IMG/VR virus record: IMGVR_UViG_3300019927_000017
Span: 1 to 64,000 of that record
Direction: 5' to 3' (one strand)
DNA: 64,000 nucleotides
Origin: a virus
Shown here: positions 1 through 64,000 of the stretch, in pieces
How the letters are laid out: each line of letters opens with the position of its first letter
How positions within the stretch are numbered: the first letter of the stretch is position 1
Translations under genes and position numbers: made by a program
The notes under the pieces: generated by a model
The model's database searches: none
The model's input: the letters and a program-made list of their open reading frames with translations, nothing else
What the model was told of the DNA's origin: nothing

Positions 1-165
1 CACATCCCACGCCATCGTTCCGGGGATTTCGTAGGTGACTCGGGAACCGTAGTGTTCCCACTCGTCGCTCTCGATGTCTTCGGTCAGATAGCGGGGAAGA
101 CCGCCATCTGCCATCGGTTCGCACAGTTCGTGTCGGGCTTCTTCGAGGGTGTCTTTGTCGAACAT
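1..165 (-). CDS. hypothetical protein, N-terminal part (gene runs off the window start)
   Basis: ATG at 165 shares one nt with the TGA of the upstream ORF (TGATG coupling). Acidic translation MFDKDTLEEARHEL... Confidence 0.4.
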   Translation of the reverse strand, partial: MFDKDTLEEARHELCEPMADGGLPRYLTEDIESDEWEHYGSRVTYEIPGTMAWDV

Positions 166-419
166 CAGTTTGCTCCGTAGTAGTCTGCCTTCGCTTCGAC
201 CCAATCGGCGAGGTCGTTGATGTCTGCTCCTTTCAGGAGATGCCGCCCGCCTCGGATGTCTTGGGGTGGCCCGGTGGGGCTTACCCCCACCGAGTTGCCT
301 TCGACGTGAACGAAGACCCCATCGTGTTCGAAGGTGGCGACCATCCCATCCTTCATCGCTCCGATAAGGCCGAGAAGTCGGTCGTGGCTGTCGGTTTCGC
401 CGAAGATGATGTCACTCAT
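165..419 (-). CDS. hypothetical acidic protein (84 aa)
   Basis: ORF track. Acidic composition, coupled to its neighbours. Confidence 0.55.
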   Translation of the reverse strand: MSDIIFGETDSHDRLLGLIGAMKDGMVATFEHDGVFVHVEGNSVGVSPTGPPQDIRGGRHLLKGADINDLADWVEAKADYYGAN

Positions 420-421
420 TG

Positions 422-634
422 TTAGATACCCGAAGGGATTCCGTCTCGGTCGAAGGCCGGTTCTGCTTCCGCTTCGTGTTGGTCGTTCGGCTTATCACCG
501 TCAGTCGGCTCCGGTTCGGAAACCGCGCCGTGGCGTCGTTCGAGAGTCTGGCCTGTCGTCCCGGCTCTTTGAGCCGTGTCTATCTCGTACTTCCAGAAAT
601 CGCCGTTGTTCGTGGGGTCTTCGGAGTTACTCAT
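422..634 (-). CDS. hypothetical protein (70 aa)
   Basis: ORF 422..646 trimmed to the ATG at 634 (MSNSEDP...). The 646 start is GTG. Confidence 0.5.
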   Translation of the reverse strand: MSNSEDPTNNGDFWKYEIDTAQRAGTTGQTLERRHGAVSEPEPTDGDKPNDQHEAEAEPAFDRDGIPSGI

Positions 635-767
635 CGTTGCCCTCACTTTGTGTGTCTTCGTCGGGGAGAAGGTCGCCGTACTTCGTCTTGCTTCGCTTCG
701 CGTCTCGCTTCGCTTTCTCTACGTCTTCGACCTCTTCGTCGCTGATGGCTTCCTCGAAGGTCGTCAT
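627..767 (-). CDS. small acidic protein (46 aa)
   Basis: Below the ORF-track cutoff. ATG overlaps the stop of 764..1003 and its stop overlaps the ATG at 634 (ATGAGTAA). Translation MTTFEEAISDEEVEDVEKAK... Confidence 0.4.
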   Translation of the reverse strand: MTTFEEAISDEEVEDVEKAKRDAKRSKTKYGDLLPDEDTQSEGNDE

Positions 768-1003
768 ACCATCTCCTCCTTCACGAACTGTTCGGGGCTT
801 CGGGGTTCGGTGGGGTCGAAGACGGCTCGCTCTGCTGGAGTCTTCACGACCGGCTCGACCTCTTTGTGGCGAAGCCTTCGATGCTCGCCACCATCGGCGT
901 GGGTTCCTGAAAACATCGGGTCGATGGTGTATTCAGGGTCTTCGTCGTCTCGATTATCGAGCGGTTCCACTCGGTAGCCTTCGTTGGTGTCGTAGCCTGT
1001 CAT
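764..1003 (-). CDS. hypothetical protein (79 aa)
   Basis: ORF track, acidic composition. Confidence 0.55.
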   Translation of the reverse strand: MTGYDTNEGYRVEPLDNRDDEDPEYTIDPMFSGTHADGGEHRRLRHKEVEPVVKTPAERAVFDPTEPRSPEQFVKEEMV

Positions 1004-1100
1004 TTCACTTCACCGCAAGTTAGCCGGTCGGTCGTGAACCGAAGGGGTCGAAAACCCGCCGGGCTAAGACTTCACTTCAAACGCTTCGAGTCTTTGCCCT

Positions 1101-2198
1101 CTAAAGGGAACGAATCTGCTTGGCGGCATCTTCGAGGTCGTCGGCCTTCCCCGTCTCGATGAGGGTCGAAGCGAGGTTCATCTCGCTGTCCGACAGCCCT
1201 TCGACGGCTTCGACGGAATCTTCGCTGTCGTCGTCAGATGCCTCTTCGTCGGCTTCGGTGTCGGTTTCGTCGGCTTCGTCGTCGTCACCATCGCCTCGAA
1301 GAGCGTTCCGTCGCTCTTTGAGTCGCTGGATGGCCGAACTTCGGGGGTTCTCCGAGTCGCTTTCGACTCGAAGCATCGTCTGGATGGCTCGAAGGTTGGT
1401 GATGTCGGTGACACCGCTTCGAATCTCACCGACGTTGAAACTCTTGATGGCTTCGGGGTTCGCCGCGAGGTTCACCTCGTCGGTGTCAACCTCTTCGACC
1501 TCTTCGTCGTCTTCCTCGGCGACCTTATCGGTGTCAGCATCACCGAAGACCGAAGGGTCGGAACTCTCCCGAAGACCGTCTTCCGTCCAAGCCGAAGGCT
1601 CGTCGGGAATCTGCTGAAGCAGTTCGAGGGCTTCCATCACTTCGTTGCCCTCTTCGACGGCGATGGGAAGCCGCTGGCCGTTGATGGTCAGAATCTTTGG
1701 CCCACCGTAGGTGGTGTCGAAGCCGAGTTCCGAAGGGTCGATGCCCATCTCTTCGAGGCTTTCACGTTCCCCACCATCGAGGTCGTCCCAAGTGATGCTG
1801 GGAAGGTCGGCGAAGTAGAGAGCGTAACTAACGCTCTCCTCGAAGTGTTCTTCGGGGGCTTTGCCATCGGAAAAGCCGATGGCGTGGTCGTTGTCCCTTT
1901 GCATCTTCCCGGCGGTGGACTTCAGGAGCGAAGCCACCATATGAAGTTTCTGCTGGGGATGGGCTTCGCTGTACTCCCCAAGAAGCCGACTGACATCTTC
2001 GAGGGTGTCGTCGGAGTAAATCTTCAGAGTTTCGAGGTCGAGGGCTTCGAGCATCGCTCCGAGGGTTGCCTTCCAATCACCCGCCGAGATGTAAATCTCA
2101 GCGACCTCGTTGCTCTCGAAGTCCGGGCTGACTTCGGTGTCTTCGGTGGTCGTAGTGTCGGTGCTGGTCGAGTCGTTAACGGCGAAGTCGAATGACAT
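1101..2198 (-). CDS. highly acidic hypothetical protein (365 aa)
   Basis: Long ORF with halophile-like composition. The ATG is preceded by a GGGACACAACC box. Contains DTDKVA. Confidence 0.75.
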   Translation of the reverse strand: MSFDFAVNDSTSTDTTTTEDTEVSPDFESNEVAEIYISAGDWKATLGAMLEALDLETLKIYSDDTLEDVSRLLGEYSEAHPQQKLHMVASLLKSTAGKMQRDNDHAIGFSDGKAPEEHFEESVSYALYFADLPSITWDDLDGGERESLEEMGIDPSELGFDTTYGGPKILTINGQRLPIAVEEGNEVMEALELLQQIPDEPSAWTEDGLRESSDPSVFGDADTDKVAEEDDEEVEEVDTDEVNLAANPEAIKSFNVGEIRSGVTDITNLRAIQTMLRVESDSENPRSSAIQRLKERRNALRGDGDDDEADETDTEADEEASDDDSEDSVEAVEGLSDSEMNLASTLIETGKADDLEDAAKQIRSL

Positions 2199-2255
2199 CG
2201 TTGGGTTGTGTCCCGCCTCGTTAACGAGGAAGCGGCTCTCGTTCCCTGTTGTTAC

Positions 2256-2652
2256 TCGAAGGGAAGGGTCGAGTCCGGGGGTCGAAGGGCGTATAAATTC
2301 CCCTTCGACCCTAACCGGAGAGGCTATCTCTTGGCATCAGGTTGCGTGACTTCATCGCCTTAAGGGTTGGAAGTTGTCTCTCGACTTCCTCGTCAGCCTT
2401 CTTTGCTTCGAAGGCGAAGGCCGCATCGCTCCTTACAACGCTGGTCGAAGGAACTCTTCGACCTGAAACCCCGTTACGCCATTTGTCTTAGGAACTCATT
2501 ACCCGTAACTCCCTCTTCGACCGGAACCCCTCTCGGGGCCTTTGTCGAAGGCTTCAACGTCCGGTTTTCCGTGGCTGTCTTTGGCTCTGTCACGGTGTCA
2601 TCGTGACCCTCCTGAGTCGTTCGGTCTTCGTGGACTTTCAAGGGGTCGAAGG
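2256..2652. repeat. array of GGTCGAAGG / CCTTCGACC units, several forming inverted-repeat pairs
   Basis: GTCGAAGG at 2281, 2444, 2544 and 2645. CTTCGACC at 2303, 2456 and 2515. Related units at 2256 and 2406. Confidence 0.6.
2279..2311 (-). promoter_or_regulatory. 11-bp perfect inverted repeat flanking a TATAAAT element (candidate operator/promoter for gene 1101..2198)
   Basis: GGGTCGAAGGG-cgTATAAATtc-CCCTTCGACCC, about 95 nt upstream of the ATG at 2198. Confidence 0.4.
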
Positions 2653-3414
2653 GTGTGAACCCCCTGAATCATCACTTCGGTTCCGGCTCGTTGCCTTTCT
2701 ACCGCCACCCTTTTCGGTGGAAGGGTGGCTGGCGATGCCTGACCGAAGCCATCCGATTCACTCGAAGAGTTTCACGTACTGACTCCGAAGGTACTTAATG
2801 GGGCGTTCAGGACTGCCGTCCTGTAATCCCGCGATGTCCTTAGCATCATTAGGGGAACTCCCTAAGCGGATGTCACCTTCCGTCATCGGGTCGATGCTCA
2901 CCCCTTAAGGGTGAACTCGCCTCGGTGCGACTTCTTCCGAAGACCGCGACATTGATTAACAAACACGAAGGGTTTCGGGTCGAACTTGGCGAAGGGGCTT
3001 CGGGGGGAACTCCCCCGACTTCGCCTTTAGGTATTCGGCGGCTACTGACACATCCTCTCGTAAGAGAGGCGCACTTTAACCGTCCCGTTCTTATCCCCCC
3101 TTACGGGTTTGCCTTAAGGGCCTAACCTACCGAGGGGCATCCATTTGCCTGCCCCCTTAAGGGGAACTCCCTTAAGGGTGCAGATTGCATCGTGCGAGGG
3201 CTGTTAAAGCCCCCAAAGGCCCCCTCCTCCCCCTTTAATAAACGCGGGGAAGGAGAGTCGCCGGGAGACACACCATAACCGCGTGGGGGTGTGTGCCCCG
3301 AGCGAGCCTGCCGAGCGAACCTGTCATACACTCAGCCCCGACACCACATAAACCTGTCGATGTCAGGACGATATAGAGAACCGGCAGTAGAACACCGTCA
3401 GACTGTCGAAAACC

Positions 3415-3510
3415 GACGATTAGAGATGAATAGAAAAGATGATGATATACTAAATTTCCGGGAAAAATCTCGATACGAAAAAGAGTATTGTGGTATAAAG
3501 AACTGTCCAG
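3415..3510. other. AT-rich tract inside the long non-coding region (candidate DNA-unwinding element)
   Basis: Local sequence gattagagatgaatagaaaagatgatgatatactaaatttcc...aaaaagagtattgtggtataaag is clearly AT-rich in a GC-rich genome. Confidence 0.35.
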
Positions 3511-3834
3511 AGAAACGACGACTCAAGGCTGGAGACTGCTGTTTTGCCGACTTGAGCAAAATAGACCGCTATTTGCTTTTGGTGACGGTAAGATTTGCCG
3601 CCCGCAGAGGGATAAATCGGTGGTATTACCGACTAATAACGGCGATTGGCTCCTCTTCGCGCCCGCGTTAAACCAAAGGGTTCCCTTCGGGGTTAAAGGG
3701 TAGCCTCTCTTCGTTAACCTCTGCTGGGCCTTATCGGTGTAACCCCCGCCCGATTCCCTTCGGAAGGGAAACATAACCCTTAGCGGTTCGCTCGCGCGTG
3801 TTAATTCACGCATCGCTCGCCAATTCCAATTCGC

Positions 3835-3916
3835 GCGAAGCCTTCGGCTTTATCGCTCGGGCGAAGCCTTCGGCTTTTAAAAGCGTGCGAATTAATCGCG
3901 CGGGGTTAATCGCGCG
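3835..3916. repeat. two short direct-repeat pairs: GCGAAGCCTTCGGCTTT x2 and TTAATCGCGCG x2
   Basis: Copies at 3835/3861 and 3892/3906. Each GCGAAGCC-TTCG-GGCTT unit is itself a hairpin. Confidence 0.6.
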
Positions 3917-3964
3917 ACGTTAACGGCGCGTGCAGAAAGAGCCGGGGCGCGAGCGGCGGGCGCG

Positions 3965-4004
3965 AAAAAAAAAAGCCCCCCACCCCAACCCTGTAAAGGG
4001 TTGG
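3965..4004 (-). terminator. hairpin plus T10 run ending the minus-strand operon 6187->4037
   Basis: On the minus strand, CCAACCC-tttaca-GGGTTGG is followed by a G-rich spacer and TTTTTTTTTT (A10 at 3965-3974 on the plus strand). Confidence 0.55.
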
Positions 4005-4036
4005 AGTGAGGGGCCAGAGTCCTTCGGGATACGAAA

Positions 4037-4309
4037 TCAGGCTTCTACTTCGTAGGCTGTTTGAACCACCTTGTCCTTCGGACAGACCTTCACCTCGAAG
4101 GTGCTGAAGAGCCAATCACCCCGAAGGGTGATGCATCGGTCGGAGCCTCCTTCGTTGCTATCGACATCTACGATGTCGCCCCCTTCGATGATGTCGGTAA
4201 CGACATCACCCTCCAGCATCTCCCTCTCCCTCATCCTTTGGATGAGATGGGTCGAAGCCTCGTAGTTCGAAGCATCTCTGTCTAACTCGAACTGTTGTTC
4301 GAGTTTCAT
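4037..4309 (-). CDS. hypothetical protein (90 aa)
   Basis: ORF 4037..4600 trimmed to the internal ATG (MKLEQQFELD...), which overlaps the upstream stop (ATGA). The longer N-terminus is Arg-rich out-of-frame-like sequence. Confidence 0.6.
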   Translation of the reverse strand: MKLEQQFELDRDASNYEASTHLIQRMREREMLEGDVVTDIIEGGDIVDVDSNEGGSDRCITLRGDWLFSTFEVKVCPKDKVVQTAYEVEA

Positions 4310-4539
4310 CGGCCTTCCCCCCTTCGGGGGTCGTCCTTCGGCCAAGGCTTCGTAGCCTCTTCGAGGAAGTCTAAGACTTCGTTTGGTTCCATCAGTCCCA
4401 TAGGGACTATCCCTACCGGAGTTTCCCAGCCCCAACCTAACAGGTTGGAAGCGGCGATGTTGTCCCATCCTTCGGATGACACCTTCGGGGCGACTTCGGC
4501 GTAGTACCCTTCGGCTCCGACTCCTTCGGAGTCGTTCAT
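4306..4539 (-). CDS. hypothetical protein (77 aa)
   Basis: Trimmed to the ATG at 4539 (MNDSEGVG...). ATGA coupling at both ends. Confidence 0.55.
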   Translation of the reverse strand: MNDSEGVGAEGYYAEVAPKVSSEGWDNIAASNLLGWGWETPVGIVPMGLMEPNEVLDFLEEATKPWPKDDPRRGEGR

Positions 4540-4865
4540 TGCCGACCTCCGAAGTCGGTGACGGCCTTCTGGAAGGCATCTTCGGAGTAGGTTCCACCAC
4601 AATGCATCGAAGATGCCATCATCACCGTTTCCCAAGTAGGGTCTTGGAGGGCTTCGAGGATGAAGAGAACTCCCCGGTAATCTTCTTCGAAGTAGCCCCG
4701 GTCTTCGACATCTTGGGGCTTATCAGCCCCATCGAGAAGTTCGTAACGAACTTGGTTCCCGACTCGGCAGAGGGTTTCACCCTCTGTCTCTTCGACGGTG
4801 GCTCTCCACTCTTCCAGAGTGACCCTCTCGAACTCTTCGAGTTCGCTTCGTAGTTCGAAGGACAT
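4536..4865 (-). CDS. hypothetical protein (109 aa)
   Basis: Trimmed to the ATG at 4865 (MSFELRSELEEF...). Confidence 0.6.
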   Translation of the reverse strand: MSFELRSELEEFERVTLEEWRATVEETEGETLCRVGNQVRYELLDGADKPQDVEDRGYFEEDYRGVLFILEALQDPTWETVMMASSMHCGGTYSEDAFQKAVTDFGGRQ

Positions 4866-4866
4866 C

Positions 4867-5307
4867 TTAGATGTCCTCCTCGATGGCTTCGACTGCCTCT
4901 CTGACCTCTTGGTCAGAGGCCCCCTTCGGGGTATCGAACTCTTCGAAGGCTCCGATAAGGGTCGGAGTGTCGTTATCGACCAGTTCACAGAACTGGAACT
5001 GTCCTTCGGAGGGAACTCGGCAGAGTTCACCCATCTCGGCTTCCTCTGCCGTTGGCAGAGGGGGAAGGTCTTCGACCTGCTCTTCTAAATCGCTGATTAC
5101 ATCAGCGACCTTATCGGTGTCTTCCTCCACTTCTCCGAAGTGGGCTTCCTCTGCTCTTCGAGCCTGACCTTCGGCGGTGTCGGCATCTCCGATGCCGAAC
5201 CCTTCGAACCCAGCCTCTTCGAGGCTTGAAGGTGGCTCTTCGGTGAGGCTTCGGACTTCGTTGTTTTCGCTCTGTTCAACATCTTCGATGTTGGCTTCGT
5301 CGGTCAT
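4867..5307 (-). CDS. acidic hypothetical protein (146 aa)
   Basis: ORF track. GGGACACAACC box before the ATG. Contains DTDKVA. Confidence 0.65.
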   Translation of the reverse strand: MTDEANIEDVEQSENNEVRSLTEEPPSSLEEAGFEGFGIGDADTAEGQARRAEEAHFGEVEEDTDKVADVISDLEEQVEDLPPLPTAEEAEMGELCRVPSEGQFQFCELVDNDTPTLIGAFEEFDTPKGASDQEVREAVEAIEEDI

Positions 5308-5396
5308 TGTAGGTTGTGTCCCGGCTTCTTCGAAGCCGAAGCCTTGCCGTCATCTTCGATGATGGTCATCGGCATCGGTATCACTATGTGATAACT

Positions 5397-5417
5397 CTCA
5401 AAGTCTACGACTTTGAG
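5397..5417. promoter_or_regulatory. perfect 9-bp inverted repeat CTCAAAGTC-tac-GACTTTGAG
   Basis: Intergenic between 4867..5307 and 5438..6187. Belongs to the GACTTnAGTC palindrome family. Confidence 0.45.
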
Positions 5418-5437
5418 TCTTTAAATCCCGAAGGGAT

Positions 5438-6187
5438 TTAGACCATGCTGACAGCCTCTTCGAGGCTCTTCCCCTCATCTTCGATGAGGTTCTGAACCAT
5501 CGCCATCTGACCTTCGGTCAGGTCAGACACCTTCTTCGTCTTCTTCGAAGACGACTTCTTCGAAGTCTTCGACTTCGAACTACTGCTTCCCTGATGGGAA
5601 GCACAGAACTCTTCGCCGTCATTTGCCCCGTAGGGGCAGTTTTCTTCGGAGCAGACACCGTTCTTCGAACGGTACTTCCTAACATCTTCGATGTTAGACT
5701 CCTTCACTCCCATCTCGACCAGTTCACTATCGGAGATAGTGTCGTTCTCACCATCTTCGATGGTGGACTCCTGCTCTTCTCCACCTTCGGTGGAGGACTC
5801 TTCGTCGTCACCTTCGGTGACTGATTCGTATTCATCACAATGTGATGAATGACCGTAGAGACTCTGTTTGCTGTCGAAGACAGCACCGCATTGACAGGCC
5901 ACCTCACCATCTCCGATGGTGTCTTCGTCGTCATCATCACCTTCGGTGATGTCCTCAGACTCCGTAGGAGTCTGTTCGTCGTCACCTTCGGTGACGCTCT
6001 CCTCTTCGTCGCCACCTTCGGTGGCGTCCTCTTCCATCGCCTCCTTCATGGCTTTGCCATGAAGCGTCTTCGTCCCGAAGTCCTGCTGGACTTCGACATT
6101 GACATCTTCGATGTCAGCACCGAGGGCTTCGGCAAGTTCTTCGAACTTCGATGCAACGACCTTCGCTTCGGCAGTCTGGTTCGACAT
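5438..6187 (-). CDS. acidic protein with C2H2-like zinc-finger motifs and SVTEGDD repeats
   Basis: CQCGAVFDSKQSLYGHSSHC and CSEENCPYG...FCASH. Trimmed to the ATG at 6187. Confidence 0.65.
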   Translation of the reverse strand: MSNQTAEAKVVASKFEELAEALGADIEDVNVEVQQDFGTKTLHGKAMKEAMEEDATEGGDEEESVTEGDDEQTPTESEDITEGDDDDEDTIGDGEVACQCGAVFDSKQSLYGHSSHCDEYESVTEGDDEESSTEGGEEQESTIEDGENDTISDSELVEMGVKESNIEDVRKYRSKNGVCSEENCPYGANDGEEFCASHQGSSSSKSKTSKKSSSKKTKKVSDLTEGQMAMVQNLIEDEGKSLEEAVSMV

Positions 6188-6316
6188 TGCAGTTTCCACT
6201 CAATCCCGATAGACCATAAAGGTTCCGGTGGCCTGACGAAGGGGGGTCGCATCTCGATTGCACGCACGAGTCCGGCGATTCTGACACCTTACCATGGTAC
6301 ACCTTCAGATGGGTAA

Positions 6317-6833
6317 AATACGGTGTGATAGGCTACGAATACAAGGGGCAATACAGGCAGTAGAGCATGGTGAGCAGGCCGAGAACGGCAAGAACGGGGC
6401 TTATCGGTGCAAACACCCCGATGAGAGAGTTAGGCTGACCAAAAAGTAGAGTGTAGCCCAAGGAGAGAGGCTGAGACGGTGGGATTGGTGGAGATGTCGC
6501 GTCAGAAGTTGAGGAGAGAACCGGCGGTAGAGTAACCCGAAACCCTCGATTCAGAGGGTTGAGGGTAGGCTGATGAACCCCCCTGTATGGAGGCCAAGAC
6601 AGGGGGGTGGAAAGAGGCGGTATTTGCCCTGAAGTGGGTTATTTCCGGTGACTTCAGTCTGTTGTGAAGGCAGAAGAGCCGCTAAGACCGGCATCAGGGC
6701 TGAAACTCTGAAGTCTGACATGAAGTGAAGGGGGGTGAACCCCCGGAAATGTGCAGAACAGGCCCGTTGATGGTGTGAAGTGCCTGAACTCAGGGGGGTG
6801 GGGTGAACCGGCGCGTGCCGATTATTTCACACC
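6317..6833. other. ORF-free purine/G-run-rich region with repeated GGGGGGTG(AACC) and TGAAGT words
   Basis: No ORF of 60 aa or more in any frame. G6 runs near 6603, 6733, 6793, 6913 and 7008. Confidence 0.5.
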
Positions 6834-7102
6834 ATGCGTTGCACCCGCATGGATGGACATGACTGTGGGGCTACATGGCAGGTAGAGAGCCAGATGAGGC
6901 CGATGAGGGGGGTTAGTACATTGGACCGAGCGCACGCGCATTACTTTAGTAACCCAGCGCACGTTGCAGAGCCGTCTCAGTCAGATTTTGGTCGAAATCG
7001 GGGTGGGGGGATTCGCTCTGCTCACTTCAGATTGGGAAATTCTGACATTTTGGCCCATTTTCGACCCCGAAGAGTCATACGTGACGGGGATAGACCCCAA
7101 GC

Positions 7103-7387
7103 GTGAACCGCCACCTGAAAAAGCGCGACGACACAACCTTTCCGACGTGGACTTCGGAGATTTCGAGCGACGAATCGCCGACCGTGCGGCTCGCGGGCCT
7201 TATCGCGGTCATCAAGGGCTGTGAAATCGACCAAATGCGACCTCTCGGCGAAAACATGGACTGTGACGCCCTCGACCGGCTACTTTCGGAGGAAAACCGC
7301 CCGATTTGGGTCACGTTCCAGCATGAAGGCTACGACATCACGGTTCAGAACTCTGGTGAAGTCGAAATCGTGGAAAGCATTACATAG
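7103..7387 (+). CDS. HalOD1-like small protein (start uncertain; GTG at 7103)
   Basis: SDESPTVRLAGLIAVIKGCE...MDCDALDRLL...VTFQHEGYDITVQNSGEVEIVE matches, from memory, the halobacterial output domain 1 pattern. Confidence 0.5.
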   Translation: MNRHLKKRDDTTFPTWTSEISSDESPTVRLAGLIAVIKGCEIDQMRPLGENMDCDALDRLLSEENRPIWVTFQHEGYDITVQNSGEVEIVESIT

Positions 7388-7408
7388 ATAGCCCTGTAAC
7401 TGGGCTTC

Positions 7409-7576
7409 ATGGAGCCTGAACTGGAAGAGCGACTTCGTGAAGCAGGGAAAGAGTTGACTGAAGAACACGACGAAGCCGTCATCGCGGATGTCATCGGGGA
7501 AGTGGAGCAACTGGATGACGAGTCGAGCGAACAGACCGCCAACCTTCTCCGTACCATGGTGGGCGCAGACGAGTAA
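7409..7576 (+). CDS. small acidic protein (55 aa)
   Basis: Below the track cutoff. Translation MEPELEERLREAGKELTEEHDEAV... ATG to TAA, 168 nt. Confidence 0.4.
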   Translation: MEPELEERLREAGKELTEEHDEAVIADVIGEVEQLDDESSEQTANLLRTMVGADE

Positions 7577-7591
7577 CCCCACCCCCCACGG

Positions 7592-7599
7592 TATATAAA
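7592..7599 (+). promoter_or_regulatory. TATA-like element (TATATAAA) upstream of the late operon
   Basis: AT-rich box about 165 nt upstream of the terS ATG. It would give a leader containing repeat copy 1. Confidence 0.3.
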
Positions 7600-7707
7600 C
7601 TATTGTCCTTTCATTGTAGTGAGGAGCGTGGCATAATAGACAGTCACGCAAGGTTGTGTTCACCCTGCGGGGAAGTCTCCGTGGGGACAAGCCGTTTCGC
7701 TTTACCG

Positions 7708-7758
7708 CAGTACACCACAGCGACCTTATCGCTGTAAACAGGCGACGTTAACTATACT
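7708..7758 (+). repeat. leader repeat copy 1 (CAGTACACCxxAGCGACCTTATCGCTGTxAACA..AACTATACT)
   Basis: Near-identical copies at 31174 and 54438. This copy ends 5 nt before the terS ATG. Confidence 0.8.
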
Positions 7759-7762
7759 ACTC

Positions 7763-8542
7763 ATGGCGCTTGGCGAAGTAACCGGCGCAGATGAATCTGA
7801 AGTCGCCGAAATGGAGAAGGAGTATTTCTCCACTCCGCTGTACCAACAGCACGGTGTCCCGTTCGAGGTAGCATATTGCCTGAACGAAATCGGCAAGCAA
7901 CCCGAGGATTACGACGGCCCTGTTCGTTATTGTCAACGACGGGCCAAGAAGAAGGAAGACTACGACGGCCACCGCTTCGATAAGGCCGCCTACGGTTACT
8001 TCTGCCCGTTCCACGGCGGCGTGGGAGAGACAGGAGACGCGAGCAGACTTGACAACCCGCTGACGGCTGGCATCAAGCACGGCGCATACGCTGACGACGA
8101 ACATCTAAAAATGGACTTCAACGAAGAAGAGCAGAGCCTCTATGACTCTATCATGGAGGATTGGCCGGAAATCTACGACTGGCCCGACCGTTCGGAAGAC
8201 CCGGCACGATACCGGATTCTCCGACGTGTCGCTGTAAACGAAGTCCGCGCGATGCGCGAGGAAGACTATATTGACCAACACGAGGTCCATCAGGAACCCG
8301 TGTTTGACGAGCAGGGGGTCGAAGTCGGCCACAAGGAAGTCGAGAATCCGCTTTCGCGGGAGTACCGACTTCTGATGTCTGAGGTCACGAACCAGATGCG
8401 CGAACTGGGACTTACTCCCAAGGAGCGACAGAAGATGGACACGCTCGAATCTCAGGCAGACAAGGACGACAGCATCACTCGGGTCGCCGAAGACGCGCTC
8501 GACTCCGACGAGGAGTACGACCCGGAGCAGTTCGATGACTGA
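7763..8542 (+). CDS. terS: terminase small subunit (P27-like C-terminus)
   Basis: First gene of the structural operon, upstream of terL. ELGLTPKERQK motif as in P27-family small terminases. Confidence 0.6.
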   Translation: MALGEVTGADESEVAEMEKEYFSTPLYQQHGVPFEVAYCLNEIGKQPEDYDGPVRYCQRRAKKKEDYDGHRFDKAAYGYFCPFHGGVGETGDASRLDNPLTAGIKHGAYADDEHLKMDFNEEEQSLYDSIMEDWPEIYDWPDRSEDPARYRILRRVAVNEVRAMREEDYIDQHEVHQEPVFDEQGVEVGHKEVENPLSREYRLLMSEVTNQMRELGLTPKERQKMDTLESQADKDDSITRVAEDALDSDEEYDPEQFDD

Positions 8543-8798
8543 GCAGATAGTTACTGAACCCTTCTCCGCTGGCTACGAACTGGTTCACGGCGCTGAGGTT
8601 CACACGCTCAACGACGAGGAGGCCATCATGGACTTCGAGATGTTCAACTCTCTCGAAGCACAGTTCGGCGACCCGCTGGTCGGGTACGTCGGTGGCCTTC
8701 ACTATCACTTCAAGCCCGAGCGAGCGATTCCGCCGTCGGCAATCGCCGTTCCGGCTGACAACCACGACGACCCCGACACCCTACTGATTCAACGATGA
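8535..8798 (+). CDS. hypothetical protein (87 aa)
   Basis: ORF track, overlaps the terS stop. Confidence 0.55.
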   Translation: MTEQIVTEPFSAGYELVHGAEVHTLNDEEAIMDFEMFNSLEAQFGDPLVGYVGGLHYHFKPERAIPPSAIAVPADNHDDPDTLLIQR

Positions 8799-8887
8799 CA
8801 GACTTCGACATCACCGAAGACGGCAAACTCGTCAAGGACGAGGAGGAAGACGCCGACTTCGAGGAAAACCTAACTTTCGATGAGTGA
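8795..8887 (+). CDS. tiny acidic ORF (30 aa)
   Basis: ATGA coupling to the previous gene. Translation MTDFDITEDGKLVKDEEEDADFEENLTFDE. Confidence 0.25.
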   Translation: MTDFDITEDGKLVKDEEEDADFEENLTFDE

Positions 8888-8990
8888 CGCTGACACAGAC
8901 CTGACGCCTGAGTTCGTACTTGGACTTCAGGCGGGGCTGATGCTCTCGCAGGCTTCCTGCGAGCGCGACGACTGTCCTCGGGGTAACTGA
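8880..8990 (+). CDS. tiny ORF (36 aa)
   Basis: Its ATG overlaps the previous stop (ATGAGTGA). Translation MSDADTDLTPEFVLGLQAGL... Confidence 0.25.
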   Translation: MSDADTDLTPEFVLGLQAGLMLSQASCERDDCPRGN

Positions 8991-8998
8991 GTTCACGG

Positions 8999-9184
8999 AT
9001 GGACCACCCCGATAAGCCCGCCGCTTTCTCACGAGCGTCGGCTGGGGAGGTTCACCACGAGCCGGAGCAAGTCATTGCGGTCGTCGTGACCGACGAAGAT
9101 GACGACCCAGCTGGGGTCTTGGAGAAGTGGAGCGGAGACGGCTGGATTTACGCGCCAGCGGAAGACCTCGTAGAACTCAACTAA
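8999..9184 (+). CDS. hypothetical protein (61 aa)
   Basis: ORF track. Its TAA overlaps the terL ATG (TAATG). Confidence 0.5.
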   Translation: MDHPDKPAAFSRASAGEVHHEPEQVIAVVVTDEDDDPAGVLEKWSGDGWIYAPAEDLVELN

Positions 9185-10899
9185 TGGACGAAGAACTGGC
9201 TGAAACAATCGCCGAGTCCGAAGGCGGCCTCAACGACGAGGATGCACTTCGGGAACGGTGGGACGGTCGGCCAGACCTCTTCATCGAGGATGTTTTTCGT
9301 GTTCGTGACCTGAACACGAAGACGGTCGAAGACCTCGAACTGACCGGCTATCAGCGTCAGTTTATCCACGCGATGTGGTACGGGGACGCTTCGACGCTTT
9401 CTGTACTTAAGGGCCGACGAACGGGGTACTCGTTCGTGGCCTGCCTGACGATTTTGGCGTACTGCCTGTTGAATCCGCACAGTTTCGTTGCGATTACAGG
9501 GCCGTCGAAGTCTCAGGCGAAGGACCGGATTGATGACATCTACGACCTGCTGAAGTGGTCGAAACTCAATCTGACCCGAGAGGGATGTCCGACTGACAAC
9601 ACCGACGAAATCGAACTGCCGAACGGCGCGACGATGATGGCGTTCGCGGGCAACCCGGACACCTCGCGTGGTGCTGACTCGGCTGACATCCTCTTCATTG
9701 ACGAGATGGCGTTCCTCGAAGATGAACAGGAGTCGATGAACGCTTTCGGGCCGTTCACGGCCCTCGGTGACGCAAGCACGATTCAGATTTCGACGCCGAA
9801 CACCTCGAACGACCTCTTCATGCAGGACATGGAGAACGGGTCGCCGAAGGGCGATAACGGCATCATCGCCATCGAACAGCCGTCCTTCAAGAACGCCGAG
9901 GAAATCAACGTAGAGCGTTCCCTCATCGAGCAGGGCGTCGAACCGGCCAATCCATATCAGAATATGGAGGAAGCCGAGAAGGCCCGCCAGCGTGACCCCG
10001 AGGGGTTCAAGCAGGAGTACCTGTGCAAGACCGTCTCCGACCGCTATCGGTTCTTTACCGAGGAGGGCATCGACCGGGCGGTCGAGCGCGGTCGGGCTGA
10101 CGGTCACGTTCACCATCCCGCCACGCACGCACGACTCGGCGGCAAGATGGTGATGGGCGTGGACATCGCCGCTGGTGGGAAGGACGACACCGCGATTTCC
10201 GTCTTCGAACACTACGGGCAAGACCGCCTTCTCCGCTTCCACACGGTTCTGGACGAGGAAGACCTCGATAAGGTCGGTGTGGGTGGGAAGCCTGAGAATC
10301 CGTCTGACATGGCGGCCTACATCGACTTCCTCGCCGACAACATGGGAGTCGATAAAGTCTACCTCGACAAGACCGGGGTCGGCGAAGGCTTCAACAACGA
10401 AGTCAACAAGGTGCTGGGCCGTCGGGCCGAGGGCTTCGACTTCGACAACAAGGAGAAAATCGCGGAGATGATGGGCGACTTCAACTACGCCCTTCACAAC
10501 GACCTTGTTACCCTCGTGCCGGGCGACGACGGCCTTATCGCGGCTCAACTGAAGGCCATCGTCAAGGAGAAGAACCACCGAACTTCGAAGCCGAAGTTCT
10601 CCGGCAAGGACAACGCCCCGAACGGGAAGGACGACCTCGCAATGGCGCTCGTCCTCGGTGCGTACCCGCCGAACTTCGACGCTGACCGGAACACGACTCC
10701 TGTTCAGCGTGATAACGTCTCCGGCTACCAAGACGAAGAGCCTGATGTCACGGAAGGCTCTCGCGGTGACGGTTTCGAAGCGATGCTCGGGACGAACTCC
10801 GAGTCTCGCGGCGAAACGGATGGCGACGACCACGTAGCAATAGGCACACAACCAGACACGGGCCGTAGCAGGCGTTACAACTCACGACACTCTCGATAA
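9184..10899 (+). CDS. terL: terminase large subunit
   Basis: Walker A-like KGRRTGYS, Walker B ILFIDEMAF, ISTPN coupling motif, nuclease-domain GVDIAAGGKDDTAISV. Trimmed to the ATG at 9184. Confidence 0.9.
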   Translation: MDEELAETIAESEGGLNDEDALRERWDGRPDLFIEDVFRVRDLNTKTVEDLELTGYQRQFIHAMWYGDASTLSVLKGRRTGYSFVACLTILAYCLLNPHSFVAITGPSKSQAKDRIDDIYDLLKWSKLNLTREGCPTDNTDEIELPNGATMMAFAGNPDTSRGADSADILFIDEMAFLEDEQESMNAFGPFTALGDASTIQISTPNTSNDLFMQDMENGSPKGDNGIIAIEQPSFKNAEEINVERSLIEQGVEPANPYQNMEEAEKARQRDPEGFKQEYLCKTVSDRYRFFTEEGIDRAVERGRADGHVHHPATHARLGGKMVMGVDIAAGGKDDTAISVFEHYGQDRLLRFHTVLDEEDLDKVGVGGKPENPSDMAAYIDFLADNMGVDKVYLDKTGVGEGFNNEVNKVLGRRAEGFDFDNKEKIAEMMGDFNYALHNDLVTLVPGDDGLIAAQLKAIVKEKNHRTSKPKFSGKDNAPNGKDDLAMALVLGAYPPNFDADRNTTPVQRDNVSGYQDEEPDVTEGSRGDGFEAMLGTNSESRGETDGDDHVAIGTQPDTGRSRRYNSRHSR

Positions 10900-12452
10900 T
10901 GGCTGAATCCGAACAGAACTTCGTAGCGCCCGACCCTCCCGATGGGGACAATGCAGATTTCTATACCGATTCCCAAAAGGGGGTTATTCGGAGCGACACG
11001 GGCGGCGGAAGTTCCGTCGGCGGCGAACGGGCGGCGTCTGCGCCTGAAGCCACCATAGACGAGCATCGTGACATAGCCTACACCGACCCTCACGTCAAGG
11101 AGGGTCTGATGACCCTCATCGACTGGATTGTCGGTGACGGCTTCAACCTCGCTCCCCGGAGTTACGAGACTCCGATGGAGTCCGGCATCTCGGACGAAGG
11201 AGAGGCGGCAGGAGACGCCGCAGACGCCGCCCAGCCGGACACAGATGTTTCCGAGGGCAATCCCTCGTCCGAAGGTCAGGAGACGACAGTCCAACGGCTG
11301 AGTCGGCTTCTCGAAACGTCTAACTTCTGGACGGTGTTCGTGGACTGGGTTCGCTATGCGGCCATCGACGGACACGCTTTCATGGAACTCGTGGTCGAGG
11401 AGGGGCAGTTCAAGCCCAAACTTCTCCCCACGAAGCGCATGGAGCGGAAGGAAGACAAGTTCGGCAATCTGAAGTTCTACCGACTTCAGACGCCGGAAGG
11501 CGGTACTTCCGGTGGTAGTGGTGGTACTGGTTCTAATGGAATCAAGTACGCACCTCACGAGGTCGCCGAACTGACGTTCCAGAAGCACCCGACCGACGAC
11601 TTCGGGCGCTCTCTTATCGAACCCATCGCGGAGCAGGCCGATATGCTCCGTGACATGGAAATCGACTACGCCCGCTTCATCGCTACGAAGGCGTATCCTC
11701 CGATTCTCTGGAAACTGGGCGATGAAGACCACAACTGGACCGAAGACCAAGTTCAGGCGTGGATGGACAACGTTCAGTCGATTGAGCCTGACACGATGCT
11801 CGCGGCTCCGCACGACGTGGAGACGGACATCGTAGGCACGACCTCGACCTCCTCGACGGCTGGGGCGATGCGGCTCGAAGAGACGTTCGAACACTTCGAG
11901 AACCGCGTCGTCACCGGCCTTGGCGTTCCGCGTGTCCTGATGAACATGGACATTGGCGGGCAGGGCGAGACGACGGCGACGATGCCGTCCTTCAAGCGTC
12001 GTGTTGACCGGCTCCAGAATCGCGTGAAGTCTGCGGTGGAGTCGCAAATCATCATGTCTCTCCTGACGGAGAGCGCCGGACTGGACACAGACCCCGGCGT
12101 CAACGTCCCCGAGTTCCAGTTCGGGGAACATAGTTCAGCCGAGAAACGCCTCGAACTGGACAAACTTCTCAACCTCTTCAACAACGGCCTGCTGACACCC
12201 GAAGCGTTCGCGGAGCGGGCTGGCATCGACCCCGATGAAGTTCCGGCGTTCTGGAACGAAGGCGAACATCTGGACAACCTTCGCGCCCTCTCTCAGTTGG
12301 GCGACGACATCCAGAACCCCGAGGGCGGCAGTCCGACCGACACCGAAGGCGGGGCTGAATCGGCTGGCGGTGAAGTCACTTCTCGACAAGACACCGGAGC
12401 CGATTCGAGCAACGGCAGGAACAAGAAATCTGTCACGGAGGATGAGGGCTGA
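10899..12452 (+). CDS. portal protein
   Basis: 517 aa directly after terL, acidic C-terminus. Called on synteny and size. Confidence 0.8.
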   Translation: MAESEQNFVAPDPPDGDNADFYTDSQKGVIRSDTGGGSSVGGERAASAPEATIDEHRDIAYTDPHVKEGLMTLIDWIVGDGFNLAPRSYETPMESGISDEGEAAGDAADAAQPDTDVSEGNPSSEGQETTVQRLSRLLETSNFWTVFVDWVRYAAIDGHAFMELVVEEGQFKPKLLPTKRMERKEDKFGNLKFYRLQTPEGGTSGGSGGTGSNGIKYAPHEVAELTFQKHPTDDFGRSLIEPIAEQADMLRDMEIDYARFIATKAYPPILWKLGDEDHNWTEDQVQAWMDNVQSIEPDTMLAAPHDVETDIVGTTSTSSTAGAMRLEETFEHFENRVVTGLGVPRVLMNMDIGGQGETTATMPSFKRRVDRLQNRVKSAVESQIIMSLLTESAGLDTDPGVNVPEFQFGEHSSAEKRLELDKLLNLFNNGLLTPEAFAERAGIDPDEVPAFWNEGEHLDNLRALSQLGDDIQNPEGGSPTDTEGGAESAGGEVTSRQDTGADSSNGRNKKSVTEDEG

Positions 12453-12459
12453 CTAATCT

Positions 12460-12732
12460 ATGGACGATTCTGAAACAGAACAACTTGACGACATCCACGA
12501 GGAAATCCAAGGTTCTAACGCACAGTTAGGGGCAATCGCAGAGCGGACTCGGCAGATACAGGGTTCTCTCGAAGACATCAACGACGACGTTCAACAGAAC
12601 CAGCGAGACATCAACGACCTTCAGGGCAAGGTGAGGCGGAACACCGTCATCATCAACGGCGTGACAGTCGGCCTCGGGAGCGTCGTTCTGTGGGTTTCCG
12701 ACAAAATCTCCCGCATCAATCCGTTCGCATGA
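12460..12732 (+). CDS. coiled-coil protein with C-terminal transmembrane helix (90 aa)
   Basis: ORF track. C-terminal segment VIINGVTVGLGSVVLWV. Confidence 0.55.
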   Translation: MDDSETEQLDDIHEEIQGSNAQLGAIAERTRQIQGSLEDINDDVQQNQRDINDLQGKVRRNTVIINGVTVGLGSVVLWVSDKISRINPFA

Positions 12733-13451
12733 CCGAAACTACACTCAACATCGAAGAGACGCTGACTTTTAGCGCCTCTACCCCGGATGGTGACATCGAC
12801 TTCAGCCACTCGGAGTTCCAAGAACGGGTTGGTACAGGCTTCAACGAACACGGCGTTCGTGAGAACTACGACGATGACGGCAACCTCGAAAGCGTTGACG
12901 TTATCTTCGCCGCGATGGAGCCGGGACCGCCGGAAGACCGAAACGGCGTCCGAATCACCGAAGACTTCCTCGATAAGGTGGCCGGGAAGGAGTATGCGTC
13001 TCCGCCCCCGCACCTGAAAGACCACGAAGACAAGAACTCGTGGGCGAGAATCGGTGACGTTCGTGAAAAGTGGTTCTCCGACCGGCTGGAGAAGTTCTTC
13101 CTGATGACTCGGACTCCGAACATCTCGGAGTCTCAGAATCACAAGGAAGCAATAGCCCGATACACCCACGACCCGCCTGCTATCCGCGACGGGTCGCTTG
13201 GCTTCGGGAGCAACTACGAGGCCGTGATGAACGAAGCGGGAGAGCCTGAGATGCGCGACGGCAAGTTCCGTGAGTTCTCGACGGTCAATTTCCCCGGTGG
13301 CTATGATGAAGGCGGCGTCAATGCGGCCTTCGCTGAAGCCATCGAGGATGCTGATGCCGAGTTCGATGACCCGGCGGACGATGGCGATAAGTCCGGCGAG
13401 AACTCGGCGACGGAAGACTTCGCGGTAGACACCGACACAATCCAATTCTAA
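12729..13451 (+). CDS. prohead maturation protease (HK97-type, tentative)
   Basis: Position between portal and scaffold. REFSTVNFPGG resembles the E-x-S-L-V-x-x-PA motif. ATGA start at 12729. Confidence 0.55.
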   Translation: MTETTLNIEETLTFSASTPDGDIDFSHSEFQERVGTGFNEHGVRENYDDDGNLESVDVIFAAMEPGPPEDRNGVRITEDFLDKVAGKEYASPPPHLKDHEDKNSWARIGDVREKWFSDRLEKFFLMTRTPNISESQNHKEAIARYTHDPPAIRDGSLGFGSNYEAVMNEAGEPEMRDGKFREFSTVNFPGGYDEGGVNAAFAEAIEDADAEFDDPADDGDKSGENSATEDFAVDTDTIQF

Positions 13452-13452
13452 C

Positions 13453-13911
13453 ATGGAACTCAATTTCAACCAAGTCTCCTACGAAGGGGACCTCTCCGAC
13501 TTCTCCGAAGACGAACTTCGAGAGACTGTCCGAGAGTTCGAGACTGCACAGGATTCCAACGTCGCCGAGTTCGAGAAGGCGGCTGAGGCGCTGGACGAAG
13601 TGGACGAATCCACTATCGAAGACTTCGAGGATGCTCGTGAGAGCCTTATCGAAGACATCACCGACGCTGAAGCCTTCGATGAGGTTCCGCTGACTGAAGA
13701 TTCGCTGGAGGATGCCGAGTTCTCCGAACTTCAGGACTGGCGCGACTTCGTGGACGAGCAGGCCGCCGAGGATGGCGGCGACGAGGGCGGCGAGGATGGC
13801 GGCGAAGACTTCGATGACTTCGGTCAGAAGTCTCCCACCGACCTCGATGACGAGCAAGAAGACTTCGTGGAGAAGGAACTGAGCGGGATTCAGGGCCTCA
13901 ACCTCGACTGA
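13453..13911 (+). CDS. scaffolding protein (very acidic, helical)
   Basis: Position between protease and capsid genes, extreme D/E content. Confidence 0.5.
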   Translation: MELNFNQVSYEGDLSDFSEDELRETVREFETAQDSNVAEFEKAAEALDEVDESTIEDFEDARESLIEDITDAEAFDEVPLTEDSLEDAEFSELQDWRDFVDEQAAEDGGDEGGEDGGEDFDDFGQKSPTDLDDEQEDFVEKELSGIQGLNLD

Positions 13912-13929
13912 AGTCTCTACTACATACTA

Positions 13930-14484
13930 ATGACGGATTTCAACATCGCAACTGGCGAGGAACAGCCTCTCAACCGTACCGGCATCGACAACGTGCAGGT
14001 TACGGGCGAGAATCAGGGCGTCCCGGTCGGCATCGACAACTCTGTTGACCCGCCCCAACTGGTGCGGGCCGACGCCGCCGCTGACGCAAACGACGCCGGA
14101 ACTGGCCCGATTCAGGCCATCGGCGTTCTCTTCCCCCGCGAGGTCATGCCTGCCGACCTCTCGAACGTCACCCAGCACCCTTGGGACGACGTGGAAGAGC
14201 AGATTTACCGAGAGGAACGCACTCTCGCGGGCGACCGCGCGACTGTCGTTCGTTCCGGTATCGAGATGGTCAACGACGACGACGACACCGACTTCACGCC
14301 GAGTGAGCCGGTGTATCTCGATGTCGGCGGTGGCTTCACGCAGACGAAGCCCTCCACGTCCGGTCAGGCTGTGCAGGTTCTCGGAGTCGCCTGCACCACG
14401 ATGGACGATGGCGTGAACCCTCAGAACGTCTCGAAGGACCGCCTCTTCCTCGAAGTCGAGGCTGGCTACGAGGTTCTGGCGTAA
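13930..14484 (+). CDS. capsid-associated protein (possible head decoration protein)
   Basis: Lies immediately upstream of the major capsid gene, as in lambda-like D/E arrangements. The function is inferred only. Confidence 0.5.
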   Translation: MTDFNIATGEEQPLNRTGIDNVQVTGENQGVPVGIDNSVDPPQLVRADAAADANDAGTGPIQAIGVLFPREVMPADLSNVTQHPWDDVEEQIYREERTLAGDRATVVRSGIEMVNDDDDTDFTPSEPVYLDVGGGFTQTKPSTSGQAVQVLGVACTTMDDGVNPQNVSKDRLFLEVEAGYEVLA

Positions 14485-14521
14485 AAGACTCTACCTGACT
14501 AACTTCAACTCTTAATCAACA

Positions 14522-15487
14522 ATGGCACGCCGACACGAACTTCATACTGCTGACGGAAAGCCCATCGACGACCTGCTCGAAATGGCTCGTCGGCTTTTCG
14601 ACCGCTACAACGACGCTGAGAAGCCGTTCCGCGAGATGTTCGCGGAGACGGTTACTGAACAGACCTTCTACCAAGAAGCCGAGCAGGACGACATCTACTG
14701 GGATGAGATTTCCGAGGGCGAGTCCCCCCGTGCGATGCGCGACGAGGAGGATGACGGCAAGTGGATGACCATCCGGGGTTCGACTTACAGCAAGTCGCTC
14801 GGGATGACGCAGAAGTACATCCGCCGGACCTCCAGCGAGGAGATTCTGCGGAAACTTCGCCGCCTGCTCTCCGGTGCGAAGAACACCGAGGAGCAACTCA
14901 TCTACTCCACGCTCCAGAACGGCATCATCGACGGTTCGGGTGCTTGGTACGACATCAAGGACTACGGCGAGTACCAGTTCGACAACAGTCACAACCACGT
15001 CTTCAACCAGACGGACGACCTGTTCGACAACGACGGTACTGACGACACCGCCTACGAAGCGCACGAACACATCGAGGAGGCCAAGCGCCACCTCACCCAT
15101 CACGGGATGGAAGGTCCGTTCGTGGGCCTCGTCTCCAACTCCTTCAAGCGCAGTCTGAAGGACGAGATTTCGTGGGACGCGCAGTACCACATCCCGATGG
15201 CGACCAATATGCGCTCGGCTGACACGCAGGACCTCGACATCGTTATCGACGGGGTTCGGCTGGTCGAGTCGCCGTGGATGGCTGGCGAGAAGTTCTACGT
15301 CACGCAGGCGGAGAACGAGTCGCCGGTCAAGTTCCTCGAAGAGCGTCCCGTTCAGGTCAACCGACCGAACGGTGCGCTCGTCCGTTCGCCGGGCGACCTG
15401 CTCGGTGCGAACGCCGAGGCCGACTACGGTTGCCGCATGGCCGACCCGCTCGCCGCCGTTGAAGTGACGGCGACGAACGTCAAGTAA
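14522..15487 (+). CDS. major capsid protein
   Basis: 321 aa after protease and scaffold, well-expressed-looking spacer upstream. Called on synteny. Confidence 0.7.
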   Translation: MARRHELHTADGKPIDDLLEMARRLFDRYNDAEKPFREMFAETVTEQTFYQEAEQDDIYWDEISEGESPRAMRDEEDDGKWMTIRGSTYSKSLGMTQKYIRRTSSEEILRKLRRLLSGAKNTEEQLIYSTLQNGIIDGSGAWYDIKDYGEYQFDNSHNHVFNQTDDLFDNDGTDDTAYEAHEHIEEAKRHLTHHGMEGPFVGLVSNSFKRSLKDEISWDAQYHIPMATNMRSADTQDLDIVIDGVRLVESPWMAGEKFYVTQAENESPVKFLEERPVQVNRPNGALVRSPGDLLGANAEADYGCRMADPLAAVEVTATNVK

Positions 15488-15517
15488 AGGGCCTCTCTGA
15501 GGCCGTCTGATTCATAG

Positions 15518-15994
15518 ATGTTCTCTGACGAAACTGAACTCAAGAGCGAAGTGAGAGAAATGACCGGCTACACGTCGGTCAACGTTCTCTCCAACGACGG
15601 CCTCGATACAGCGTATCGGAACGCGAAACGTCATATCCGGGTACGGAAGTCCCTCGAACCGGAGTTCGTCTGGTTCGAACCCGATAAGGCCGCCGCGCAG
15701 GACGCGCTGTACTGGTGGACGTGTCTCTTCTCGAAGGTCCAGACGGGCGAACTCGACGCCCAAGACCTTCAAGCAGGAGCCGTTGACCAAGGCGCGTTGC
15801 TGGCGAAGGACGACGATGAAGTGACGATGTGGTATCGTCAGGCGGATGGGGCGCTTGAGTCTATCAAGTCGTCCAACATCATCCGTGCTTCTTCTCCTGC
15901 CCGAACCGACCGCGACTACCAACCTGATGGTTTCTCCACGGGCGACAACTCCGGTGGTTCTGGTGGGGACACTATCGACTCCAGCGACCTATGA
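15518..15994 (+). CDS. head-tail connector / adaptor protein
   Basis: First gene after the capsid gene. Called on synteny. Confidence 0.5.
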   Translation: MFSDETELKSEVREMTGYTSVNVLSNDGLDTAYRNAKRHIRVRKSLEPEFVWFEPDKAAAQDALYWWTCLFSKVQTGELDAQDLQAGAVDQGALLAKDDDEVTMWYRQADGALESIKSSNIIRASSPARTDRDYQPDGFSTGDNSGGSGGDTIDSSDL

Positions 15995-16362
15995 CGTATG
16001 GGGCGACTGGCATCGCCGCTCAAATTCACCGACGCGGCGGTGAAGCCCAAGTTCTAACCCGTGGCGAAACGGGCCAGAACGAGTTCGGCAACATGACCGA
16101 CGACTACACTCCCGACCGCTCGGTTTTGGCGGCGAAGACGTACCCGAACCGCAACACTCAGGTCGAATCTAACGTCGGCGACCGAGGCCAAGACCGTCCA
16201 GTCTTCATGGTTCCCATCGGGGACAACCAGCCGGACCCTCCGGCTGAAGAAGACCATATCGTCTACGATGGTCAGGAGTACGAGGTGAAGTCGCACACAC
16301 CCTACGACACTCACGTCGAGTTCTTCGCTGAACCTGTCATCCACGACGAGGATGGTGAGTGA
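15991..16362 (+). CDS. head closure / head-tail joining protein
   Basis: Synteny, ATGA coupling. Confidence 0.5.
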   Translation: MTYGATGIAAQIHRRGGEAQVLTRGETGQNEFGNMTDDYTPDRSVLAAKTYPNRNTQVESNVGDRGQDRPVFMVPIGDNQPDPPAEEDHIVYDGQEYEVKSHTPYDTHVEFFAEPVIHDEDGE

Positions 16363-16970
16363 CCGTGAGTGGTGACATCGACCTCGACATTGACGTTCGG
16401 AAGGCCGACCGCGTTCAGCCCGCTCTCCGACGCGGACTCCGAGAAGGGCTGGAGGATGCAGGCAACTGGATGCTCGACAGCGGTGAAGACAAGGCCAAGG
16501 ACGTTGTTCTCGGCGCTGACCGTGTGTGGCGGAAGACGCTGAAGCAAGGCTTCCGCACGGAAGAGAACGATTTCAACCGAACGTATCGCTGGAAGGGCGA
16601 GATTCGCAACGAGGCTCCTCACGCTGAAATCAACGAACGGGGCCTAAAGCCGGGAACGTCTCCGGCTGTTCAGGACATCATCCCGTGGGTTGACGACAAA
16701 CTGACGCCGAACGCGAAGGCGCAAGCCTCTGCCGACGCGGCAGACACCGACAACTGGACGCCTGAACTGGAACGGCTCGCGGCTGAGTACAGTCCCGGCA
16801 TCGTCATCACGTCCTTCGCTGTGAAGGAAGGGCTGGAGGATGACGGTTACTCCGGCATCGGCTTCATGGAGACTACCGAGCAGTATCTCAGCAGTTACGG
16901 CCCGCCGCTGGTGAAGCGGAAGGTCGAGAAGCACATGGAGCGCGAACTCCGCGCGGCTGGACTGAAGTAG
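16359..16970 (+). CDS. HK97 gp10-like neck protein
   Basis: APHAEINERGLKPGT resembles the gp10-family H-A-x-x-x-E-x-G-T motif. GTG start overlaps the upstream stop. Confidence 0.6.
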   Translation: MTVSGDIDLDIDVRKADRVQPALRRGLREGLEDAGNWMLDSGEDKAKDVVLGADRVWRKTLKQGFRTEENDFNRTYRWKGEIRNEAPHAEINERGLKPGTSPAVQDIIPWVDDKLTPNAKAQASADAADTDNWTPELERLAAEYSPGIVITSFAVKEGLEDDGYSGIGFMETTEQYLSSYGPPLVKRKVEKHMERELRAAGLK

Positions 16971-16978
16971 ATTCTCTC

Positions 16979-17509
16979 ATGGACGAAACCGACCTAATCA
17001 TCGCTCTCCAGTCGCACATCTCTTCGGCCTTATCGGTTCCAGTCCGTACACAGGCCCTCGAAGACGAGCGCCCCGTTCCGGTCGTCATCATAGACGACTG
17101 GGACACAAACGACTTCAACTTCCATAACTCCGCCTTCGCGGGCGAGGCCGTCGGTGACTTCGATAACGACGGTTCTCTGGAGTACGAACGGTATCTGAAC
17201 TTCGACTGGCGAACTCGCGTTGAGTTCCTTGTCAGGGATTCAGACGAAGTTGACGTTAGCAGGTTGAAAGAAGACCTGAAGCACGAACTTCGGCTGATTC
17301 GGGAGAACCCTCAGCAGTTCGACGGCGACCTCAAGCAATGCAGACTCGGGGCTGATGGCAACCCGACGAACGAGTTCACGGAGCCGAAGGAAGCCGAACT
17401 AATGGCTTCAGCGAGGTTCCACGGCGACCACACCGTCGTCCGAACACCGGGCGACACGCAGGAAGATACGCTTGAACAGGTGAAGAGCGGCTTCACGTTC
17501 AATCCGTAG
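16979..17509 (+). CDS. tail completion / terminator protein (tentative)
   Basis: Located immediately before the sheath gene. Confidence 0.5.
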   Translation: MDETDLIIALQSHISSALSVPVRTQALEDERPVPVVIIDDWDTNDFNFHNSAFAGEAVGDFDNDGSLEYERYLNFDWRTRVEFLVRDSDEVDVSRLKEDLKHELRLIRENPQQFDGDLKQCRLGADGNPTNEFTEPKEAELMASARFHGDHTVVRTPGDTQEDTLEQVKSGFTFNP

Positions 17510-17525
17510 TTCTAATTAATCCAAC

Positions 17526-18833
17526 ATGACTCAATACGGCGACAATCAAGAACCCGGCATCATTACGGACCTCACCTCTTCGGCGGCTGTGCCGACTTCG
17601 GGTGAGGCTCCGAGTGACGTTGGAATCGTTGGTCAGGCGGACCTCGCAAACGCGACGAATCCGGCTGACACCACCAAGGTCTATCAGGTAACTCGCGCTT
17701 CCAAGGCGGTCGAGTGGTTCGGCCCGGAAGCATCGAGTATGCTTACCACGGCGGTCATCGACGCGCTGAGTGAAGGCGCGTATCCCGTCTACGCGGTTGC
17801 GACAGCAGAGAACACGGTCAACGGCGAAGACATCTCTGGTGTCGCGTCTACGACCGTCTCGCTGGCAAACGCCCCGATTCGGGAAGACCCCGACTCGATT
17901 ACTGTTACGCTGGACGGCTCCGACCTGACCACCGAGAAGGTCTACGACGACGTGAGTACCTACTCCCCTGCCGCTGGTGAGTGTTACTACAACCCGGTTC
18001 GTGGCAAGGTCGAACTCCCCGGCACGCCGGGTGACGCCGATAACTCGAACGACACCGTGGACTACGAGTCGTTCGACTACTCCGGTGCTATCGACGTTCT
18101 GGTCGATACTGTCCCCGAGGTCATCGACTTCCTCGCTCCCCTTTCCGAGAACGCCTCGGTTGTGGACGACGCCAACCTCACGGTTGCGAACATGGAAGAC
18201 GAGTACAACCTCGCGCTGGCAGTCGGTGGGGCGGACATCCGCCTTGACCCGACGAACTTCACCCAGCAGTACGACGACAGCCGGACGCAGGTCGTCTACC
18301 CGACTCGGTTCGAAGACGACAGTTCGGCCATCGCTTCCTACGTCGGCTTCAAGGCGAGCCTCGGGCTGGCGACTACGCCCATCAACAAGCGGCTCTCGAC
18401 TAACAAGCGCCTCGCAGTCACGCTCAACCGCGCCGAGCGTGGGAGCCTGATTGACGAGGATGTCGTTCCGCTGGCCGACGAGGCCCGTGGTGTTCGTATC
18501 GTGGACGACCCGACCACCGTGTCGGACTCGAACACGGACGAGCAGAACCTCCAGTACGGCTTCAACCGGCTGGCGGCTGACTACATCATCGAGACGACCC
18601 GGAACAACCAGAAGCCCTTCATCGGGAAACTGAACAGTCAGACTGTTCGGAACACGCTGGAAGGGATGGTCAGCGACAGCCTGACGGAACTTCAGGAGTC
18701 GAACGTCGTCATCAGTTACACGGTCAACATCCAGAAGGAGGATGCCGTGACCGCCGGGCTGGAGATGAGCATCGACCTCGTGGAACCTCTCCGGTTCATC
18801 GAGAACACCGTCACCATCGGAAACGGCGGATAA
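17526..18833 (+). CDS. contractile tail sheath protein
   Basis: 435 aa. The N-terminus VGIVGQAD...VYQVTRASKAVEWFG...EGAYPVYAV is typical of sheath proteins. A tube gene follows. Confidence 0.8.
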   Translation: MTQYGDNQEPGIITDLTSSAAVPTSGEAPSDVGIVGQADLANATNPADTTKVYQVTRASKAVEWFGPEASSMLTTAVIDALSEGAYPVYAVATAENTVNGEDISGVASTTVSLANAPIREDPDSITVTLDGSDLTTEKVYDDVSTYSPAAGECYYNPVRGKVELPGTPGDADNSNDTVDYESFDYSGAIDVLVDTVPEVIDFLAPLSENASVVDDANLTVANMEDEYNLALAVGGADIRLDPTNFTQQYDDSRTQVVYPTRFEDDSSAIASYVGFKASLGLATTPINKRLSTNKRLAVTLNRAERGSLIDEDVVPLADEARGVRIVDDPTTVSDSNTDEQNLQYGFNRLAADYIIETTRNNQKPFIGKLNSQTVRNTLEGMVSDSLTELQESNVVISYTVNIQKEDAVTAGLEMSIDLVEPLRFIENTVTIGNGG

Positions 18834-18861
18834 GACTCAACTCTCCACACTTTAATTCATC

Positions 18862-19398
18862 ATGGCACGAAATGGTACTGTTGACCGTATCGAATCCGCC
18901 GCAAACATCGTTCTCGTCGTTTCTCGCGGTACTGAATCTGGCGTCACTTACGAGAGTGGCAGTTTCAACACCGACGGCGAGCCGAATGACGGCGCGGCCT
19001 ACTTCGAGATTCCCATCTCTCGGCTCGACACCACGAAAGAGGTCGAGATTTCCGAGATTCGGGAGTCTTCGCTGAAGGCAAGCGGCTACTCCATCACGTC
19101 CATCTCGTACTCCGGTACGATGATGTTCAAGGGGTCGCGGTTCACCAAGACCGTCCCCGACTCGGAGCAGTCCGACAGCGACGACGTGGACGCCCCCATC
19201 ACCGACTTCCTCTACGATAGTCACGGCGTTCCGATGCCGATGACCATCAACATCAACCACGAACTCACCGACGACCCCGAGCGTTACAAGCACGTTCTGG
19301 CGACTTCGGAGAGTTACGAGGTTCGCTCTGAGGAGGCCACCGAGACGGCTTTCGACTGGGTGGCGATGGACCGGGCCAGCGACCAGCCGGACTCGTAA
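18862..19398 (+). CDS. tail tube protein
   Basis: 178 aa directly after the sheath gene. Confidence 0.65.
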   Translation: MARNGTVDRIESAANIVLVVSRGTESGVTYESGSFNTDGEPNDGAAYFEIPISRLDTTKEVEISEIRESSLKASGYSITSISYSGTMMFKGSRFTKTVPDSEQSDSDDVDAPITDFLYDSHGVPMPMTININHELTDDPERYKHVLATSESYEVRSEEATETAFDWVAMDRASDQPDS

Positions 19399-19468
19399 AC
19401 TCCGCCCCCCTTATCGCGGTTTTCCTGACGTTCTTTAGCGGCTCTTAATCACCGAAACAAACTCACTC

Positions 19469-19957
19469 ATGTCCGAGAACACCGAAGCAGAAGCCGAGAG
19501 TACCGACGCGAACATCAGCCGTCTGCGTGAGATGGCTATCAAGGGCGACCAGTTCCGGTCGGCCATCGACTTCACGTATTACGACATGGAAGGCGAACTG
19601 TACGTCCGACCGCTTACGGACGAGGAGTTCCTTCCGATTGCGGCCTTCCTCGAAAACCGCCTCGACCTCGACCCCGAGGAAGCGCAGGAAGCCCTCGAAG
19701 AGGGCAAGGACGAGGCCAGCGACACCATCGACCCCGGCCAGTTCGATGAAGCCTTCGTGGAAATCATGCACGAGGCCGCTGTCATGGGCATCGACACGTC
19801 CCAAGGCATCGCAGAAGGCGAAGACGAGGAAGGGGTGAAGGAAATCGTCTCGATGCTTCAGGGCGGCAAGTCCCTGATTATCGCCGAGCGGGTGCTGGAA
19901 ATCTCGTCTGACGCCGATAAGGCCGAAGCCTTTCGCAGAGACGGGGGCGGCGAGTAG
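19469..19957 (+). CDS. tail assembly chaperone (acidic)
   Basis: Position between tube and tape measure, acidic composition. Confidence 0.55.
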   Translation: MSENTEAEAESTDANISRLREMAIKGDQFRSAIDFTYYDMEGELYVRPLTDEEFLPIAAFLENRLDLDPEEAQEALEEGKDEASDTIDPGQFDEAFVEIMHEAAVMGIDTSQGIAEGEDEEGVKEIVSMLQGGKSLIIAERVLEISSDADKAEAFRRDGGGE

Positions 19958-20018
19958 TTTCAAGAACCGAGTTGAGAACCACAGCCGGGGCGTTTGCGAC
20001 CTTCCCGGTGTAGACCAC

Positions 20019-20273
20019 ATGGGCGACCTGACGCCTTTCCAAAATCAGGTTCTCGACGCGGCAGAGAAGGCCGAAGCAGAAGAACAGGAGCGCAAGCGTG
20101 AGGAGATGCGGAATAATCAGGGCGGCGGCAGTACGCCCTCCCGCAACTCCCGTGCTGGCGGTGGCGGCAGTCCCGGTGGCTCACCCAACAACTCGGGGAT
20201 GGGTCAAGAAGAGACGGTTCGCTACGTGAATAAAGAACTGAACCCCGACCACGAAGTCCACGAATCTGACTAA
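20019..20273 (+). CDS. small protein preceding the tape measure (84 aa)
   Basis: ORF track. Its stop overlaps the tape-measure ATG. Confidence 0.45.
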   Translation: MGDLTPFQNQVLDAAEKAEAEEQERKREEMRNNQGGGSTPSRNSRAGGGGSPGGSPNNSGMGQEETVRYVNKELNPDHEVHESD

Positions 20274-22759
20274 TGGCTGTTGAAATCGAACTTGACCTTA
20301 ACGCGGCTGGAGCCACCGGCAAAATCGGTGCAGTTGCCGCTTCGCTGAAGGGACTCGAACGGGTTGCCGACGACATCGACATCGACTTCGATGCCGACAT
20401 CGGCAACATCACCGACGAGATTGAAGCGTTCTCGGAAGCCCTCAAAGGGGTGGACGTGGACATGGACAATCTCGCGGGCGACCTGAAGCAGGCCGCGAAG
20501 GAACTGGACGGCGCTGAGGTTTCTGTCGTTCCAGATAGCCCGGACGGTTCCACTAATACTGGGGATAGCACAGGAAGTGACCCTCCGAGTGGCTTGGTTC
20601 ACAAACTGAGCGACTTCGGCGACGTGGATACCTCGACGGCGAGCGCGACCGACGGCGGCGAGCGAGCAAACCTTCTCGAACGTACTTACGGCGAGCATAC
20701 GCTGATGTCCAACTCGGACGTTGGCGACCTTTTCAAGACTCGCAATAGCCGCACGTCGAACCTTGGAGAGAACGCACCGGGCTTCACTCCATCCGACATG
20801 ATGCAACGTCTCGGGACTCGGACTGGCTTCGGCCTTGACCCCGAGAGTATGAATCTGAAGCGGATGGACTTCCAAGAGGGCCTTTCCGACGACTTCCCCG
20901 GAACCGTCGAGCAGATGGGTGGGGAACTTTCGATGGAAGACTTCGCACGCGGTGCTGACCCGTCACACGGGTCGGATATGCCTCGGGTCGATACCCTCGA
21001 AGACCGAATCCGAGAGTTCAAGCAACACTCGGTCAACATGGTCGATGGCTTCTCCGAACTGATGGAGAAGCGCGACGAGGCCGCCGCGCCGATTGACACT
21101 CCGTTCGGTGACAACGGACTCAACTACGACAAGCGGATGTCGGAGTTGACGACCGAGGAACTGAACGACCTGATGGAGAACCCCACACAGAGCGGGGATG
21201 GCTTCATGGGTGGCGGTGGAGACGGCGGTCTTCTCGACTACGACTCGATAGGAGAAGACCTCAGGGAACGACGAGAGTCGCTTCGCGCTGAAGTTGAAGA
21301 TGGGGTCGGTGGCTACGACTTCACCGACTTCAACGTCGAAGCGAGGAAGCAGGCCGGACTTTCTGCCGCAGAACTCGAACCTGAGATGGGCGGCGGATTC
21401 AGCACCCCGTCCGATAACCGGGGCAACGCGCCCGGACTTGGTTTCTCGGTTGGTGGTAGTCGGAGTGGACGTTCGAACTCTGACATCATCGACGGAAACA
21501 GTTTCCTGAGCAAACTCGACGGCATTGAATCCAAGGCTGACGGATTCAGCGCACTCGGTGACAGCACCGATGCCCTCGGTGGGAAACTTCGGAAACTGAA
21601 GCCCACGATGGGCAAATATATGCAACTGATGGCCGCCCTCTTGCCGGTCGCAGTTGCCCTCGGTACGCAACTCCTCGGTGTGGCCGCCGCGATGGGTTCC
21701 GTCGCCGCCGCTGGCGGGGCCATCGTTGGCCTCGGCCTACTCGGTCACGCCGAATCCTTGTCCGGCTCTGTTGCTGAAGCGAAGCAACAGATGCGCGGTC
21801 TGAAACAGGAGATGTTCCAGACCTTCCAGCCGACGATGCAACAGTTCGCGCCGATTCAGGCGCAGATGTTCGACTCCGCCCCGGAGGGGCTGGAGCCTGT
21901 TGCTGAAGCAATGGAGGGCCTGACGGTCTACGAAGACACGCTCTACGAACTCGGTTCAGCCCTCGCTGGAGGGATGACCGAAGCGGTCAACATCATCGTA
22001 GAGAACGAAGCGGCCATCAGCGACCTGACGACGACCTTCGGCGGCCTTATCGGTTCTGGCCTGCTGAATTTCTTCGAGTGGCTTATCCAAGCGGCTTCGA
22101 AGAATCAGGAACTCCTGATTGGACTCGGTAAGGATATGTTGAAACTCGCTGTCGCGGCGTACAACGTCTCGATGGCAGTTGCGAAGGTGCTGACTGCCTT
22201 CACTCCGCTGTTCAATCTGCTCGTGTTCATCAGCGAGGTTCTGAACTCGGAGATTATTATCGGCCTCATTGCGATGGTCGGGTGGCTATTCGTCCTCGGG
22301 AAGGCCGCCGGGATGATATACGCGCTGTACGCTGGCTTCATGACGCTGGCTTCGGGTATCGCCGATGCCGCCCTCATGATGTTCGGCTACGAGATGAGTA
22401 CGTGGGGCGCGGTCGCCGCGACCCTCGCACTCGTTGCCGCCATTGGCCTGTTGACGCTCGGTGCGGCAACAGTAATCGGCGGCGCGGTCACAGCCGGGGC
22501 GATGGGAGCATCCGGTGTTCCCAGCGGTCCCGGCGGTGGCGGCGGTGGCGGTGTCGGTGGCCCCGGCGGTGGCGGCCAGATGGTCTACAACGACAACCGC
22601 TCTTACGAAATCAACTCCGGCGGCGGAGACGACTACGCTTCGCAGAAGGCGATGGAAGACACGGTGACTCGCGTCAACGAGACGAACGACGCACAGAGTC
22701 TTCCTGACGTAGAAACCAGTTCAGAAAACTCCGACACTCCACCTGAAGACAGCAACTAA
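20273..22759 (+). CDS. tail tape measure protein
   Basis: 828 aa. Hydrophobic helices in the C-terminal third and a Gly-run tail. Position after the chaperone. Confidence 0.85.
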   Translation: MAVEIELDLNAAGATGKIGAVAASLKGLERVADDIDIDFDADIGNITDEIEAFSEALKGVDVDMDNLAGDLKQAAKELDGAEVSVVPDSPDGSTNTGDSTGSDPPSGLVHKLSDFGDVDTSTASATDGGERANLLERTYGEHTLMSNSDVGDLFKTRNSRTSNLGENAPGFTPSDMMQRLGTRTGFGLDPESMNLKRMDFQEGLSDDFPGTVEQMGGELSMEDFARGADPSHGSDMPRVDTLEDRIREFKQHSVNMVDGFSELMEKRDEAAAPIDTPFGDNGLNYDKRMSELTTEELNDLMENPTQSGDGFMGGGGDGGLLDYDSIGEDLRERRESLRAEVEDGVGGYDFTDFNVEARKQAGLSAAELEPEMGGGFSTPSDNRGNAPGLGFSVGGSRSGRSNSDIIDGNSFLSKLDGIESKADGFSALGDSTDALGGKLRKLKPTMGKYMQLMAALLPVAVALGTQLLGVAAAMGSVAAAGGAIVGLGLLGHAESLSGSVAEAKQQMRGLKQEMFQTFQPTMQQFAPIQAQMFDSAPEGLEPVAEAMEGLTVYEDTLYELGSALAGGMTEAVNIIVENEAAISDLTTTFGGLIGSGLLNFFEWLIQAASKNQELLIGLGKDMLKLAVAAYNVSMAVAKVLTAFTPLFNLLVFISEVLNSEIIIGLIAMVGWLFVLGKAAGMIYALYAGFMTLASGIADAALMMFGYEMSTWGAVAATLALVAAIGLLTLGAATVIGGAVTAGAMGASGVPSGPGGGGGGGVGGPGGGGQMVYNDNRSYEINSGGGDDYASQKAMEDTVTRVNETNDAQSLPDVETSSENSDTPPEDSN

Positions 22760-23289
22760 TGCCTCACTCACTCGCACACTCGGGATACTCGCCGGGTGAA
22801 CCGGAGAACGAGGTAGACTACATCTCCTCGAACCCGAACGAACAACTCGGGTTCGAGATTGACCCGACGGATACTGGGTGGAGTTTCGTGCCGGAGTTCT
22901 ACCCGGAAGACTTCACGCAGATGAAGAAGAAGGAACTGTCCCGCTACGGTGGCAACTGTGGTGGAGAATCTGTCTCCATCAAGGCCATCAAGAACCGGGA
23001 GTTCCACGTCACCGGGAAGATTCTTCAGGGAGAAATCAACCTCTTCCAAGGTCTGCTCGACCACGAAGGGAAGGTAGACCTTCTGTCTCCGCTCACGCCG
23101 AGCGGTGGTATGGAGTGCTTCATCAAACAGGGCGAACTGGGGAACCAGCAAGGCTGGGACCCACACACCCGTCAATGGATGTTCAAGTTCACGCTTGACC
23201 TCGTTTCGACGGGCCGCGACGAACACGATAGCGGAAACAATCAGATTGTGACCGCCATCATGCAGGACCCGCCGAGTACCAACAACTAA
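22759..23289 (+). CDS. baseplate-proximal tail protein (176 aa)
   Basis: Occupies the slot between tape measure and hub, as in Mu/P2-like tails. Confidence 0.55.
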   Translation: MPHSLAHSGYSPGEPENEVDYISSNPNEQLGFEIDPTDTGWSFVPEFYPEDFTQMKKKELSRYGGNCGGESVSIKAIKNREFHVTGKILQGEINLFQGLLDHEGKVDLLSPLTPSGGMECFIKQGELGNQQGWDPHTRQWMFKFTLDLVSTGRDEHDSGNNQIVTAIMQDPPSTNN

Positions 23290-23292
23290 CCC

Positions 23293-24657
23293 ATGACCTG
23301 TGACCACGATTGGACGATTAAGTTTCGGGATGTCAACGACGGCGACCCGTTCGAGGTTCGTCCAATCGAGATGAGCCTGAAGATGTCCCGTACAGAGTAC
23401 GACTTCTGTCGGGCCACGCTGGACTGGGAAGTCGGCGAGCAGATGAAGCCCCACACCCGCTACGAGGGCGGGGCGATGTACGGGCTTTTGCCCGCTGATG
23501 TCTGCTACAACGGCGACCCTATCCAGCGGCTCATGTTCCGCCCCGACTGGGTGGACTACGGGAGTGAGAACACCCATCTTCAACTTCACGACCTACACAA
23601 GGCACTCGGCGACGGTGTGGTTGACCAACAACGTGATACTGTCAACCTCGAAGAAATCTACACCACCGTTGTCGAGGCCGCTTCGAATCGCCTCATAGAC
23701 GAGGTTCGCTTCACACTTCCTGATTCGCAGGTTCGAACACTCTACGGCAACCGGAGTGCTTCCGGTCGGGGTGGTCGATACCGGCAACAGATGGCCGAAG
23801 ACGACGAGACGAAGAAAGTCGTTGAGTCCACCTACGCGGTTGACTTCGACAACATCAGCCCACAGAAGGCACTACAACGACTGAATCAAAAGTTCCGTCT
23901 GAAGTCGTGGGTGAATCGCAACGGAGTGCTGGTCGTCGGCCTTCCCGAGGCCAACCAAGTCCGTCACGTCGCGGCGGCGAGCGACGATAGGGTCTGGCGT
24001 TACAAAGACCCGAGCATCAGTCACGGTCGGGAACCCATCCAGAGCGTCATCGTTGAAGGTGCGTGGGTGGACGAACCCGGCATCGACCTCGACGTGCTGG
24101 GCTGGTTCGACAAAGGTGGCTCGAACGACGTGAAGGCGATGGGGATTGCGAAGCGGAAGGACATCGACTACGGAACCAGTTTCTCTGTCAAGTCTACGAA
24201 GGCGAAGCGCGATGCTCTGCCGCACGTAGCCCGGCTCGCTCTCGGCGAGCGGATGAAACAGCAGAACGCTGGCACGGTCGAACTCGACCCCGCGCTGTCG
24301 GGAACAGAAGTCAGCAACGTCATCGACCTGACTCCGGGCGACCTACTCCAGATGGTCCCCCAAGACGACTACTTCGATGACCCCACGTCTACGTCTGGCG
24401 AGGTCGGGGATAGCCCCGATAACCCGGACGAGGTGTGCGGCAGTTTCGTCAACAACGAAGCCTACCTCGTCAGCGAGGTCGAACACAGCGTCTCGAATAA
24501 CGGAGAGTGGCAGGTCTTCGCGGACTTGGGGATGTACCCCGACGTGGAGATAGAAGCCTACATGACCTACTTCGACCCCAAGGCTGGGGAGTGGGTTGAC
24601 GACGACGAAATCGCTGACGACGGCAGTCTGAAGGGCGGCCTCTTCGAGGGAATCTAA
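23293..24657 (+). CDS. baseplate hub protein (Mu gp44 / P2 gpD-like slot)
   Basis: 454 aa. Called on synteny with the downstream V/W/J/I-like genes. Confidence 0.6.
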   Translation: MTCDHDWTIKFRDVNDGDPFEVRPIEMSLKMSRTEYDFCRATLDWEVGEQMKPHTRYEGGAMYGLLPADVCYNGDPIQRLMFRPDWVDYGSENTHLQLHDLHKALGDGVVDQQRDTVNLEEIYTTVVEAASNRLIDEVRFTLPDSQVRTLYGNRSASGRGGRYRQQMAEDDETKKVVESTYAVDFDNISPQKALQRLNQKFRLKSWVNRNGVLVVGLPEANQVRHVAAASDDRVWRYKDPSISHGREPIQSVIVEGAWVDEPGIDLDVLGWFDKGGSNDVKAMGIAKRKDIDYGTSFSVKSTKAKRDALPHVARLALGERMKQQNAGTVELDPALSGTEVSNVIDLTPGDLLQMVPQDDYFDDPTSTSGEVGDSPDNPDEVCGSFVNNEAYLVSEVEHSVSNNGEWQVFADLGMYPDVEIEAYMTYFDPKAGEWVDDDEIADDGSLKGGLFEGI

Positions 24658-24663
24658 CTTCAC

Positions 24664-25023
24664 ATGGAACACGGAACTGTCACGACTTCCCACTACGAAG
24701 ACGGCGTGGTCTACTGTAACGTGCGGGCTATCCGCATGGACACAGAGTACCGCGACGTTCCGCTTCTGAAGCCCCACTCGGGTTTCATCCAAGTTCCGAA
24801 GCAGGGGGAAACCGTTGCGATGGACACCCTCGCGGACGGGACTCGTTTCATATCTGACGTAATCAGCCGGGAAAGCGAAACCCCGGATGACATGAAGGAG
24901 GGAGAACTCGCCATCCAACTCGACGGTGGTACTCGGGTCTACTTCGAGGAGAAGCAAAACGGCGACTACGACCTCCACCTCGACGCCTCTGGCGACGTTT
25001 TCATCAACGGTACTAAGCAGTAA
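24664..25023 (+). CDS. baseplate assembly protein V / spike-like
   Basis: 119 aa. Pattern VPKQGETVAM...GELAIQ resembles gpV OB-fold proteins. Confidence 0.55.
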   Translation: MEHGTVTTSHYEDGVVYCNVRAIRMDTEYRDVPLLKPHSGFIQVPKQGETVAMDTLADGTRFISDVISRESETPDDMKEGELAIQLDGGTRVYFEEKQNGDYDLHLDASGDVFINGTKQ

Positions 25024-25048
25024 ACAACGCGGCTCACCGAACTTCACG

Positions 25049-25384
25049 ATGGCAGACCTTTCACTCAATAGCAACTTCTCGGTCCATCTTGACGACCGAC
25101 ACGACCTCGCAACCGTGGAAGGTCGGGATGCGTTCGAACAGTCGGTCAGCGTGGCGCTGACTGAGTTCATGTACGATACTCTTCCCGGCCTGAAGAAGGG
25201 CGAGAACATCAAAGAGAAAATCACACTTCAGGTAACTCGGGTCGCCCGAGAACACGAAAATCTCGACGCCATCCGTCGGGTCGCCGTGTCCGAGAAGGAG
25301 AACCAACCAGACACCTATCAGGTGGAGATTTTCTACGAGTCTGGCGACATCAACCTCCTCGATACTGAAGTCACCAGTAGTTAA
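25049..25384 (+). CDS. baseplate wedge protein W / gp25-like
   Basis: 111 aa, trimmed to the ATG at 25049 (MADLSLNS...). Position before the J-like gene. Confidence 0.55.
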   Translation: MADLSLNSNFSVHLDDRHDLATVEGRDAFEQSVSVALTEFMYDTLPGLKKGENIKEKITLQVTRVAREHENLDAIRRVAVSEKENQPDTYQVEIFYESGDINLLDTEVTSS

Positions 25385-25391
25385 CTAACCA

Positions 25392-27125
25392 ATGACACTT
25401 AACGACGGACGACTGGAAGAGAAGACCGCCGAGGCCATCCTCGATGCGATGGTGGCCGACGCGAAGGACTACTGGGACGAGGAACTGAACGACACCTCGC
25501 TGAACGTCATCCGGCGATTCTACCGTCCCATCGCCGAGCGTCTTGCCGAGGCTCAGTCCGACATCGGGCTGGTTCTCGACTCTACGCAAATCGACTACGC
25601 CAGCGACACGGCCCTTGACCTCCTCTGCGCCCTTATCGGTGTCAGCCGCGATAAGGCCGGTCCCGCGACTGGGTACGTTACCTTCAGCCGAACGACGCCT
25701 GCCGAGTCCACCTACATCGCTGGAGCAGGCACGACCGTTCAGACGAGCGGTTCACAGCCGACGAGGTACGAGACTACGAAGTCGGCCACGCTTCGCCTGT
25801 ACGACAACTTCTCTGATGGTGACATCATCGAATATGACGGCGACAAGACCGGCTTCGGCGTGCAGTCTACGACCGTTCTTGAAGGCGACAACTCGCTGGA
25901 GGGGCCAGCCACCGCTGGCGTCGGCATCTACAACACGAACTGGACGGTTCGTCACGGCACGGACTTCAGGTTCTACACGCAGGTCGAGAACAACGCAATC
26001 TCGATTACTGAGTTCGCCTACCGGAACGCCGACAACAAGTATCAGGTCGTCGTAGACCAGAACTCTGGCCGCGTTGCGCTGGAAGTTCTGGAGGGTGGCG
26101 CGAACACGGTCGTCGCAGAAGACACCGGAGCGGCTGTTCCGAAAAACCAGCGCGTGAAGGTGAAGGTCAGTTGGGAGCGGAGTGGTGACTTCACCCTCTA
26201 CTTCCTCGACGGCAACGATGACCAGTTCGCCTACCTGACGGGCTACGACACCACCCACACGGAGGGTGGCATTGGCTTCACGAGCGGTGACGCCAACGGT
26301 GCGAAATACTGGGACTACTTCACGGCCACGGCGGTCGATGCTCCAGTCGAGGCTGTCGAAAACGGCCCCGACTCGAACACCGCGCCGAACACCATCGAGA
26401 CGATGCCCGACCCGCCGGGCGGCATCGAGAACGTCACGAACAAGAACGAAGTCGATGGTGGCAACCGTGAAGAGAACGACGAGGAACTGCGCGAGCGGGC
26501 GAAGGTCGAACTGTCGCAGGGGTCGCGGGCTTCCGTCCCCGCCCTTTTCGGCGCGGTCAGTTCGGTCGAGGGCGTCACCTCGGTCAGCGTTTTCAAGATA
26601 AACGTTGACAGCAACGAAACCACCGACGGCTTCGAAATCGTCGCTGAAGGCGGCGACTCGCAAGACATCGCCGACGCCATCTTCGAAACGATGGCCGCTG
26701 GTGACACGTCCTTCGGTGGGAAGAACGGCACGGCTGACTCCGCTCCGTCTGAACTCGATAACGGGCAGACGTTCTCGGTCGATTTCTCCCGACCGGAGCC
26801 GATTCAGATTTACGTTGACGCCGACCTGACTGTTGCTGACAGTTTCGATGGGAAAGACGCGGTGCGAGACTCTATCATCGACCACATCGGCGGCATCTTC
26901 ACGACCGGCAACGAGTCGCAGGGCCTCGGCGCTGGCGACGATGTTGTCTACGGAGAAATCGAGTACCAGATTCGGGACGTGGAAGGTGTGTATGACGTGT
27001 CCAACCTGACGGTTGACACCGACAGCACGCCGACCGCGACCTCGAACATCGCCATTGCCGACAACCAAGTCGCAACGTCCGACGGCGTGGACGGTTCGCT
27101 GACCTTCGAGACAACGCCGAAGTGA
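25392..27125 (+). CDS. baseplate J-like protein
   Basis: 577 aa. The EENDEELRERAK segment is typical of the Baseplate_J family. Synteny supports the call. Confidence 0.75.
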   Translation: MTLNDGRLEEKTAEAILDAMVADAKDYWDEELNDTSLNVIRRFYRPIAERLAEAQSDIGLVLDSTQIDYASDTALDLLCALIGVSRDKAGPATGYVTFSRTTPAESTYIAGAGTTVQTSGSQPTRYETTKSATLRLYDNFSDGDIIEYDGDKTGFGVQSTTVLEGDNSLEGPATAGVGIYNTNWTVRHGTDFRFYTQVENNAISITEFAYRNADNKYQVVVDQNSGRVALEVLEGGANTVVAEDTGAAVPKNQRVKVKVSWERSGDFTLYFLDGNDDQFAYLTGYDTTHTEGGIGFTSGDANGAKYWDYFTATAVDAPVEAVENGPDSNTAPNTIETMPDPPGGIENVTNKNEVDGGNREENDEELRERAKVELSQGSRASVPALFGAVSSVEGVTSVSVFKINVDSNETTDGFEIVAEGGDSQDIADAIFETMAAGDTSFGGKNGTADSAPSELDNGQTFSVDFSRPEPIQIYVDADLTVADSFDGKDAVRDSIIDHIGGIFTTGNESQGLGAGDDVVYGEIEYQIRDVEGVYDVSNLTVDTDSTPTATSNIAIADNQVATSDGVDGSLTFETTPK

Positions 27126-27132
27126 TTGACTG

Positions 27133-27780
27133 ATGGGAGCAGAAATCAAGGAGTCTGAGAAGTCCGACTCCGGCAGTTACATCCTTCGCCGACTTCCCGG
27201 CTGGATGCCGACCGACGAATCCACCGGCAACTTCAAACTGCTCGATACGGTCGGCCACGCCATCGACCGGCTGGACGCCGACATCGAGTCTGTTGACAAC
27301 GCGACCACGCCGCAGGAAGCGGAGACGGTCGCGCAACTGGAGGAACTGGCGAAGATGGTGCAACTCCCTTCGAAGCAGAACGAGGGGAAGGAGAAGTACC
27401 GGACGCGGGTTCTGGTCGAGTTCCAGCACGTCACGAACGAAGGAAGTATAGACGAACTGGTCAGCAACGTCGCCACACTTCTCGACGTTCGCATCCAGAA
27501 AATCGACTTCAGGAAAGACGGTCACGGTTCGATTACGCTGGCCGTTCCGGGGAGCGCCCTCGACTCACTCGAAATCACGAACAGCGAGTTCGTCAACATC
27601 GCTGAAAGCCTCATCGCCGCTGGCTTCAATCTCAGCGCGATTCGCCGGGGAACCTTCACGTACATCACGCCGACCGAGTACCAGAACGGTAACTGGGACT
27701 CTTCGAAGGGCTACGATGGACTGGACACCAACGGCGAACCGAAGGACAACGGCGGCACTTACGCGGGCCTTATCGAATAA
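27133..27780 (+). CDS. tail protein I / Mu gp48-like (DUF2313-like)
   Basis: N-terminal pattern SYILRRLPGWMP...LLDTVGHAIDRLD...QLEELAKMV. Follows the J-like gene. Confidence 0.6.
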   Translation: MGAEIKESEKSDSGSYILRRLPGWMPTDESTGNFKLLDTVGHAIDRLDADIESVDNATTPQEAETVAQLEELAKMVQLPSKQNEGKEKYRTRVLVEFQHVTNEGSIDELVSNVATLLDVRIQKIDFRKDGHGSITLAVPGSALDSLEITNSEFVNIAESLIAAGFNLSAIRRGTFTYITPTEYQNGNWDSSKGYDGLDTNGEPKDNGGTYAGLIE

Positions 27781-27783
27781 CTC

Positions 27784-29115
27784 ATGGCAAGTTACACAAC
27801 GAATCTTAAGACGTGGGGAGCCGCTGGTGCGGAATACCCGGACGGCTACAACTACGTCGAGGGCGAACAGCCCGTTGACGAGTGGGACAACTTCCTGACG
27901 ACCCACATCGTCAGCGACATCAAAGACCACCTGATTCCGCTCACGAACAGTCGGATTGAGGCCGACTATGGTGGAACGGGTGGCGAACCCGGCTCCCCCG
28001 AAGCGTCTCATCTCTACCACGACCAAGGCGGCGAGCGTCTGGAACTGTGGGACACCGATAAGGGGGAGTGGCGGGACATTATGTTCCGCGACGGCGATAC
28101 GATGACCGGCGCTCTGGACATGGGGAACTACCCTGTCGAGAACCACACCGACCTCGTTGACCAGAACGGGGCCGTTGTTTGGGACCACTCTGCCGGTCAC
28201 ATCCCGCAGGGTCGGCTTCAGAACGATAGCGTCACCGTCAATGCTGGCACGGGCCTGAACGGTGGCGGTACGGTTGCCCTCGGCGGTTCAGTCAACGTTG
28301 ACGTTGACGACTCTCGCTACGTGCTGGAGTCGGGCGATACCATGTCTGGTTCGCTTGACATGGATGGCAACGCGGTAAAAATGGGCAACGGCAACATTGA
28401 CCGGGTTAACGACCTTCGGTTTACTGACGCCAACGGGGACGAAATTGTCATTTATCAGTCTGGAACCAGCGAAGTTAAACTGGTTCCCAAGACTTCAAAC
28501 GGCCCGATTACCTTAGAGTCTGATAAATTCACAGAAAACGGAAACCGCGTAGCCACTCGCAAGTGGACGAACAACAACTTCTACGACACCGGACAGGCCG
28601 ACAATAAGTTCGTACACGAGTCTGGCGACACGATGACGGGCCGACTTCGGATGGAAACGAACGACCTGTACTTCCAACCGGGAAGTGCGGGCGGTTCAGT
28701 CACGGCCATCACGTTCGAATCGAACTCGAACTCTGGTTCTGACTACGGCTACATCGAGTACCACGACGACTACTGGACTGATGCTGACACGAACGATGAA
28801 AGTTCAGCACTACGTCTCGTAGCCCAAAACGACGGCGGCTACGAAGGTGCGGGGCCGGACGCCGTTGTTCTAAGTGGTATAGCGGGGACCTTCATTGATG
28901 AAGGAAACCTCAACCTCGACAACGCCGACATTAACAAAGTCAACGGTAACGATGTTCAGCAAACGATTTGGGACGATTCCGCAGGCCACGTCCCATCCGG
29001 TTCGGTTCAGTCCAACGGCCTCGACGCAGATACGGTAGACGGTCAACACGCGAGCGAACTCGGCCAGAGCGAGTCTTTCATCAAGAAACGCGCTCTCGCC
29101 TACGACTTCATCTAA
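27784..29115 (+). CDS. tail fibre protein
   Basis: Three GDTM(T/S)G-x-L-x-M repeats (RDGDTMTGALDM, ESGDTMSGSLDM, ESGDTMTGRLRM). Position after the baseplate genes. Confidence 0.75.
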   Translation: MASYTTNLKTWGAAGAEYPDGYNYVEGEQPVDEWDNFLTTHIVSDIKDHLIPLTNSRIEADYGGTGGEPGSPEASHLYHDQGGERLELWDTDKGEWRDIMFRDGDTMTGALDMGNYPVENHTDLVDQNGAVVWDHSAGHIPQGRLQNDSVTVNAGTGLNGGGTVALGGSVNVDVDDSRYVLESGDTMSGSLDMDGNAVKMGNGNIDRVNDLRFTDANGDEIVIYQSGTSEVKLVPKTSNGPITLESDKFTENGNRVATRKWTNNNFYDTGQADNKFVHESGDTMTGRLRMETNDLYFQPGSAGGSVTAITFESNSNSGSDYGYIEYHDDYWTDADTNDESSALRLVAQNDGGYEGAGPDAVVLSGIAGTFIDEGNLNLDNADINKVNGNDVQQTIWDDSAGHVPSGSVQSNGLDADTVDGQHASELGQSESFIKKRALAYDFI

Positions 29116-29124
29116 AACACAACA

Positions 29125-29391
29125 ATGGTTAACGCAACAGTCGATAACAGTCCGATTAGTATTCAACTCGGAGAAGACGAAACTACGACAGTTCCATCTG
29201 GAGAAGTCTGGAAAGTAACTGTGACACACTCTGGGGGCACTCCTCAACTTAAAATCAATGGAAATATAATTTTGAATGGTTCCACAAATAGCGCGGGGAC
29301 TCTTGAAATTGTAGTTACTGGTGGAGATACATTTAAGAAATACCAAGGTTATGATACCGATGTTCACATCAGCGGATTCGTGGTGGCATAA
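29125..29391 (+). CDS. small low-GC ORF after the tail fibre (possible fibre-associated or receptor-binding accessory)
   Basis: ORF track. Visibly AT-richer than its surroundings and less acidic. Confidence 0.5.
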   Translation: MVNATVDNSPISIQLGEDETTTVPSGEVWKVTVTHSGGTPQLKINGNIILNGSTNSAGTLEIVVTGGDTFKKYQGYDTDVHISGFVVA

Positions 29392-29393
29392 TA

Positions 29394-29603
29394 ATGTACG
29401 AAAGAAAAACTAACAGCGGCCACATCGTCTCGTGGTCGCCTGACGACGAAGACCTCGCGGCACAAGCGGTTGTGGAAGTTGAGGGAACAGGCATCAACGA
29501 CACGGCTAAAGCGAAGGAAACCTACGCTGAAGTCGATTCGGATGTTGCCGAAAACATCCGAGAGCGGTATCGGGAACTTCTCCCCGACGAAAACAACGAG
29601 TGA
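29394..29603 (+). CDS. hypothetical protein (69 aa)
   Basis: ORF track, acidic. Confidence 0.5.
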   Translation: MYERKTNSGHIVSWSPDDEDLAAQAVVEVEGTGINDTAKAKETYAEVDSDVAENIRERYRELLPDENNE

Positions 29604-30127
29604 GTTCCAAACTCCTGCCAACACAACTCACGAATAGTGACGACGACTGGATAGAGGGATTCCGCCACTACTGGTATCCGAAACTTCATCCCTACCTGAA
29701 CGAACTGGGCGGCTACGCCATCGGAACGTCCGACGACGAACAGTACGTCGGTAAGGTGGCTGTGAACGAGGAAGAGTTCGAGCGCGTTCTCGAAGACCTC
29801 GGCTTCATCCGCAATCCCATCGCCTGCTTCAAGTCGGCAGAGGATGGCCGCGAGTCCGAGGGAACGTGGTGTCTTCTGGCGGATGATGACCCGAACGACT
29901 ACGTTCGGGACGGCTACCAACTCCACATCACGTTGTTCAAGCGGCGTGACGGCAAGACGGGGCGCGAAATCTACGCCCATCACGAACCCGATTGGCGGCA
30001 GACGCCCATCAAACACCTCTATCCGGGGCGCTATCCGGGCGCTGACTACATCGAGGCCGAGGCCGCCGACTACATGGCCGACCTCATCGACACGCGAACC
30101 TACGTCAACCTAACACGACATGATTGA
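29600..30127 (+). CDS. hypothetical protein (175 aa)
   Basis: ORF track. Confidence 0.55.
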   Translation: MSSKLLPTQLTNSDDDWIEGFRHYWYPKLHPYLNELGGYAIGTSDDEQYVGKVAVNEEEFERVLEDLGFIRNPIACFKSAEDGRESEGTWCLLADDDPNDYVRDGYQLHITLFKRRDGKTGREIYAHHEPDWRQTPIKHLYPGRYPGADYIEAEAADYMADLIDTRTYVNLTRHD

Positions 30128-30263
30128 CGCTATCCCATACGAGTGGCTTCTGGAGAACGACGTACCGCTTCTGTTCTTCATCATCGCTCTGCTGACTCGC
30201 CCGTCTACGTGGTCGAAGACCGTCGTCGGTGCGCTGAAGGAGAGATTCAGTAGCGATGGGTGA
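30120..30263 (+). CDS. small membrane protein (47 aa, one TM; holin-like size)
   Basis: Its ATG overlaps the previous stop. Hydrophobic segment VPLLFFIIALLT. Confidence 0.35.
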   Translation: MIDAIPYEWLLENDVPLLFFIIALLTRPSTWSKTVVGALKERFSSDG

Positions 30264-30369
30264 GATGGTACAATGCCCGAACCCCGACAAGCCTGACTGT
30301 CCGGGTCAGGTCTTCATGGGCGGCGGGTGTCCCACCTGCGCGGAGTGCGGCTGGTCGAAGTGCGGCTAA
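30256..30369 (+). CDS. tiny zinc-ribbon ORF (37 aa)
   Basis: CPNPDKPDCPG...CPTCAECGWSKCG. Overlaps the previous stop. Confidence 0.35.
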   Translation: MGEMVQCPNPDKPDCPGQVFMGGGCPTCAECGWSKCG

Positions 30370-30376
30370 CTGAACC

Positions 30377-30577
30377 ATGACTGAAATTCGCGCCGACATT
30401 TCCATCGGCAACGACGGTGACGCATCGAACCTTCTCCAGCGGCTCGGTCAAATCCGCGACGAGATAGATACTATCAGCAATCATCAGGATGCCCTCGAAG
30501 AGATGGGCTATTCCCTGAGCCTCGGCGAGACGAAGGACGGCGAACTCTTGGTTGAGATTGCCGACCTGAAGAAGTAG
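30377..30577 (+). CDS. hypothetical protein (66 aa)
   Basis: ORF track. Confidence 0.5.
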   Translation: MTEIRADISIGNDGDASNLLQRLGQIRDEIDTISNHQDALEEMGYSLSLGETKDGELLVEIADLKK

Positions 30578-30592
30578 CCACGATGACGTGTC

Positions 30593-30847
30593 GTGGGTAA
30601 ACTTCGCTCTCTCGCTGGCATCTTCGACTTCTTCGTACCGGCTGAAGTGCTTAGTTCGGTACTACTGGTCTTCACGATGGAGAACATCCTCGACCATGCC
30701 TTCTCTGCCTACGTCCCGTCCGAGTTCGAAACAGCAGGATGGATAGCGGTCTACCTGCTCGGCGCGGCGGCCATCTCTGGCCTCAACTACGCGACGGCTG
30801 ACGACGAAGAACTGGAAGACCTCAGCGACGACTTGGACGACTGGTAG
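30593..30847 (+). CDS. two-TM membrane protein with acidic tail (holin-like candidate)
   Basis: Two hydrophobic helices. Last gene of the late operon. GTG start. Confidence 0.5.
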   Translation: MGKLRSLAGIFDFFVPAEVLSSVLLVFTMENILDHAFSAYVPSEFETAGWIAVYLLGAAAISGLNYATADDEELEDLSDDLDDW

Positions 30848-30898
30848 TCCACCTCACCGGGTGGGTTCGGGGCGGGGAGTTTGGCTTCACAGCAATGG

Positions 30899-31036
30899 TT
30901 ACTCGGTGAGTACGGATTCTGCTTCTTCTGCGATGCGACCGGCCTCGACCCTTGCGGTCGGCTGGCGAGCATCATCATCTTGGACACTCTTCATTTCGGA
31001 CTTCACGAAGGCCACTTGACGAGGACTCAACTCCAT
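30899..31036 (-). CDS. small protein (45 aa), candidate regulator
   Basis: MELSPRQVAFVKSEMKSVQDDDARQ... Its upstream region carries TTCAAGTG/CACTTGAA and ACTTCAAGTC palindromes. Confidence 0.4.
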   Translation of the reverse strand: MELSPRQVAFVKSEMKSVQDDDARQPTARVEAGRIAEEAESVLTE

Positions 31037-31039
31037 AGT

Positions 31040-31084
31040 TTCAAGTGGACTTCAGCACACTTGAAGGTACACTTCAAGTCTTAG
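31040..31084. promoter_or_regulatory. cluster of ACTTnAAGT-type inverted repeats
   Basis: TTCAAGTG (31040) pairs with CACTTGAA (31058), plus ACTTCAAGTC (31071). Confidence 0.45.
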
Positions 31085-31101
31085 GCTACAACGACAAAAA
31101 T

Positions 31102-31160
31102 CCCCCAGCAGGGACAGAGACTCAATGTCTCTATCCCCGCTGGGGGTCTTTTTTATTTTT
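31102..31160 (+). terminator. late-operon terminator: roughly 20-bp imperfect hairpin followed by a T-rich run
   Basis: CCCCCAGCAGGGACAGAGAC-tcaat-GTCTCTATCCCCGCTGGGGG, then TCTTTTTTATTTTTAT. Confidence 0.75.
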
Positions 31161-31173
31161 ATAACCGCTGTTA

Positions 31174-31228
31174 CAGCAGTACACCAACAGCGACCTTATC
31201 GCTGTTAACAAGAAGGTAAAACTATACT
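31174..31228 (+). repeat. leader repeat copy 2
   Basis: CAGCAGTACACCAACAGCGACCTTATCGCTGTTAACA...AAACTATACT. Confidence 0.8.
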
Positions 31229-31374
31229 GACGGCCATTACTGCTACCCCGGCTCCTATCCTGACTTCCATCGCCTAAGTCAGGTTTGGCACGCAACCACC
31301 CTGCTGATGGTCGCTTCCGTTGAGATGGGAACTACTGGTTAGAAGAGTAGAGTCGCGGCAGGTTAAGTCTTACG

Positions 31375-31593
31375 TTACTGGTGCGGGCCTCGGATGGCCC
31401 AGTCAGGTATCTGGCCTATCTTGTCCACGTAGAAGAGATAGACCCATGGCAGGACGAACAGGATGATTAGACACCACACGGCCAACAGCGATAAGCCCGC
31501 GAGGGTGTTGCCGAAGTAGGCGTAGACCGCGATTAGTATGCTGACGATGCTACCGACTCGGAACGCGAAGTCGTATGCTCTTCTGTCTTCCAT
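31375..31593 (-). CDS. two-TM membrane protein (72 aa)
   Basis: Hydrophobic helices IVSILIAVYAYF and LSLLAVWCLIILFVLPWVYLF. Confidence 0.6.
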   Translation of the reverse strand: MEDRRAYDFAFRVGSIVSILIAVYAYFGNTLAGLSLLAVWCLIILFVLPWVYLFYVDKIGQIPDWAIRGPHQ

Positions 31594-31655
31594 TTTGTAT
31601 TTGGTATCTAACTATAACAACGCTGTTCAAGTGGCTCCGTCTGATGGGGTACGGT

Positions 31656-31801
31656 GGGCAGTTAGCCAAACTGGTAAAGGCGGCCCGGATTAAACCGGGC
31701 TTTGCCGGGTCAGGGAGAGCCGATGATGGAGGACAATTAGAAGCCTCTTTCAGACAGTCCCCGTATGATTCGGCTTCCGGGTTCGAATCCCGGCCTGCTC
31801 G
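31656..31801 (+). tRNA. tRNA-like gene with a roughly 70-nt internal insertion (intron?); isotype unresolved
   Basis: 5' GGGCAGT-TA-GCCAAACTGGTAAAGGC (class II-like D arm). 3' CCGGG-TTCGAAT-CCCGG T arm plus CCTGCTC, which pairs 6/7 with the 5' end. I could not fold a canonical anticodon arm. Confidence 0.45.
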
Positions 31802-32116
31802 CTACTGAACAGTCACATCAACATCGAGGTCGGGGTCTGTCGTCGGGTCGATGCGCGGCTCCCCCGCCTTCTCGATGACGACTTCGAACGAATCACAGTC
31901 GTACATCTCTTTCTTCTCCCCTCGGACTACGAGGACTTCAGGCTGTTCTGCGTGTGACCGTATTGCTGTGTCGGCCATCGCTTCAACGTGTTCTGGCATC
32001 CCCGCCGGGATGTTTTGCCGAGCCGAGTCGAGAACAACTCCACCGCAGTCCTGACACTCTACGTAGAAGCGTTCTATCCTACCTGCGTTTTCGAGCAGTC
32101 GGCAAATCTCACCCAT
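31802..32116 (-). CDS. hypothetical protein with CxxC (104 aa)
   Basis: ORF track. Its stop abuts the 3' end of the tRNA-like gene. Confidence 0.6.
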   Translation of the reverse strand: MGEICRLLENAGRIERFYVECQDCGGVVLDSARQNIPAGMPEHVEAMADTAIRSHAEQPEVLVVRGEKKEMYDCDSFEVVIEKAGEPRIDPTTDPDLDVDVTVQ

Positions 32117-32576
32117 CTACGTCACCCACCGTGACAGTAGACTCGATGACTCTGAGCGGCATCGGCGGGTTGATGGTGACGGTCACGTCAACGATGCTGG
32201 CGGTGTGGGAGACTTTGATGTCGTAGTCCATCTCCCGAACGTCTTCCTTCGTGAACTGGTGGTCTTCGTGAGCGTGGTCGTTGACGATGGGGGTTGCTTC
32301 GGTGTAAAGGCAGTCACCCTCCCACGAGTGGTTCTCGGGGTCAACTGCTCGCTTGATTTTCTGTCGTTCGTACTCCGTGTTCGGAACCAGCTCGGTTCTG
32401 ACTTTCTGGTTGTATTCGTGGAGTTTCTGACAGCACTCACACGCCGATGGAGCGACCGTCTCGCCGCCGTGCATCTCGGGCTGGCAGTCGTCGTCAGTCG
32501 CGGCGGCTGTCCCCAACCCAGCGGCGGCGAGGACGCTGGAGATTGCGCTCGCAAGGAAGTCTCGTCTCTCCATCAC
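32109..32576 (-). CDS. Tat-signal secreted protein, Cys/His-rich
   Basis: N-terminus MMERRDFLASAISSVLAAAGLGTAAA is a twin-arginine signal. Overlaps the rtcB stop. Confidence 0.65.
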   Translation of the reverse strand: MMERRDFLASAISSVLAAAGLGTAAATDDDCQPEMHGGETVAPSACECCQKLHEYNQKVRTELVPNTEYERQKIKRAVDPENHSWEGDCLYTEATPIVNDHAHEDHQFTKEDVREMDYDIKVSHTASIVDVTVTINPPMPLRVIESTVTVGDVDG

Positions 32577-33958
32577 TCGGCTTTGAGGTTCAGCACAGGC
32601 TTGATTTGGTCAACGACCTCGGCGGTCGGGGTGATGGCGTCTTCGATAAGGTCGGCGGGCTTGTACGCCATCGGCGCTTCGTCCAGAGTTTCGCCGTTGA
32701 CTGAAGACGACTCCACGTCGGCCATCGTCTCCTTGAAGTCCTGCACGTCCAGTTCATCGAACGCTTGGGTTCGGGACATCACCCGGCCAGCACCGTGTGG
32801 AGCCGACTGGTTCCAGTCGTCGTTGCCTTTGCCACGAACCAGAAGCGTGCCGTCCCTCATGTTGAAGGGGACTACGGCGATTTCATCTTCGGCGGCGCGG
32901 GTCGCTCCCTTTCTGATGGTCATGTCTTCGAAGTCGATGAAGTTGTGGACGGCTTCGATGGGAGTCTTCGGGATGGCTCCGACGACCTCGGCGACCTTGG
33001 ACATCATGAGTTTCCGCGACTGAGAGGCGTACATCTGCGCGAAAATCATGTCCACATAATACTGGTGGGCTTCTTCGCCCTCCAGATAGGCGAGGTCATC
33101 ATCGAACTCCTGCACGGCGTTGCTTCGGGCCGTGCTGATGATGTCGAAGACCTGACCGATTTGCTTGCCTTCGAAGTCGGCGCGAATCTTCTCGGCATGA
33201 GGCTCCAACTTCGCGTTGGCGTACTCTTGGTAGCCCTCGGGAAGTCGGTCTTGGTCGAACATCTCGGCGCTTCGAAGGTCGGACGCCCGTTCCTGATGGT
33301 GCTGGGCTACGTTCAGTCCGAGGCCCCGACTCCCGCTGTGGATGACAGCCCACAGTCCGGTCTTATCGCTGTGGCCCAGTTCGATGAAGTGATTGCCGCC
33401 GCCGAGTGTCCCGATGGAGTTGATGGCCCGAGTCATGTCGTAGCCAACTCGGTCGCACAGGTCTTTCAGGTAGTCGAGGTCGTATCCTTTGCCGTGGACT
33501 GACGTGCTGTGAAGGACTCCGTACTCCCGTTCGAAGTCAACGAGTTTCTTGCTCGCTTCGTTCCACGGGAAGTCGTTGCCGATGTGGTACTCCTGCTCGG
33601 AGTGACCGTCGTCGCCGTAGACCTTGAACCCCATCGGAACCTTATCGCGGATTTCCTCGTCCCACAGTTGCAGGGTCTTCCGGTCGTAGTCCACGTTCCC
33701 GAAGTTCACCGCGTACATCCCACAGCCGATGTCCACGCCGATGGTGTTGGGGACGACTCGGTTTCCGAGAGGCATCGTGAAGCCGATGACTGCACCGGAG
33801 CCGACGTGCGTGTCGGGCATGATAGCCACGTCGTTCTCGAACGCTTCGTGGTCTATCATCGTCTGAATCTGGTCGATGACGCCATCTTCCAGTTCGTCTT
33901 CGGGAAGCATTACTTCTGCATCGGTACTTGCGCCGCTGATTGTAGTTGTGTCTGTCAT
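32573..33958 (-). CDS. rtcB: RNA 3'-phosphate/5'-OH ligase RtcB
   Basis: Motifs DTHVGSGAVIG, GGGNHFIE, HSGSRGLG, VHNFIDF and SAPHGAGR. Trimmed to the ATG at 33958. Confidence 0.92.
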   Translation of the reverse strand: MTDTTTISGASTDAEVMLPEDELEDGVIDQIQTMIDHEAFENDVAIMPDTHVGSGAVIGFTMPLGNRVVPNTIGVDIGCGMYAVNFGNVDYDRKTLQLWDEEIRDKVPMGFKVYGDDGHSEQEYHIGNDFPWNEASKKLVDFEREYGVLHSTSVHGKGYDLDYLKDLCDRVGYDMTRAINSIGTLGGGNHFIELGHSDKTGLWAVIHSGSRGLGLNVAQHHQERASDLRSAEMFDQDRLPEGYQEYANAKLEPHAEKIRADFEGKQIGQVFDIISTARSNAVQEFDDDLAYLEGEEAHQYYVDMIFAQMYASQSRKLMMSKVAEVVGAIPKTPIEAVHNFIDFEDMTIRKGATRAAEDEIAVVPFNMRDGTLLVRGKGNDDWNQSAPHGAGRVMSRTQAFDELDVQDFKETMADVESSSVNGETLDEAPMAYKPADLIEDAITPTAEVVDQIKPVLNLKAE

Positions 33959-33969
33959 GGTTGGGTTAG

Positions 33970-34254
33970 TTAGTTGTCGTCTTCTTCGAAGCCGTGTTCG
34001 TCGCAACGGTGCGCTTTGAAGGTCTGAGTGATGTGGTCAGGCCACGGTTCTCTCTCACCTTCCGGGTTCGCGTAGGTCGTGAAGCCTACCCGTGCGTAGT
34101 GGGTCGCATCAGCCCCGCAGTAGCAGTCGTGGTCGAGGTGGAACTTCTCGGGAAGGTTGGAGTCGTGTTCCTCGTAGGTGACGACGTTGACTACGTAGAA
34201 TCGGTCGCACTCTACGTAACTGCCCTCACCGTGGATGTGGTCAGTCACGGCCAC
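33970..34254 (-). CDS. hypothetical His/Cys-containing protein (94 aa)
   Basis: ORF track, GTG start. Confidence 0.55.
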   Translation of the reverse strand: MAVTDHIHGEGSYVECDRFYVVNVVTYEEHDSNLPEKFHLDHDCYCGADATHYARVGFTTYANPEGEREPWPDHITQTFKAHRCDEHGFEEDDN

Positions 34255-34373
34255 CAGAACTCCTCGCCGCAGTCTTCACAGCGATGCTTGCCTTCCCTAT
34301 CTGCGGCGTAGAGTAGTTCGTAGCCGTTGCTCTCGATGAACGGGCCTTCCTTCCCACAGCCGGGACACTTCAT
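34245..34373 (-). CDS. tiny zinc-ribbon ORF (42 aa)
   Basis: MKCPGCGKEG...HRCEDCGEEFWWP. ATGA coupling to the upstream gene. Confidence 0.4.
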   Translation of the reverse strand: MKCPGCGKEGPFIESNGYELLYAADREGKHRCEDCGEEFWWP

Positions 34374-34678
34374 GGCTTGAACCTCTCCAGAATCTCCTTC
34401 GCTCTCGGTGGGAGATTTTCTTCACGAAGGTCGTACCGTTCGACCCGCTGACCTTCGAACCGTCGCTTCGGGTCGTTCGATGGGATGAACTCTAACGTCA
34501 TGTCCATCATGTCGAACTCCGATAGGACGTACAGGAAGTCGTAGCCAGCACGCCACGCCGCGTAGATTTCAGTCTCGCGGGCCAGCATCTCGACGGCCAT
34601 CATCTCGTTGAAGGCCGTTTCGATTAGCGTCTCGTCGTCGCTGGTCACGATTCCGGGGTGTTCATCGTAGACAGCCAT
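34370..34678 (-). CDS. hypothetical protein (102 aa)
   Basis: ORF track. Confidence 0.6.
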   Translation of the reverse strand: MAVYDEHPGIVTSDDETLIETAFNEMMAVEMLARETEIYAAWRAGYDFLYVLSEFDMMDMTLEFIPSNDPKRRFEGQRVERYDLREENLPPRAKEILERFKP

Positions 34679-35125
34679 CTACATGAACGCCCCCAGTTCT
34701 TCGTTGTCTCCGGCCATCGTCTCGGGGGACTCCGCGCCGTAGATGTACCCGGTAAGGTCAGCGCCGTCTTCGATGGGGACGTTCACCCATCGCTGGTCAT
34801 CTACCTTATCGCCCGGCCCGTTGACAACCTCGCCTTCGTCTTCAACGTACTTCGCATCGAAGACGAAGAACTTCTCCTGCCGGTCGATGTAGAGGACGAG
34901 CATGGCGTCACGCTCGACGGCCCGCTCGACCTGATTCTCACCGAACGAAGCGAGGCCCTTGTAGACGTACTCCTTCGCACCGAGATGGAACTCCTCGCCC
35001 TTCCGGGTGAAGACCGTATGCCGGATGCCGGACGACCGACACCGGCTCTGGTGCGTCGTCTCCAATTGTTCGTAGCCCTGTTCGAGGAGCAGGTCAGCCG
35101 ACTTGGTGAGCAACTTCTCTGCCAT
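34679..35125 (-). CDS. hypothetical protein (148 aa)
   Basis: ORF track, directly downstream of polB. Confidence 0.6.
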   Translation of the reverse strand: MAEKLLTKSADLLLEQGYEQLETTHQSRCRSSGIRHTVFTRKGEEFHLGAKEYVYKGLASFGENQVERAVERDAMLVLYIDRQEKFFVFDAKYVEDEGEVVNGPGDKVDDQRWVNVPIEDGADLTGYIYGAESPETMAGDNEELGAFM

Positions 35126-37843
35126 CTACATGAACGCCTCCAGCCCGCTCTGGCTCTGCGTCTTCCCGGCGAGAGCCGCCTGCGTCTCCACGCCGAAGGC
35201 GTCGAGGATGTCTTCCATCGGATTGGCGAGACACTTCCGTTGCATCTCGCTGGCGTCAATCTTCAGGTCGATGTCTTCGAGGTCGTAGGCATCTTCGTAG
35301 GCGATGACATCTACTCCTTCGCCCCTGACCGTCTGTCCGGGTTTCACCTTCGCTCGCTTCGGCTTGTCTCCCTTGGCGAACTCCACATCGAGAAGGTGGT
35401 TGGCGAACCACGCCGCCCGTGGCGCTTCACCTCGTGGATGGTCGCCGGTCGTAGACCACGAGTAGTTGTCGTCGCCGTCCGGGTTGTCAGGGTCTATCTT
35501 CTGGCCGAGGCCCTGTGGGATGCCGAGATTGTCCCAGTCGGGGTCAGCCGGGTCGATGGAAGACGCGGCGTCGTGGACTGTCTTCACCACGGCGTCCTTA
35601 TCGGCTCCACGAACGATTTGTTCCAGAACCTCTTCCTGCGTCTCCTTCGTCAGCATCGAGAAGTTCGACTTCACGCAGGGATAGCCTGTCACGTCGAACT
35701 TGCCCTTGCCGTCCTTGACTTTCTCGTCAAGGTCGTCGCCCTCGTCCCACATCTTGAGGTAGGCGTAGTTCTTCTTCGAACCGGACATGAAGAACCGCTT
35801 GGCCCGCATCTCCACCTCAATCTCCCAGCGGTTGTGTTCTCTCGGGATGTTGAACTCGTCGCACAGCACCGGGTAGACCTGCGACTCCAGTTCAGCACAC
35901 AGTTTTTCAGCGTAAGCCAGCGTGTACTCCTGACTCCAATTTGTCGGGAACTCGACATAGTTGCTGTCGGTGTCCCCGTAGACCACTTCAGCCCCCTCTG
36001 CCGCGTTCTGGCTGATGTACTCGGACGTGGCCTTGATGACGCGCTGGCCGGTGAGGGTGATAGCCGCCGCGTCCTTCGGATTGTAGAGCGGTGAACGCGC
36101 CCATCCCGAGTATCCGTAGAACGAGTTGTAGATGGTCTTCGTGACGTTGTACGCTTCAGCGTACTCGTCCCACAGGTCGGTTCCGTACTCGGCGGAGTTC
36201 CGTTGCGCCTTGAACTCCGCTTTCACCTCGTGGTACTCGTCCACAAGTTCTCGGATGATACCGTCGTGGTCGGTACGGAACATCTGGCCGTTGGCGGCCT
36301 CGACGTACTGGCCGTCAATCTCGTCTTTCAGTTCGTACCACTCGACCGTCCCCTTCTCAACCTCAATCCGGGTGTCCGGTGAGGCGTTGAGCATCCATTG
36401 GGTCATGGGGTAGAGGGACGCAAGGTCAACCCCGCAGACGTTGTACTTCACGCCGGAGAACGCTTCCTCGACGTGAGCGCCTTCGTAGTTCACCTCGTCG
36501 TTGTTGTTCGAGTTGGCGACCGCCGGGTTGTCCCACGCCGTTATCATGGCGAGGTCGTGTTCAGCACACTTCCGCCGGACGGACATCTCGATGTACTCGT
36601 TGTTCTGGTGGGTACGCCGCCAGTCCACACCCACCATGTCTTTCAGCCGCTTCTTGAAGCCGAGAACATTCTCTGCCTCATTGACACCCACGGTCAACCG
36701 GGTGTCTTTTACGTTGTAGTTCACGAACTTCACCGGGTCGTCCCGGTACATCTCGAAGTAGCCCTGCTCCTGATGCTCTATCTTCGTCTCGTCCAGAGCG
36801 TCGGCGGCTACGTCGTCCAGTTTGAACGAGCGCGGCTCGGTGAACTTCGTGTCACCCCAGCCGTCCATCAGGTCGTAGAGCGCACGGCCTGTGATGCTCG
36901 GCTTGAAGTCGTCGCCTCGGTCGTCCACCTCTACCTCTCGCTCTCGGGAGAGGCGCTGTGGTGACGCTCCGACCGACTTCATCCGCTCGATGATGTGCGG
37001 GAGGTCGAAGCCGTCTTTCTTCGAGTCGCCGGAGTTCCACCCAACGATGATGTCGGGGTTCTTGTCCTGAATCCACGACCCGAAGGCAATGAGCATCCGC
37101 CGTTCGGATGGCTCGAAGTTGAGGCTGTCCGGCTCGGTCAAGCCGATGTCTGACAGCGATAAGTCGCCATCGGCCATCTTCGCCCGCTCCACCGCCGAGA
37201 GGTCGAAGAAGTCTTCGAACGACTCGCCGTCCACGTCGAGGAAGACTTCGTACTCTTCGTCGTAGGAGTCGTGGACGGCGATGGAGAGGATGCGGGCCTC
37301 TCCGGGGTCGGGGAAGCCAGCGCCCCGGTCGTCCGTCTCGATGTCCAGCGTGACAACTCTCGGCTCCACGTCGGTCATCTTCACCGGCTCCAGTTCATCG
37401 TGGTCAACGATGATGTGTTCACCGCGCCGGGTGTCCGTGGGAACTCGAACTCCCGTTCGGATGTCTTCGTCAATCCGAAGCCGCTCGGTGAAGAGACAGT
37501 CTGCGCCCCACGTCTTCTCGAACTCGTCGCGGAGATTCCGAATCGAGTGTGGGTACTCCGTGACGACCTTCACGAGGTCGGTGGGGTTGGCATCGAACCG
37601 CTCCGACAGCGGGTCGATGTCTACCTCTTGGTACTCGATAAGGTCTTCGTAGTCAGCCTCGGCGACCTTATCGGCGTCAGTACGTCGGGTGAGGAAGTAC
37701 GGCGGGAAGCCTCGAACGCTGACCGTCCGGGGTTCATGTTCCGCCGTTCTGCCGTACAGCCGGACGATGACTGAATCGAAGTCAGTATCGCCGGGGTACA
37801 GCGTCTCCGTCGTGGTGATGTAGAGTTCTTCGTGTTCAGTCAT
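35126..37843 (-). CDS. polB: family B DNA polymerase
   Basis: Exo I VVTLDIETDD, motif A DLASLYPM, motif B KTIYNSFYGY, motif C YGDTDS. Confidence 0.97.
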   Translation of the reverse strand: MTEHEELYITTTETLYPGDTDFDSVIVRLYGRTAEHEPRTVSVRGFPPYFLTRRTDADKVAEADYEDLIEYQEVDIDPLSERFDANPTDLVKVVTEYPHSIRNLRDEFEKTWGADCLFTERLRIDEDIRTGVRVPTDTRRGEHIIVDHDELEPVKMTDVEPRVVTLDIETDDRGAGFPDPGEARILSIAVHDSYDEEYEVFLDVDGESFEDFFDLSAVERAKMADGDLSLSDIGLTEPDSLNFEPSERRMLIAFGSWIQDKNPDIIVGWNSGDSKKDGFDLPHIIERMKSVGASPQRLSREREVEVDDRGDDFKPSITGRALYDLMDGWGDTKFTEPRSFKLDDVAADALDETKIEHQEQGYFEMYRDDPVKFVNYNVKDTRLTVGVNEAENVLGFKKRLKDMVGVDWRRTHQNNEYIEMSVRRKCAEHDLAMITAWDNPAVANSNNNDEVNYEGAHVEEAFSGVKYNVCGVDLASLYPMTQWMLNASPDTRIEVEKGTVEWYELKDEIDGQYVEAANGQMFRTDHDGIIRELVDEYHEVKAEFKAQRNSAEYGTDLWDEYAEAYNVTKTIYNSFYGYSGWARSPLYNPKDAAAITLTGQRVIKATSEYISQNAAEGAEVVYGDTDSNYVEFPTNWSQEYTLAYAEKLCAELESQVYPVLCDEFNIPREHNRWEIEVEMRAKRFFMSGSKKNYAYLKMWDEGDDLDEKVKDGKGKFDVTGYPCVKSNFSMLTKETQEEVLEQIVRGADKDAVVKTVHDAASSIDPADPDWDNLGIPQGLGQKIDPDNPDGDDNYSWSTTGDHPRGEAPRAAWFANHLLDVEFAKGDKPKRAKVKPGQTVRGEGVDVIAYEDAYDLEDIDLKIDASEMQRKCLANPMEDILDAFGVETQAALAGKTQSQSGLEAFM

Positions 37844-37992
37844 GGTTCTTCTCCGTCTTCGTACCAGCCGGGGCAGGTGATTGACACCGTACTGTACGGG
37901 TCAGGCTCTTCTTCTCGAACGTCAGCGCCGCAGAGTGGGCACTCGTCAGGCTCTTCGTCTTCTTCCCAGTTGCCGCACTTGTAGACGACCAT
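37840..37992 (-). CDS. tiny zinc-ribbon ORF (50 aa)
   Basis: MVVYKCGNW...ECPLCGADV...ITCPGW. ATGA coupling at both ends. Confidence 0.45.
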   Translation of the reverse strand: MVVYKCGNWEEDEEPDECPLCGADVREEEPDPYSTVSITCPGWYEDGEEP

Positions 37993-38243
37993 CAGTCGCG
38001 CTCGTGGCGACGGGTGTAGCCCGACTTCTTCGCCTTGTTCTTCAGTTTCTCTTCCTGCTGGGCGATTTCCTCCATGTACCGGCTGATGGGGAGGCTCAGG
38101 TCTATCCTGTCCTGCACCTGCCGACTGTGCATCAGCACCGGCATCCGAGCGGCCTGTGCTGAAACCGTCCGAGCGTCGTCGCCGCTGAAGGTGAACGTAC
38201 CATGCTCCGTCTCGACCGTCGCTTCGTAGTCGTGTTCTGTCAT
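37992..38243 (-). CDS. hypothetical protein (83 aa)
   Basis: ORF track. Confidence 0.55.
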   Translation of the reverse strand: MTEHDYEATVETEHGTFTFSGDDARTVSAQAARMPVLMHSRQVQDRIDLSLPISRYMEEIAQQEEKLKNKAKKSGYTRRHERD

Positions 38244-38728
38244 CGTGCGTGGGTCGCTCCTTCCTGCTGTTGGTAACTGCCGTCGTAGCCCGACGACGGG
38301 CTGTCCAGTTCGAAGAAGACGAGTTGAGCGATGCGCTCACCTTCTCGAAGGTCAACCGGCTGGTCGCCGAGGTTCATCAGTTCGAGCGTGATTTCGCCCT
38401 CGAAGCCGGGGTCAATCCAGCCCGCTGTCTTGTGAACGATGACCCCCTGCCGACCGATGGAAGAGCGCCCCGCCAGTTGCGCGGCGATGTGGTTCGGCAG
38501 GTCGATGGTTTCCTTCGTGTGGCCGAGGTAACGCTCGCCCGGCTGGAGTCGATGTTGGGGCGACTTCACCGAGTGGTCGCCCTCGAAGCGGTACACCTCA
38601 CGACCGAGCCGAACGTCCAGCGATGCTGGCTGTATCTGCTCGTCGGTCGGTTCGGGGTCAACGGTGATTGTCTCGCTGAGGTGAGGGTATCGAAGGTGTT
38701 CTTCGATTGTCCCGTCTGACAGAATCAT
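38240..38728 (-). CDS. dcd: dCTP deaminase (dUTPase superfamily)
   Basis: MILSDGTI N-terminus, QPASLDVRLG, AGWIDPGFEGEITLELMN. ATG at 38728 coupled to the upstream stop (TGATG). Confidence 0.9.
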   Translation of the reverse strand: MILSDGTIEEHLRYPHLSETITVDPEPTDEQIQPASLDVRLGREVYRFEGDHSVKSPQHRLQPGERYLGHTKETIDLPNHIAAQLAGRSSIGRQGVIVHKTAGWIDPGFEGEITLELMNLGDQPVDLREGERIAQLVFFELDSPSSGYDGSYQQQEGATHAR

Positions 38729-38874
38729 CAGCGACACCTCCCCGAGTTGATGTCGGTGTAGATTCCAGCGTCTTCGGGAACGTCTTCGATGCTGACGCGA
38801 CTGAGTTCGTTACCCTGTGCGTCACGGAAGACCATCTCGAAGCCTTCGTCGGTGGCGATGTAGTCAGCCCCCAT
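38728..38874 (-). CDS. small ORF (48 aa)
   Basis: MGADYIATDEGFEMVFRDAQ... TGATG coupling at both ends. Confidence 0.4.
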   Translation of the reverse strand: MGADYIATDEGFEMVFRDAQGNELSRVSIEDVPEDAGIYTDINSGRCR

Positions 38875-39263
38875 CAGTTGCTTACTTCAACAGCGCCGCG
38901 AGGGAACTGTCGGAACATCTCGTTCGAAAGGCTCACGTCTGCCATCTCGACCGTCTTACCCCCACGGTGAACGCTCGGAAGTCGATGCTCCGTAGCGAAA
39001 TCGGTAGAGGTCATTGCCAGCACGGTATCTTCGAGCAGAACGACGAACTCTGCTGTCTCGTCAGCGATAAGGTCGGCAGTTTCTCGCGGAATCTGAACGA
39101 CCGGGCCGTTGTCATCTTCGGCGAGGGCCGCTTCCTTCACGATGACCGCGCTATCACCGAGCATCTTGTTCCGGCCCGTGAAGCCGAGAATTTCTGCTGG
39201 GTCGAACGGGTTGCTGATTGTCTCTTCCACTCGGAGTTTCGGGGCGATGTCGGGGTAGGTCAT
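38874..39263 (-). CDS. hypothetical protein (129 aa)
   Basis: ORF track. Confidence 0.6.
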   Translation of the reverse strand: MTYPDIAPKLRVEETISNPFDPAEILGFTGRNKMLGDSAVIVKEAALAEDDNGPVVQIPRETADLIADETAEFVVLLEDTVLAMTSTDFATEHRLPSVHRGGKTVEMADVSLSNEMFRQFPRGAVEVSN

Positions 39264-39415
39264 TGTTCGATTGTCTCTCGGATTTCTCTGAGGTCTTCGC
39301 GGTCGTCTTCACCGAACCACACAGCCTCAGTAGCATCTGTCGCCGCCTCGACTCGTTCGAGGAGCGTGATTAGTTTCGATTCCTGCCGGTCGCTGAGGTC
39401 GTCGGTTGCGCTCAT
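39260..39415 (-). CDS. small acidic ORF (51 aa)
   Basis: MSATDDLSDRQESKLITLLERVE... GGGACACAACC box before the ATG. ATGA coupling downstream. Confidence 0.45.
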   Translation of the reverse strand: MSATDDLSDRQESKLITLLERVEAATDATEAVWFGEDDREDLREIRETIEQ

Positions 39416-39521
39416 TGGTCTGGTTGTGTCCCGCCGCCACAGTCCGCTGACTGGGGGCGGTTTCAGGACACCGGAGAAAATCTCTCCGTACTAAACAATC
39501 AAGGCGTAGGGAGTTAAGTCT

Positions 39522-40520
39522 TTACATCCCTTCCGTGGATGGGCAGACGTTGTAGAAGTGACACATACCATCTCCCCAATGGCAGAGGTTCTGTGGTTCG
39601 AAGTCGAAGTTCTCGGGAACTCCGTCTTCGTCCAGTTCGCCGGGCCGCTCCTGCATCCCGAGGGCGGCGTCCTTGATGTCCCAGCGGCGCTCCTTCACGC
39701 CGTACTCACCGACGACCAGTTCGTCGTCGTCGGGGTAGTAGATGGCGACAGCATCCACGTCGTAGACGTGTTCTGCCATCCACCCGTAGTATTCCGTTTC
39801 GAGGAACACATCTTCCATCACTTCATCGAGGAAGGGCGCTCCTTCGTACTTGATGGTGGGAAAACTCCCCGTCTTGTAGTCGAGGATGGTGACTCCGTTG
39901 CCGGTCACGCCGGGAACGCTGGCGCTGTTCAGCACCACGTCAGCCTTCCCCATCCACGGGATGTCGCCGACCGGCGGGCCGGAGTCGTCAACGTAGTCGG
40001 GGTCGCCGTCGTAGTTCTCTGGCGGCTCTCCCATCCAGAACTCCGCTTCGACTTCGAGAGGTTCCCATGCCTGAACCACGGCCCCGTTGTCGAGGTCGAG
40101 GTCGCGGGTGGGAATCCTCGATGCCGCGAAGTCGTAGGTTCGTTCTGTCTCGTTCCACCGCCGAATCTCGAACTCCCAAAAGGAGCCGATGTAGTCGAGC
40201 CATTGCGAGGTCAGCCCGAAGTCGTCGGGCATCAGCGGCGTGAAGCGGTCAGGTTTCTCGCCGGTTTCCTCGATGTACTCCTTCAGGTTCTCGTGGAAGA
40301 TTTCGAACGCCTCGTGAATCTGGCTTCCACGCTCGGTGTAAATCGTCCCCGGTGGACGATGCTCACACCAATACTTCAGGTAGAACTTGTAGGGACATTG
40401 CTTGTAGGTCTTGATTCTGGACTTCGACACCCAGTCAAGACCGCTCTCTCGCTTCTCGTCTGACACCGATAAGGTCGTCGTGGGGTCGATGCCAGCGAGG
40501 GAAGAGTCTGTGTGGCTCAC
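39522..40520 (-). CDS. PD-(D/E)XK nuclease, Cas4/RecB-like with four-Cys cluster
   Basis: N-terminal CPYKFYLKY, GKADVV...ILDYKTG core, C-terminal CHWGDGMCHFYNVC. Confidence 0.8.
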   Translation of the reverse strand: MSHTDSSLAGIDPTTTLSVSDEKRESGLDWVSKSRIKTYKQCPYKFYLKYWCEHRPPGTIYTERGSQIHEAFEIFHENLKEYIEETGEKPDRFTPLMPDDFGLTSQWLDYIGSFWEFEIRRWNETERTYDFAASRIPTRDLDLDNGAVVQAWEPLEVEAEFWMGEPPENYDGDPDYVDDSGPPVGDIPWMGKADVVLNSASVPGVTGNGVTILDYKTGSFPTIKYEGAPFLDEVMEDVFLETEYYGWMAEHVYDVDAVAIYYPDDDELVVGEYGVKERRWDIKDAALGMQERPGELDEDGVPENFDFEPQNLCHWGDGMCHFYNVCPSTEGM

Positions 40521-40885
40521 CTCATGTCCTCCAAGTCTACTGCTCCTTGGTCGTCCAGTTCCAGTCCCTCTACGTTTACCCCGGCGACCTTATCGCTGTC
40601 TTCCTCCATTTCTTTGTTGAGGTTTGCCCCTTCTGACTCTCCCCAGTAAGCGATAACTTCGCCGAGAAGACCGATGCCGTCGTCCATCTGCATGGACTCA
40701 ACTGTCGCTCTGTTCAGGCTCGACCCTTCGACCAGCACTCGGTTTATCCAACCAAGCGAAGTCGGATTCATCTGCAACGGCGTGGGGGCCGTTGCCATGA
40801 TGTGCATCCGAACTTTCTCGTCGGGTATCCTCAGTTCGATGCGCCTCTTCCCGCCTTTCCAGTCGATTGTGGTTTCCTTACTCAT
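40517..40885 (-). CDS. hypothetical protein (122 aa)
   Basis: ORF track. Contains DSDKVA encoded by the 16-mer motif. Confidence 0.6.
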   Translation of the reverse strand: MSKETTIDWKGGKRRIELRIPDEKVRMHIMATAPTPLQMNPTSLGWINRVLVEGSSLNRATVESMQMDDGIGLLGEVIAYWGESEGANLNKEMEEDSDKVAGVNVEGLELDDQGAVDLEDMR

Positions 40886-41073
40886 CGGTCTAAGTCAGCC
40901 TCCATCTCTTCAACGTGGTCGGTGATGTTCATCGCCTTCTCACCGTCGAACTCGATGACGGTGCGGCCTTCGTCGTTCTTGTGCATCGCCGCTTTGAACA
41001 GCATCTTCCGCAGGTTGTCCTGCCCGAACTGGTCGAAGATGAAGGCCCATTGTTGGGCGGTCTTGTCTGTCAT
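40882..41073 (-). CDS. hypothetical protein (63 aa)
   Basis: ORF track. Confidence 0.55.
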   Translation of the reverse strand: MTDKTAQQWAFIFDQFGQDNLRKMLFKAAMHKNDEGRTVIEFDGEKAMNITDHVEEMEADLDR

Positions 41074-41228
41074 GATTTCTTCCCGACTTTCCGCTGAAGT
41101 TTCCGCGACCTGTCGCTCCGAGGTGCGAACTCGGGAAGGTCGTCAAGGAACTCGCGGTTCTCTTCGATTTTCCGCTCTATCTCGACGGCCAGTTGGTCGA
41201 TGTCATCGTGCAGGTCATTGTTCGTCAT
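41070..41228 (-). CDS. small ORF (52 aa)
   Basis: MTNNDLHDDIDQLAVEIERKIEE... ATGA coupling downstream. Confidence 0.4.
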   Translation of the reverse strand: MTNNDLHDDIDQLAVEIERKIEENREFLDDLPEFAPRSDRSRKLQRKVGKKS

Positions 41229-41469
41229 CGGTAACGCCTCTCAGTTCTTCGAGGAGGTACGGCACGTCGGTCGCATCGAAGGAGAGGGCTATCTCCCAAC
41301 CCTGCACGTCTTCGGGGTCTTCGCCTTCAGGGACGAGTCCTTCGAGGTCTTCGAGGTCGTCTATCATCTCCTGCGCCTGCTCCTCGTCGGCTACAAGGCG
41401 CTGGAAGGCCGTTTCTTGTTCGCTCTCTTCGACTTTCGGTTCGATGGTGCTGTCTTGTGTTTCTGTCAT
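41215..41469 (-). CDS. acidic hypothetical protein (84 aa)
   Basis: ORF track. Box variant GGAACACAACC before the ATG. Confidence 0.55.
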   Translation of the reverse strand: MTETQDSTIEPKVEESEQETAFQRLVADEEQAQEMIDDLEDLEGLVPEGEDPEDVQGWEIALSFDATDVPYLLEELRGVTDDEQ

Positions 41470-41675
41470 TGGTTGTGTTCCTGTGGTATCTCCAGTCCGA
41501 GTTCATCTCGGAGTTTCTTCCAGTTCCCGCTGAGACTCGCGTTTTGGTCGGGAGTGTAGGCAACTACCCGAACCATGTCAGGCGGGGTTATCATGATGTC
41601 AAAGAGTTCAAACTCGGTGTCGTTGAGGTACACCGAGTCTCCCTCTTCCAGCCCCTCAACGAAGGGGCCTTCCAT
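41466..41675 (-). CDS. hypothetical protein (69 aa)
   Basis: ORF track. Confidence 0.55.
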   Translation of the reverse strand: MEGPFVEGLEEGDSVYLNDTEFELFDIMITPPDMVRVVAYTPDQNASLSGNWKKLRDELGLEIPQEHNQ

Positions 41676-42076
41676 CAGAGGATTTCGTCAGCGTCGGCGT
41701 AGGCGTACTGCTCCGCCAGTTGGGTGTGCATCGCGGCGTAGGGAACTTCGTCGGTGTGAGTCTCTACGATGGACTCATCGACTCGGAACTCCTCGCCCTC
41801 TTCCAGCATGAACCACCCGTTGAAGGTGCGAATCATCTTGTCGAGGCGGCGAGTGAAGAGTTGGAACGAAGTCATGTGGAACTCGTTCGTGGGAATCCTC
41901 ACTTCGTCCATCCCTTGATGCTGGAACCACATCGCCATCGTCTTCCCGGCGAGAGTCCACGAGTCGCCGTAGTCGGCGTTCTTTCGCTCGTAGAGGTCGC
42001 GGGAGTCGCCCAGTATCTCCGTCGCAGTACGCCAGTCACGCGGCCTGTCTTCGGGCCGTTCTTCGGACACCGCCAT
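41675..42076 (-). CDS. DUF1599-like protein (nucleotide-modification-associated family, tentative)
   Basis: ERKNADYGDSW ... RRLDKMIR pattern, recalled from memory of DUF1599. Trimmed to the ATG at 42076. Confidence 0.5.
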   Translation of the reverse strand: MAVSEERPEDRPRDWRTATEILGDSRDLYERKNADYGDSWTLAGKTMAMWFQHQGMDEVRIPTNEFHMTSFQLFTRRLDKMIRTFNGWFMLEEGEEFRVDESIVETHTDEVPYAAMHTQLAEQYAYADADEIL

Positions 42077-42077
42077 G

Positions 42078-42317
42078 TTAGTCGTCGGATGGTCCATTGG
42101 CTTGGACGTTGACGCCGATAAGTTTCTGCTCCGGTTCAACGTGCTGTGTCTCCTGCTGGAGGAGCGCCTGCTCGATTGCCTCTTCAGCGTTGTCAGCGCC
42201 AGTCCGTTGCATCATCCCCTGAATCTGCTGTTCAGAGAAGTCCATCTCGAACTTGCGCCGGGCGTCGATTTCGTAACTGGTCATCTCGGGAGCCGTTGGG
42301 GTTTGGTCTTCACTCAT
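42078..42317 (-). CDS. hypothetical protein (79 aa)
   Basis: Trimmed to the ATG at 42317. 8-nt overlap with the upstream stop. Confidence 0.5.
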   Translation of the reverse strand: MSEDQTPTAPEMTSYEIDARRKFEMDFSEQQIQGMMQRTGADNAEEAIEQALLQQETQHVEPEQKLIGVNVQANGPSDD

Positions 42318-42504
42318 TGGTGTCTGATGTCGCACGGACTACGTGACCGTAGCCCAGTTTCTTGTCGTCCTGTTCCTCGTCGGCGAACTTCAGGTGGAGT
42401 TTCGTCGTCATCGGCGGGTCGTTGAACGACTCTACGCCTTCGAACTTCTCCAGAACCGTCTCTCCGCCGATAACTTCGTGTTCGACGTGGAGAGTAAACG
42501 TCAT
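42310..42504 (-). CDS. hypothetical protein (64 aa)
   Basis: The ATG at 42504 is directly preceded by GGGACACAACC. Confidence 0.55.
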   Translation of the reverse strand: MTFTLHVEHEVIGGETVLEKFEGVESFNDPPMTTKLHLKFADEEQDDKKLGYGHVVRATSDTNE

Positions 42505-42574
42505 GGTTGTGTCCCACACACTCCGGCTTTCATCGGCGGTGTGGTACGCCGATGTTTCAGACTCAGGGGCCGGG

Positions 42575-43069
42575 TTAGTCGGTGACTCCGAACGCCGCTT
42601 CGTCGGACTGGTTCACGATGACGCGACCAGCGCCTTCTTCGTCTTCGACCTTCTCGACCGTGCCATCTTCATCGACCACGTAGTCGGCGGGCTGTTCGAC
42701 CGGCTCCATCATCGCGTCGGAGACGGACAGGTCGGGGTCGATTTCGAACGTCGGCTTGAAGGCCAGCCGCCGACCGACCCGAGTCCACGTCCCGCTGAAG
42801 TAGCCAACGTAGTCGTCGGCGTAGGGGTTGGCCTCTCCATCGAGGCCCGGCTCGCCGCACTTCACGCAGAACTCTTCGACCTTCTCGTACTGGGGAACGA
42901 CTATGTGTCCTTCCTCGATGGTCGCCTCACCGAACGCGAGGTTCGGTAGGAGTTCCGCCGTCTGTTCGAAGTCATGGTCGCACCGCTCTATGACTTCATC
43001 TTCGTAAGAAGAGTCTTCGGTGTCGTCCTGCGGGTAGTCGCGCCATGGGAGCCAGTAATTCCAGTTCAT
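42575..43069 (-). CDS. hypothetical protein with Cys pairs (164 aa)
   Basis: ORF track. Confidence 0.6.
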   Translation of the reverse strand: MNWNYWLPWRDYPQDDTEDSSYEDEVIERCDHDFEQTAELLPNLAFGEATIEEGHIVVPQYEKVEEFCVKCGEPGLDGEANPYADDYVGYFSGTWTRVGRRLAFKPTFEIDPDLSVSDAMMEPVEQPADYVVDEDGTVEKVEDEEGAGRVIVNQSDEAAFGVTD

Positions 43070-43368
43070 TGTAGTTTTTCTTCGATTGCGTTGGTGGCTG
43101 TCGTCCGGTCTTTCCTCTCCTTCTCTGCTTCGAGAAGGCCGCGAAGGGTGGAGATGTTCCAGTCCCGGTCGTTGAGTTCGTCCTTCAGTTCGCTGACCGT
43201 CTTCTCCGAAGGCTTGAACGGCGGGGACTGTACGCGGGCCTTCTCGCCTTCCACCTGTGTCAGGACAGTAATCGTGTTACTGCCGCTACTTATCATTTCA
43301 AGGAACTCGCCGTCCGGTTCCTCGTAGGTACGCCTATCGACTTGCATGAGTGTTTCTTCTCTGAGCAT
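43066..43368 (-). CDS. hypothetical protein (100 aa)
   Basis: Trimmed to the ATG at 43368 (ATGA coupling). The longer form has an Arg-rich artefactual N-terminus. Confidence 0.55.
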   Translation of the reverse strand: MLREETLMQVDRRTYEEPDGEFLEMISSGSNTITVLTQVEGEKARVQSPPFKPSEKTVSELKDELNDRDWNISTLRGLLEAEKERKDRTTATNAIEEKLQ

Positions 43369-44075
43369 CAGTTGAAGTAACCTGAGTATTTTCCGTCCCG
43401 GTCGCCGTGGAGTTCTTCGTCGCCGCGCTGGATACGAAGGTACAGCCCGAAGGCCGCCTTCTTCACTTCGCGGAGAACGTCGCACTCTTTCGAGTCCGGG
43501 TTCCGCTGTTCTTCCTCTTGAAGGCGCTCGTCCACGGCTTTGTGGAGCGAAAGTGCGCCCTGCTTGTACTGTTCCAGTTCGTTGTGACCGACCGCGAGGT
43601 CGAGCATGATTGCGTTCAGCGGCATCTCGCCGCTCGGAGCATCAACCCGGATGTTCTGGACGATGTTCTCCAGTTCAGCCTCGCTGATGTGCTGGAACGT
43701 GTCGGAATCGAGCGACCGCTCCGCCGTCTGGTTGTGAGGGCCGTCAACTAACTCCATCTCACACTCCAGACAGGACTCCCCGTCCACTTCGACCGGCGTG
43801 GTGATGAACTGAACCACAGCCGTCGAGCCATCTCCGCGAAGTATTTCGACTTCACACGTCCCACCCTCATCGAGTAGGTTCTGGAACGTCTCTTCGTGGT
43901 GATGGCAGATTTTGACGAGCGTTTCTCGCCAGTCCATCTCCATCAGTTCCGCTTGTGAGATGTCGTAGATTTCTTCAGCCCCGTCGTTGGCTCTGATGAA
44001 TCGCCCATCAGCGTCAACGACCATTTTCGCAACGCCCTGCTCTCCTTCCGGCTTCTGCTCGTGTGTTTCGTTCAT
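43368..44075 (-). CDS. PAS-domain protein
   Basis: MVVDADGRFIRANDGAEEIYDISQAELMEMDW...EVEILRGDGSTAVVQFITTPVEVDG is a PAS-like fold pattern. Confidence 0.6.
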   Translation of the reverse strand: MNETHEQKPEGEQGVAKMVVDADGRFIRANDGAEEIYDISQAELMEMDWRETLVKICHHHEETFQNLLDEGGTCEVEILRGDGSTAVVQFITTPVEVDGESCLECEMELVDGPHNQTAERSLDSDTFQHISEAELENIVQNIRVDAPSGEMPLNAIMLDLAVGHNELEQYKQGALSLHKAVDERLQEEEQRNPDSKECDVLREVKKAAFGLYLRIQRGDEELHGDRDGKYSGYFN

Positions 44076-44425
44076 GCTGGTGTTTCTTCGCCGTCTCCGT
44101 CAATCCGACCCGCCGCTTTTGCGTCTACTACCATCTGCTCGGCGAGTATTGTGTCCTTACCGGCACAGATGATACCACACTCGGGACAAACCGGCTCCGA
44201 GTCGTGGGTGTACTTCGCTGGAATTTCGCACTCCGGGCACTTCACCGTTGAGAAGGTAACATCTTTCTCTACGATGTTTCCACCGGGGGTGCTTGTAAGG
44301 ATTGGGATGCCATTATCAAGTTTTTCGCCGGTCCACGGGTCATGGCCTCGGTAGCGTTCGTGCGGTTCGTCAGTAATTGCGACTCGTTCAACAGTTTTCC
44401 CAGCCCGAGAGTGGTTTTCCGGCAT
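44072..44425 (-). CDS. zinc-ribbon protein (117 aa)
   Basis: CPECE...CPECG. Own promoter-like region upstream. Confidence 0.6.
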   Translation of the reverse strand: MPENHSRAGKTVERVAITDEPHERYRGHDPWTGEKLDNGIPILTSTPGGNIVEKDVTFSTVKCPECEIPAKYTHDSEPVCPECGIICAGKDTILAEQMVVDAKAAGRIDGDGEETPA

Positions 44426-44467
44426 TGACAGATTAAGGTGCGTCTACTAAACGCAAGACGCCGGAAG

Positions 44468-44492
44468 GACTTAAGTCTGCCGGACTTGAGTC
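44468..44492 (-). promoter_or_regulatory. paired palindromes GACTTAAGTC / GACTTGAGTC upstream of a TTTAGTA TATA-like box
   Basis: Two 10-mers 5 nt apart. TATA-like element about 26 nt before the ATG at 44425. Confidence 0.5.
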
Positions 44493-45809
44493 TTACAGAG
44501 CGAGGTTCATCTTCTGCGTCACCTCTTCCTCCGGCGCGGGCTTCTCGAAGTCGATGGGGTAGAACCACGTCATCGGTCGCTCGTCGCTCACACCGTGAAC
44601 TGTCGCGGCGGGTTCGTCCCACTCAGCCAGCGACTCCTCGAAGTCGTCCGGGGGAACGATGGCCCCGGACTCTACGATGGGGTTGCTGGCGATGCTGTCG
44701 ATTTGGAACGTGTGGTAGTGACCTCGGTAGGCGATGTCGAACTTGTGCTGGTCTTTCCAAGCGTACCAGCGTTTCTTCCCGGCGGAAGTACCGACGTGTT
44801 CGAGGCTGTTCTGACCGTGGCGAAGGTGGCCTCGATGCCCCGACTGGAGTTCCGGCGGGAGTTCGTGAGCCTCGATGTCCAACTGCTCGGCAGTCTTCTG
44901 GTCTTCTTCAGGCCGCCGTCGCATCCTGAAGTTGGTGAAGTTGCCGGACTGACCCCGGACGAACTTGACGTTATCGTAGCCACGGTCACGGACTCGTCGG
45001 TCGAGAATCATGAAGAACGCCGTGTCTACGTTGTCGTCGGGGCCGTACCCGTCACCACGAAGTTCGCCGTGGTTGCCGACCTGACAGATGACTTGCACCG
45101 ACTCGAACTCTTTCGAGGCTCGGTCGATGAACTCCATGTAGATGTCACCCGCGATGGTCAGTTGCTCGGGGATGGACAGTTCGCACTCCCACGGCTGGTC
45201 ATCGTGGATGCCAGCACCGTGCAGGTGGTCGCCGCCCATCACCAGATGGAACGTGTCGAAGTCCACGCCAGCCGCTTCTTGGCGGGCCTTCAGGTCGAAC
45301 ACCTTGTCCGAGACGGTACGAACACGCTGGATGCCGAGTTCCGCGTCGAACGTGTTGTTGCCGAACTCGTCGTGGTACTTCGCCCCGATGTGGTCGTCGG
45401 AACGATGGCACACCATGTCTTCGTGGCTGTCTCGCACCGATAAGCCTGCGTCGGGGACAGCCGGGGCGCGACCGTTCAGGTCACGGTCGAGGTACTGAAT
45501 CAGTTCGTGGACTTGTTCTTTCGCGTCGTTCGTGACCGACGCCTTCGACCGAAGTTCCCCGGTCGGCTCGCTCGGGTTGATGGGGTACTCCTTGGCGTTG
45601 GGTCGGTAGTAGAACTCTTTGACACCATCGACCTTGCGAACACCGAGGGGGATGCCGTCGATGTTCTGAAGGTCGCTGATGTGGTCGCGGGCCGTGGATT
45701 GGCTCACGTTAAGAGCCGCCGCGATGTCTCCGTGGGTTGCTCCACCCTCATGGATGAGAGTGAACACTTGTTGGCGCTTCTGCGAGTCGATAGTAGGGTT
45801 GTCTGTCAA
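44493..45809 (-). CDS. HTH + calcineurin-like metallophosphoesterase (Mre11/SbcD-like nuclease candidate); start uncertain
   Basis: HTH GDIAAALNVSQSTARDHISDL. Phosphoesterase motifs GGDHLHG, VGNHGE and RGHYH. The ATG at 45965 would overlap the primase gene by 125 nt, so I use the TTG at 45809. Confidence 0.7.
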   Translation of the reverse strand: MTDNPTIDSQKRQQVFTLIHEGGATHGDIAAALNVSQSTARDHISDLQNIDGIPLGVRKVDGVKEFYYRPNAKEYPINPSEPTGELRSKASVTNDAKEQVHELIQYLDRDLNGRAPAVPDAGLSVRDSHEDMVCHRSDDHIGAKYHDEFGNNTFDAELGIQRVRTVSDKVFDLKARQEAAGVDFDTFHLVMGGDHLHGAGIHDDQPWECELSIPEQLTIAGDIYMEFIDRASKEFESVQVICQVGNHGELRGDGYGPDDNVDTAFFMILDRRVRDRGYDNVKFVRGQSGNFTNFRMRRRPEEDQKTAEQLDIEAHELPPELQSGHRGHLRHGQNSLEHVGTSAGKKRWYAWKDQHKFDIAYRGHYHTFQIDSIASNPIVESGAIVPPDDFEESLAEWDEPAATVHGVSDERPMTWFYPIDFEKPAPEEEVTQKMNLAL

Positions 45810-45840
45810 GTTGAAGTTTGGCCCCGTGAGGGGTGAACTG

Positions 45841-47043
45841 CTACTTCTGGATGTCGTCGGAGCGGTTGTAAACCGAACAGTTCGAACCGAGGCAGAACTG
45901 CGGCGCTCGGTTTGCGATGTTCTCGCAGTTGAACTGCTTGTAGTCCCGTCCGATGATTTTGTCAATCTGTTCGTCGGTGTAGTCTTCGCGGTAGCCGGGA
46001 ATCTGCGCGAAGAACTCGTGAATCACGTCTCGCGGGACGCCCATCTCCACGAAGTTCGCTATGATGGAGATTTCCATCGTGTGCGAGGCGTTGCCGTGGT
46101 CGAAGGCGTCGTCCCGGTCTGCGAACGCCTCGATGCACGGCTTGTTTGCTGTCAGGAAGCCGATGTCGCTCAGTTCGATGTCGTCTTTCGCCTCTTCATC
46201 GTACTGTTCAACCGCCGCGTAGTCGAAGGTGGAACCCCGACCGTGGCTGGTGTTGGTCGAAGCAGACGCATTGCGGATGGCCTGCACGACCTTATCGCCT
46301 GCTGACTCGGACGGATTCCTGACGTAGCCGTCAGGCCAGCGTGGGCCTTCGGTCAGGTCGAGGTAGTCGTCCACCGTCATGTCGGCCAACTCCGCGACCG
46401 TTATCGGCACGCACCATCGGGTCACATCATCGTAGGCCGCTCCGTGGTGGATGGTGTTGGGATGACGGGCCAACCGCCCGAGGTCTGAAGCGTCAACGTC
46501 AACCCACGGGTCGATGTTGACGCCTCCTGCCGTGGAGTCGAGCCACGACATCACCTGTTCACCGTACTCCTTCAGGCCGTTCTTGAACTGCCCGAAGTCC
46601 CCGTTGCTTGGCGCGATGGTGGGGAAGTCGAGGTAGAGATGTAGGCCCTTGTGCCCCGATAAGGTGGCGCGGAAGTGCTGTTCCTGCCCGCCGTCGATGA
46701 TAGCCGAAGCCATCATCCTCGCTCTGGCAAGCAGGGCGCTCATGTCACGACGCCACGCCCCGAAGTCCGTCTTGTCGTTCTTCGGGTCGTACTCGTCGGA
46801 CACGTCGAGGTCGATGAAGATGCAGTCCACCTTCGGGATGTTGCCGTCCCGACTGTGGCCCCGAGGGAACGAGTAGACCGAGTAGTACCCCGGCATCTCG
46901 TTGTCCCTCGCCTCTTCGAGAGCCTGACAGAACTCTACCCGGCTGTGGCGCTCGTCCTGTATCGTGTAGCCGTTGGACGACTGCCGTGGGTAGTCTGGAG
47001 CGAAGACTCCGCTGGCCTTCCAGAGCGCCTTATCGCTGTTCAC
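45841..47043 (-). CDS. archaeo-eukaryotic primase (AEP) family protein
   Basis: IFIDLDVSD (DxD), LSGHKGLHLYLDF, ARHPNTIH. GTG start overlaps the upstream stop. Confidence 0.85.
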   Translation of the reverse strand: MNSDKALWKASGVFAPDYPRQSSNGYTIQDERHSRVEFCQALEEARDNEMPGYYSVYSFPRGHSRDGNIPKVDCIFIDLDVSDEYDPKNDKTDFGAWRRDMSALLARARMMASAIIDGGQEQHFRATLSGHKGLHLYLDFPTIAPSNGDFGQFKNGLKEYGEQVMSWLDSTAGGVNIDPWVDVDASDLGRLARHPNTIHHGAAYDDVTRWCVPITVAELADMTVDDYLDLTEGPRWPDGYVRNPSESAGDKVVQAIRNASASTNTSHGRGSTFDYAAVEQYDEEAKDDIELSDIGFLTANKPCIEAFADRDDAFDHGNASHTMEISIIANFVEMGVPRDVIHEFFAQIPGYREDYTDEQIDKIIGRDYKQFNCENIANRAPQFCLGSNCSVYNRSDDIQK

Positions 47044-47195
47044 ATTACGTCCTGCCCGCAGATGGGGCAGGTTTCAGCGACGGGTTCGACGTGTTCATCG
47101 CACTCGTCACAGAACTTCTCGTCGGCGTAGGGGTCGTCGTCGGCGACCTCGCCCGGAACCATCGTGTCCGGTGAGGCGTAGGGATGGTCGCTCAT
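47040..47195 (-). CDS. tiny zinc-ribbon ORF (51 aa)
   Basis: FCDECDEH...CPICGQDV. Coupled at both ends, between the ATPase and primase genes. Confidence 0.45.
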   Translation of the reverse strand: MSDHPYASPDTMVPGEVADDDPYADEKFCDECDEHVEPVAETCPICGQDVM

Positions 47196-48640
47196 GTCAA
47201 CGTCCCCTGCCCGCCGTCATCATCGTCGTCGTACATCCCGCCGCCGAAGGCTTCCTCTTCCTTCTCTTCCTGCTCTTCGACCTTCTGGTTCAGTTCGTTG
47301 GCTTCCTCTTCGGAGAGGTTCACCGTGTGGCCTTCGAACGGGTGCGTCACCAGCAGGCCCTCGCCTTCGAGGAACTGCTGTTCGTAGTCCATCGCTACCG
47401 GCTTCGGGTAGTGTTCGTGAACCAGTTCGCGGGTATCCTCGATGATGGTCGGCCAGTCGAGATTGACTTCGCGGCTCACCTGCTTGGCGAACTCGCTGGC
47501 GGCCCACTCGTGGGGAGTGACCGTCTTGTCAGGCCGGACGTAGCCCTTCGTCATCATGTTCTTCAGGGAAGAGCGAACGTCGGACGGCGTGATGTTCCAG
47601 CCCTTCGCCCGCATCTTGCTCTGCAACGTCCCTACGTCGAACTGCTGGCCGTAACTGCTACGGAGCAAGTCGAGAAGGGCGAAGTCTTTGTCCTGAAGGT
47701 TGAGCGCCGACAGCACCATCTTCTCGCCGAAGACCCGCATCCCCAGCCAAGCGTCGGCTGGCGTGACCAGCATCGTCACGTCGTTATCTATCCTGTTGTC
47801 ACCACTCCACATCTTCTGTGGGACTTCAATCCGGTCGTCGTAGTGGAACAGCGTGACCGTCTTCATGAAGTCCGAGAGCCGGGGGAAGTCCCGGCGAGCC
47901 TCGGTGAAGTGCTGTGGGAGCGGGTTCTGGTTGTCCATCGCGGGCATGATGGGGTTCAGGATGCCGCCGGGGTCGTTGTCCCCGTAGGTGTGCATCGGGA
48001 TGGACGCGACGTACTCCCGAATCTCTTCGGCGCGGTCTTCAGCGACCTGATAGTCGATGATGCCCGCTTCCTGCTTTGCCTGCCGGGTGTTGACCCGAGC
48101 GGTCAGACCCGCCGAGTCGTCAATCCCGAGGACGAGAGCGCGGTTTCGAACCTCGGGGTAGTCGTTGAGGTTGACCTGCTGATTGTCCGAAGCGAGGAAC
48201 AGAATCATGCAGTTCGGGGGGTGGAGCGTCTGCGGAACCTCCTGACGTTCCTCGCCGGTAACGTCGGTGTAGGTTCGAGTGATGCCCTCACCCTCGCCGT
48301 GGCTCTTCCACGTATCCTCAAGGTAGTCCTTCTTGATGGACGAGATGTCCTTGTGCCGGTGAACCGGACAGGAGTTAATCGTCTCGTGCATCTGGAAGAA
48401 GGAGGATTCTGTCATCGAAGTCGGGACTTCGAACACCCAGTTGTCGGGAACACAGTATTCTGCCGCGTAGACTACTGCGTCCTTCCCACCGGATGAAAGG
48501 CCCGTCATGATGACTGTCCCGCCACCGAAGAAGGACAGGAAGACGACGAGGTGAGTGTCTTCTTCACCTGCCAGACCCCAGTCCTTCCGTAGTTGCGAGA
48601 TTTCGTACAGCGTCGGATTGTCGAAGTTTTGGATGCTCAT
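47192..48640 (-). CDS. P-loop NTPase, candidate replicative helicase/ATPase
   Basis: Walker A-like MTGLSSGGKD, Walker B-like CMILFLASD. Adjacent to the primase gene. Box before the ATG. Confidence 0.65.
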   Translation of the reverse strand: MSIQNFDNPTLYEISQLRKDWGLAGEEDTHLVVFLSFFGGGTVIMTGLSSGGKDAVVYAAEYCVPDNWVFEVPTSMTESSFFQMHETINSCPVHRHKDISSIKKDYLEDTWKSHGEGEGITRTYTDVTGEERQEVPQTLHPPNCMILFLASDNQQVNLNDYPEVRNRALVLGIDDSAGLTARVNTRQAKQEAGIIDYQVAEDRAEEIREYVASIPMHTYGDNDPGGILNPIMPAMDNQNPLPQHFTEARRDFPRLSDFMKTVTLFHYDDRIEVPQKMWSGDNRIDNDVTMLVTPADAWLGMRVFGEKMVLSALNLQDKDFALLDLLRSSYGQQFDVGTLQSKMRAKGWNITPSDVRSSLKNMMTKGYVRPDKTVTPHEWAASEFAKQVSREVNLDWPTIIEDTRELVHEHYPKPVAMDYEQQFLEGEGLLVTHPFEGHTVNLSEEEANELNQKVEEQEEKEEEAFGGGMYDDDDDGGQGTLT

Positions 48641-48772
48641 AGGTTGTGTCTCGCCACTTCGCAGGCGGTCGCCGGGACGGGGGGAGCGTGTGAAACAGCC
48701 CCGTCCCTGAAGCGGCCTGCGAAGCGACGAAAATGGTCGTTGTTAGTTGCCGCGCTGTGCTACTCCGCTACG

Positions 48773-49015
48773 TCAGTCGTCGCCGAACGCTTCCTCTCGG
48801 ACGTACTCTTCGTGACGACGCATCGCCGCGTTCTCGGCGGCCTGCATCACGTCGTCCTGACAGTCTTCCCGCCAGTCTTCGAACTCGTCTCGGCTCAGTC
48901 CATCGGGGACTGTGTACGTCTGAGTGACGTGGGCCGAGACGGGTTCGTACTGGTCGAGTTGGATTTTCCGAGTCGCCGAGACTGTCAGTTCGTCCGGGGC
49001 AACGTGGTCGCTCAC
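48773..49015 (-). CDS. hypothetical protein (80 aa, GTG start)
   Basis: GTGA coupling to the upstream gene. The longer form is Arg-rich. Confidence 0.45.
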   Translation of the reverse strand: MSDHVAPDELTVSATRKIQLDQYEPVSAHVTQTYTVPDGLSRDEFEDWREDCQDDVMQAAENAAMRRHEEYVREEAFGDD

Positions 49016-49200
49016 GCAATCACCCCGAAGTGGGTGAGGAGCAGGTAGACGACGTAGACGCCACCTGCCAGCAGGGAGAGGGCGAGGAGAGCCACGAAGA
49101 CGAACCACGCCTTGAAGAACGTGAACAGTCCGTCTGCCTTCTCGCCTACGTCCATGTCCGAGCCGAAGTCTTCATCGAAGCCGCGCTGGTCGCGGTTCAT
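49012..49200 (-). CDS. small membrane protein (62 aa)
   Basis: TM helix FVFVALLALSLLAGGVYVVYLLL. Confidence 0.5.
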   Translation of the reverse strand: MNRDQRGFDEDFGSDMDVGEKADGLFTFFKAWFVFVALLALSLLAGGVYVVYLLLTHFGVIA

Positions 49201-49202
49201 CT

Positions 49203-50327
49203 CTACTCAGCCCGCTGGTTGGCCTCGTTCGCGGCGGCCTCCCAGTCGATGTCGTCGGCGTTGTCCACCTCGTCTTCGGCGAACGACCGAATCTCGTCGG
49301 CGGTCGTCTCGCCGTTGCGGGCCATGTAGTCGATGAGGTCGTCCAGTTTGTCGGGGACGTTGGCCGGAAGGCCACCCTTCTCGTCAGAGGCCATAGCAGG
49401 CTCGTCAGTCGTCTCCGTGGACTCCGTGTCCGTGGAGTCGGAGCCGCTGTCGGACATCGTGCCGCCGTCCGTGGCCTTGGCAGGCTGGCCGCTCTCGGCG
49501 TCGGCGTCGTCGCCATCACCGATGCCGTTGTCGATGGTGACGAAGTTGCCGGTCTTCACGTCCATGAGGTTCGGGACGGTGTAGGTCGTTTCCTCACCGT
49601 CGTCCCACTCGTTCGTCTCTTCCGTGACCCACAGTTCGAGGGAGCGGCCCTCCAGTTCGTCGCGGAGGGTCGGGTCTTCGGTGGTGAGCCACTCGTGGTT
49701 GTCGTACTTCGGGTTGTCACCACGCTCGTCGCCCGACTTGCCGTTGTCGTTGATGATGGAGTCGCCCTGTGACGTGAGTTTCTTGGCGAGAGTGCGAACC
49801 CACGACTTGTTCGACAGGAGCATCGAGGACTCGCCGACCTCGATGGCCGGTTCGTCCGTCGTCTCCACCGCGAGGTCGTCGTTCGTGGCGATGTCGCCCG
49901 CTTCCTCGATGACGACGCCGACCGGCTTGTAGAAGTAGTCGTCGCCGCCGAACGTCTCGCTGAAGCCAGCCACTCGCGGATGGTCGAGGATGTCCTGTGC
50001 AGACATCTCACCAGAGTAGCCGTCTTCTTCATCGAAGTTCTCGTAGACCAGCCCGTCTTCCGGGTTGAGGTTGAAGAACTTCCCAGCCGAGAACACTTTC
50101 CACGTATCGGGCTTGTCTTCTCGCTGGAAGACGATTCCGTCGATGACCTCGGTCGCGTCGAAGTTGGCGATGAACGAAGTCCCGTACTGCTGGTGGGAGT
50201 TCGCGTTGACGCCGGTCGGCTCCAGACGGAGCGCCGCGTACTTCTGGAGTTTGACCGTGGTGTCGTCGTAGTCGCCGCTGTTGTTGCCGCCGTTGCTACC
50301 GCCGTTGTTGCCGTTGTATCGTGACAT
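49203..50327 (-). CDS. acidic protein with N-terminal G/N-rich tract (possible ssDNA-binding role, unsupported)
   Basis: 374-aa ORF. Box variant before the ATG. Position in the replication module. Confidence 0.7.
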   Translation of the reverse strand: MSRYNGNNGGSNGGNNSGDYDDTTVKLQKYAALRLEPTGVNANSHQQYGTSFIANFDATEVIDGIVFQREDKPDTWKVFSAGKFFNLNPEDGLVYENFDEEDGYSGEMSAQDILDHPRVAGFSETFGGDDYFYKPVGVVIEEAGDIATNDDLAVETTDEPAIEVGESSMLLSNKSWVRTLAKKLTSQGDSIINDNGKSGDERGDNPKYDNHEWLTTEDPTLRDELEGRSLELWVTEETNEWDDGEETTYTVPNLMDVKTGNFVTIDNGIGDGDDADAESGQPAKATDGGTMSDSGSDSTDTESTETTDEPAMASDEKGGLPANVPDKLDDLIDYMARNGETTADEIRSFAEDEVDNADDIDWEAAANEANQRAE

Positions 50328-50402
50328 TGTAAGGTTGTGTCAAGTTCTCCGGGCCGCCACTTCGAGTGGGAACTTGCTACACTCAAAGTGTTGAGGCGCA
50401 CC

Positions 50403-50449
50403 GACTTGAGTCTTACGGTATGACTCTACTCGGACGCTTTGAGTCTTAG
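50403..50449. promoter_or_regulatory. GACTTGAGTC ... TTTGAGTCTTAG palindrome-family elements
   Basis: Intergenic, upstream of gene 49203..50327. Confidence 0.4.
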
Positions 50450-50455
50450 CCTCAA

Positions 50456-50496
50456 GGCCAGATGGAGGAGTCGAACCTCCTACCGCCGGTTCTGGC
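50456..50496 (-). ncRNA. acceptor-stem plus T-arm minihelix (truncated tRNA-like element)
   Basis: Minus strand GCCAGAA-ccggcggta-GGAGG-TTCGACT-CCTCC-ATCTGGC-C. No D arm or anticodon arm found. Confidence 0.25.
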
Positions 50497-50607
50497 GACT
50501 GCTCCGCAGGGAAGTTTACGCAGGCCCGCCCATCCGCGTGGGGAGCCTAATGGTCGGGAAGCCGGGGAACCGGACTGCTGGGTACGACCCCCGTGCCCCG
50601 TAGCAGG

Positions 50608-50751
50608 TCATGGCAACTCTCGGGACACAGTAGGGTCGTCAGCGATAAGGTCGCCGCGTGGTCGGCCACCGTCAGCCCGCAGGCTCTCCTTCCGGTCGTG
50701 GCACTTGCAGGAGCAATGCGCTCCGCAAGGCTCACACCGACACTCAGTCAT
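50608..50751 (-). CDS. small Cys-rich ORF (47 aa)
   Basis: MTECRCEPCGAHCSCKCH... 8-nt overlap with the upstream stop. Contains a reverse copy of the 16-mer. Confidence 0.35.
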   Translation of the reverse strand: MTECRCEPCGAHCSCKCHDRKESLRADGGRPRGDLIADDPTVSRELP

Positions 50752-51286
50752 CGTCCCCCTCGGCGCTGATGGTCGTCTCTTCGATGTTGACACCGCTGTC
50801 GGACTCGTCGGCGACCTTCTCGGTGTCTTCCTCCGAGTCGTCTTCTACTTCGTCTTCGGTCAGTTCTTCCTCCCAGTAGTCGTCAGGCTCGTCCATGGCG
50901 TCCCAGTCCACGACGAGGTTGCCAGCGGCGAACCGAACCGGCGCTTCCTCTCCGGCCAGTTCCTCCATCGTGTCGAAGGTCAGGCCGAACAGCCGGAGAA
51001 GTTGGTTGAACTGCTCCATCTCGTAGTCTTCGCCACGAGGCAGGTCGAAGACGAGCCGCTGGTCTTCACCGAACGGGCCGTCGTTGATGGGGACGACCAC
51101 CTTCGGGTCGTTGAAGAACTCGCCGCCCTGCTCGATTACATCAGGCTCGCCGAGCGTTGCCGTGAACTCCTGCTCCGCGAGGTCTTGGAACTCCTGTACT
51201 GCGGTTCGGATTGCGTCAGCCCCAGTCGGGCCGGTTGGTTCGTCGTCGTTGCTGAAGATGCCGAGGATTGCGCTGATGATTTGCAT
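50744..51286 (-). CDS. acidic hypothetical protein (180 aa)
   Basis: ORF track. Box variant GAGACATAACC before the ATG. Confidence 0.65.
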   Translation of the reverse strand: MQIISAILGIFSNDDEPTGPTGADAIRTAVQEFQDLAEQEFTATLGEPDVIEQGGEFFNDPKVVVPINDGPFGEDQRLVFDLPRGEDYEMEQFNQLLRLFGLTFDTMEELAGEEAPVRFAAGNLVVDWDAMDEPDDYWEEELTEDEVEDDSEEDTEKVADESDSGVNIEETTISAEGDDD

Positions 51287-51361
51287 TTTGAGGTTATGTC
51301 TCGCCGTTGGCGTCGTTGTGGTGAGGCGTCTCCGACCCGCAACGCCAGCAGGGTCGGCCCA

Positions 51362-51437
51362 TAGTCCCGGTGAGATTCGAACTCACGGTAACTCCGGTTC
51401 CAAAGACCGGCGCTTTTGGCCGCTTTGCTACGAGACT
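51362..51437 (-). tRNA. tRNA-Gln (anticodon UUG)
   Basis: AGTCTCG/CGGGACT acceptor stem with A discriminator, as in archaeal tRNA-Gln. Anticodon arm CCGGT-CTTTGGA-ACCGG. T arm GTGAG-TTCGAAT-CTCAC. Weak D stem and long variable loop. Confidence 0.7.
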
Positions 51438-51823
51438 AACTGCTTTTCAAGTTCACATTTTTCAATGCTACTATACTTCCGCCGCAACTCTGTTTTTGGA
51501 GCGTCTTTTTTCCATAACCAGTACACAGAGTCGGAATACTGGTCGTATAGAGCAAAGGCGTCAACGTCTTCATCAGAGTATTCTTCATCTCTGTTGTCGC
51601 CGGTAGCCCGGCGAATTTGACGCTGAAGATTTGCTCGGAACGTGTCGTCTCTCGACCCGTCCTTGTAGCCTCGCTTGACCTGAACCTTCACGAGGTCGCC
51701 CTCGATGTCGGCAATTAGGTCGTAGCGGTCTTCAAGAACCGGCTTCGAGACATTGAAGCCGAGTTCAAGAAGATTGGTTGCTACTATCTGTTCTGCTATC
51801 TCGCCGTTACGATTAGTGTCCAT
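51428..51823 (-). CDS. PD-(D/E)XK-type endonuclease-like protein
   Basis: GEIAEQIVATNLLELGF...RYDLIADIEGDLVKVQVK pattern. Trimmed to the ATG at 51823. Its last codons overlap the 5' end of tRNA-Gln. Confidence 0.55.
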   Translation of the reverse strand: MDTNRNGEIAEQIVATNLLELGFNVSKPVLEDRYDLIADIEGDLVKVQVKRGYKDGSRDDTFRANLQRQIRRATGDNRDEEYSDEDVDAFALYDQYSDSVYWLWKKDAPKTELRRKYSSIEKCELEKQLVS

Positions 51824-52256
51824 CTTCTTGAACTCCTTAAGGTAGCGTAGTACCTGATTCCCCCTATGACGTGGGGAGTCCACGGCGGGTTGTGAAGCCC
51901 ATACAGACCGTGGTGGATGCAATGTCGAACGAGTATGTTTCATCGCCCTCAACAACGACGCTTCATAATCTTCCTCCGGTCGGGGTTTTCATGGTAAGTA
52001 ATGTTATGTAACTACTGGCAATTTCTGGCAGTTCAACCCTATAAGCGGCGCGACTCTTATCGCCCCTAACCCCGCTGTCAGTCGCCCGGTCTACCGGACG
52101 GCCCACCTACACGGGTGCTTCGGTTAGGACTCAGTTCTATGGTTTTTCATCTTCCAATAGTTCGTTTTACGTCAGCCTCAAGGGGCTGGCATCCCGGTTG
52201 GACAAGAGGCGACGGTCGAGAAGTCCCGAGGGTTTCAGCCAGCGGGCCTTCTCGAA

Positions 52257-52324
52257 TGGAAGCGTGTGGAATTGAACCACCATCAGCGGCTCTCCGGCCT
52301 ACTGTTCTCCAGATTATCGCTTCC
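52257..52324 (-). tRNA. degenerate tRNA-like element / pseudo-tRNA (68 nt)
   Basis: Perfect 7-bp acceptor stem GGAAGCG/CGCTTCC and a T arm with TTCAATT loop. No foldable anticodon arm. Confidence 0.3.
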
Positions 52325-52561
52325 TCAAGTGACGCTCACCACACGCCACAGTTATTTGTCGCTTGATTGCTACCATACCCTCTGCGGTGGTTGTCCTGTT
52401 AGGGAGCCTGCTACTGGTACGGATAACCTACACCGGGCGACCACTCCGGCTGTTTTAACTGGTGGATTTGACTGCTGTTTCCTACTGGTCGCGGATTCCG
52501 ACGCCCCCGACCGTCAAGGGTCAGGGTCACGTCGGCTCCACCGGGGCGACCGCCCGGCTCA

Positions 52562-52635
52562 AGCAGGAACGTGGACTCGAACCACGGACTTGCTACTTAC
52601 GAAGTAGCCACTCTTCCGAACTGAGTTATTCCTGC
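52562..52635 (-). tRNA. tRNA-Thr (anticodon CGU)
   Basis: Clean cloverleaf: GCAGGAA acceptor, ACTC/GAGT D stem, GCTAC-TTCGTAA-GTAGC anticodon arm, CGTGG-TTCGAGT-CCACG T arm. Confidence 0.85.
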
Positions 52636-52891
52636 ACGAAAAGGAGGCGACCAAACCTCCCGTGTTCCCAACCGAAGTGGCGGGACACAACCTTCCGAGG
52701 AGTCAACCTCGGGCCTGACAGTACAGTCCTGACTCCCTTAAGTTTTGAGAGTCACGGGGAGAAAAGCCCCGGTTTCGCTATGGACTGTAAAGGGTGAGCG
52801 GCCCTCGGGTTTTCCGACCCCGGAATGGGTAGTCGAGGATGGGCGGTAGCCAGCATCATCGACCTCCCTACTACACTAAAGACGGTACAAT

Positions 52892-52915
52892 GACTTAAGT
52901 CTGGCGATTCAAGTC
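52892..52915. promoter_or_regulatory. paired palindromes GACTTAAGTC / GATTCAAGTC
   Basis: Spaced by 4 nt, in the intergenic region upstream of 53042. Confidence 0.45.
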
Positions 52916-53041
52916 TTAGGTTGTGGCCGGGTGCTACCCCTTATTCACCACTTGAACCCCTCTACACACCGGAAAAATGCAGTTAACGATGACAAGGACT
53001 TAAGGGGGTTCGCTTCTTGTCTTTGAACATAGGTGAATAGC

Positions 53042-53626
53042 ATGGCTAAGAAGACCAGCACCAAAACTAAAAAGCATAAGAATAACGAGAAAACTGTCAA
53101 GTGTCCCGCCGAAGGATGTGAAAAGGAAGTTCTCGCTCGTGGATTACATCTCCACGTCAGAAGGAGTAGCGGGAACGGTCACGGTGAACAAAATGAGATT
53201 CCAGACGACCTCGACCTCGATAACGCAGAGGAAGTCGGAACGCGAGAGGTCGAAATGAATTACCCCGAAGAGCGGGAGTCGGAGCAAGTCGCCCGGCTCT
53301 GTCCGTACTGCGAGCGTCCCTACCGAGGGAAGCACGGCGTCATGATTCACCTCGGTCAGGTCGCCGGTCGGAAGAATCATCCAGAAGATGCGCCGGAACG
53401 TCACGAACCCGACGACTTCGCCATCGTCCACGTTGACGAGAACGAGAACGTGGTCGAGGTAGTCGAGGAGCCGACCTCGATGCCTTCGACCGAACGTCGT
53501 CAGGAGCAGGAGGCCGAGGGCGGCTCTCTTGACGCTGACGAGGTTCGTGAATACATCGACGGCCTTCGGGAGCAAGGACTCGAAGAAGAGGCAGAGAGAG
53601 CCGAGCAGATGCTACTGAGCGATTGA
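53042..53626 (+). CDS. zinc-finger protein with basic N-terminus and acidic C-terminus
   Basis: CPAEGCEKEVLARGLHLHV and CPYCERPYRGKHGVMIHL (C2H2-like). ATG at 53042. Confidence 0.65.
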   Translation: MAKKTSTKTKKHKNNEKTVKCPAEGCEKEVLARGLHLHVRRSSGNGHGEQNEIPDDLDLDNAEEVGTREVEMNYPEERESEQVARLCPYCERPYRGKHGVMIHLGQVAGRKNHPEDAPERHEPDDFAIVHVDENENVVEVVEEPTSMPSTERRQEQEAEGGSLDADEVREYIDGLREQGLEEEAERAEQMLLSD

Positions 53627-54157
53627 CCACTCGTCTTCGAAGTACGACTGAGTGTATTTGAGTTCTGTTCCTCGGCGGTTGTCTTCTCGAATCATGTCAG
53701 CGAACTCCATCAGTTCGTAGAATCCCTCTTTGTTCCGGTGGAGTCCATCCTCCAGCCGAGGGACTATCTGTTCGAGCATGATGACGACCGGCTCGTACTT
53801 CGTCACGAGGTACGGAACCATCGGTTCGAGGAACCGCCGGATGCTGTCGGGGTTCTTGATGTGTAGTTCGTAACTTTGGCTGTCTCTGTCGGGGCCGTGG
53901 GACTTCTCGGAGATGCTGGTTCTGACTCCCAGTTCGTCGCAGTACGCCATCAGTTTCCCCATGATGGGGTCGCTGTCGTCCATCGGTCGGATGATTCTGA
54001 CGACTGCTTGGTACTGGTAGCCGATGCTGTACTTGTCGTTCTTCGAGACGTGGACAGTCACCGTGCCTACTGCATCGAGGACTCCGGCGAGGTGTGCTAT
54101 CTCGTTTTCTTCCACATCGGGGTTATCTTCGCCCCGAGGTTGTAGTTGTTGTGCCAT
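53612..54157 (-). CDS. LAGLIDADG-family homing endonuclease (single-motif)
   Basis: IAHLAGVLDAVGTVTV motif near the N-terminus. About 180 aa, free-standing. Its 3' end overlaps the convergent gene by 15 nt. Confidence 0.65.
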   Translation of the reverse strand: MAQQLQPRGEDNPDVEENEIAHLAGVLDAVGTVTVHVSKNDKYSIGYQYQAVVRIIRPMDDSDPIMGKLMAYCDELGVRTSISEKSHGPDRDSQSYELHIKNPDSIRRFLEPMVPYLVTKYEPVVIMLEQIVPRLEDGLHRNKEGFYELMEFADMIREDNRRGTELKYTQSYFEDEWSIAQ

Positions 54158-54314
54158 GCTTGTATGTCTCTTCTCGGAAGTCTTAAGTCATTGGGTCGTT
54201 TCTGTTCTGGTAAGTTCTCTCCGTAACGGAAGTCGTTGTCCACCGGGCATCGACGTGCTGGCTGTGGCGACAGGTCGAGGGTCGCCATGAAGGAACCGGG
54301 AGGCGGTAACGGTC

Positions 54315-54369
54315 GAGTCTGTAAGACTCAAGTCGGCAGATTTAAGTCCTTCGAGCGTCTTTAGTTTAA
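54315..54369 (+). promoter_or_regulatory. operator-promoter cassette (GAGTC..GACTCAAGTC..TTTAAGTCC then TTTAGTTTAA)
   Basis: About 40 nt nearly identical to the cassette at 44426-44497 on the opposite strand. Confidence 0.5.
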
Positions 54370-54437
54370 CGAGGGCAGGTTTCTCCTCGGATGTTCACTT
54401 CGGTAGTTCACCCTACGGGAGTAACAACTGTACTATA

Positions 54438-54494
54438 CAGCAGTACAACAAGCGACCTTATCGCTGTTAACATCACTTGTTTACTCTGTATAGT
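54438..54494 (+). repeat. leader repeat copy 3
   Basis: CAGCAGTACAACAAGCGACCTTATCGCTGTTAACA... flanked by the inverted repeat ACTATACAG/CTGTATAGT. Confidence 0.8.
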
Positions 54495-54564
54495 TCCCCA
54501 GTAAGGCCCCCTGTATGGGGCCGGTTGTTCTTCATCCTGAGTTGCGCCTGTCTGTAATCTCTCA

Positions 54565-55050
54565 ATGGAACATACAGAAGAACGCGAGCCGCCCGATGTC
54601 ATGACCAGCGACACGAATAACGCAACGAAAGTTCAACCGAAGGACGCTCCACCTCACAAGCGAGAGAAGTTCCGACGCTTCAAAGCCTACAATCGCGGGA
54701 CGTGGAACGGCCCGAAGCGGGAAAACAAGGAGGTAATCCGCCGTCAGGATGACCTTCACCGCTTCGACTCCATCTCTTCAGCCCTGAATCTGAACGCTCG
54801 TCAGAAGAGTCAGGGCCGGAAGATGCTCGATAACATCGAAGTCACGAAGAAAGGCATCGGTGTTGATGTCGTCATCTTCGGCATCTGTGCGATTGTAGCG
54901 AACGCAGATGTCCCTGACGGGAGCCGGTACTATCCACATCCCGAAGCGACCGGCGATGATGACTTCGAGAAGGTCGCCGATTCGCTCGGCTTCGACCGCC
55001 ACGACCAGATTTCAGCCATCGAAAAAGTCCGAGCGAAGTGTAACCTCTGA
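54565..55050 (+). CDS. hypothetical protein, possible cyclin/TFIIB-like fold
   Basis: ISSALNLNARQKSQGRKMLDNI...GVDVVIFGICAIVAN resembles a TFB core repeat. Weak evidence. Confidence 0.55.
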   Translation: MEHTEEREPPDVMTSDTNNATKVQPKDAPPHKREKFRRFKAYNRGTWNGPKRENKEVIRRQDDLHRFDSISSALNLNARQKSQGRKMLDNIEVTKKGIGVDVVIFGICAIVANADVPDGSRYYPHPEATGDDDFEKVADSLGFDRHDQISAIEKVRAKCNL

Positions 55051-55532
55051 TGGTTTTCCTGAACATCCTTCGGGACAACCGAGAGCAGAAGGGGTGGGAG
55101 TTCGAAGACCACCCGGCGAAGGTGCAGAACGAAACCATCACGACCGGCGACTACACTCTCGCCGAGTTCTGTGAACACGACGAAGAGAACGATACTTATT
55201 ATCCGAACTACGCAGTCGAGAGGAAGGCCGGACAGGATTTCGTCAGTAGCGTCACCCGTGACCGTGACCGCTTCCTCAAGGAAGTCAAGCGTGCTTCGGA
55301 CTGGGATTCGGAACTGCTCGTGCTTATCGAGGAACCCAAGACGCTGTTCAAGCGTCAGCAGGGCTTCATGCGATACCGTGACGTTTCTTCCGCCCAGTTG
55401 TTCGGGACTGTGGAGAAGTGGGAACGGTACTACAACGTCGAGTTTAGGTTTGTCGGGACTCGGCAACGTGGGATGCAAATCACGTTCGATGCTCTTTCTT
55501 CCCGACTTCGTTCACTCCTCACTTCGGAGTAG
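55050..55532 (+). CDS. ERCC4-type (XPF/Mus81-like) nuclease
   Basis: TGDYTL ... AVERKAGQDFVSS matches the ERCC4 signature GDY..ERK..D. Confidence 0.8.
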   Translation: MVFLNILRDNREQKGWEFEDHPAKVQNETITTGDYTLAEFCEHDEENDTYYPNYAVERKAGQDFVSSVTRDRDRFLKEVKRASDWDSELLVLIEEPKTLFKRQQGFMRYRDVSSAQLFGTVEKWERYYNVEFRFVGTRQRGMQITFDALSSRLRSLLTSE

Positions 55533-55671
55533 CCATTTTGCCCCGAAGCAAGTAATTCTCGAATAGCCGTTAACGCTGTCCCGTGGAAAGCCTTATAAAT
55601 GAGCCTCCTCAAAGGGCACGTATCGGGCCTGAAATCGCCGATTTGCGCTGAAGCGACCTCGTATTTCACGA

Positions 55672-55727
55672 CAGCGTTGAGGGCGCTGTCCCGTAGGGGT
55701 CCGCCGGTTCGAATCCGGTCCCACGCA
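55672..55727 (+). other. 3' fragment of tRNA-Leu (anticodon GAG): candidate attP core
   Basis: CAGCG-TTGAGGG-CGCTG anticodon arm, variable arm TCCCGTAGGGGTCC, T arm GCCGG-TTCGAAT-CCGGT, CCCACGC-A. No 5' acceptor or D arm upstream. Confidence 0.7.
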
Positions 55728-55780
55728 TACGAAGGCTTCCGCCTTCTTGCGATTTTGAGGCCCGATAGGAGTATCAACAG

Positions 55781-56938
55781 ATGGAACTCCCAATCGGCCT
55801 TGAGAACTGTGACGTTAAATTAAACGGCGACCTCGACCCCGGCAGAAGCATCACCGTCATCCCACAATCGCACGACGACGTGCTGGATGACAAGCAACTC
55901 ATCGACTACAAGGCCCAGCGAATCGACTTTTTGTCATGGCTGTTGAACGTCGGGAAGCACCCCGACCGCGCCGAAGGCTACGCTGAGTACACCGTGTATT
56001 CAACGGCCTACCGGACAGCCCGCTTCGACAAGTGGCTGTGGCAAGAGCGCGGCGAGTACGTCTACCCACCGTCCAAGCAGGACGCCGACGACTTTCTCGA
56101 CTATCTGGCCTACTCCGATAAGGGCCAGACGGAGAAAGGGAAGTTACAAGAAGGCATCCAGCACCTCGGCAAGTGGCTTCAACACGAGCGAGGCGGCGAC
56201 GAGTGGGAGTTCGACTTCAAGTTCGACGGAACGGGCGGGAATCACCAGCCTCAAGACTTCCTGACGTACAGCGAACGGCGTGCCATCCGTCAGGAGGCCC
56301 TGAACCACGGGGAGATACCCGACTACAACTCCCTCTCAGTCGAAGAACGCAACGGCTGGAAGCACCACATCGCCAACATCCTCGGGAAGGAATACGACGA
56401 CGTGGAGCCTGAAGACTTCGACCGAGTGGATGGCTGGAAGATTCCGTCTCTCGTTTGGGTCAGCCTCGATGCTGGCCTTCGACCGGACGAAGTGAGCAAC
56501 GTCCGAGAGTCGTGGATTGACACCGAGAACGCCGTCCTGCGTATCCCGAAGGCCGAGTCGTCCAAGAACGAAGGCAACTGGACGGTCAGCCTCACGGAAC
56601 GCACAGCGACGGCGGTCGAACGGTGGAAGGAAGAGCGGGATATGTACGACCGATACCACAACTCCCATCTGTTGTGGTTGACGAATCGCGGGAATCCCTA
56701 CGGTTCGAAGTCTCTCCGCCGTCTTCTCCACAAACTGTGCGAGGGAGCAGGCATCGAGACGGCGAACCGCCAGATGTCGTGGTACACAATCCGTCACTCG
56801 GTGGGGACGCTGATGACGAAGGAGCGTGACCTCGCCGCTACGAAGTCACAACTCCGCCACAAAGCCCCGAAGACCACGATGAAGTACGACCAAGTGCCGG
56901 TTGACGACCGGCGAGATGCGCTGGACAACATGGGATAA
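55781..56938 (+). CDS. int: tyrosine recombinase / phage integrase
   Basis: GLRPDEVSNVR, TIRHSVGTLM, LRHKAPKTTMKYDQV (R..H-x-x-R..Y pattern). Confidence 0.92.
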   Translation: MELPIGLENCDVKLNGDLDPGRSITVIPQSHDDVLDDKQLIDYKAQRIDFLSWLLNVGKHPDRAEGYAEYTVYSTAYRTARFDKWLWQERGEYVYPPSKQDADDFLDYLAYSDKGQTEKGKLQEGIQHLGKWLQHERGGDEWEFDFKFDGTGGNHQPQDFLTYSERRAIRQEALNHGEIPDYNSLSVEERNGWKHHIANILGKEYDDVEPEDFDRVDGWKIPSLVWVSLDAGLRPDEVSNVRESWIDTENAVLRIPKAESSKNEGNWTVSLTERTATAVERWKEERDMYDRYHNSHLLWLTNRGNPYGSKSLRRLLHKLCEGAGIETANRQMSWYTIRHSVGTLMTKERDLAATKSQLRHKAPKTTMKYDQVPVDDRRDALDNMG

Positions 56939-56949
56939 ACCGCATCCCA

Positions 56950-57192
56950 CTATACGAAGTCTCCGAAGAACAGGACACCCCCAACGAGGGTGACTGACAC
57001 CCCACCGACGATGGTGGGGAATCGGCCTTCGTTTTCTTCTTCGTAGGTCACGCTGTCGGTGCAGGTCGGTGGGTTGGTCGAAAGGTCGTGTTCGGTGCAG
57101 TCCTGATGCTCAGTCATCGGTGGCATCACGAGGACTCCGTAACCGAGGATAGCCACACCTACGACTAACAGGAGCAGATTTTTATTTACCAT
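56950..57192 (-). CDS. two-TM membrane protein (80 aa)
   Basis: LLLLVVGVAILGYGVLV and GGVSVTLVGGVLFF. Confidence 0.55.
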   Translation of the reverse strand: MVNKNLLLLVVGVAILGYGVLVMPPMTEHQDCTEHDLSTNPPTCTDSVTYEEENEGRFPTIVGGVSVTLVGGVLFFGDFV

Positions 57193-57340
57193 CTACCTTC
57201 TCCTTTGCACAATCCTGACACGCGAACTTCACGTTTGGGTCTACGGGATTGGGGTCGGTGGCTACTCTCCAACCGTCTTCAGTTTGCTCGATGGGAGTGC
57301 CGTTGAGTCGAAGCATCCCACAGATTTCGCAGTCAGCCAT
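57182..57340 (-). CDS. tiny zinc-ribbon ORF (52 aa)
   Basis: MADCEICGM...FACQDCAKE. Coupled at both ends. Confidence 0.4.
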   Translation of the reverse strand: MADCEICGMLRLNGTPIEQTEDGWRVATDPNPVDPNVKFACQDCAKEKVDGK

Positions 57341-57770
57341 GCATCGGGTCCACTACCGGGGCGTAGGCCCGAAGCATCTCTTCGAGCGTTTCTTGAACTT
57401 CTTCGAGGTCGAAGCGGTCGGGGCTGTGGGCTTGGTCGAAGACCGCATCGACCAGTTCTTCAGCGCCAGCATCGACCAGCGCGAAGTCTCTCGCTTCGAG
57501 GTCGGCCACCACGTCGGGGTTGTTCCGCAGGACTCGAAGTGCCATCTGTTCGAGGTAACTGTCTTCGGGCTTCGCCATCGCCATGACGTAGAAGCCGTTG
57601 CGAGTCTCCCGCATCTTCTTCGCGGCGACCTTATCGCTGTCATAATCCTCTCGGAACTGCCGCTTCGCCGCTCCGATTGCCCCGTTCGGAGTGGCCGACA
57701 GCCCCTCTTCGATGAAGTACACTTGAACGTCGGTCTGTGCTTGGTACACGTTGTCGAGGTCGATTGTCAT
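57333..57770 (-). CDS. hypothetical protein (145 aa)
   Basis: ORF track. Contains DSDKVA encoded by the 16-mer. Confidence 0.6.
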   Translation of the reverse strand: MTIDLDNVYQAQTDVQVYFIEEGLSATPNGAIGAAKRQFREDYDSDKVAAKKMRETRNGFYVMAMAKPEDSYLEQMALRVLRNNPDVVADLEARDFALVDAGAEELVDAVFDQAHSPDRFDLEEVQETLEEMLRAYAPVVDPMHG

Positions 57771-57913
57771 GATTGTAGTTTCGCTCTTGCTAATGCTCGC
57801 GCCGAGATGGCGAGTTTTCGATTCATCGCGTATCGCTCTCTGTCACCGCTCTGCGCGGCGTTGTCGAAAGCCTGCGCTGTGCGGATTAGTTTTTGAAATG
57901 TCCAGTCTGTCAT
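57767..57913 (-). CDS. small basic helical ORF (48 aa)
   Basis: MTDWTFQKLIRTAQAFDNAAQ... ATGA coupling at both ends. Confidence 0.35.
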   Translation of the reverse strand: MTDWTFQKLIRTAQAFDNAAQSGDRERYAMNRKLAISARALARAKLQS

Positions 57914-58341
57914 GGCCGGAAGTGCAACCCCCAGTCTTCGTAGGTGATAGTCACCTGACCGCAGTCCGGGTCAGGCTCTATGTCGAAGGTCACTTCATCG
58001 GGGAAGTTGTGGAAGGCTTCCTCGATACTGACGACCTTCTCAGCAACATCGTCGTCGTTCTCTTCCCACTCGGTGATGTCGTGGAGTTCTATCTCCACGC
58101 CACTTGGCGATTCGAGCGTGCTGTACTCGAACCGATAAGTGCGCGTTTCTTCGCACTCCCACCCTTCGCCGTGCCGACCTTCGGCGTACTGACATTGCTC
58201 GTGGAAGATTGCCGCGCCGTCTTCGATGACCGGGTTGTCCATGTCACCGGGCCGCCACTCGTGGTCGTGACTTCGGTCGGGAGCGTTCCACGGCGCTCGT
58301 GGGTCGCCAGCCGACGTTCCCGGCGGGTAGTTACCGCCCAT
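57910..58341 (-). CDS. hypothetical protein (143 aa)
   Basis: ORF track. Confidence 0.6.
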   Translation of the reverse strand: MGGNYPPGTSAGDPRAPWNAPDRSHDHEWRPGDMDNPVIEDGAAIFHEQCQYAEGRHGEGWECEETRTYRFEYSTLESPSGVEIELHDITEWEENDDDVAEKVVSIEEAFHNFPDEVTFDIEPDPDCGQVTITYEDWGLHFRP

Positions 58342-58586
58342 CGTCTTCCTCCAACAGGTCGAGGTCGTAGACCCCGCCAGCGGTCGTGTTCTCGTAGGCT
58401 CCGTCGTAGTTGAAACTCACCACGACCGAACCGTTGCGACCACGGTGGACAGCCTCGCCGTTGAAGGCTCCGGTGTCGTTCAGTTCGTCAGCGTCATCGA
58501 AGACGTGACGGTCGCCGTTGCGAAGCGATGCTACTATCCGTCCCGTCGTGCTGTTCGAACTCGTGAACGTAGTAGTCGTCAGTCAT
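58331..58586 (-). pseudogene. gene split over two reading frames (frameshift, programmed or mutational)
   Basis: The well-coupled ATG at 58586 opens a 30-codon frame. A second frame without any start codon continues protein-like (…RNGDRHVFDDADELNDTGAF…LLEEDDGR) to a stop overlapping the next ATG. Confidence 0.3.
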
Positions 58587-58731
58587 CGTATCCCACCCGG
58601 TAAGCGTCAGCCTCTTCGTCGTACTCGACTGGTCGCATCCCTGAAATCAGGTTCAGGATAGCGTTCGCGGTCCCTTCGTCGGGTAGTTCTATGCTGGTAC
58701 ATCCGGTTTCCATCGGTGATTCGTGTCCCAT
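58579..58731 (-). CDS. small ORF (50 aa)
   Basis: MGHESPMETGCTSIELPDEG... 8-nt overlap downstream. Confidence 0.4.
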   Translation of the reverse strand: MGHESPMETGCTSIELPDEGTANAILNLISGMRPVEYDEEADAYRVGYDD

Positions 58732-58734
58732 GAT

Positions 58735-59211
58735 TTAACTCTCCGTCTCTGAGTCTTCACCGTCGCCTTCATCATCGTCGCTGTGCTTCTCGTCGTAGAC
58801 CGCTTGCTGTTGCTCGGCGTAGTCGGGGTACTCGTCGTAGAGTTTCCCGACGTGAGCCGTCATGTCATCCGAGTCGCCGGGGTCGAGGCCGTCGTCCCGA
58901 CTGTTGTGCCGCATCAGGTCGAGACAGACGATACAGGTCGCGTTGTTCGGGCCGGGGGCGAGGTTGCCGCACTCTTCGAAGTGGTCGCATTGCAGTTGCT
59001 CGTCAGTCCACTCGGGTTCAACTTCGTCCCTTGCCTTGTTCAGCCAATACGAGATGGTCGAGGGAGAACACCCGAAGGCGTCTCCCAGTTCCATCTGCGT
59101 GTCCATCTTGTCGTCCCACTTCAGAAGACGGTCGAGGTCTTTCCACGGTTCGTCTTCGTCAGCGAACATCGGCCACGGCTCGTCGTAGTTGAGGTCTTGG
59201 GCTTCGCTCAT
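58735..59211 (-). CDS. HTH-containing acidic protein
   Basis: TQMELGDAFGCSPSTISYWLNKARD helix-turn-helix. Trimmed to the ATG at 59211. Confidence 0.6.
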   Translation of the reverse strand: MSEAQDLNYDEPWPMFADEDEPWKDLDRLLKWDDKMDTQMELGDAFGCSPSTISYWLNKARDEVEPEWTDEQLQCDHFEECGNLAPGPNNATCIVCLDLMRHNSRDDGLDPGDSDDMTAHVGKLYDEYPDYAEQQQAVYDEKHSDDDEGDGEDSETES

Positions 59212-59576
59212 AGGTTGGTGTCTAACTCTCTGTCCTGCCACTTCTCGGCGACTTCCTTCGCTCTCTCACTACCCGGCGAGTCAACGACATCGGCGAGGTC
59301 GCGGATGTACTCCACAACGTCGTCGTTGTCGCCGTCCCACCGCTGGTCCGACACGCACTTCAGGCTCTTCGCCAGTTCCCGCGCTTCGTCGGCGGTGTAG
59401 TAGGCGTTGTCATCAGCGCCGATGTCAACGACCACGCACCGCTCGTTGTCGGTGACGCCGAGGGTGATGCTGGCTACTTCGCCGTCGATGATGGCGTTCG
59501 ATACGTCGCTCTGAAGGTCTGATTCGTACATGATGTCAGCATCTTTCTGGAGCGCGTTGATAGTTTGCATCTTCAA
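59208..59576 (-). CDS. hypothetical protein (122 aa)
   Basis: ORF track. Confidence 0.6.
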   Translation of the reverse strand: MKMQTINALQKDADIMYESDLQSDVSNAIIDGEVASITLGVTDNERCVVVDIGADDNAYYTADEARELAKSLKCVSDQRWDGDNDDVVEYIRDLADVVDSPGSERAKEVAEKWQDRELDTNL

Positions 59577-59772
59577 CGACGCCAGCCCGCTCCAGAGCGT
59601 ACTTGATGGCGTCGTCTTTCGTCATCATCCAGTCTCCCTGTACTTGTTCATCGGTCTGTGAAGTGACTATCCAGTCACCCGAACCGCGCCGGTCGTGGCA
59701 CAGTTCATACATCCCATCGTCGGTGATGACTCGGGTCTTTTCTTGATTCTCGTCAGCGATTGTTGCTATCAT
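59536..59772 (-). CDS. hypothetical protein (78 aa)
   Basis: The ATG at 59772 is preceded by the box variant GGGGACACAAAC. Confidence 0.55.
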   Translation of the reverse strand: MIATIADENQEKTRVITDDGMYELCHDRRGSGDWIVTSQTDEQVQGDWMMTKDDAIKYALERAGVVEDANYQRAPERC

Positions 59773-59848
59773 AGTTTGTGTCCCCATCAGCCGTGGGCAT
59801 CATCAGGGGTCGGATGGCTACTCCCAACCCGAAGGGGTTGCCCCCTTT

Positions 59849-60001
59849 TCACCCGTTGATGGTCGCCCATTGGTTCCGGCAACTCTTACAGAGGAGACTT
59901 CCCTTGAACTTCCGCACCTCTGTTGAGGAACCGCACTTCTCGCAACTGTCGCCGGTCGGAAGGAACGCAATCTCCCGTTGCGGCGAATCGTTACTGTCCA
60001 T
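59849..60001 (-). CDS. tiny zinc-ribbon ORF (50 aa)
   Basis: MDSNDSPQREIAFLPTGDSCEKCG...LLCKSCRNQW. 11-nt overlap with the upstream stop. A hairpin follows. Confidence 0.45.
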   Translation of the reverse strand: MDSNDSPQREIAFLPTGDSCEKCGSSTEVRKFKGSLLCKSCRNQWATING

Positions 60002-60338
60002 CCTCCACTACCACCTCACTCGCCGCGTTCTCCGCCGCGTCTGCGGGCTTCTCGGCGAGTTCAGCGTGTTCCTCCACCACGTCGATGAAGGTGTTGATGA
60101 TGGTGCGGGTGGTGTCCCGCTTCGAGACTGAGGTTCCCTGCTTGGCGTGCGTCTCCTTCACCAGCCGGTCGAAGGCCAGCGAGTCGTTCTCCCGAAGTTC
60201 CTGCGCTTCGTCTGAGAACGCGGCGCAGGCCGCCGCCGCTCGGAACGCCGCTGTGTTCCGCACCAGTTCAGCCAGTTCGTCGTTGCTCATCCCGCCGAGG
60301 CTTCCGCCTACTTCTTCGACGGGCTGTTCATCAGTCAT
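59991..60338 (-). CDS. hypothetical protein (115 aa)
   Basis: ORF track. Confidence 0.55.
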   Translation of the reverse strand: MTDEQPVEEVGGSLGGMSNDELAELVRNTAAFRAAAACAAFSDEAQELRENDSLAFDRLVKETHAKQGTSVSKRDTTRTIINTFIDVVEEHAELAEKPADAAENAASEVVVEDGQ

Positions 60339-60474
60339 CGCTGACTGCCTCCACTTCGGCGATGTGGTCGGGGTCGATGCCGAGTTCGTCGGCGACGGCC
60401 TGTCTTCGGCCCTCGAACCCGTGGTGTTCGCCTTCGACTTCGACGCCTACCTCTGCTTCGAGCAGTTCACTCAT
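60331..60474 (-). CDS. small acidic ORF (47 aa)
   Basis: MSELLEAEVGVEVEGEHHGFEG... 8-nt overlaps at both ends. Confidence 0.4.
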   Translation of the reverse strand: MSELLEAEVGVEVEGEHHGFEGRRQAVADELGIDPDHIAEVEAVSDD

Positions 60475-61798
60475 TGGAACCACCGTCCGTCATCGCCTCG
60501 GCGTCGTCGTCGCCAGAGACTTCAGCGATAAGGCTCGTGCGGAGTTCTTCGTTGCGAGACTCGAACTCGTCGGCCTTGTCTTTCACCGATTGGGTGAACT
60601 CCTCGATGTTGGCGTGAGCCTTCTCGCCTTCGAGGTTCTGCTGTTCGCCCTCGGTCTGCGAAGCCATCCGCTCTCGGTGCTGTCGGTGAACGTTCCCGAT
60701 GACCTGCGAGGGGTTCATCACCATGTCGTTCGCCGCCTCGATGTACTCCTGAGCCGTCGAAGTGTTCTCCCCGCCCTGATAATGGTGGGTGAGAGCGTAG
60801 GTCGCTCCGTCCCACATCGCCGTCATGTCCGGGGTGAACACGTTGTCAGCCCGCTGTCGGGCGTGGCTTGCCGCCTCTCGGGAGAGGTACGTCGGGAAGC
60901 CAGCCAGTTCGTAGAAGGCTCGGATGTCGTCGTCGTGGTCGAACGGGCTGGCGAAGTCCATCTCCAGCGTATCGACTTCGATGTCTTCGGCCAGTTCGAT
61001 GAGTTCGGCCAGCCGGTTCGTCATCAGTTCCATCTCTTCCAGCACGTCAGTCACCTCGTCTTCGAGGTCAACTTCGCCGACGTGTCGGATGGTCTTCTTC
61101 TCGGTGATGGAGCGGATGGAGTTGTCGCACCGGGTGTCCTGTGCGAAGCCCTCGAAGTAGAGGGCGGTGTCGCCGAAGAAGTCGTACCCGGTTCGGACAC
61201 CGAGGACGATGGGGTCACGGCCATCGTCGTCGTTCGAGTAGTCGATTTGGAAGGCGTCGAAGAGAACGTCCATGTGGACTTCACCGCCCTCCTTGTACTG
61301 CCGAATCTCTCCGAAGATGTCGTCGCCGTAGCCTTCGTCGCGGATGGCTTCTTCCAGCGGTTCGTAGGCGGTCAGCGGGTTGACGATGGAGTACGTCTTG
61401 GTCGGGACGTGCCACAGAGCATCGTCCACCTGTTCGGTGTCGTCATCGTCAGACTGGAACCACGAGCGGAGTTTGTCTGGCGAGTAGACCGACTGGAAGC
61501 GGTCAGTCTCCACGTAAACGGTGTCGGAACTCGCTCGGGTCGCCTCTGCTCCTTCTGGAAGCAGGTCGTTGAGGGCCGACACGTCTACCTTCTGCGCGAT
61601 GTTCTCGGGAACCTTCCACGCCAGTTCTCCGGCTTCGGCCTGTTCGAGGTCACGAATCGCCGTGGCGAGCGAAGTCTGCGGCGGGTCGTCGGGGTCGATG
61701 CCCGCGATGCCTGCCGCGCTGTCGCCCATCTCGGCGTTGTTGTGCGAAGTCAGTCCAGCGAACGTCGTCGTCTCGGTTGGGGTGTTGCTTCGTCGCAT
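60467..61798 (-). CDS. DUF932-like protein (phage/plasmid-associated family, tentative)
   Basis: LGVRTGYDFFGDTALYFEGFAQDTRCDNSI resembles the DUF932 core. The ATG at 61798 is preceded by GGGACACAACC. Confidence 0.65.
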   Translation of the reverse strand: MRRSNTPTETTTFAGLTSHNNAEMGDSAAGIAGIDPDDPPQTSLATAIRDLEQAEAGELAWKVPENIAQKVDVSALNDLLPEGAEATRASSDTVYVETDRFQSVYSPDKLRSWFQSDDDDTEQVDDALWHVPTKTYSIVNPLTAYEPLEEAIRDEGYGDDIFGEIRQYKEGGEVHMDVLFDAFQIDYSNDDDGRDPIVLGVRTGYDFFGDTALYFEGFAQDTRCDNSIRSITEKKTIRHVGEVDLEDEVTDVLEEMELMTNRLAELIELAEDIEVDTLEMDFASPFDHDDDIRAFYELAGFPTYLSREAASHARQRADNVFTPDMTAMWDGATYALTHHYQGGENTSTAQEYIEAANDMVMNPSQVIGNVHRQHRERMASQTEGEQQNLEGEKAHANIEEFTQSVKDKADEFESRNEELRTSLIAEVSGDDDAEAMTDGGSNE

Positions 61799-61881
61799 AG
61801 GTTGTGTCCCGGTTTGTATCATTGCGCTGGGTGGCGCTGATGGGGTGGAGCAGAATCGAACTGCTCGCCGCCCTTTCACCC

Positions 61882-61912
61882 TAAGACTCTACTCCTGAAG
61901 AGTTAAGTCTTA
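61882..61912. promoter_or_regulatory. inverted repeat TAAGACT...AGTCTTA overlapping the stop of 61910..62350
   Basis: TAAGACTctactcctgaagagttaAGTCTTA. Confidence 0.4.
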
Positions 61913-62350
61913 CCGTTGTTGCTTCAGGTACTCCTTCTCCATCGACTTGTACTGGTTCCACGGAACGGTCTTCACATCACCGTTGTTGCGGAACGCTACG
62001 GACATCTCGATGATTCTGCCTCGACTGTCTTCTTCAGAACAGTCTCGACAGGGAGCCACTTCGTTCTGTGTGAAGATGATAAGGCCGACGAAGGAGCCGG
62101 GAAGGGCGGCCTTGTGGACTCCACGCTCGATGGGATAACCCGTCTCCTTTTTCACGAACGTCGTTTCGAACTCACCGGGAACGTGGTCCCGGTAATCGTG
62201 TCCGTTCTCTTCACAGACATCGTACTCTTCGTCGTCCCCCTCGGCGACCTTATCGCTGTCACCATCACGGTTGCCACAACTCAGTCCAGCGAAGACGACT
62301 GCCGCCCCGAGGAGCAGGGTAGCGACCAGACCGAAGACGACCTCACTCAT
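61910..62350 (-). CDS. exported/membrane-anchored protein (N-terminal hydrophobic segment then Cys)
   Basis: MSEVVFGLVATLLLGAAVVFAGLSCG... Contains DSDKVA encoded by the 16-mer. Confidence 0.6.
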   Translation of the reverse strand: MSEVVFGLVATLLLGAAVVFAGLSCGNRDGDSDKVAEGDDEEYDVCEENGHDYRDHVPGEFETTFVKKETGYPIERGVHKAALPGSFVGLIIFTQNEVAPCRDCSEEDSRGRIIEMSVAFRNNGDVKTVPWNQYKSMEKEYLKQQR

Positions 62351-62907
62351 TGGCCCATCACCGCCAGCGCCTCTTCCTCTTCGACTCCCTCACTTCCTTC
62401 CATCAGCCGCTCTTCCTGATGGCTCCCTTCGTAGTCGTCAGCACTCTCCGCCTCGATGAAGGACATCTGAGCGATTGCCATGTCGGTCGGGATGGTGACT
62501 CGTTCGACCGAGGTTGGAACCTTCAGCAGTCCCTCGCCGATGCCTTCGTAGCCTTGGTCCCACAGCGCCGAGGTGAGGTGAAGGCCACACCGCATCAGCC
62601 GGGAACGGGGGTAGACCCGACCGACGTAACCGTCGGGAATTTCGACTTTCTCCCCGTAGACTACCGGGTAGACCCCCGGAACGATGGAGTAGACTTCGAC
62701 TCCCTCTTCGTGAATCGAGTCTACGGGCTGTATCGGCGTCCGGTTCGGCTTCTCGTAGTCGTCTTCGAAGAAGTGAGCCTGACCGGAAGTTCGGTACATC
62801 TCTTGGATGGTCAGGTCAACCCCGTTGGGTTGGATGTGTTCGTCGGGAACGTCGCCGTCGTTGAGGTGCTGTGCCACGAAGTCGCCGGTTGCGATTGCTG
62901 GTGTCAT
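62347..62907 (-). CDS. dUTPase / dCTP-deaminase-like protein (second copy of the superfamily)
   Basis: IQPNGVDLTI, YPRSRLMRCGLHLTSALWDQGYEGIGEGLL. Confidence 0.7.
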   Translation of the reverse strand: MTPAIATGDFVAQHLNDGDVPDEHIQPNGVDLTIQEMYRTSGQAHFFEDDYEKPNRTPIQPVDSIHEEGVEVYSIVPGVYPVVYGEKVEIPDGYVGRVYPRSRLMRCGLHLTSALWDQGYEGIGEGLLKVPTSVERVTIPTDMAIAQMSFIEAESADDYEGSHQEERLMEGSEGVEEEEALAVMGQ

Positions 62908-62913
62908 GTTGGG

Positions 62914-63174
62914 TTAGGCGTCGATGATGTCTGCGTCGAGGTTGACGAGACGATGCCGGGGAACGTAGAGCGAAAGGAACTCCATTTCTTCTCCTTCTTC
63001 GTTCTCGAAGGTTTCGTGAACGAGAACGTCACCGTCTGCGTCGATGTTCAGTTCGGTTCCTTCACCGTTGTCGGTGTAGACTCGTTCTTCTTCCTGTTCA
63101 CCCTCTGCTGTTTCGAACGTGATGGTGTTCTTGACGAAAGTCATGCTTCTGCTCCGTACTGCGATTTCAGCCAC
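62914..63174 (-). CDS. hypothetical acidic protein (86 aa)
   Basis: ORF track. Confidence 0.55.
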   Translation of the reverse strand: MAEIAVRSRSMTFVKNTITFETAEGEQEEERVYTDNGEGTELNIDADGDVLVHETFENEEGEEMEFLSLYVPRHRLVNLDADIIDA

Positions 63175-63581
63175 TCGTCATACGCCGGATACTCGTCTTC
63201 GAAGCGGTCTTGATAGTCGTCGTTCAGGTTCTCGATGGTGTCCAGTTCGTCAGAAGACCATCGCCCCGAATCGAGCGCCGCCTGTCGGTCGTGAAGGTGA
63301 GGCCAGCCCGTCACGACCACTCGGTATCCTTTCTTGTGAAAGCCTACGATGATGTAGTAGGCTACTCCTTTGCCCCACTCCTTACGGAAGCAGGCACAGC
63401 CGTCGCCGTTGTCCCGTAAGTCACCGTTGCGGATGCACTCCTCCACTACCTCGTCGGTCAGAAACCTCTCGGGTTCTTTGAACCGCTGGATGAAGTGGCG
63501 GAGCGGGCAGTACAACCCCGGTGTCTGTGGGTAGTCGTACTCCCTGAAGTCTCTACCCCGGTCGATGGGGAGAGTCTTCAT
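63141..63581 (-). CDS. hypothetical protein (146 aa), faint DUF4258/toxin-like pattern
   Basis: Trimmed to the ATG at 63581 (ATGA coupling). LRHFIQRF...EVVEECIRNG...YIIVGF...VVVTGW. Confidence 0.55.
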   Translation of the reverse strand: MKTLPIDRGRDFREYDYPQTPGLYCPLRHFIQRFKEPERFLTDEVVEECIRNGDLRDNGDGCACFRKEWGKGVAYYIIVGFHKKGYRVVVTGWPHLHDRQAALDSGRWSSDELDTIENLNDDYQDRFEDEYPAYDEWLKSQYGAEA

Positions 63582-63832
63582 GTTGGCACAACGGTAGCGT
63601 CCGGGTCGAGCATGGCCCGTCCGATGAGGAAGCGGGCCGTCTCGAACCCCTTGCCGTTGGGGGCCTCGTACTGGTCGCCGTCGATAAGCCGGTCGGGAGA
63701 GTCTGCATATCGGATTTCCGCCGCTGTCGGAACCCTCGTAAGTTCCGTGTTTGGGTTGTTGGCGGGGTCGGAGTTGTCGATATGAACTGCTTGCCGCGTG
63801 TCGTAGAACATATCGAGGTGACTCACCGCCAT
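63578..63832 (-). CDS. hypothetical protein (84 aa)
   Basis: Trimmed to the ATG at 63832 (TGATG coupling). Confidence 0.5.
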   Translation of the reverse strand: MAVSHLDMFYDTRQAVHIDNSDPANNPNTELTRVPTAAEIRYADSPDRLIDGDQYEAPNGKGFETARFLIGRAMLDPDATVVPT

Positions 63833-63969
63833 CAGTTGTTCCTCCACGAAACTGCGTCGTAGAACCGACCCATAATCGCCCCGAGGTCGGTGGTGTCCAT
63901 CTGCGAACGAACTCGGTCGGCGTGACTGTTTTCCTCGTCACCGTTTGTGTCAACGTTTTTATCTTGCAT
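63832..63969 (-). CDS. small ORF (45 aa)
   Basis: MQDKNVDTNGDEENSHADRVRSQ... Coupled to the downstream ATG. Confidence 0.35.
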   Translation of the reverse strand: MQDKNVDTNGDEENSHADRVRSQMDTTDLGAIMGRFYDAVSWRNN

Positions 63970-64000
63970 TGTTAATTTGAGAGTGGGCCACCCAACGGCC

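What the first reader, a model, noticed from the sequence alone, without database searches (positions are those of the whole stretch)
362..63690. Non-palindromic motif CCTTATCG (extended GCGACCTTATCGSTGTC) is strongly over-represented in both orientations, in coding and non-coding DNA
Reading the window by eye, I find at least 27 CTTATCG and at least 23 CGATAAG. About 37 of these carry the 8-mer CCTTATCG/CGATAAGG. A rough base-composition estimate predicts only about 6 copies of the 7-mer and about 2 of the 8-mer on both strands of 64 kb.

About 19 copies extend to GCGACCTTATCG(C/G)TGTC. The exact 16-mer GCGACCTTATCGCTGT occurs six times on the plus strand, at 7720, 31190, 40584, 54452, 57625 and 62244. 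Three of these lie in non-coding leader repeats and three lie inside unrelated minus-strand ORFs. Near-exact reverse copies occur at 50640, 39062, 37152 and 40461.

Inside genes the motif is accommodated with A/T-ending codons: GAT-AAG for Asp-Lys on one strand, and CTT-ATC or TTA-TCG for Leu-Ile or Leu-Ser on the other. The rest of the genome prefers G/C-ending codons. That argues for selection on the DNA or RNA rather than on the protein.

The extended form contains a 5-bp hairpin, AGCGA-CCTTA-TCGCT. I know of no described function. Candidates are a recognition site for a viral or host DNA-binding, modification, recombination (Chi/KOPS-like) or priming factor.
Basis: seen in the sequence. 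Interest (0 to 1): 0.8.

Follow-up and report, generated by a model that had tools for sequence, protein, structure and literature searches.

The report
Lineage-specific 8-mer strewn through halovirus
A tailed virus of salt-loving archaea carries 40 evenly spread copies of the word CCTTATCG, written into its genes and promoter-like repeats; related viruses carry one-letter variants at the same places, which points to a recognition site for a still unknown DNA-binding factor.

Summary
CCTTATCG occurs 40 times on both strands, against 1.4 in dinucleotide shuffles. Inside genes there are 34 copies, against 3.6-4.8 under synonymous-codon nulls. A null that also forbids the avoided palindromes expects about 7 in genes.

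It is not a codon, dipeptide or GATC-avoidance by-product. Both reading orientations are enriched about ten-fold. Sites stay identical in relatives at 24 of 38 aligned positions, against about 17% background. Asp-Lys residues were substituted into otherwise conserved proteins to carry the word. Three haloarchaeal megaplasmid samples show no enrichment.

Related viruses have one-base "dialects": CCTTCTCG, CCTCATCG, CCTTCCCG, and CCTCGATG in HRTV-5. Some sit at orthologous positions. Each lineage's own word also lies 24-41 bp upstream of terS, next to an A/T-rich box.

In the window the copies alternate in orientation (P≈0.001) and are evenly spaced on each strand. None of 20 other frequent 8-mers behaves this way.

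Best reading: a genome-wide set of sites for a lineage-specific, probably virus-encoded, dsDNA-binding factor that also acts at promoter-like repeats. It works like mycobacteriophage stoperators but is not a member of that family. Rivals are Chi-like self-marking and a repair-driven molecular drive. The proposed hairpin is not general.

The parts
7701..7757 (+). Intergenic repeat a. It holds ACAGCGACCTTATCGCTGT (7-bp inverted arms), then TGTAAACA, then AACTATAC. It ends 6 nt before the terS ATG at 7763.
   Evidence: Alignment A1.
31169..31227 (+). Intergenic repeat b, with the same core followed by TGTTAACA and AACTATAC. It lies just after a hairpin plus T-run that closes the + strand structural module.
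54428..54493 (+). Intergenic repeat c, with the same core and TGTTAACA. It lies in the divergent gap between ORF 53612-54115(-) and ORF 54565-55050(+).
362..369 (-). 8-mer copy in ORF 165-419(-); the sense strand reads CCTTATCG (Leu-Ile).
1523..1530 (+). 8-mer copy (extended 17-mer) in ORF 1101-2198(-); the sense strand reads CGATAAGG (D-T-D-K-V-A).
3729..3736 (+). Intergenic 8-mer copy in the 2199-4036 gap.
4953..4960 (-). 8-mer copy in ORF 4867-5307(-), Leu-Ile. Conserved in L030.
5109..5116 (+). 8-mer copy (extended 17-mer) in ORF 4867-5307(-), Asp-Lys. Conserved in L028 and L030.
7198..7205 (+). 8-mer copy in the HalOD1-domain ORF 7103-7387(+), Leu-Ile.
7724..7731 (+). 8-mer copy inside repeat a, 32 nt before the terS ATG.
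7978..7985 (-). 8-mer copy in terS 7763-8542(+), Asp-Lys. Conserved in L028, L030 and L032. Relatives of other dialects have other residues here.
10266..10273 (-). 8-mer copy in terL 9184-10899(+). D-K is found only in the window, L028 and L029. Five relatives have R-A or H-A here and two have N-A or A-A, so the gain needed several base changes.
10533..10540 (+). 8-mer copy in terL, CTT-ATC. L031 has CTG-ATC (GATC) here.
12971..12978 (-). 8-mer copy in ORF 12729-13451(+), Asp-Lys. Identical in all 6 relatives of the same dialect; relatives of other dialects have K-K, G-K or K-N.
13644..13651 (+). 8-mer copy in ORF 13453-13911(+). At the orthologous position L035 reads CCTTCTCG, L037 reads tCTCATCG and L031 reads CTGATCG.
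15682..15689 (-). 8-mer copy in ORF 15518-15994(+), Asp-Lys.
17028..17035 (+). 8-mer copy in ORF 16979-17509(+), read as TTA-TCG (Leu-Ser).
19409..19416 (+). Intergenic 8-mer copy between ORFs 18862-19398 and 19469-19957.
19915..19922 (-). 8-mer copy in ORF 19469-19957(+). At the orthologous position L035 reads CGAGAAGG, its own dialect.
22045..22052 (+). 8-mer copy in ORF 20273-22759(+), Leu-Ile.
25631..25638 (+). 8-mer copy in ORF 25392-27125(+). It forms an inverted pair with 25649, 18 nt away.
25649..25656 (-). 8-mer copy in ORF 25392-27125(+), Asp-Lys.
27768..27775 (+). 8-mer copy at the 3' end of ORF 27133-27780(+).
28056..28063 (-). 8-mer copy in ORF 27784-29115(+), Asp-Lys.
31194..31201 (+). 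8-mer copy inside repeat b.
32644..32651 (-). 8-mer copy in RtcB 32573-33958(-), Leu-Ile. Conserved in L007.
33640..33647 (+). 8-mer copy in RtcB, Asp-Lys. L007 has GAG-AAG here.
34804..34811 (+). 8-mer copy in ORF 34679-35125(-), Asp-Lys.
35596..35603 (+). 8-mer copy in PolB 35126-37843(-), Asp-Lys. Conserved in L007.
37636..37643 (-). 8-mer copy in PolB, Leu-Ile. It forms an inverted pair with 37666, 30 nt away.
37666..37673 (+). 8-mer copy (extended) in PolB, D-A-D-K-V-A.
39065..39072 (-). 8-mer copy (extended) in ORF 38874-39263(-), Leu-Ile.
40467..40474 (-). 8-mer copy (extended) in the PD-(D/E)XK nuclease ORF 39522-40520(-), read as TTA-TCG.
40588..40595 (+). 8-mer copy (exact 17-mer) in ORF 40517-40885(-), D-S-D-K-V-A.
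46290..46297 (+). 8-mer copy in ORF 45841-47043(-), Asp-Lys.
46657..46664 (-). 8-mer copy in ORF 45841-47043(-), read as TTA-TCG.
47028..47035 (+). 8-mer copy in ORF 45841-47043(-), Asp-Lys.
50643..50650 (-). Intergenic 8-mer copy (extended) in the 50328-50743 gap.
54456..54463 (+). 8-mer copy inside repeat c.
56116..56123 (-). 8-mer copy in the integrase ORF 55781-56938(+), Asp-Lys.
57629..57636 (+). 8-mer copy (exact 17-mer) in ORF 57333-57770(-), D-S-D-K-V-A.
60526..60533 (-). 8-mer copy in ORF 60467-61798(-), Leu-Ile.
62248..62255 (+). 8-mer copy (exact 17-mer) in ORF 61910-62350(-), D-S-D-K-V-A.
7592..7626 (+). A unique, strongly conserved element, TATATAAAC..CCTTTCATTGTAGTGAGGAG, about 140 nt upstream of terS. 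It is a possible late promoter. If so, repeat a lies in the leader rather than in the promoter.
53612..54115 (-). Candidate binding protein only, not shown to bind. It is an I-MsoI/I-CreI-like LAGLIDADG protein in which the catalytic Asp is replaced (LAGVLDAVG). It is transcribed divergently from repeat c.

Best explanation
CCTTATCG is the core of a recognition site for a sequence-specific factor that binds double-stranded DNA. The factor is specific to this virus lineage and is most likely virus-encoded.

Three copies sit in 57-66 bp intergenic repeats. Each lies immediately upstream of an A/T-rich box (TGTAAACA or TGTTAACA) at the head of a + strand unit: terS and the structural module, a unit that starts after the structural-module terminator, and the unit that holds the integrase. 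These look like the promoter or operator copies.

Six of the 40 copies are intergenic, these three among them. The other 34 were written into genes on both strands. This was done through rare codons (GAT-AAG, CTT-ATC, TTA-TCG) and through amino-acid replacements. These copies are held in place by selection, are evenly spaced on each strand and alternate in orientation.

I infer a genome-wide operator network. One regulator occupies the promoter-proximal sites and also dozens of intragenic sites. Through them it controls or blocks transcription on both strands. This is the working principle of mycobacteriophage stoperators.

Shown here: the enrichment, selection at the DNA level, site conservation, lineage-specific variants, the promoter-proximal copy and the spacing pattern.

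Inferred: that a protein binds the word, that the protein is viral, and that the output is transcriptional.
For: 1. The enrichment survives every protein-preserving null: 34 copies against 3.6-4.8. It also survives the palindrome-forbidding null.

2. Reverse-complement symmetry. Sense CGATAAGG occurs 19 times against 1.9, and sense CCTTATCG 15 times against 1.7. This argues for a duplex-DNA cause, not a translational one.

3. Purifying selection. Sites are identical in 24 of 38 aligned positions in L028, L030, L041, L032, L033 and L036. Background 8-mer identity is 11-22%.

4. Proteins were bent to carry the word.
- Motif-encoded D-K residues are identical in only 28% of comparisons with relatives of other dialects, against 56% for the flanking residues.
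- In relatives of the same dialect the figures are 70% and 62%.
- Site 10266 changed from R-A/H-A to D-K.
- The synonymous alternative C-GAC-AAG-G is absent: 0 against 8.8 expected.

5. Dialects in related viruses, each enriched in both sense orientations:
- CCTTCTCG, 31 against 7.9 (contig of L035/L038).
- CCTCATCG, 24 against 8.7 (L040) and 12 against 2.6 (L037).
- CCTTCCCG, 8 against 1.3 (L067).
- CCTCGATG, 57 against 10.6 (HRTV-5) and 18 against 2.3 (L059).
- In the L035/L038 lineage, 4 of 15 orthologous window sites read exactly CCTTCTCG.

6. Each lineage's own word lies 24-41 nt upstream of the terS ATG, next to an A/T-rich box. In 7 of 10 lineages it is the most enriched of the 16 CCTYNYCG words.

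7. No enrichment in three haloarchaeal megaplasmid samples. The dialect is also independent of the palindrome-avoidance profile. L039 and L081 keep GATC and have the motif. L040 lacks GATC and has another word.

8. Layout.
- There are 29 orientation switches among 39 neighbouring pairs (P=0.001).
- Same-strand gap CV is 0.57 and 0.39 (P=0.004 and 0.0001).
- The 20 other frequent 8-mers have CVs of 0.64-2.25. Nineteen of them reach z<=0.7 for strand alternation, and the one exception overlaps the extended motif.

9. Precedent. HF2 intergenic repeats are experimentally proven promoters (PMC8707807). Stoperator motifs differ between phage lineages in step with the repressor (PMC6550527).
Against: - No binding protein is identified. 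Pfam and PHROGs scans of about 60 ORFs found no classical repressor, TFB or methyltransferase.
- Stoperators are mostly oriented one way relative to transcription. Here the split is 19 to 15.
- Intragenic copies lack the A/T-rich box, so their transcriptional role is conjecture.
- A conserved TATATAAAC element 140 nt upstream of terS may be the true late promoter. The repeat would then lie in the leader.
- The alternation and spacing were found after looking. They are significant only in the window's own lineage.
- In 3 of 10 lineages the word upstream of terS is not the enriched word.
- I picked the terS-upstream words by eye.
Confidence: 0.4

Rival explanations
1. A Chi-like self-mark. The word is read by a nuclease, helicase or recombination machine, either viral or host. 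It stops or modulates degradation of viral DNA, while host DNA lacking the word is destroyed or left unprotected. Sites in both orientations at regular intervals would protect either side of any break.
For: - The word is a non-palindromic 8-mer, independent of gene direction, evenly spaced on each strand and alternating in orientation.
- It is lineage-specific.
- It is absent from the sampled haloarchaeal DNA.
- The window encodes an Mre11/SbcD-like exonuclease, two PD-(D/E)XK nucleases and an ERCC4 nuclease.
Against: - It does not explain why each lineage's word sits next to the A/T-rich box upstream of terS and inside promoter-like repeats.
- There is no orientation polarity towards either end of the window.
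- From established knowledge, no Chi-recognising machine of the RecBCD or AddAB type is known in archaea.
Confidence: 0.2
2. A molecular drive without function. A sequence-specific mismatch-repair or short-patch conversion activity converts near-cognate sequences into the word and restores mutated copies. It would resemble Vsr/Dcm very-short-patch repair and would be tied to a lineage-specific enzyme. The word then accumulates as a by-product.
For: - It explains equal enrichment on both strands, in coding and non-coding DNA.
- It explains the conservation of existing copies.
- It explains the coordinated one-base switch at orthologous sites when the specificity changes.
- It explains the complete loss of the one-transition neighbour CGACAAGG, 0 against 8.8.
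Against: - A drive does not predict even spacing or alternation.
- It does not predict multi-base gains such as CGT-GCG to GAT-AAG at 10266.
- It does not predict the fixed position next to the A/T-rich box upstream of terS.
- No Vsr-like or methyltransferase gene was found in the window, although the window is not the whole genome.
- Other one-mismatch neighbours are not depleted: 59 against 64 in total.
Confidence: 0.12
3. A replication or architectural site. The word could be a template recognition site for a viral primase or initiator. It could also be a loading or anchoring site for a DNA-condensing protein needed at regular intervals on each strand.
For: - Strand-specific regular spacing of about 2.8-3.8 kb per strand.
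- A replication module with PolB and a weakly primase-like ORF at 45841-47043.
- Lineage specificity.
Against: - The spacing is far wider than archaeal Okazaki fragments (established knowledge).
- There is no strand switch of the kind expected around an origin.
- The promoter-proximal copy is unexplained.
- The primase assignment is weak (E=3.5e-5 to a partial profile).
Confidence: 0.1
4. A by-product of codon usage, dipeptide content and the purge of GATC and other palindromes. For example, CTG-ATC would be forced to become CTT-ATC.
For: - The window has 0 GATC, 0 CTAG and 2 AGCT, and lacks 45 of the 64 possible 6-bp palindromes.
- In the first set of relatives, the motif and GATC loss went together.
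- Three Leu-Ile sites align with CTG-ATC in L031.
- Forbidding palindromes raises the in-gene expectation from about 4.8 to about 7.
Against: - Even the constrained null gives 13.3 against 40 observed.
- The Asp-Lys class (19 copies) does not derive from GATC.
- L039 and L081 keep GATC and have the motif. L040 and HRTV-5 lack GATC and have other words.
- Host-type DNA shows nothing.
Confidence: 0.03
5. An RNA or single-strand hairpin element, AGCGA-CCTTA-TCGCT, acting in transcripts or at replication intermediates.
For: The three intergenic repeats can form 5-7 bp stems. Four coding or intergenic copies can form 4 bp stems.
Against: - 20 of 40 copies have no arm at all, and 13 have 1-3 bp.
- Half of the extended copies carry G instead of C after TCG, which breaks the stem.
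- The dialect copies upstream of terS in L035 and L037 do not keep this stem.
- The conserved part is the loop plus one arm, not the pairing.
Confidence: 0.02

Closest known systems
Stoperators of Cluster A mycobacteriophages (L5, Bxb1 and others; PMC6550527, PMC9283540)
   Same: - An asymmetric short site present in tens of copies across a tailed-virus genome.
- One copy at a key promoter.
- The consensus differs between related lineages.
- The virus is probably temperate: an integrase is present.
   Different: - Stoperators are 13 bp and predominantly in one orientation relative to transcription.
- By my recollection of the original L5 work, they lie mostly in short intergenic gaps.
- Here the core is 8 bp, 34 of 40 copies are inside genes, the orientation split is 19 to 15, and orientation alternates.
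- The host is archaeal, with a TBP/TFB-type promoter, and no repressor is identified.
DNA uptake sequences (DUS/USS) and their 'dialects' in Neisseriaceae and Pasteurellaceae (own knowledge: Frye et al. 2013)
   Same: - A non-palindromic 9-12-mer in both orientations, in coding and non-coding DNA.
- Accommodated by codon and residue choice.
- One- to few-base dialects between related lineages, matching a co-evolving receptor.
   Different: DUS and USS are cellular, occur in thousands of copies, and spread by biased uptake and recombination. Here the genome is viral, there are 40 copies, one copy is promoter-proximal, and the spacing is regular.
Chi (crossover hotspot instigator) and KOPS (own knowledge)
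   Same: An over-represented, species-specific, non-palindromic 5-8-mer read on DNA by a translocating machine.
   Different: Chi and KOPS are strongly skewed with the direction of replication. This word shows no skew. RecBCD, AddAB and FtsK-type readers are not known for haloarchaeal viruses.
Intergenic repeats (IR class I and II) of halovirus HF2 (PMC8707807)
   Same: Repeated intergenic blocks of about 30-60 bp at the heads of transcription units in a related virus family. In HF2 they are shown to be promoters with BRE/TATA and a conserved initiator region.
   Different: - HF2 IR words occur only in the IRs and nowhere else in the genome. Here the core word is also dispersed through the genes.
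- The HF2 signature words are absent or at chance level in the window.
Very-short-patch repair footprint in E. coli (own knowledge: Bhagwat and McClelland 1992)
   Same: A sequence-specific repair activity can raise the count of one word and lower that of its one-base neighbours.
   Different: No such enzyme was found here. Even spacing and promoter placement are not predicted by it.

Membership tests
Stoperator/operator network (Cluster A mycobacteriophages) | An asymmetric site present in tens of copies per genome | tested here: met
   40 exact 8-mers, of which 13 also fit the 17-mer GCGACCTTATCGSTGTC within two mismatches (14 such matches in all, one with the core CCTTCTCG); the word is non-palindromic.
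Stoperator/operator network (Cluster A mycobacteriophages) | [quoted passage not shown] | tested here: not met
   19 copies read CGATAAGG and 15 read CCTTATCG on the sense strand. Orientation alternates along the genome.
Stoperator/operator network (Cluster A mycobacteriophages) | One site acts as the operator at a main promoter | tested here: inconclusive
   A copy lies next to an A/T-rich box 24-41 nt upstream of terS in at least 7 lineages, and in three intergenic repeats. No transcription start data exist. An alternative promoter lies at 7592-7626.
Stoperator/operator network (Cluster A mycobacteriophages) | The motif varies between lineages together with the cognate repressor | tested here: inconclusive
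   Variation between lineages is shown. The repressor is unknown, so co-variation could not be tested.
Stoperator/operator network (Cluster A mycobacteriophages) | Bound by the immunity repressor, which blocks elongation | not testable with these tools
   This needs EMSA, ChIP or transcription assays.
Chi-like recombination hotspot | A short non-palindromic word over-represented in the genome it protects | tested here: met
Chi-like recombination hotspot | Orientation skew with the direction of replication or of end entry | tested here: not met
   23 copies on + and 17 on -, interleaved along the whole window with no switch point.
   There is no enrichment in 50-kb samples of Haloferax, Halorubrum and Haloarcula megaplasmids. 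The real host is unknown.
KOPS or packaging-polar motif | A single orientation along each arm | tested here: not met
HF2-type intergenic promoter repeats | Repeated intergenic blocks at the heads of transcription units, holding BRE/TATA and an initiator region | tested here: inconclusive
   There are three repeats with a shared core, an A/T-rich box and AACTATAC, all pointing towards + strand units. Promoter activity was not tested.
HF2-type intergenic promoter repeats | Sequence similarity to the HF2 class I or class II IR cores | tested here: not met
   CTTTAAGT has 0 matches. CCCTTTAC has 3 matches, none at the repeats, and this is not above chance.
HF2-type intergenic promoter repeats | IR words confined to the IRs (PMC8707807) | tested here: not met
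   34 of the 40 copies of the core word are inside genes.
DUS/USS-like uptake sequence | Lineage-specific dialects of a dispersed word that tolerates either orientation | tested here: met
DUS/USS-like uptake sequence | Read by a DNA-uptake receptor of a competent cell; genome-wide in the cell | not testable with these tools
   This is a viral genome and no uptake system is in question. I use the family as an analogy for how dialects evolve, not as a claim of membership.

The most novel reading that the evidence does not exclude
HF1/HF2-like tailed viruses of haloarchaea, including the published HRTV-5, each carry a private 8-bp word.

- The word differs by one or two bases between lineages.
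- It is written about once per 1-2 kb into both strands, through genes and promoter-like repeats.
- In this virus the copies are evenly spaced and alternate in orientation.
- A co-evolving virus-encoded factor reads it.

This would be an archaeal-virus counterpart of stoperators or of Chi/DUS dialects. It would be a genome-wide self-recognition code used for silencing, or for protecting the viral chromosome. To my knowledge nothing of this kind has been described in archaeal viruses.
Probability: 0.35. Interest if true: 0.85.

Novelty: new variant of a known kind. Interest (0 to 1): 0.72.

Why it matters
- Archaeal virus gene regulation and genome defence are poorly understood. In the HF1 group only palindrome avoidance and the promoter repeats have been described (PMC7230728, PMC8707807).
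- A dispersed, positively selected word that changes by one base between sister lineages gives a direct experimental handle. The 8-mer can be used as bait to fish out the reader protein.
- The dialects give a natural specificity-swap series.
- The published, culturable HRTV-5 and HF viruses appear to have their own word (CCTCGATG), so the hypothesis can be tested in existing virus-host systems.
- It also shows that viral proteins were measurably reshaped, through Asp-Lys insertions, to carry a DNA signal.

Tried and rejected
1. GATC-purge scar as the full explanation. This was my lead. It was rejected by the orthologue alignments, by the decoupled cases L039, L040, L081 and HRTV-5 and by the constrained null. 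It is kept only for a few Leu-Ile sites.

2. A generic haloarchaeal codon-pair effect. Rejected with three megaplasmid samples and a junction-preserving null.

3. A degenerate window motif CCTTMTCG. CCTTCTCG looked enriched under the simple null, at 19 against 9. Under the junction-preserving null it is not, at 19 against 13.7. The claim is dropped.

4. The hairpin as a defining feature. Rejected.

5. Paralogy of the ORFs that carry the 17-mer. Rejected. Similarity is limited to about 14 residues around the word.

6. A literature search for the word itself returned only primer noise. The 16-mer scan of IMG/VR gave mostly chance single hits, plus one true relative.

7. A genome-contig scan with RtcB found nothing. 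The second scan, with the TerL alignment, gave only distant proviruses with weak signals, plus one mis-binned viral contig of the CCTCATCG dialect.

8. A tRNA or ncRNA downstream of repeat b was not confirmed by ARAGORN or Rfam.

9. The search for the reader protein by domain scans gave no repressor, TFB or methyltransferase. The only lead is a catalytically degenerate LAGLIDADG protein next to repeat c, and it has no testable link to the word.

Full report
**What the window is**

The window has 58% G+C and blocks of genes whose orientation follows the A/T skew. My own codon-model gene calls give 96 ORFs covering 85% of it.
- A + strand structural module runs from terS (7763-8542), terL (9184-10899) and portal to about 30 kb.
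- A minus-strand replication module (31.8-51.8 kb) holds RtcB, PolB, a PD-(D/E)XK nuclease and an Mre11/SbcD-like exonuclease.
- The rest includes a tyrosine integrase, an ERCC4 nuclease, two dCTP-deaminase-like genes and two tRNAs.

TerL is 44% identical to that of HRTV-5 and other Hafunaviridae, and the gene order matches. No close relative exists among deposited phage genomes. IMG/VR holds uncultured relatives with 48-97% TerL identity.

**Observation**

The counts are right.
- There are 53 copies of the 7-mer and 40 of the 8-mer, against 1.4 expected from dinucleotide shuffles.
- CCTTATCG is the most over-represented 8-mer of the window.

Inside genes the word is locked to reading frames that avoid the TAA stop. 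It is always xxC-GAT-AAG when the sense strand reads CGATAAG. Otherwise it is mostly CTT-ATC. These are minority codons.

**Is it a coding or composition artefact?**

Several protein-preserving null models were run against the 34 in-gene copies.
- Synonymous shuffling within genes, which keeps every dipeptide, gives 4.8.
- Whole-codon shuffling gives 3.1.
- A stricter null that also keeps the dinucleotide across each codon junction gives 3.6. Each sense orientation is enriched about ten-fold on its own.

A strong lead appeared. The window has no GATC and no CTAG, and the first relatives showed the motif only where GATC was missing. The window in fact lacks 45 of the 64 six-base palindromes. 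Such avoidance is published for the HF1 group (PMC7230728).

This explains a little.
- Three Leu-Ile sites align with CTG-ATC in a GATC-rich relative.
- Forbidding the absent palindromes raises the whole-window expectation to 13.3, still far below 40.

It does not explain the Asp-Lys class. The two traits also come apart.
- L039 and L081 keep GATC and have the word.
- L040 has no GATC, CTAG or AGCT and lacks the word.
- HRTV-5 has no GATC and has a different word.
- Samples of 50 kb from Haloferax, Halorubrum and Haloarcula megaplasmids show no enrichment of any of these words.

**Selection on the DNA**

- In relatives of the same dialect, 24 of 38 aligned sites are identical over all 8 bases. 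Background 8-mer identity is 11-22%.
- The Asp-Lys residues that encode the word are less conserved than their neighbours in relatives of other dialects (28% against 56%). They are not less conserved in relatives of the same dialect (70% against 62%). The proteins were therefore changed to carry the word.
- At 10266, five relatives have R-A or H-A and two have N-A or A-A. Only the window, L028 and L029 have D-K, a change of several bases.
- The synonymous neighbour C-GAC-AAG-G, built from the preferred Asp codon, is absent: 0 against 8.8.

**Dialects**

In relatives that lack CCTTATCG, the word that most exceeds the synonymous null, or ranks among the top three, is a one-base variant.
- CCTTCTCG in the contig of L035/L038: 31 against 7.9.
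- CCTCATCG in L040, L037, L060 and L073.
- CCTTCCCG in L067.
- CCTCGATG in HRTV-5 (57 against 10.6 in 43 kb of CDS) and L059.

Each is enriched in both sense orientations. At orthologous positions, 4 of 15 window sites read exactly CCTTCTCG in the L035/L038 lineage. At 13644 three lineages each show their own word or a near match to it.

**Promoter-proximal copy**

Three intergenic repeats share TACAGCAGTACACC-ACAGCGACCTTATCGCTGT-TAACA...AACTATAC.
- One ends 6 nt before the terS ATG.
- One follows the terminator-like hairpin at the end of the structural module.
- One lies in the divergent gap before the unit that holds the integrase.

In relatives, the lineage's own word sits at the same place, 24-41 nt upstream of terS and next to an A/T-rich box.
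- L035: CCTTCTCG-CTGTTAAACA.
- L037: CCTCATCG-GTTTAC.
- L060 and L073: CCTCATCG.
- HRTV-5 and L059: aCTCGATG.

Among the 16 words of the form CCTYNYCG, the word upstream of terS is the most enriched in genes in 7 of 10 lineages.

There are three caveats.
- I read these upstream words by eye.
- Three lineages do not fit.
- A unique conserved TATATAAAC element at 7592-7626 could be the real late promoter.

HF2 intergenic repeats are proven promoters (PMC8707807). Their words are confined to the repeats, and they are not similar to the repeats here.

**Layout**

- Orientation switches at 29 of 39 neighbouring pairs (permutation P=0.001).
- Same-strand gaps are under-dispersed, with CV 0.57 and 0.39 (P=0.004 and 0.0001).
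- Of the 21 frequent non-palindromic 8-mers, only the motif behaves this way. Most of the others cluster by strand with the gene blocks. The single exception overlaps the extended motif.
- In other dialect lineages the words are the most strand-mixed and evenly spaced of the frequent words. On the short loci available this is not significant.
- There is no skew along the window and no bias relative to gene direction.

**Hairpin**

Only 7 of 40 copies have arms of 4 bp or more.

**Mechanism**

The following features are what a protein-recognition site on duplex DNA would show:
- reverse-complement symmetry;
- conservation of sites;
- amino-acid cost;
- lineage-specific variants shared by the dispersed and the promoter-proximal copies;
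- independence from the restriction-avoidance profile.

The placement next to an A/T-rich box at the heads of units favours a transcription regulator. Its additional intragenic sites would act as in the stoperator system.

I hold this reading at about 0.4. The rivals are:
- a Chi-like self-mark for the virus's many nucleases (0.2);
- a repair-type molecular drive (0.12);
- a replication or architectural role (0.1);
- the codon or palindrome by-product, which is essentially excluded.

The reader protein is unknown. The only lead is a LAGLIDADG protein with a substituted catalytic Asp, encoded next to repeat c.

**Comparison and novelty**

The element works like stoperators, or like Chi/DUS dialects. 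It fails defining features of each: orientation bias and intergenic placement for stoperators, and skew for Chi and KOPS. It is not homologous to the HF2 repeats.

I found no description of over-represented words in these viruses. The HF1-group paper treats only avoided palindromes.

I rate it a new variant of a known kind, with an interest of about 0.7.

Noticed in passing
window 1-64000: Extreme palindrome avoidance. GATC occurs 0 times (Markov expectation 345), CTAG 0 (92) and AGCT 2 (178). 45 of the 64 six-base palindromes are absent. Avoidance is published for HF1-group viruses (PMC7230728). TTCGAA, however, is absent in those viruses and occurs 64 times here, which suggests a different host restriction landscape.
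   Followed up: partly
L042 (HRTV-5, NC_021320.1 1-50000) and L059: The published hafunavirus HRTV-5 has its own over-represented word, CCTCGATG/CATCGAGG. It occurs 57 times in genes against about 10 under synonymous nulls, in both sense orientations. A copy (aCTCGATG) lies about 26 nt upstream of terS. I found no mention of this in the HF1-group papers I read.
   Followed up: partly
window 53612-54115 (-): A free-standing I-MsoI/I-CreI-like LAGLIDADG protein (E=2e-10 to PDB 3fd2). Its motif reads LAGVLDAVG, so the catalytic Asp is Val. The one homologue found (L081, 42% identity) reads LAGAFDVGG. It is probably a non-cutting DNA-binding derivative, and its gene is next to intergenic repeat c.
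   Followed up: partly
window 7592-7626 (+): A unique element, TATATAAACTATTGTCCTTTCATTGTAGTGAGGAG, about 140 nt upstream of terS. It is conserved almost base for base in L028, L030, L032 and L037, and in part in L035. It may be the late promoter, or a packaging or terminus signal.
   Followed up: partly
window ~31640-31800 (+): A tRNA-like stretch with a canonical T-arm (CCGGGTTCGAATCCCGG) and a D-arm-like 5' part, separated by about 90 nt. It could be an intron-containing tRNA, since the virus encodes RtcB, or a partial tRNA serving as attP. ARAGORN and Rfam did not call it.
   Followed up: partly
window, all ORFs: CGACAAGG (C-GAC-AAG-G, which uses the preferred Asp codon) is completely absent, against 8.8 expected. 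GAC-AAG itself occurs 22 times in other contexts. CCTTTTCG is also low, at 1 against 6.5.
   Followed up: partly
window 1495-1543 and 62220-62268: A 49-nt stretch 88% identical between two unrelated ORFs, centred on the motif (D-x-D-[ST]-D-K-V-A-E-x-D-D-E-E). It may reflect short-patch conversion, or convergent acidic low-complexity sequence.
   Followed up: partly
window 38240-38737 (-) and 62347-62907 (-): Two separate genes for dCTP-deaminase/dUTPase-like proteins in one virus. ORF 41675-42097 also gives a faint hit to a 'nucleotide modification associated' domain. Nucleotide-pool editing or DNA modification is possible.
   Followed up: no
L073 (NZ_JBDNGD010000196.1): A 61-kb contig labelled as a Halomonas MAG encodes a TerL of this halovirus family (46% identity). 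It has no GATC or CTAG and carries the CCTCATCG dialect. It is probably a haloarchaeal virus contig binned with a bacterium.
   Followed up: no
window 7103-7387 (+): A small protein made of a HalOD1 domain ('halobacterial output domain 1', E=4e-15) is encoded just upstream of the terS control region. The function of this domain is unknown.
   Followed up: no

What the first reader, a model, noticed from the sequence alone, without database searches (positions are those of the whole stretch)
2204..61810. Conserved GGGACACAACC box 0-6 nt upstream of the ATG of many minus-strand genes
On the coding strand the box G(G/A)GACA(C/T)AACC lies 0-6 nt (mostly 0-3 nt) upstream of the start codon of the genes starting at 2198, 5307, 39415, 41469, 42504, 48640, 50327, 51286, 59772 and 61798. 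Plus-strand coordinates of the box are 2204, 5312, 39422, 41471, 42505, 48642, 50333, 51292, 59774 and 61800. A weaker copy precedes the start at 59211.

A shorter relative, TAACCCAAC(C), precedes the rtcB start (33958) and the start at 62907. Three copies share a longer upstream context, GAAGTGGCG (48.65, 50.35 and 52.68 kb).

One copy, at 52682-52692, is in the opposite orientation and is not followed by any ORF. It may mark the 5' end of a plus-strand non-coding RNA.

The box is not complementary to the canonical anti-Shine-Dalgarno sequence. It usually follows a hairpin, and at 2198 it sits well downstream of the nearest TATA-like element. It therefore looks like a 5'-UTR or processing-site element rather than a promoter. 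Plus-strand late genes do not have it.
Basis: seen in the sequence. Interest (0 to 1): 0.75.

Follow-up and report, generated by a model that had tools for sequence, protein, structure and literature searches.

The report
Start-codon box with matching antisense RNA
A salt-loving archaeal virus places the same 11-letter tag directly before the start codon of about ten early genes, and it also encodes a small structured RNA, attached to a viral tRNA, that carries the exact complement of the tag; this looks like an undescribed RNA switch for viral protein synthesis.

Summary
G(G/A)GACA(C/T)AACC sits 0-6 nt before the ATG at all ten listed minus-strand genes. There are 8 exact matches against 0.14 expected. 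Nine of the 15 ACAYAACC copies abut an ORF start (P = 2e-10). The window is a haloarchaeal tailed virus of the Hafunaviridae. The box precedes start codons in the same way in HSTV-2 and sits before orthologous genes in metagenomic relatives, while its flanks diverge.

The box is not a promoter and not a Shine-Dalgarno site. HF2-type promoters lie 30-100 nt upstream of it. Its core is predicted to be single-stranded, directly after a hairpin.

The main new result concerns the single inverted "orphan" copy at 52682-52692. It is conserved at the same genomic position in every relative examined. Read on the minus strand, it lies inside an ~81-nt RNA with three hairpins (52716 to 52636). A TATA-like element lies 26-30 nt upstream, and the viral tRNA-Thr begins directly after it. 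The RNA's exposed stretch, AAGGUUGUGU, is the complement of the box core.

Best reading (confidence about 0.5): the box is the target of a virus-encoded antisense RNA derived from a tRNA leader, and this RNA controls translation at the start codon. There are no expression data. The main rivals are a translation element that acts on its own and a DNA operator.

The parts
2204..2214 (-). Box GGGACACAACC, 5 nt before the ATG at 2198 (365-aa ORF, phrog_32210)
   Evidence: HSTV-2 gene 102 (same right-end position, not tested for orthology) has GGCGGGACACAACC 4 nt before its ATG
5312..5322 (-). Box GGGACACAACC, 4 nt before the ATG at 5307 (146 aa); an HF2-type promoter motif lies about 100 nt upstream
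39422..39432 (-). Box GGGACACAACC, 6 nt before the ATG at 39415 (small ORF); promoter motif AAGACTTAA at 39522
   Evidence: same arrangement in relative L005 at 19295
41471..41481 (-). Box variant GGAACACAACC, 1 nt before the ATG at 41469; lies inside the 3' end of the upstream gene (ATGA overlap)
42505..42515 (-). Box GGGACACAACC directly abutting the ATG at 42504
   Evidence: HSTV-2 gene 58 has ...gatgaaagccgga..GGGACACAACCATG
48642..48652 (-). Box variant GAGACACAACC, 1 nt before the ATG at 48640 (482 aa, phrog_12057); preceded by GAAGTGGCG, which also matches the anti-box RNA
   Evidence: GACACAACC is conserved before the orthologue in L003-L007 while the flanks diverge
50333..50343 (-). 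Box variant TTGACACAACC, 5 nt before the ATG at 50327 (374 aa, phrog_12260); HF2-type promoter (CTTTGAGT at ~50389) with a predicted start near GAAGTGGCGG, giving a ~35-nt leader
51292..51302 (-). Box variant GAGACATAACC, 5 nt before the ATG at 51286 (180 aa); lies 58 nt downstream of tRNA-Gln
   Evidence: the C-to-T change would keep pairing with the anti-box as a G-U pair
59774..59784 (-). Box variant GGGACACAAAC, 1 nt before the ATG at 59772 (78 aa)
61800..61810 (-). Box GGGACACAACC, 1 nt before the ATG at 61798 (443 aa, phrog_13083); promoter motif at 61911-61888 and a tRNA-like T-arm helix in the ~80-nt leader
   Evidence: HSTV-2 gene 83 has the same layout
59214..59222 (-). Weak box GACACCAAC(C), 2 nt before the ATG at 59211
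   Evidence: uncertain
52636..52716 (-). Predicted anti-box RNA (~81 nt), the 5' leader of tRNA-Thr. Layout: hairpin A 52712-52695; exposed AAGGUUGUGU 52694-52685 (the full complement of the box, GGUUGUGUCCC, is 52692-52682); hairpin B ~52688-52662; hairpin C 52661-52643; UUUU 52642-52639
   Evidence: The same three-hairpin fold with an unpaired seed is found in 7 lineages (z = -1.8 to -3.5). The minus-strand fold is more stable than the plus-strand fold in 7 of 7. No Rfam family matches.
52737..52742 (-). TATA-like CTTAAG of the predicted anti-box RNA promoter; places the start at ~52716/52715
   Evidence: an A/T core lies 26-30 nt upstream of hairpin A in 6 of 7 lineages although the sequence between them diverges
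52562..52635 (-). tRNA-Thr (CGU); starts 7 nt after hairpin C of the anti-box RNA, so RNase P cleavage would release that RNA
   Evidence: a tRNA (Thr in four, Asn in one) lies ~45-160 nt downstream of the anti-box in 5 relatives
51361..51438 (-). tRNA-Gln (UUG), in the same transcription direction, between the anti-box RNA and the first box-led gene

Best explanation
The box is an RNA-level element. It lies at the 3' end of the 5' leaders and intercistronic spacers of early and middle genes. It is held single-stranded directly after a hairpin and abuts the start codon.

Its most likely role is as the docking site for a virus-encoded complementary RNA. This 'anti-box RNA' is ~81 nt long and is transcribed on the minus strand from about 52716 to 52636, as the 5' leader of the viral tRNA-Thr. 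RNase P cleavage or the U-run would define its 3' end. It folds into three hairpins and leaves AAGGUUGUGU unpaired, which is the exact complement of the most conserved part of the box, ACACAACC(UU).

Pairing would cover roughly positions -1 to -20 of about ten viral mRNAs and so control translation initiation. This could work by masking the start region. Alternatively, as with the Tant/T1 duplex of phage phiH1, the duplex could guide a host RNase that cuts at duplex ends to cleave just before the AUG.

Shown here: the motif, its position relative to start codons, its conservation, the conserved inverted copy, and the predicted fold and context of that copy.

Inferred: that the small RNA is made, that it pairs with the boxes, and whether the effect is repression or activation.
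For: 1. Position. Nine of 15 core copies lie 0-6 nt before an ORF start (P = 2e-10). In HSTV-2 the figure is 10 of 15 (P = 6e-9).

2. Conservation. GACACAACC is kept before orthologous genes in IMG/VR relatives with 73-80% protein identity, while the flanks diverge.

3. Not a promoter. HF2-type promoter motifs lie 30-100 nt upstream of the box, and one box lies inside a coding region.

4. Accessibility. Mean predicted unpaired probability is 0.74 for the core, 0.41 for the upstream 70 nt and 0.25 for the GGG part.

5. The inverted copy is conserved at the same genomic position in W, in six Mincapvirus isolates and in four metagenomic lineages.

6. Minus-strand reading of that copy. An A/T core lies 26-30 nt upstream of the first hairpin in 6 of 7 lineages. 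All lineages share three hairpins and an unpaired GGUUGUG. The minus-strand fold is 2.8-5 kcal/mol more stable and holds more G-U pairs in 7 of 7 lineages. A hairpin plus U-run follows in most lineages (clear in 5 of 7), and a tRNA lies downstream in 5 relatives.

7. Lineage-specific flank matches between the orphan copy and the targets. W has GTTCCCA.CCGAAGTGGCGG, HSTV-2 has CCCTACCGGAACT and ACAACCTTCC, and L005 has GAAAGTGG. A genome's own RNA is the best predicted partner for 11 of 33 targets, where 4.7 are expected.

8. Variants inside the core are mostly C-to-T changes, which keep pairing as G-U.

9. HF2 comparison. At the syntenic position, HF2's experimentally mapped IR2 promoter drives a ~95-nt leader ahead of tRNA-Arg. 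This leader has the same hairpin / single strand / hairpin / U-run layout and an invariant exposed UUGGUGUCCAGC. The leader is retained even in viruses that have lost the tRNA (PMC8707807).
Against: - There are no transcript data for this RNA or for the boxes.
- Complementarity follows automatically from an inverted repeat, so it does not by itself show pairing.
- The core is invariant across all W-type and Mincapvirus genomes, so there is no true compensatory change within that group.
- The own-versus-foreign partner test is modest. It could also reflect shared ancestry or concerted evolution of repeats.
- Half of the anti-box (UCCCG) is predicted to be paired within hairpin B.
- The HF2 parallel is weak. 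GACACC is only marginally enriched at starts (6 of 68 against 2.5 expected, P = 0.04). Apart from one 12-nt block, the W and HF2 leaders do not align better than shuffled sequences.
- HF2's commoner pre-ATG motif, AACCAGAGAGA, has no antisense copy. Conserved pre-ATG boxes can therefore exist without a partner RNA.
- A conserved zinc-finger protein is encoded next to the orphan copy and could bind the sequence as DNA.
Confidence: 0.5

Rival explanations
1. The box is a stand-alone cis element for translation initiation on leadered mRNAs that lack a Shine-Dalgarno site. It would be an unstructured C/A-rich landing site next to the AUG, recognised by the host ribosome or an initiation factor. 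The inverted copy in the tRNA leader would have an unrelated role or none.
For: The box is tightly linked to the AUG, its core is predicted to be unpaired, and box-led genes have no GGAGG, while tightly packed internal genes in the same clusters do. HF2 has a different conserved pre-ATG motif, AACCAGAGAGA, before five genes, with no antisense copy. Haloarchaea translate SD-less 5' UTRs by an unknown mechanism that does not involve scanning (PMC3986360).
Against: It does not explain why an inverted copy is conserved at one syntenic non-coding position in every relative, between covarying hairpins. It does not explain why the flanks of that copy match the target leaders in a lineage-specific way. 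A signal read by the host would not be expected to differ between virus genera that infect the same host genera (Halorubrum, Haloarcula).
Confidence: 0.2
2. The box is a double-stranded-DNA operator for a virus-encoded regulator, for example the conserved protein with two C2H2-like fingers encoded at 53057-53626 next to the orphan copy. The regulator would block elongating RNA polymerase in front of early genes, and the orphan copy would be the operator of the tRNA/leader unit.
For: A DNA site works in either orientation, which would explain the inverted copy. The neighbouring zinc-finger gene is conserved (55% identity to HF2 HrrHF2_225). The HF2 authors proposed CxxC proteins as regulators of the repeats (PMC8707807).
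Against: All ten or more gene-linked copies share one orientation and sit 0-6 nt from the ATG, which a transcriptional roadblock has no need for. One copy lies inside a coding region. The core falls in predicted single-stranded RNA in both partners. G-U-type tolerance and the strand asymmetry of the folds are RNA features.
Confidence: 0.12
3. The hairpin plus box is a cleavage signal read by a protein endoribonuclease, with no antisense RNA involved. Cleavage would cut long early transcripts just before the AUG and release leaderless or near-leaderless mRNAs.
For: HF2 makes 18-35-kb transcripts that are thought to be processed (PMC8707807). The leaders contain tRNA-like T-arm helices and tRNAs. 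HF2 carries an annotated hammerhead ribozyme ending at a GACACC box. A 0-6-nt remainder fits what leaderless translation tolerates.
Against: No known RNase with this specificity can be named. It leaves the conserved inverted copy unexplained. The hairpins before the boxes share no sequence or size.
Confidence: 0.1
4. The box is part of a non-canonical promoter or initiator, and transcription starts within it to give leaderless mRNAs.
For: In three copies the box directly follows GAAGTGGCG, which resembles the start-site (gamma) part of the HF2 class I repeats.
Against: There is no TATA/BRE 24-30 nt upstream of the boxes; those positions are G+C-rich hairpins. The distance from the box to HF2-type promoter motifs varies from ~15 to ~100 nt, whereas its distance to the ATG is fixed. 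One box lies inside a gene.
Confidence: 0.03

Closest known systems
Phage P1/P7 c4 antisense RNA (immI operon) and phage P4 CI RNA
   Same: Each is a small RNA encoded by a virus at the head of the transcription unit it controls. Each is released by RNase P-type processing and has an exposed sequence complementary to repeated target sites in the virus's own transcripts. c4 masks the ribosome-binding region; CI causes premature termination. (From established knowledge; not tested here.)
   Different: Those are bacterial. The c4 targets are two sites in one mRNA, not about ten gene starts. There is no sequence or structure homology: the Rfam library (release 15) gave no match on the window or on this region. 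Here the RNA is the leader of a genuine tRNA in an archaeal virus, and its expression is unproven.
Halovirus phiH1 Tant antisense RNA against the early transcript T1
   Same: A haloarchaeal virus antisense RNA pairs with the 5' part of an early lytic mRNA. [quoted passage not shown]
   Different: Tant is a cis-encoded counter-transcript, fully complementary over 151 nt to a single target. Here a short seed of 8-14 nt would act in trans on many genes.
HF1/HF2 class I intergenic repeats (promoter repeats, Russ et al. 2021, PMC8707807)
   Same: Same virus family. They are repeated non-coding elements in front of early and middle genes. The window has related promoter motifs (AAGACTYAA, CTTTGAG/CTTAAG). 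The anti-box RNA unit is syntenic with HF2 IR2 followed by tRNA-Arg.
   Different: The repeats are 56-58-bp, AT-rich promoters with a TATA box and a mapped start site. The box is G+C/A-rich, has no TATA, is tied to the start codon and lies downstream of such promoters.
Shine-Dalgarno sites of distal operon genes in haloarchaea
   Same: A short conserved element a few nucleotides before the start codon that can lie inside the upstream gene.
   Different: The box is not complementary to the 16S rRNA 3' end (CCUCC), and it lies closer to the AUG (0-6 nt against 5-10 nt). True GGAGG sites occur before other genes of the same clusters.
Regulatory RNAs derived from tRNA precursors (for example 3'ETS-leuZ of E. 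coli)
   Same: A regulatory RNA cut out of a tRNA precursor by tRNA-processing enzymes. (From established knowledge.)
   Different: That RNA is a bacterial 3' spacer acting as a sponge for other small RNAs. Here it would be a 5' leader acting directly on mRNAs of a virus.

Membership tests
HF1/HF2 class I intergenic repeat (promoter) | AT-rich beta motif with a TATA box (TCTTTAAGTC) beginning 26 nt upstream of the transcription start | tested here: not met
   The 30 nt upstream of every box are G+C-rich hairpins without a TATA. TATA-bearing motifs lie 30-100 nt further upstream.
HF1/HF2 class I intergenic repeat (promoter) | Gamma motif CGTCTNNTAGAG containing the start site | tested here: not met
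   The box sequence is unrelated to it. HF2 itself has no ACAYAACC before any gene.
Shine-Dalgarno site | Complementarity to the 3' end of 16S rRNA (GGAGG core), 5-10 nt before the start codon | tested here: not met
   GGGACACAACC contains no GGAGG and lies 0-6 nt from the ATG. The anti-SD sequence is taken from established knowledge. No host 16S rRNA sequence was available, so other regions of it could not be scanned.
Target site of a trans-acting antisense RNA (works like P1 c4 / P4 CI) | A separate locus encodes an RNA with an accessible sequence complementary to the repeated sites | tested here: met
   The minus-strand RNA 52716-52636 carries GGUUGUGUCCC. AAGGUUGUG(U) is unpaired in the minimum-energy folds of 7 lineages, and the box core is unpaired in the mRNAs. 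These are computational predictions only.
Target site of a trans-acting antisense RNA (works like P1 c4 / P4 CI) | The antisense RNA is actually transcribed and accumulates | not testable with these tools
   Indirect evidence only: an A/T core 26-30 nt upstream in 6 of 7 lineages, a tRNA downstream, and the syntenic HF2 IR2 promoter with its start site mapped experimentally (PMC8707807).
Target site of a trans-acting antisense RNA (works like P1 c4 / P4 CI) | Compensatory co-variation between the seed and its targets | tested here: inconclusive
   The core is invariant in all W-type and Mincapvirus genomes. The flanks co-vary by lineage, but shared ancestry could explain that. The HF2-type seed UUGGUGUCC against GACACC(A/G)A boxes is suggestive but only weakly significant.
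Rfam C4 antisense RNA or any other curated RNA family | Match to the covariance model at the gathering score | tested here: not met
   Only the two tRNAs are found in the window. Nothing matches the anti-box RNA even at E <= 10.
Leaderless-mRNA promoter or initiator | [quoted passage not shown] | tested here: not met
   A plausible leaderless layout does occur at other genes, for example the start at 44425.

The most novel reading that the evidence does not exclude
Hafunaviridae may carry a family-wide riboregulator in which the 5' leader of a viral tRNA precursor is a multi-target antisense RNA. It would dock on a conserved box next to the AUG of about ten early genes. It would then either shut these genes off, as a temporal or lysogeny switch, or guide a host RNase that cuts at duplex ends to trim the leaders and convert leadered mRNAs into the leaderless form that haloarchaeal ribosomes prefer. 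This would be the first trans-acting regulatory RNA described for an archaeal virus, and it would give experimental access to the unknown way in which haloarchaea start translation on SD-less leaders.
Probability: 0.3. Interest if true: 0.9.

Novelty: new variant of a known kind. Interest (0 to 1): 0.72.

Why it matters
How haloarchaea begin translation on leadered mRNAs that lack a Shine-Dalgarno site is unresolved (PMC3986360). How hafunaviruses time their early, middle and late genes, or choose lysogeny, is also unknown (PMC8707807).

This finding offers a short, sharply defined sequence placed directly before many start codons, together with a conserved complementary RNA. The pair can be mutated and tested with existing Haloferax or Halorubrum reporter systems and with viruses already in culture (HSTV-2, HRTV-7).

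If the pairing is real, it extends phage-style antisense immunity RNAs (P1 c4, P4 CI) to archaeal viruses. It would also show a regulatory use for a tRNA 5' leader. In addition, it would help set gene starts and annotate non-coding RNAs in this virus family, where the region is currently annotated as empty.

Tried and rejected
1. Promoter reading. Rejected: there is no TATA at -26, and the distance to real promoter motifs varies.

2. Peptide-coding repeat. Rejected: the spacing to the ATG is 0, 1, 4, 5 or 6 nt, so the reading frame is not kept.

3. A second anti-box in the late-operon leader (AAGGTTGTGT at 7650-7659). It is not conserved in HSTV-2 or in L147-L150, so it is treated as chance.

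4. Pattern scans of the metagenome and genome collections with GGGACACAACCTNNCGRGG. They returned only chance hits in unrelated bacteria plus duplicates of loci already held. No provirus or host was identified.

5. Genome-wide duplex scan with a 38-nt seed. Box sites rank at the top, but the G+C-rich background is too noisy to be decisive. A scan of 83 start regions with a 19-nt seed separates 8 box sites (-23 to -32 kcal/mol, against a median of -12.6). This is expected, because those sites contain the box.

6. MAFFT plus RNAalifold on the anti-box RNAs. The alignment is not structure-aware and the hairpins are shifted in register, so the consensus is poor. I did not build a covariance model and relied on single-sequence folds instead.

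7. Global alignment of the W and HF2 leaders. It is no better than shuffled sequences.

8. An antisense copy of HF2's AACCAGAGAGA motif. None was found in non-coding DNA.

9. The simple terminator scan did not flag hairpin C plus UUUU.

10. Pfam found nothing for the ten box-led proteins. PHROGs gave only families of unknown function.

11. Literature searches found no mention of the motif (ACACAACC with halovirus) and no paper linking Hafunaviridae to small RNAs.

Full report
**What the window is.** Megablast and tblastn place it among the haloarchaeal tailed viruses of the family Hafunaviridae. Proteins are about 59% identical to Mincapvirus (HSTV-2, HRTV-7) and about 49% identical to Haloferacalesvirus (HF1, HF2). 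Late structural genes occupy the plus strand at 7.7-30 kb. Early and middle genes, including the family B DNA polymerase and RtcB, are on the minus strand at 31.8-52 kb, 57-64 kb and 0-6.2 kb. Two tRNAs, Gln 51361-51438 and Thr 52562-52635, are on the minus strand.

**Checking the observation.** All ten listed sites read as stated on the coding strand, and each is followed after 0-6 nt by an ATG that opens an ORF of 51-482 codons. The core ACAYAACC occurs 15 times on both strands. Nine copies fall in the 3.4% of positions that lie 0-6 nt before an ATG-ORF of at least 50 codons (expected 0.5; P = 2e-10). The remaining copies are at chance level. GAAGTGGCG precedes the copies at 48.65, 50.35 and 52.68 kb. 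The TAACCCAAC 'relative' exists at both stated places but is not enriched at start codons. No plus-strand late gene has the box.

**It is conserved.** In HSTV-2, GGCGGGACACAACC lies 0-4 nt before the ATG of genes 58, 80, 83, 90 and 102. Variants of the form ..ACAACCTTCCAAMWATG precede genes 47, 89, 93 and 98, and gene 69 has GCAACCTTCCAAACCATG. In all, 10 of 15 core copies abut a start (P = 6e-9). In five IMG/VR contigs whose orthologue of the 482-aa protein is 73-80% identical, GACACAACC is kept 1-4 nt before that gene and before others, while the upstream flanks have diverged. The box-led genes have no Pfam match and only PHROG families of unknown function.

**It is neither a promoter nor a Shine-Dalgarno site.** HF2 promoters are 56-58-bp repeats with a TATA box starting at -26 and a mapped start site (PMC8707807). 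The window has related motifs (AAGACTYAA, then CTTTGAG or CTTAAG) upstream of the starts at 5307, 39415, 44425, 50327 and 61798. These motifs lie 30-100 nt upstream of the boxes. The 30 nt immediately before each box are G+C-rich hairpins. At 41469 the box lies within the upstream gene. At 51286 it follows tRNA-Gln. The box therefore keeps its distance to the start codon and not to any transcription start. It contains no GGAGG, whereas tightly packed internal genes of the same clusters do. In partition-function folds of the ten leaders the 8-nt core is mostly unpaired (mean 0.74). The upstream 70 nt average 0.41, and the GGG part is mostly paired (0.25).

**The inverted copy.** It is conserved at the same place, between the tRNA cluster and a divergently transcribed gene. 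It is present in HSTV-2, in HRTV-2, -7 and -11, in HCTV-6 and -15, and in four metagenomic lineages. The public records annotate nothing there. Read on the minus strand, the region has the following layout:
- a TATA-like CTTAAG at 52742-52737;
- about 26 nt further on, a pyrimidine-purine step (gtc|agg) at about 52716;
- hairpin A (CCGAGG/CCUCGG);
- AAGGUUGUGU;
- hairpin B (GUCCCG.../...CGGGA);
- hairpin C (GGGAGG/CCUCC);
- UUUU;
- 7 nt after hairpin C (3 nt after the U-run), the first base of tRNA-Thr.

Folded one at a time, the RNAs from seven lineages give the same three hairpins and leave GGUUGUG unpaired (z-scores -1.8 to -3.5), although the stem sequences differ. An A/T core lies 26-30 nt upstream of hairpin A in 6 of 7 lineages while the sequence between them diverges. 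In 7 of 7 lineages the minus-strand fold is 2.8-5 kcal/mol more stable than the plus-strand fold and contains more G-U pairs, which become C-A mismatches on the other strand. A tRNA (Thr in four, Asn in one) lies ~45-160 nt downstream of the anti-box in five relatives. The plus-strand gene next door has its own promoter motifs closer to its start, so it does not need this stretch as a leader. No Rfam family matches the RNA.

**What this implies.** The exposed AAGGUUGUGU is the exact complement of ACACAACC(UU), which is the part of the box that is most conserved and is predicted to be unpaired in the mRNAs. The less conserved GGG of the box would pair with CCC, which lies within hairpin B.

Several targets match the orphan locus beyond the box, and they do so in a lineage-specific way:
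- In W, GTTCCCA.CCGAAGTGGCGG is shared by the orphan and the 50327 leader, and GAAGTGGCG by the 48640 leader.
- In HSTV-2, CCCTACCGGAACT is shared by the orphan and the leaders of genes 67 and 47, and five targets extend the match to ACAACCTTCC.
- In L005, both the orphan and a target carry GAAAGTGG.

In a cross-genome duplex comparison, a genome's own RNA is the best partner for 11 of 33 targets, where 4.7 are expected. Changes inside the core are nearly all C to T (ACATAACC, GATACAACC), which would keep pairing as G-U.

**The HF2 comparison.** The gene next to the orphan (53057-53626, with two C2H2-like fingers) is 55% identical to HF2 HrrHF2_225. This makes the unit syntenic with HF2 IR2 followed by tRNA-Arg. 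IR2 is an experimentally verified promoter with a mapped start site (PMC8707807). Its ~95-nt leader has the same layout of hairpin, hairpin, single strand, hairpin and U-run (z = -3.6). Across Haloferacalesvirus the exposed block TTGGTGTCCAGC is invariant, and the leader is kept even where tRNA-Arg has been lost and only a tRNA-like stub remains.

The block resembles the W anti-box (GUGUCCAGCCAC against GUGUCCCGCCAC). HF2 early genes 010, 035 and 295 have GACACCGAUG or GGACACCAA at the start codon, giving 9-10 bp of complementarity.

This parallel is weak. GACACC is only marginally enriched at starts (P = 0.04). The two leaders do not align globally better than shuffled sequences. HF2's commoner pre-ATG motif, AACCAGAGAGA, has no antisense copy.

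**Mechanism.** I consider it most likely (about 0.5) that the box is the docking site of this tRNA-leader RNA and that pairing controls translation at the AUG. The arrangement resembles the c4 RNA of phage P1/P7 and the CI RNA of P4. These are small antisense RNAs encoded at the head of the operon they control, released by RNase P, and acting on repeated sites (from established knowledge; Rfam shows no homology).

A haloarchaeal precedent is phiH1. [quoted passage not shown] Such a cut at the box would fall 0-6 nt before the AUG. It could either inactivate the mRNA or make it leaderless, so the sign of the effect is open.

The rivals are:
- a stand-alone translation element (0.2), in line with the unknown SD-independent initiation in haloarchaea (PMC3986360);
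- a DNA operator for the neighbouring zinc-finger protein (0.12);
- a cleavage signal read by a protein RNase (0.1);
- a promoter (0.03).

**Limits.** All evidence is from sequence. No transcript data were available, and no host genome or rRNA could be scanned. The scans of large collections added no new lineages. The core does not vary within the W/Mincapvirus group, so strict compensatory evidence is lacking. I found no publication describing the box or the RNA.

Noticed in passing
window 61911-61888, 50447-50380, 44494-44470, 39522-39512, 31371, 5421-5396, ~1090-1065 (minus strand); 52892-52920, 52997, 54323 (plus strand): Repeated promoter-like motifs (AAGACTYAA ... CTTTGAG / GACTTAAG / AGTCTTAG) that resemble the alpha and beta motifs of the HF1/HF2 class I intergenic repeats. 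This suggests that this more distant virus uses the same promoter architecture.
   Followed up: partly
window 7592-7625 (+); HSTV-2 L146 ~665-700; L147, L148 (3' part only), L150: Late-operon promoter upstream of the small terminase gene, conserved across genera: TATATAAAC..(~18 nt)..TAGTGAGGAGC. Its start-site region resembles the HF2 gamma motif TAGAGTGAGGAG, and it is followed by a leader of ~145 nt.
   Followed up: partly
window 7650-7659 (+): AAGGTTGTGT, identical to the anti-box seed, lies in the late-operon leader. It is absent from the same leader in HSTV-2 and three relatives, so it is probably chance.
   Followed up: yes
window 61870-61830, 50500-50455, 52300-52260 (minus strand); 55690-55730 and 31765-31800 (plus strand): tRNA-like T-arm or mini-helix elements (GGTTCGAnTCC with flanking stems) that ARAGORN does not call as tRNAs. 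Several lie in the leaders of box-led genes. The one at ~55706 lies just upstream of the integrase gene (55781-56938) and may be the attP. HF2 and HSTV-2 leaders hold similar elements.
   Followed up: no
window 53057-53626 (+): A conserved protein with two C2H2-like zinc-finger motifs (CP.EGC...H.H and CPYC...H), 55% identical to HF2 HrrHF2_225. It is transcribed divergently from the anti-box RNA and is a candidate nucleic-acid-binding regulator.
   Followed up: partly
window 52720-52890: About 170 nt of non-coding sequence between the divergent promoters. It has blocks conserved in relatives (for example GTTGAGAGTC.CCGGGA..AAGCCCCGG and GGGT..GCGGCCC..TTCCGACCCCGGAA). It could be a further structured RNA or a regulatory region.
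   Followed up: no
window 5377-5306 (minus strand): The leader of the gene starting at 5307 contains a 23-codon ORF (ATGCCGATGACC...CTACAATGA). Its stop overlaps the main start codon (ATGA), so this box would lie inside a small upstream ORF.
   Followed up: no
HF2 locus L002: 18610, 19810, 20957, 31207, 34557: HF2 has its own conserved pre-ATG motif, (A)ACCAGAGAGA, 1-13 nt before five start codons (5 of 6 plus-strand CCAGAGA copies). No complementary copy was found in non-coding DNA.
   Followed up: partly
HF2 locus L002: 10292-10363: The hammerhead ribozyme annotated in HF2 (10292-10359) ends at a GACACC box, 7 nt before the helicase start codon. This hints that leader processing and the box are linked in that genus.
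   Followed up: no
window 2199-4866 and 6200-7400: Two long stretches with little coding potential, rich in hairpins and short repeats. They correspond to the ends of the linear HSTV-2 genome, so the window reads through the junction of the termini (a circularly permuted, concatemeric or integrated form).
   Followed up: no
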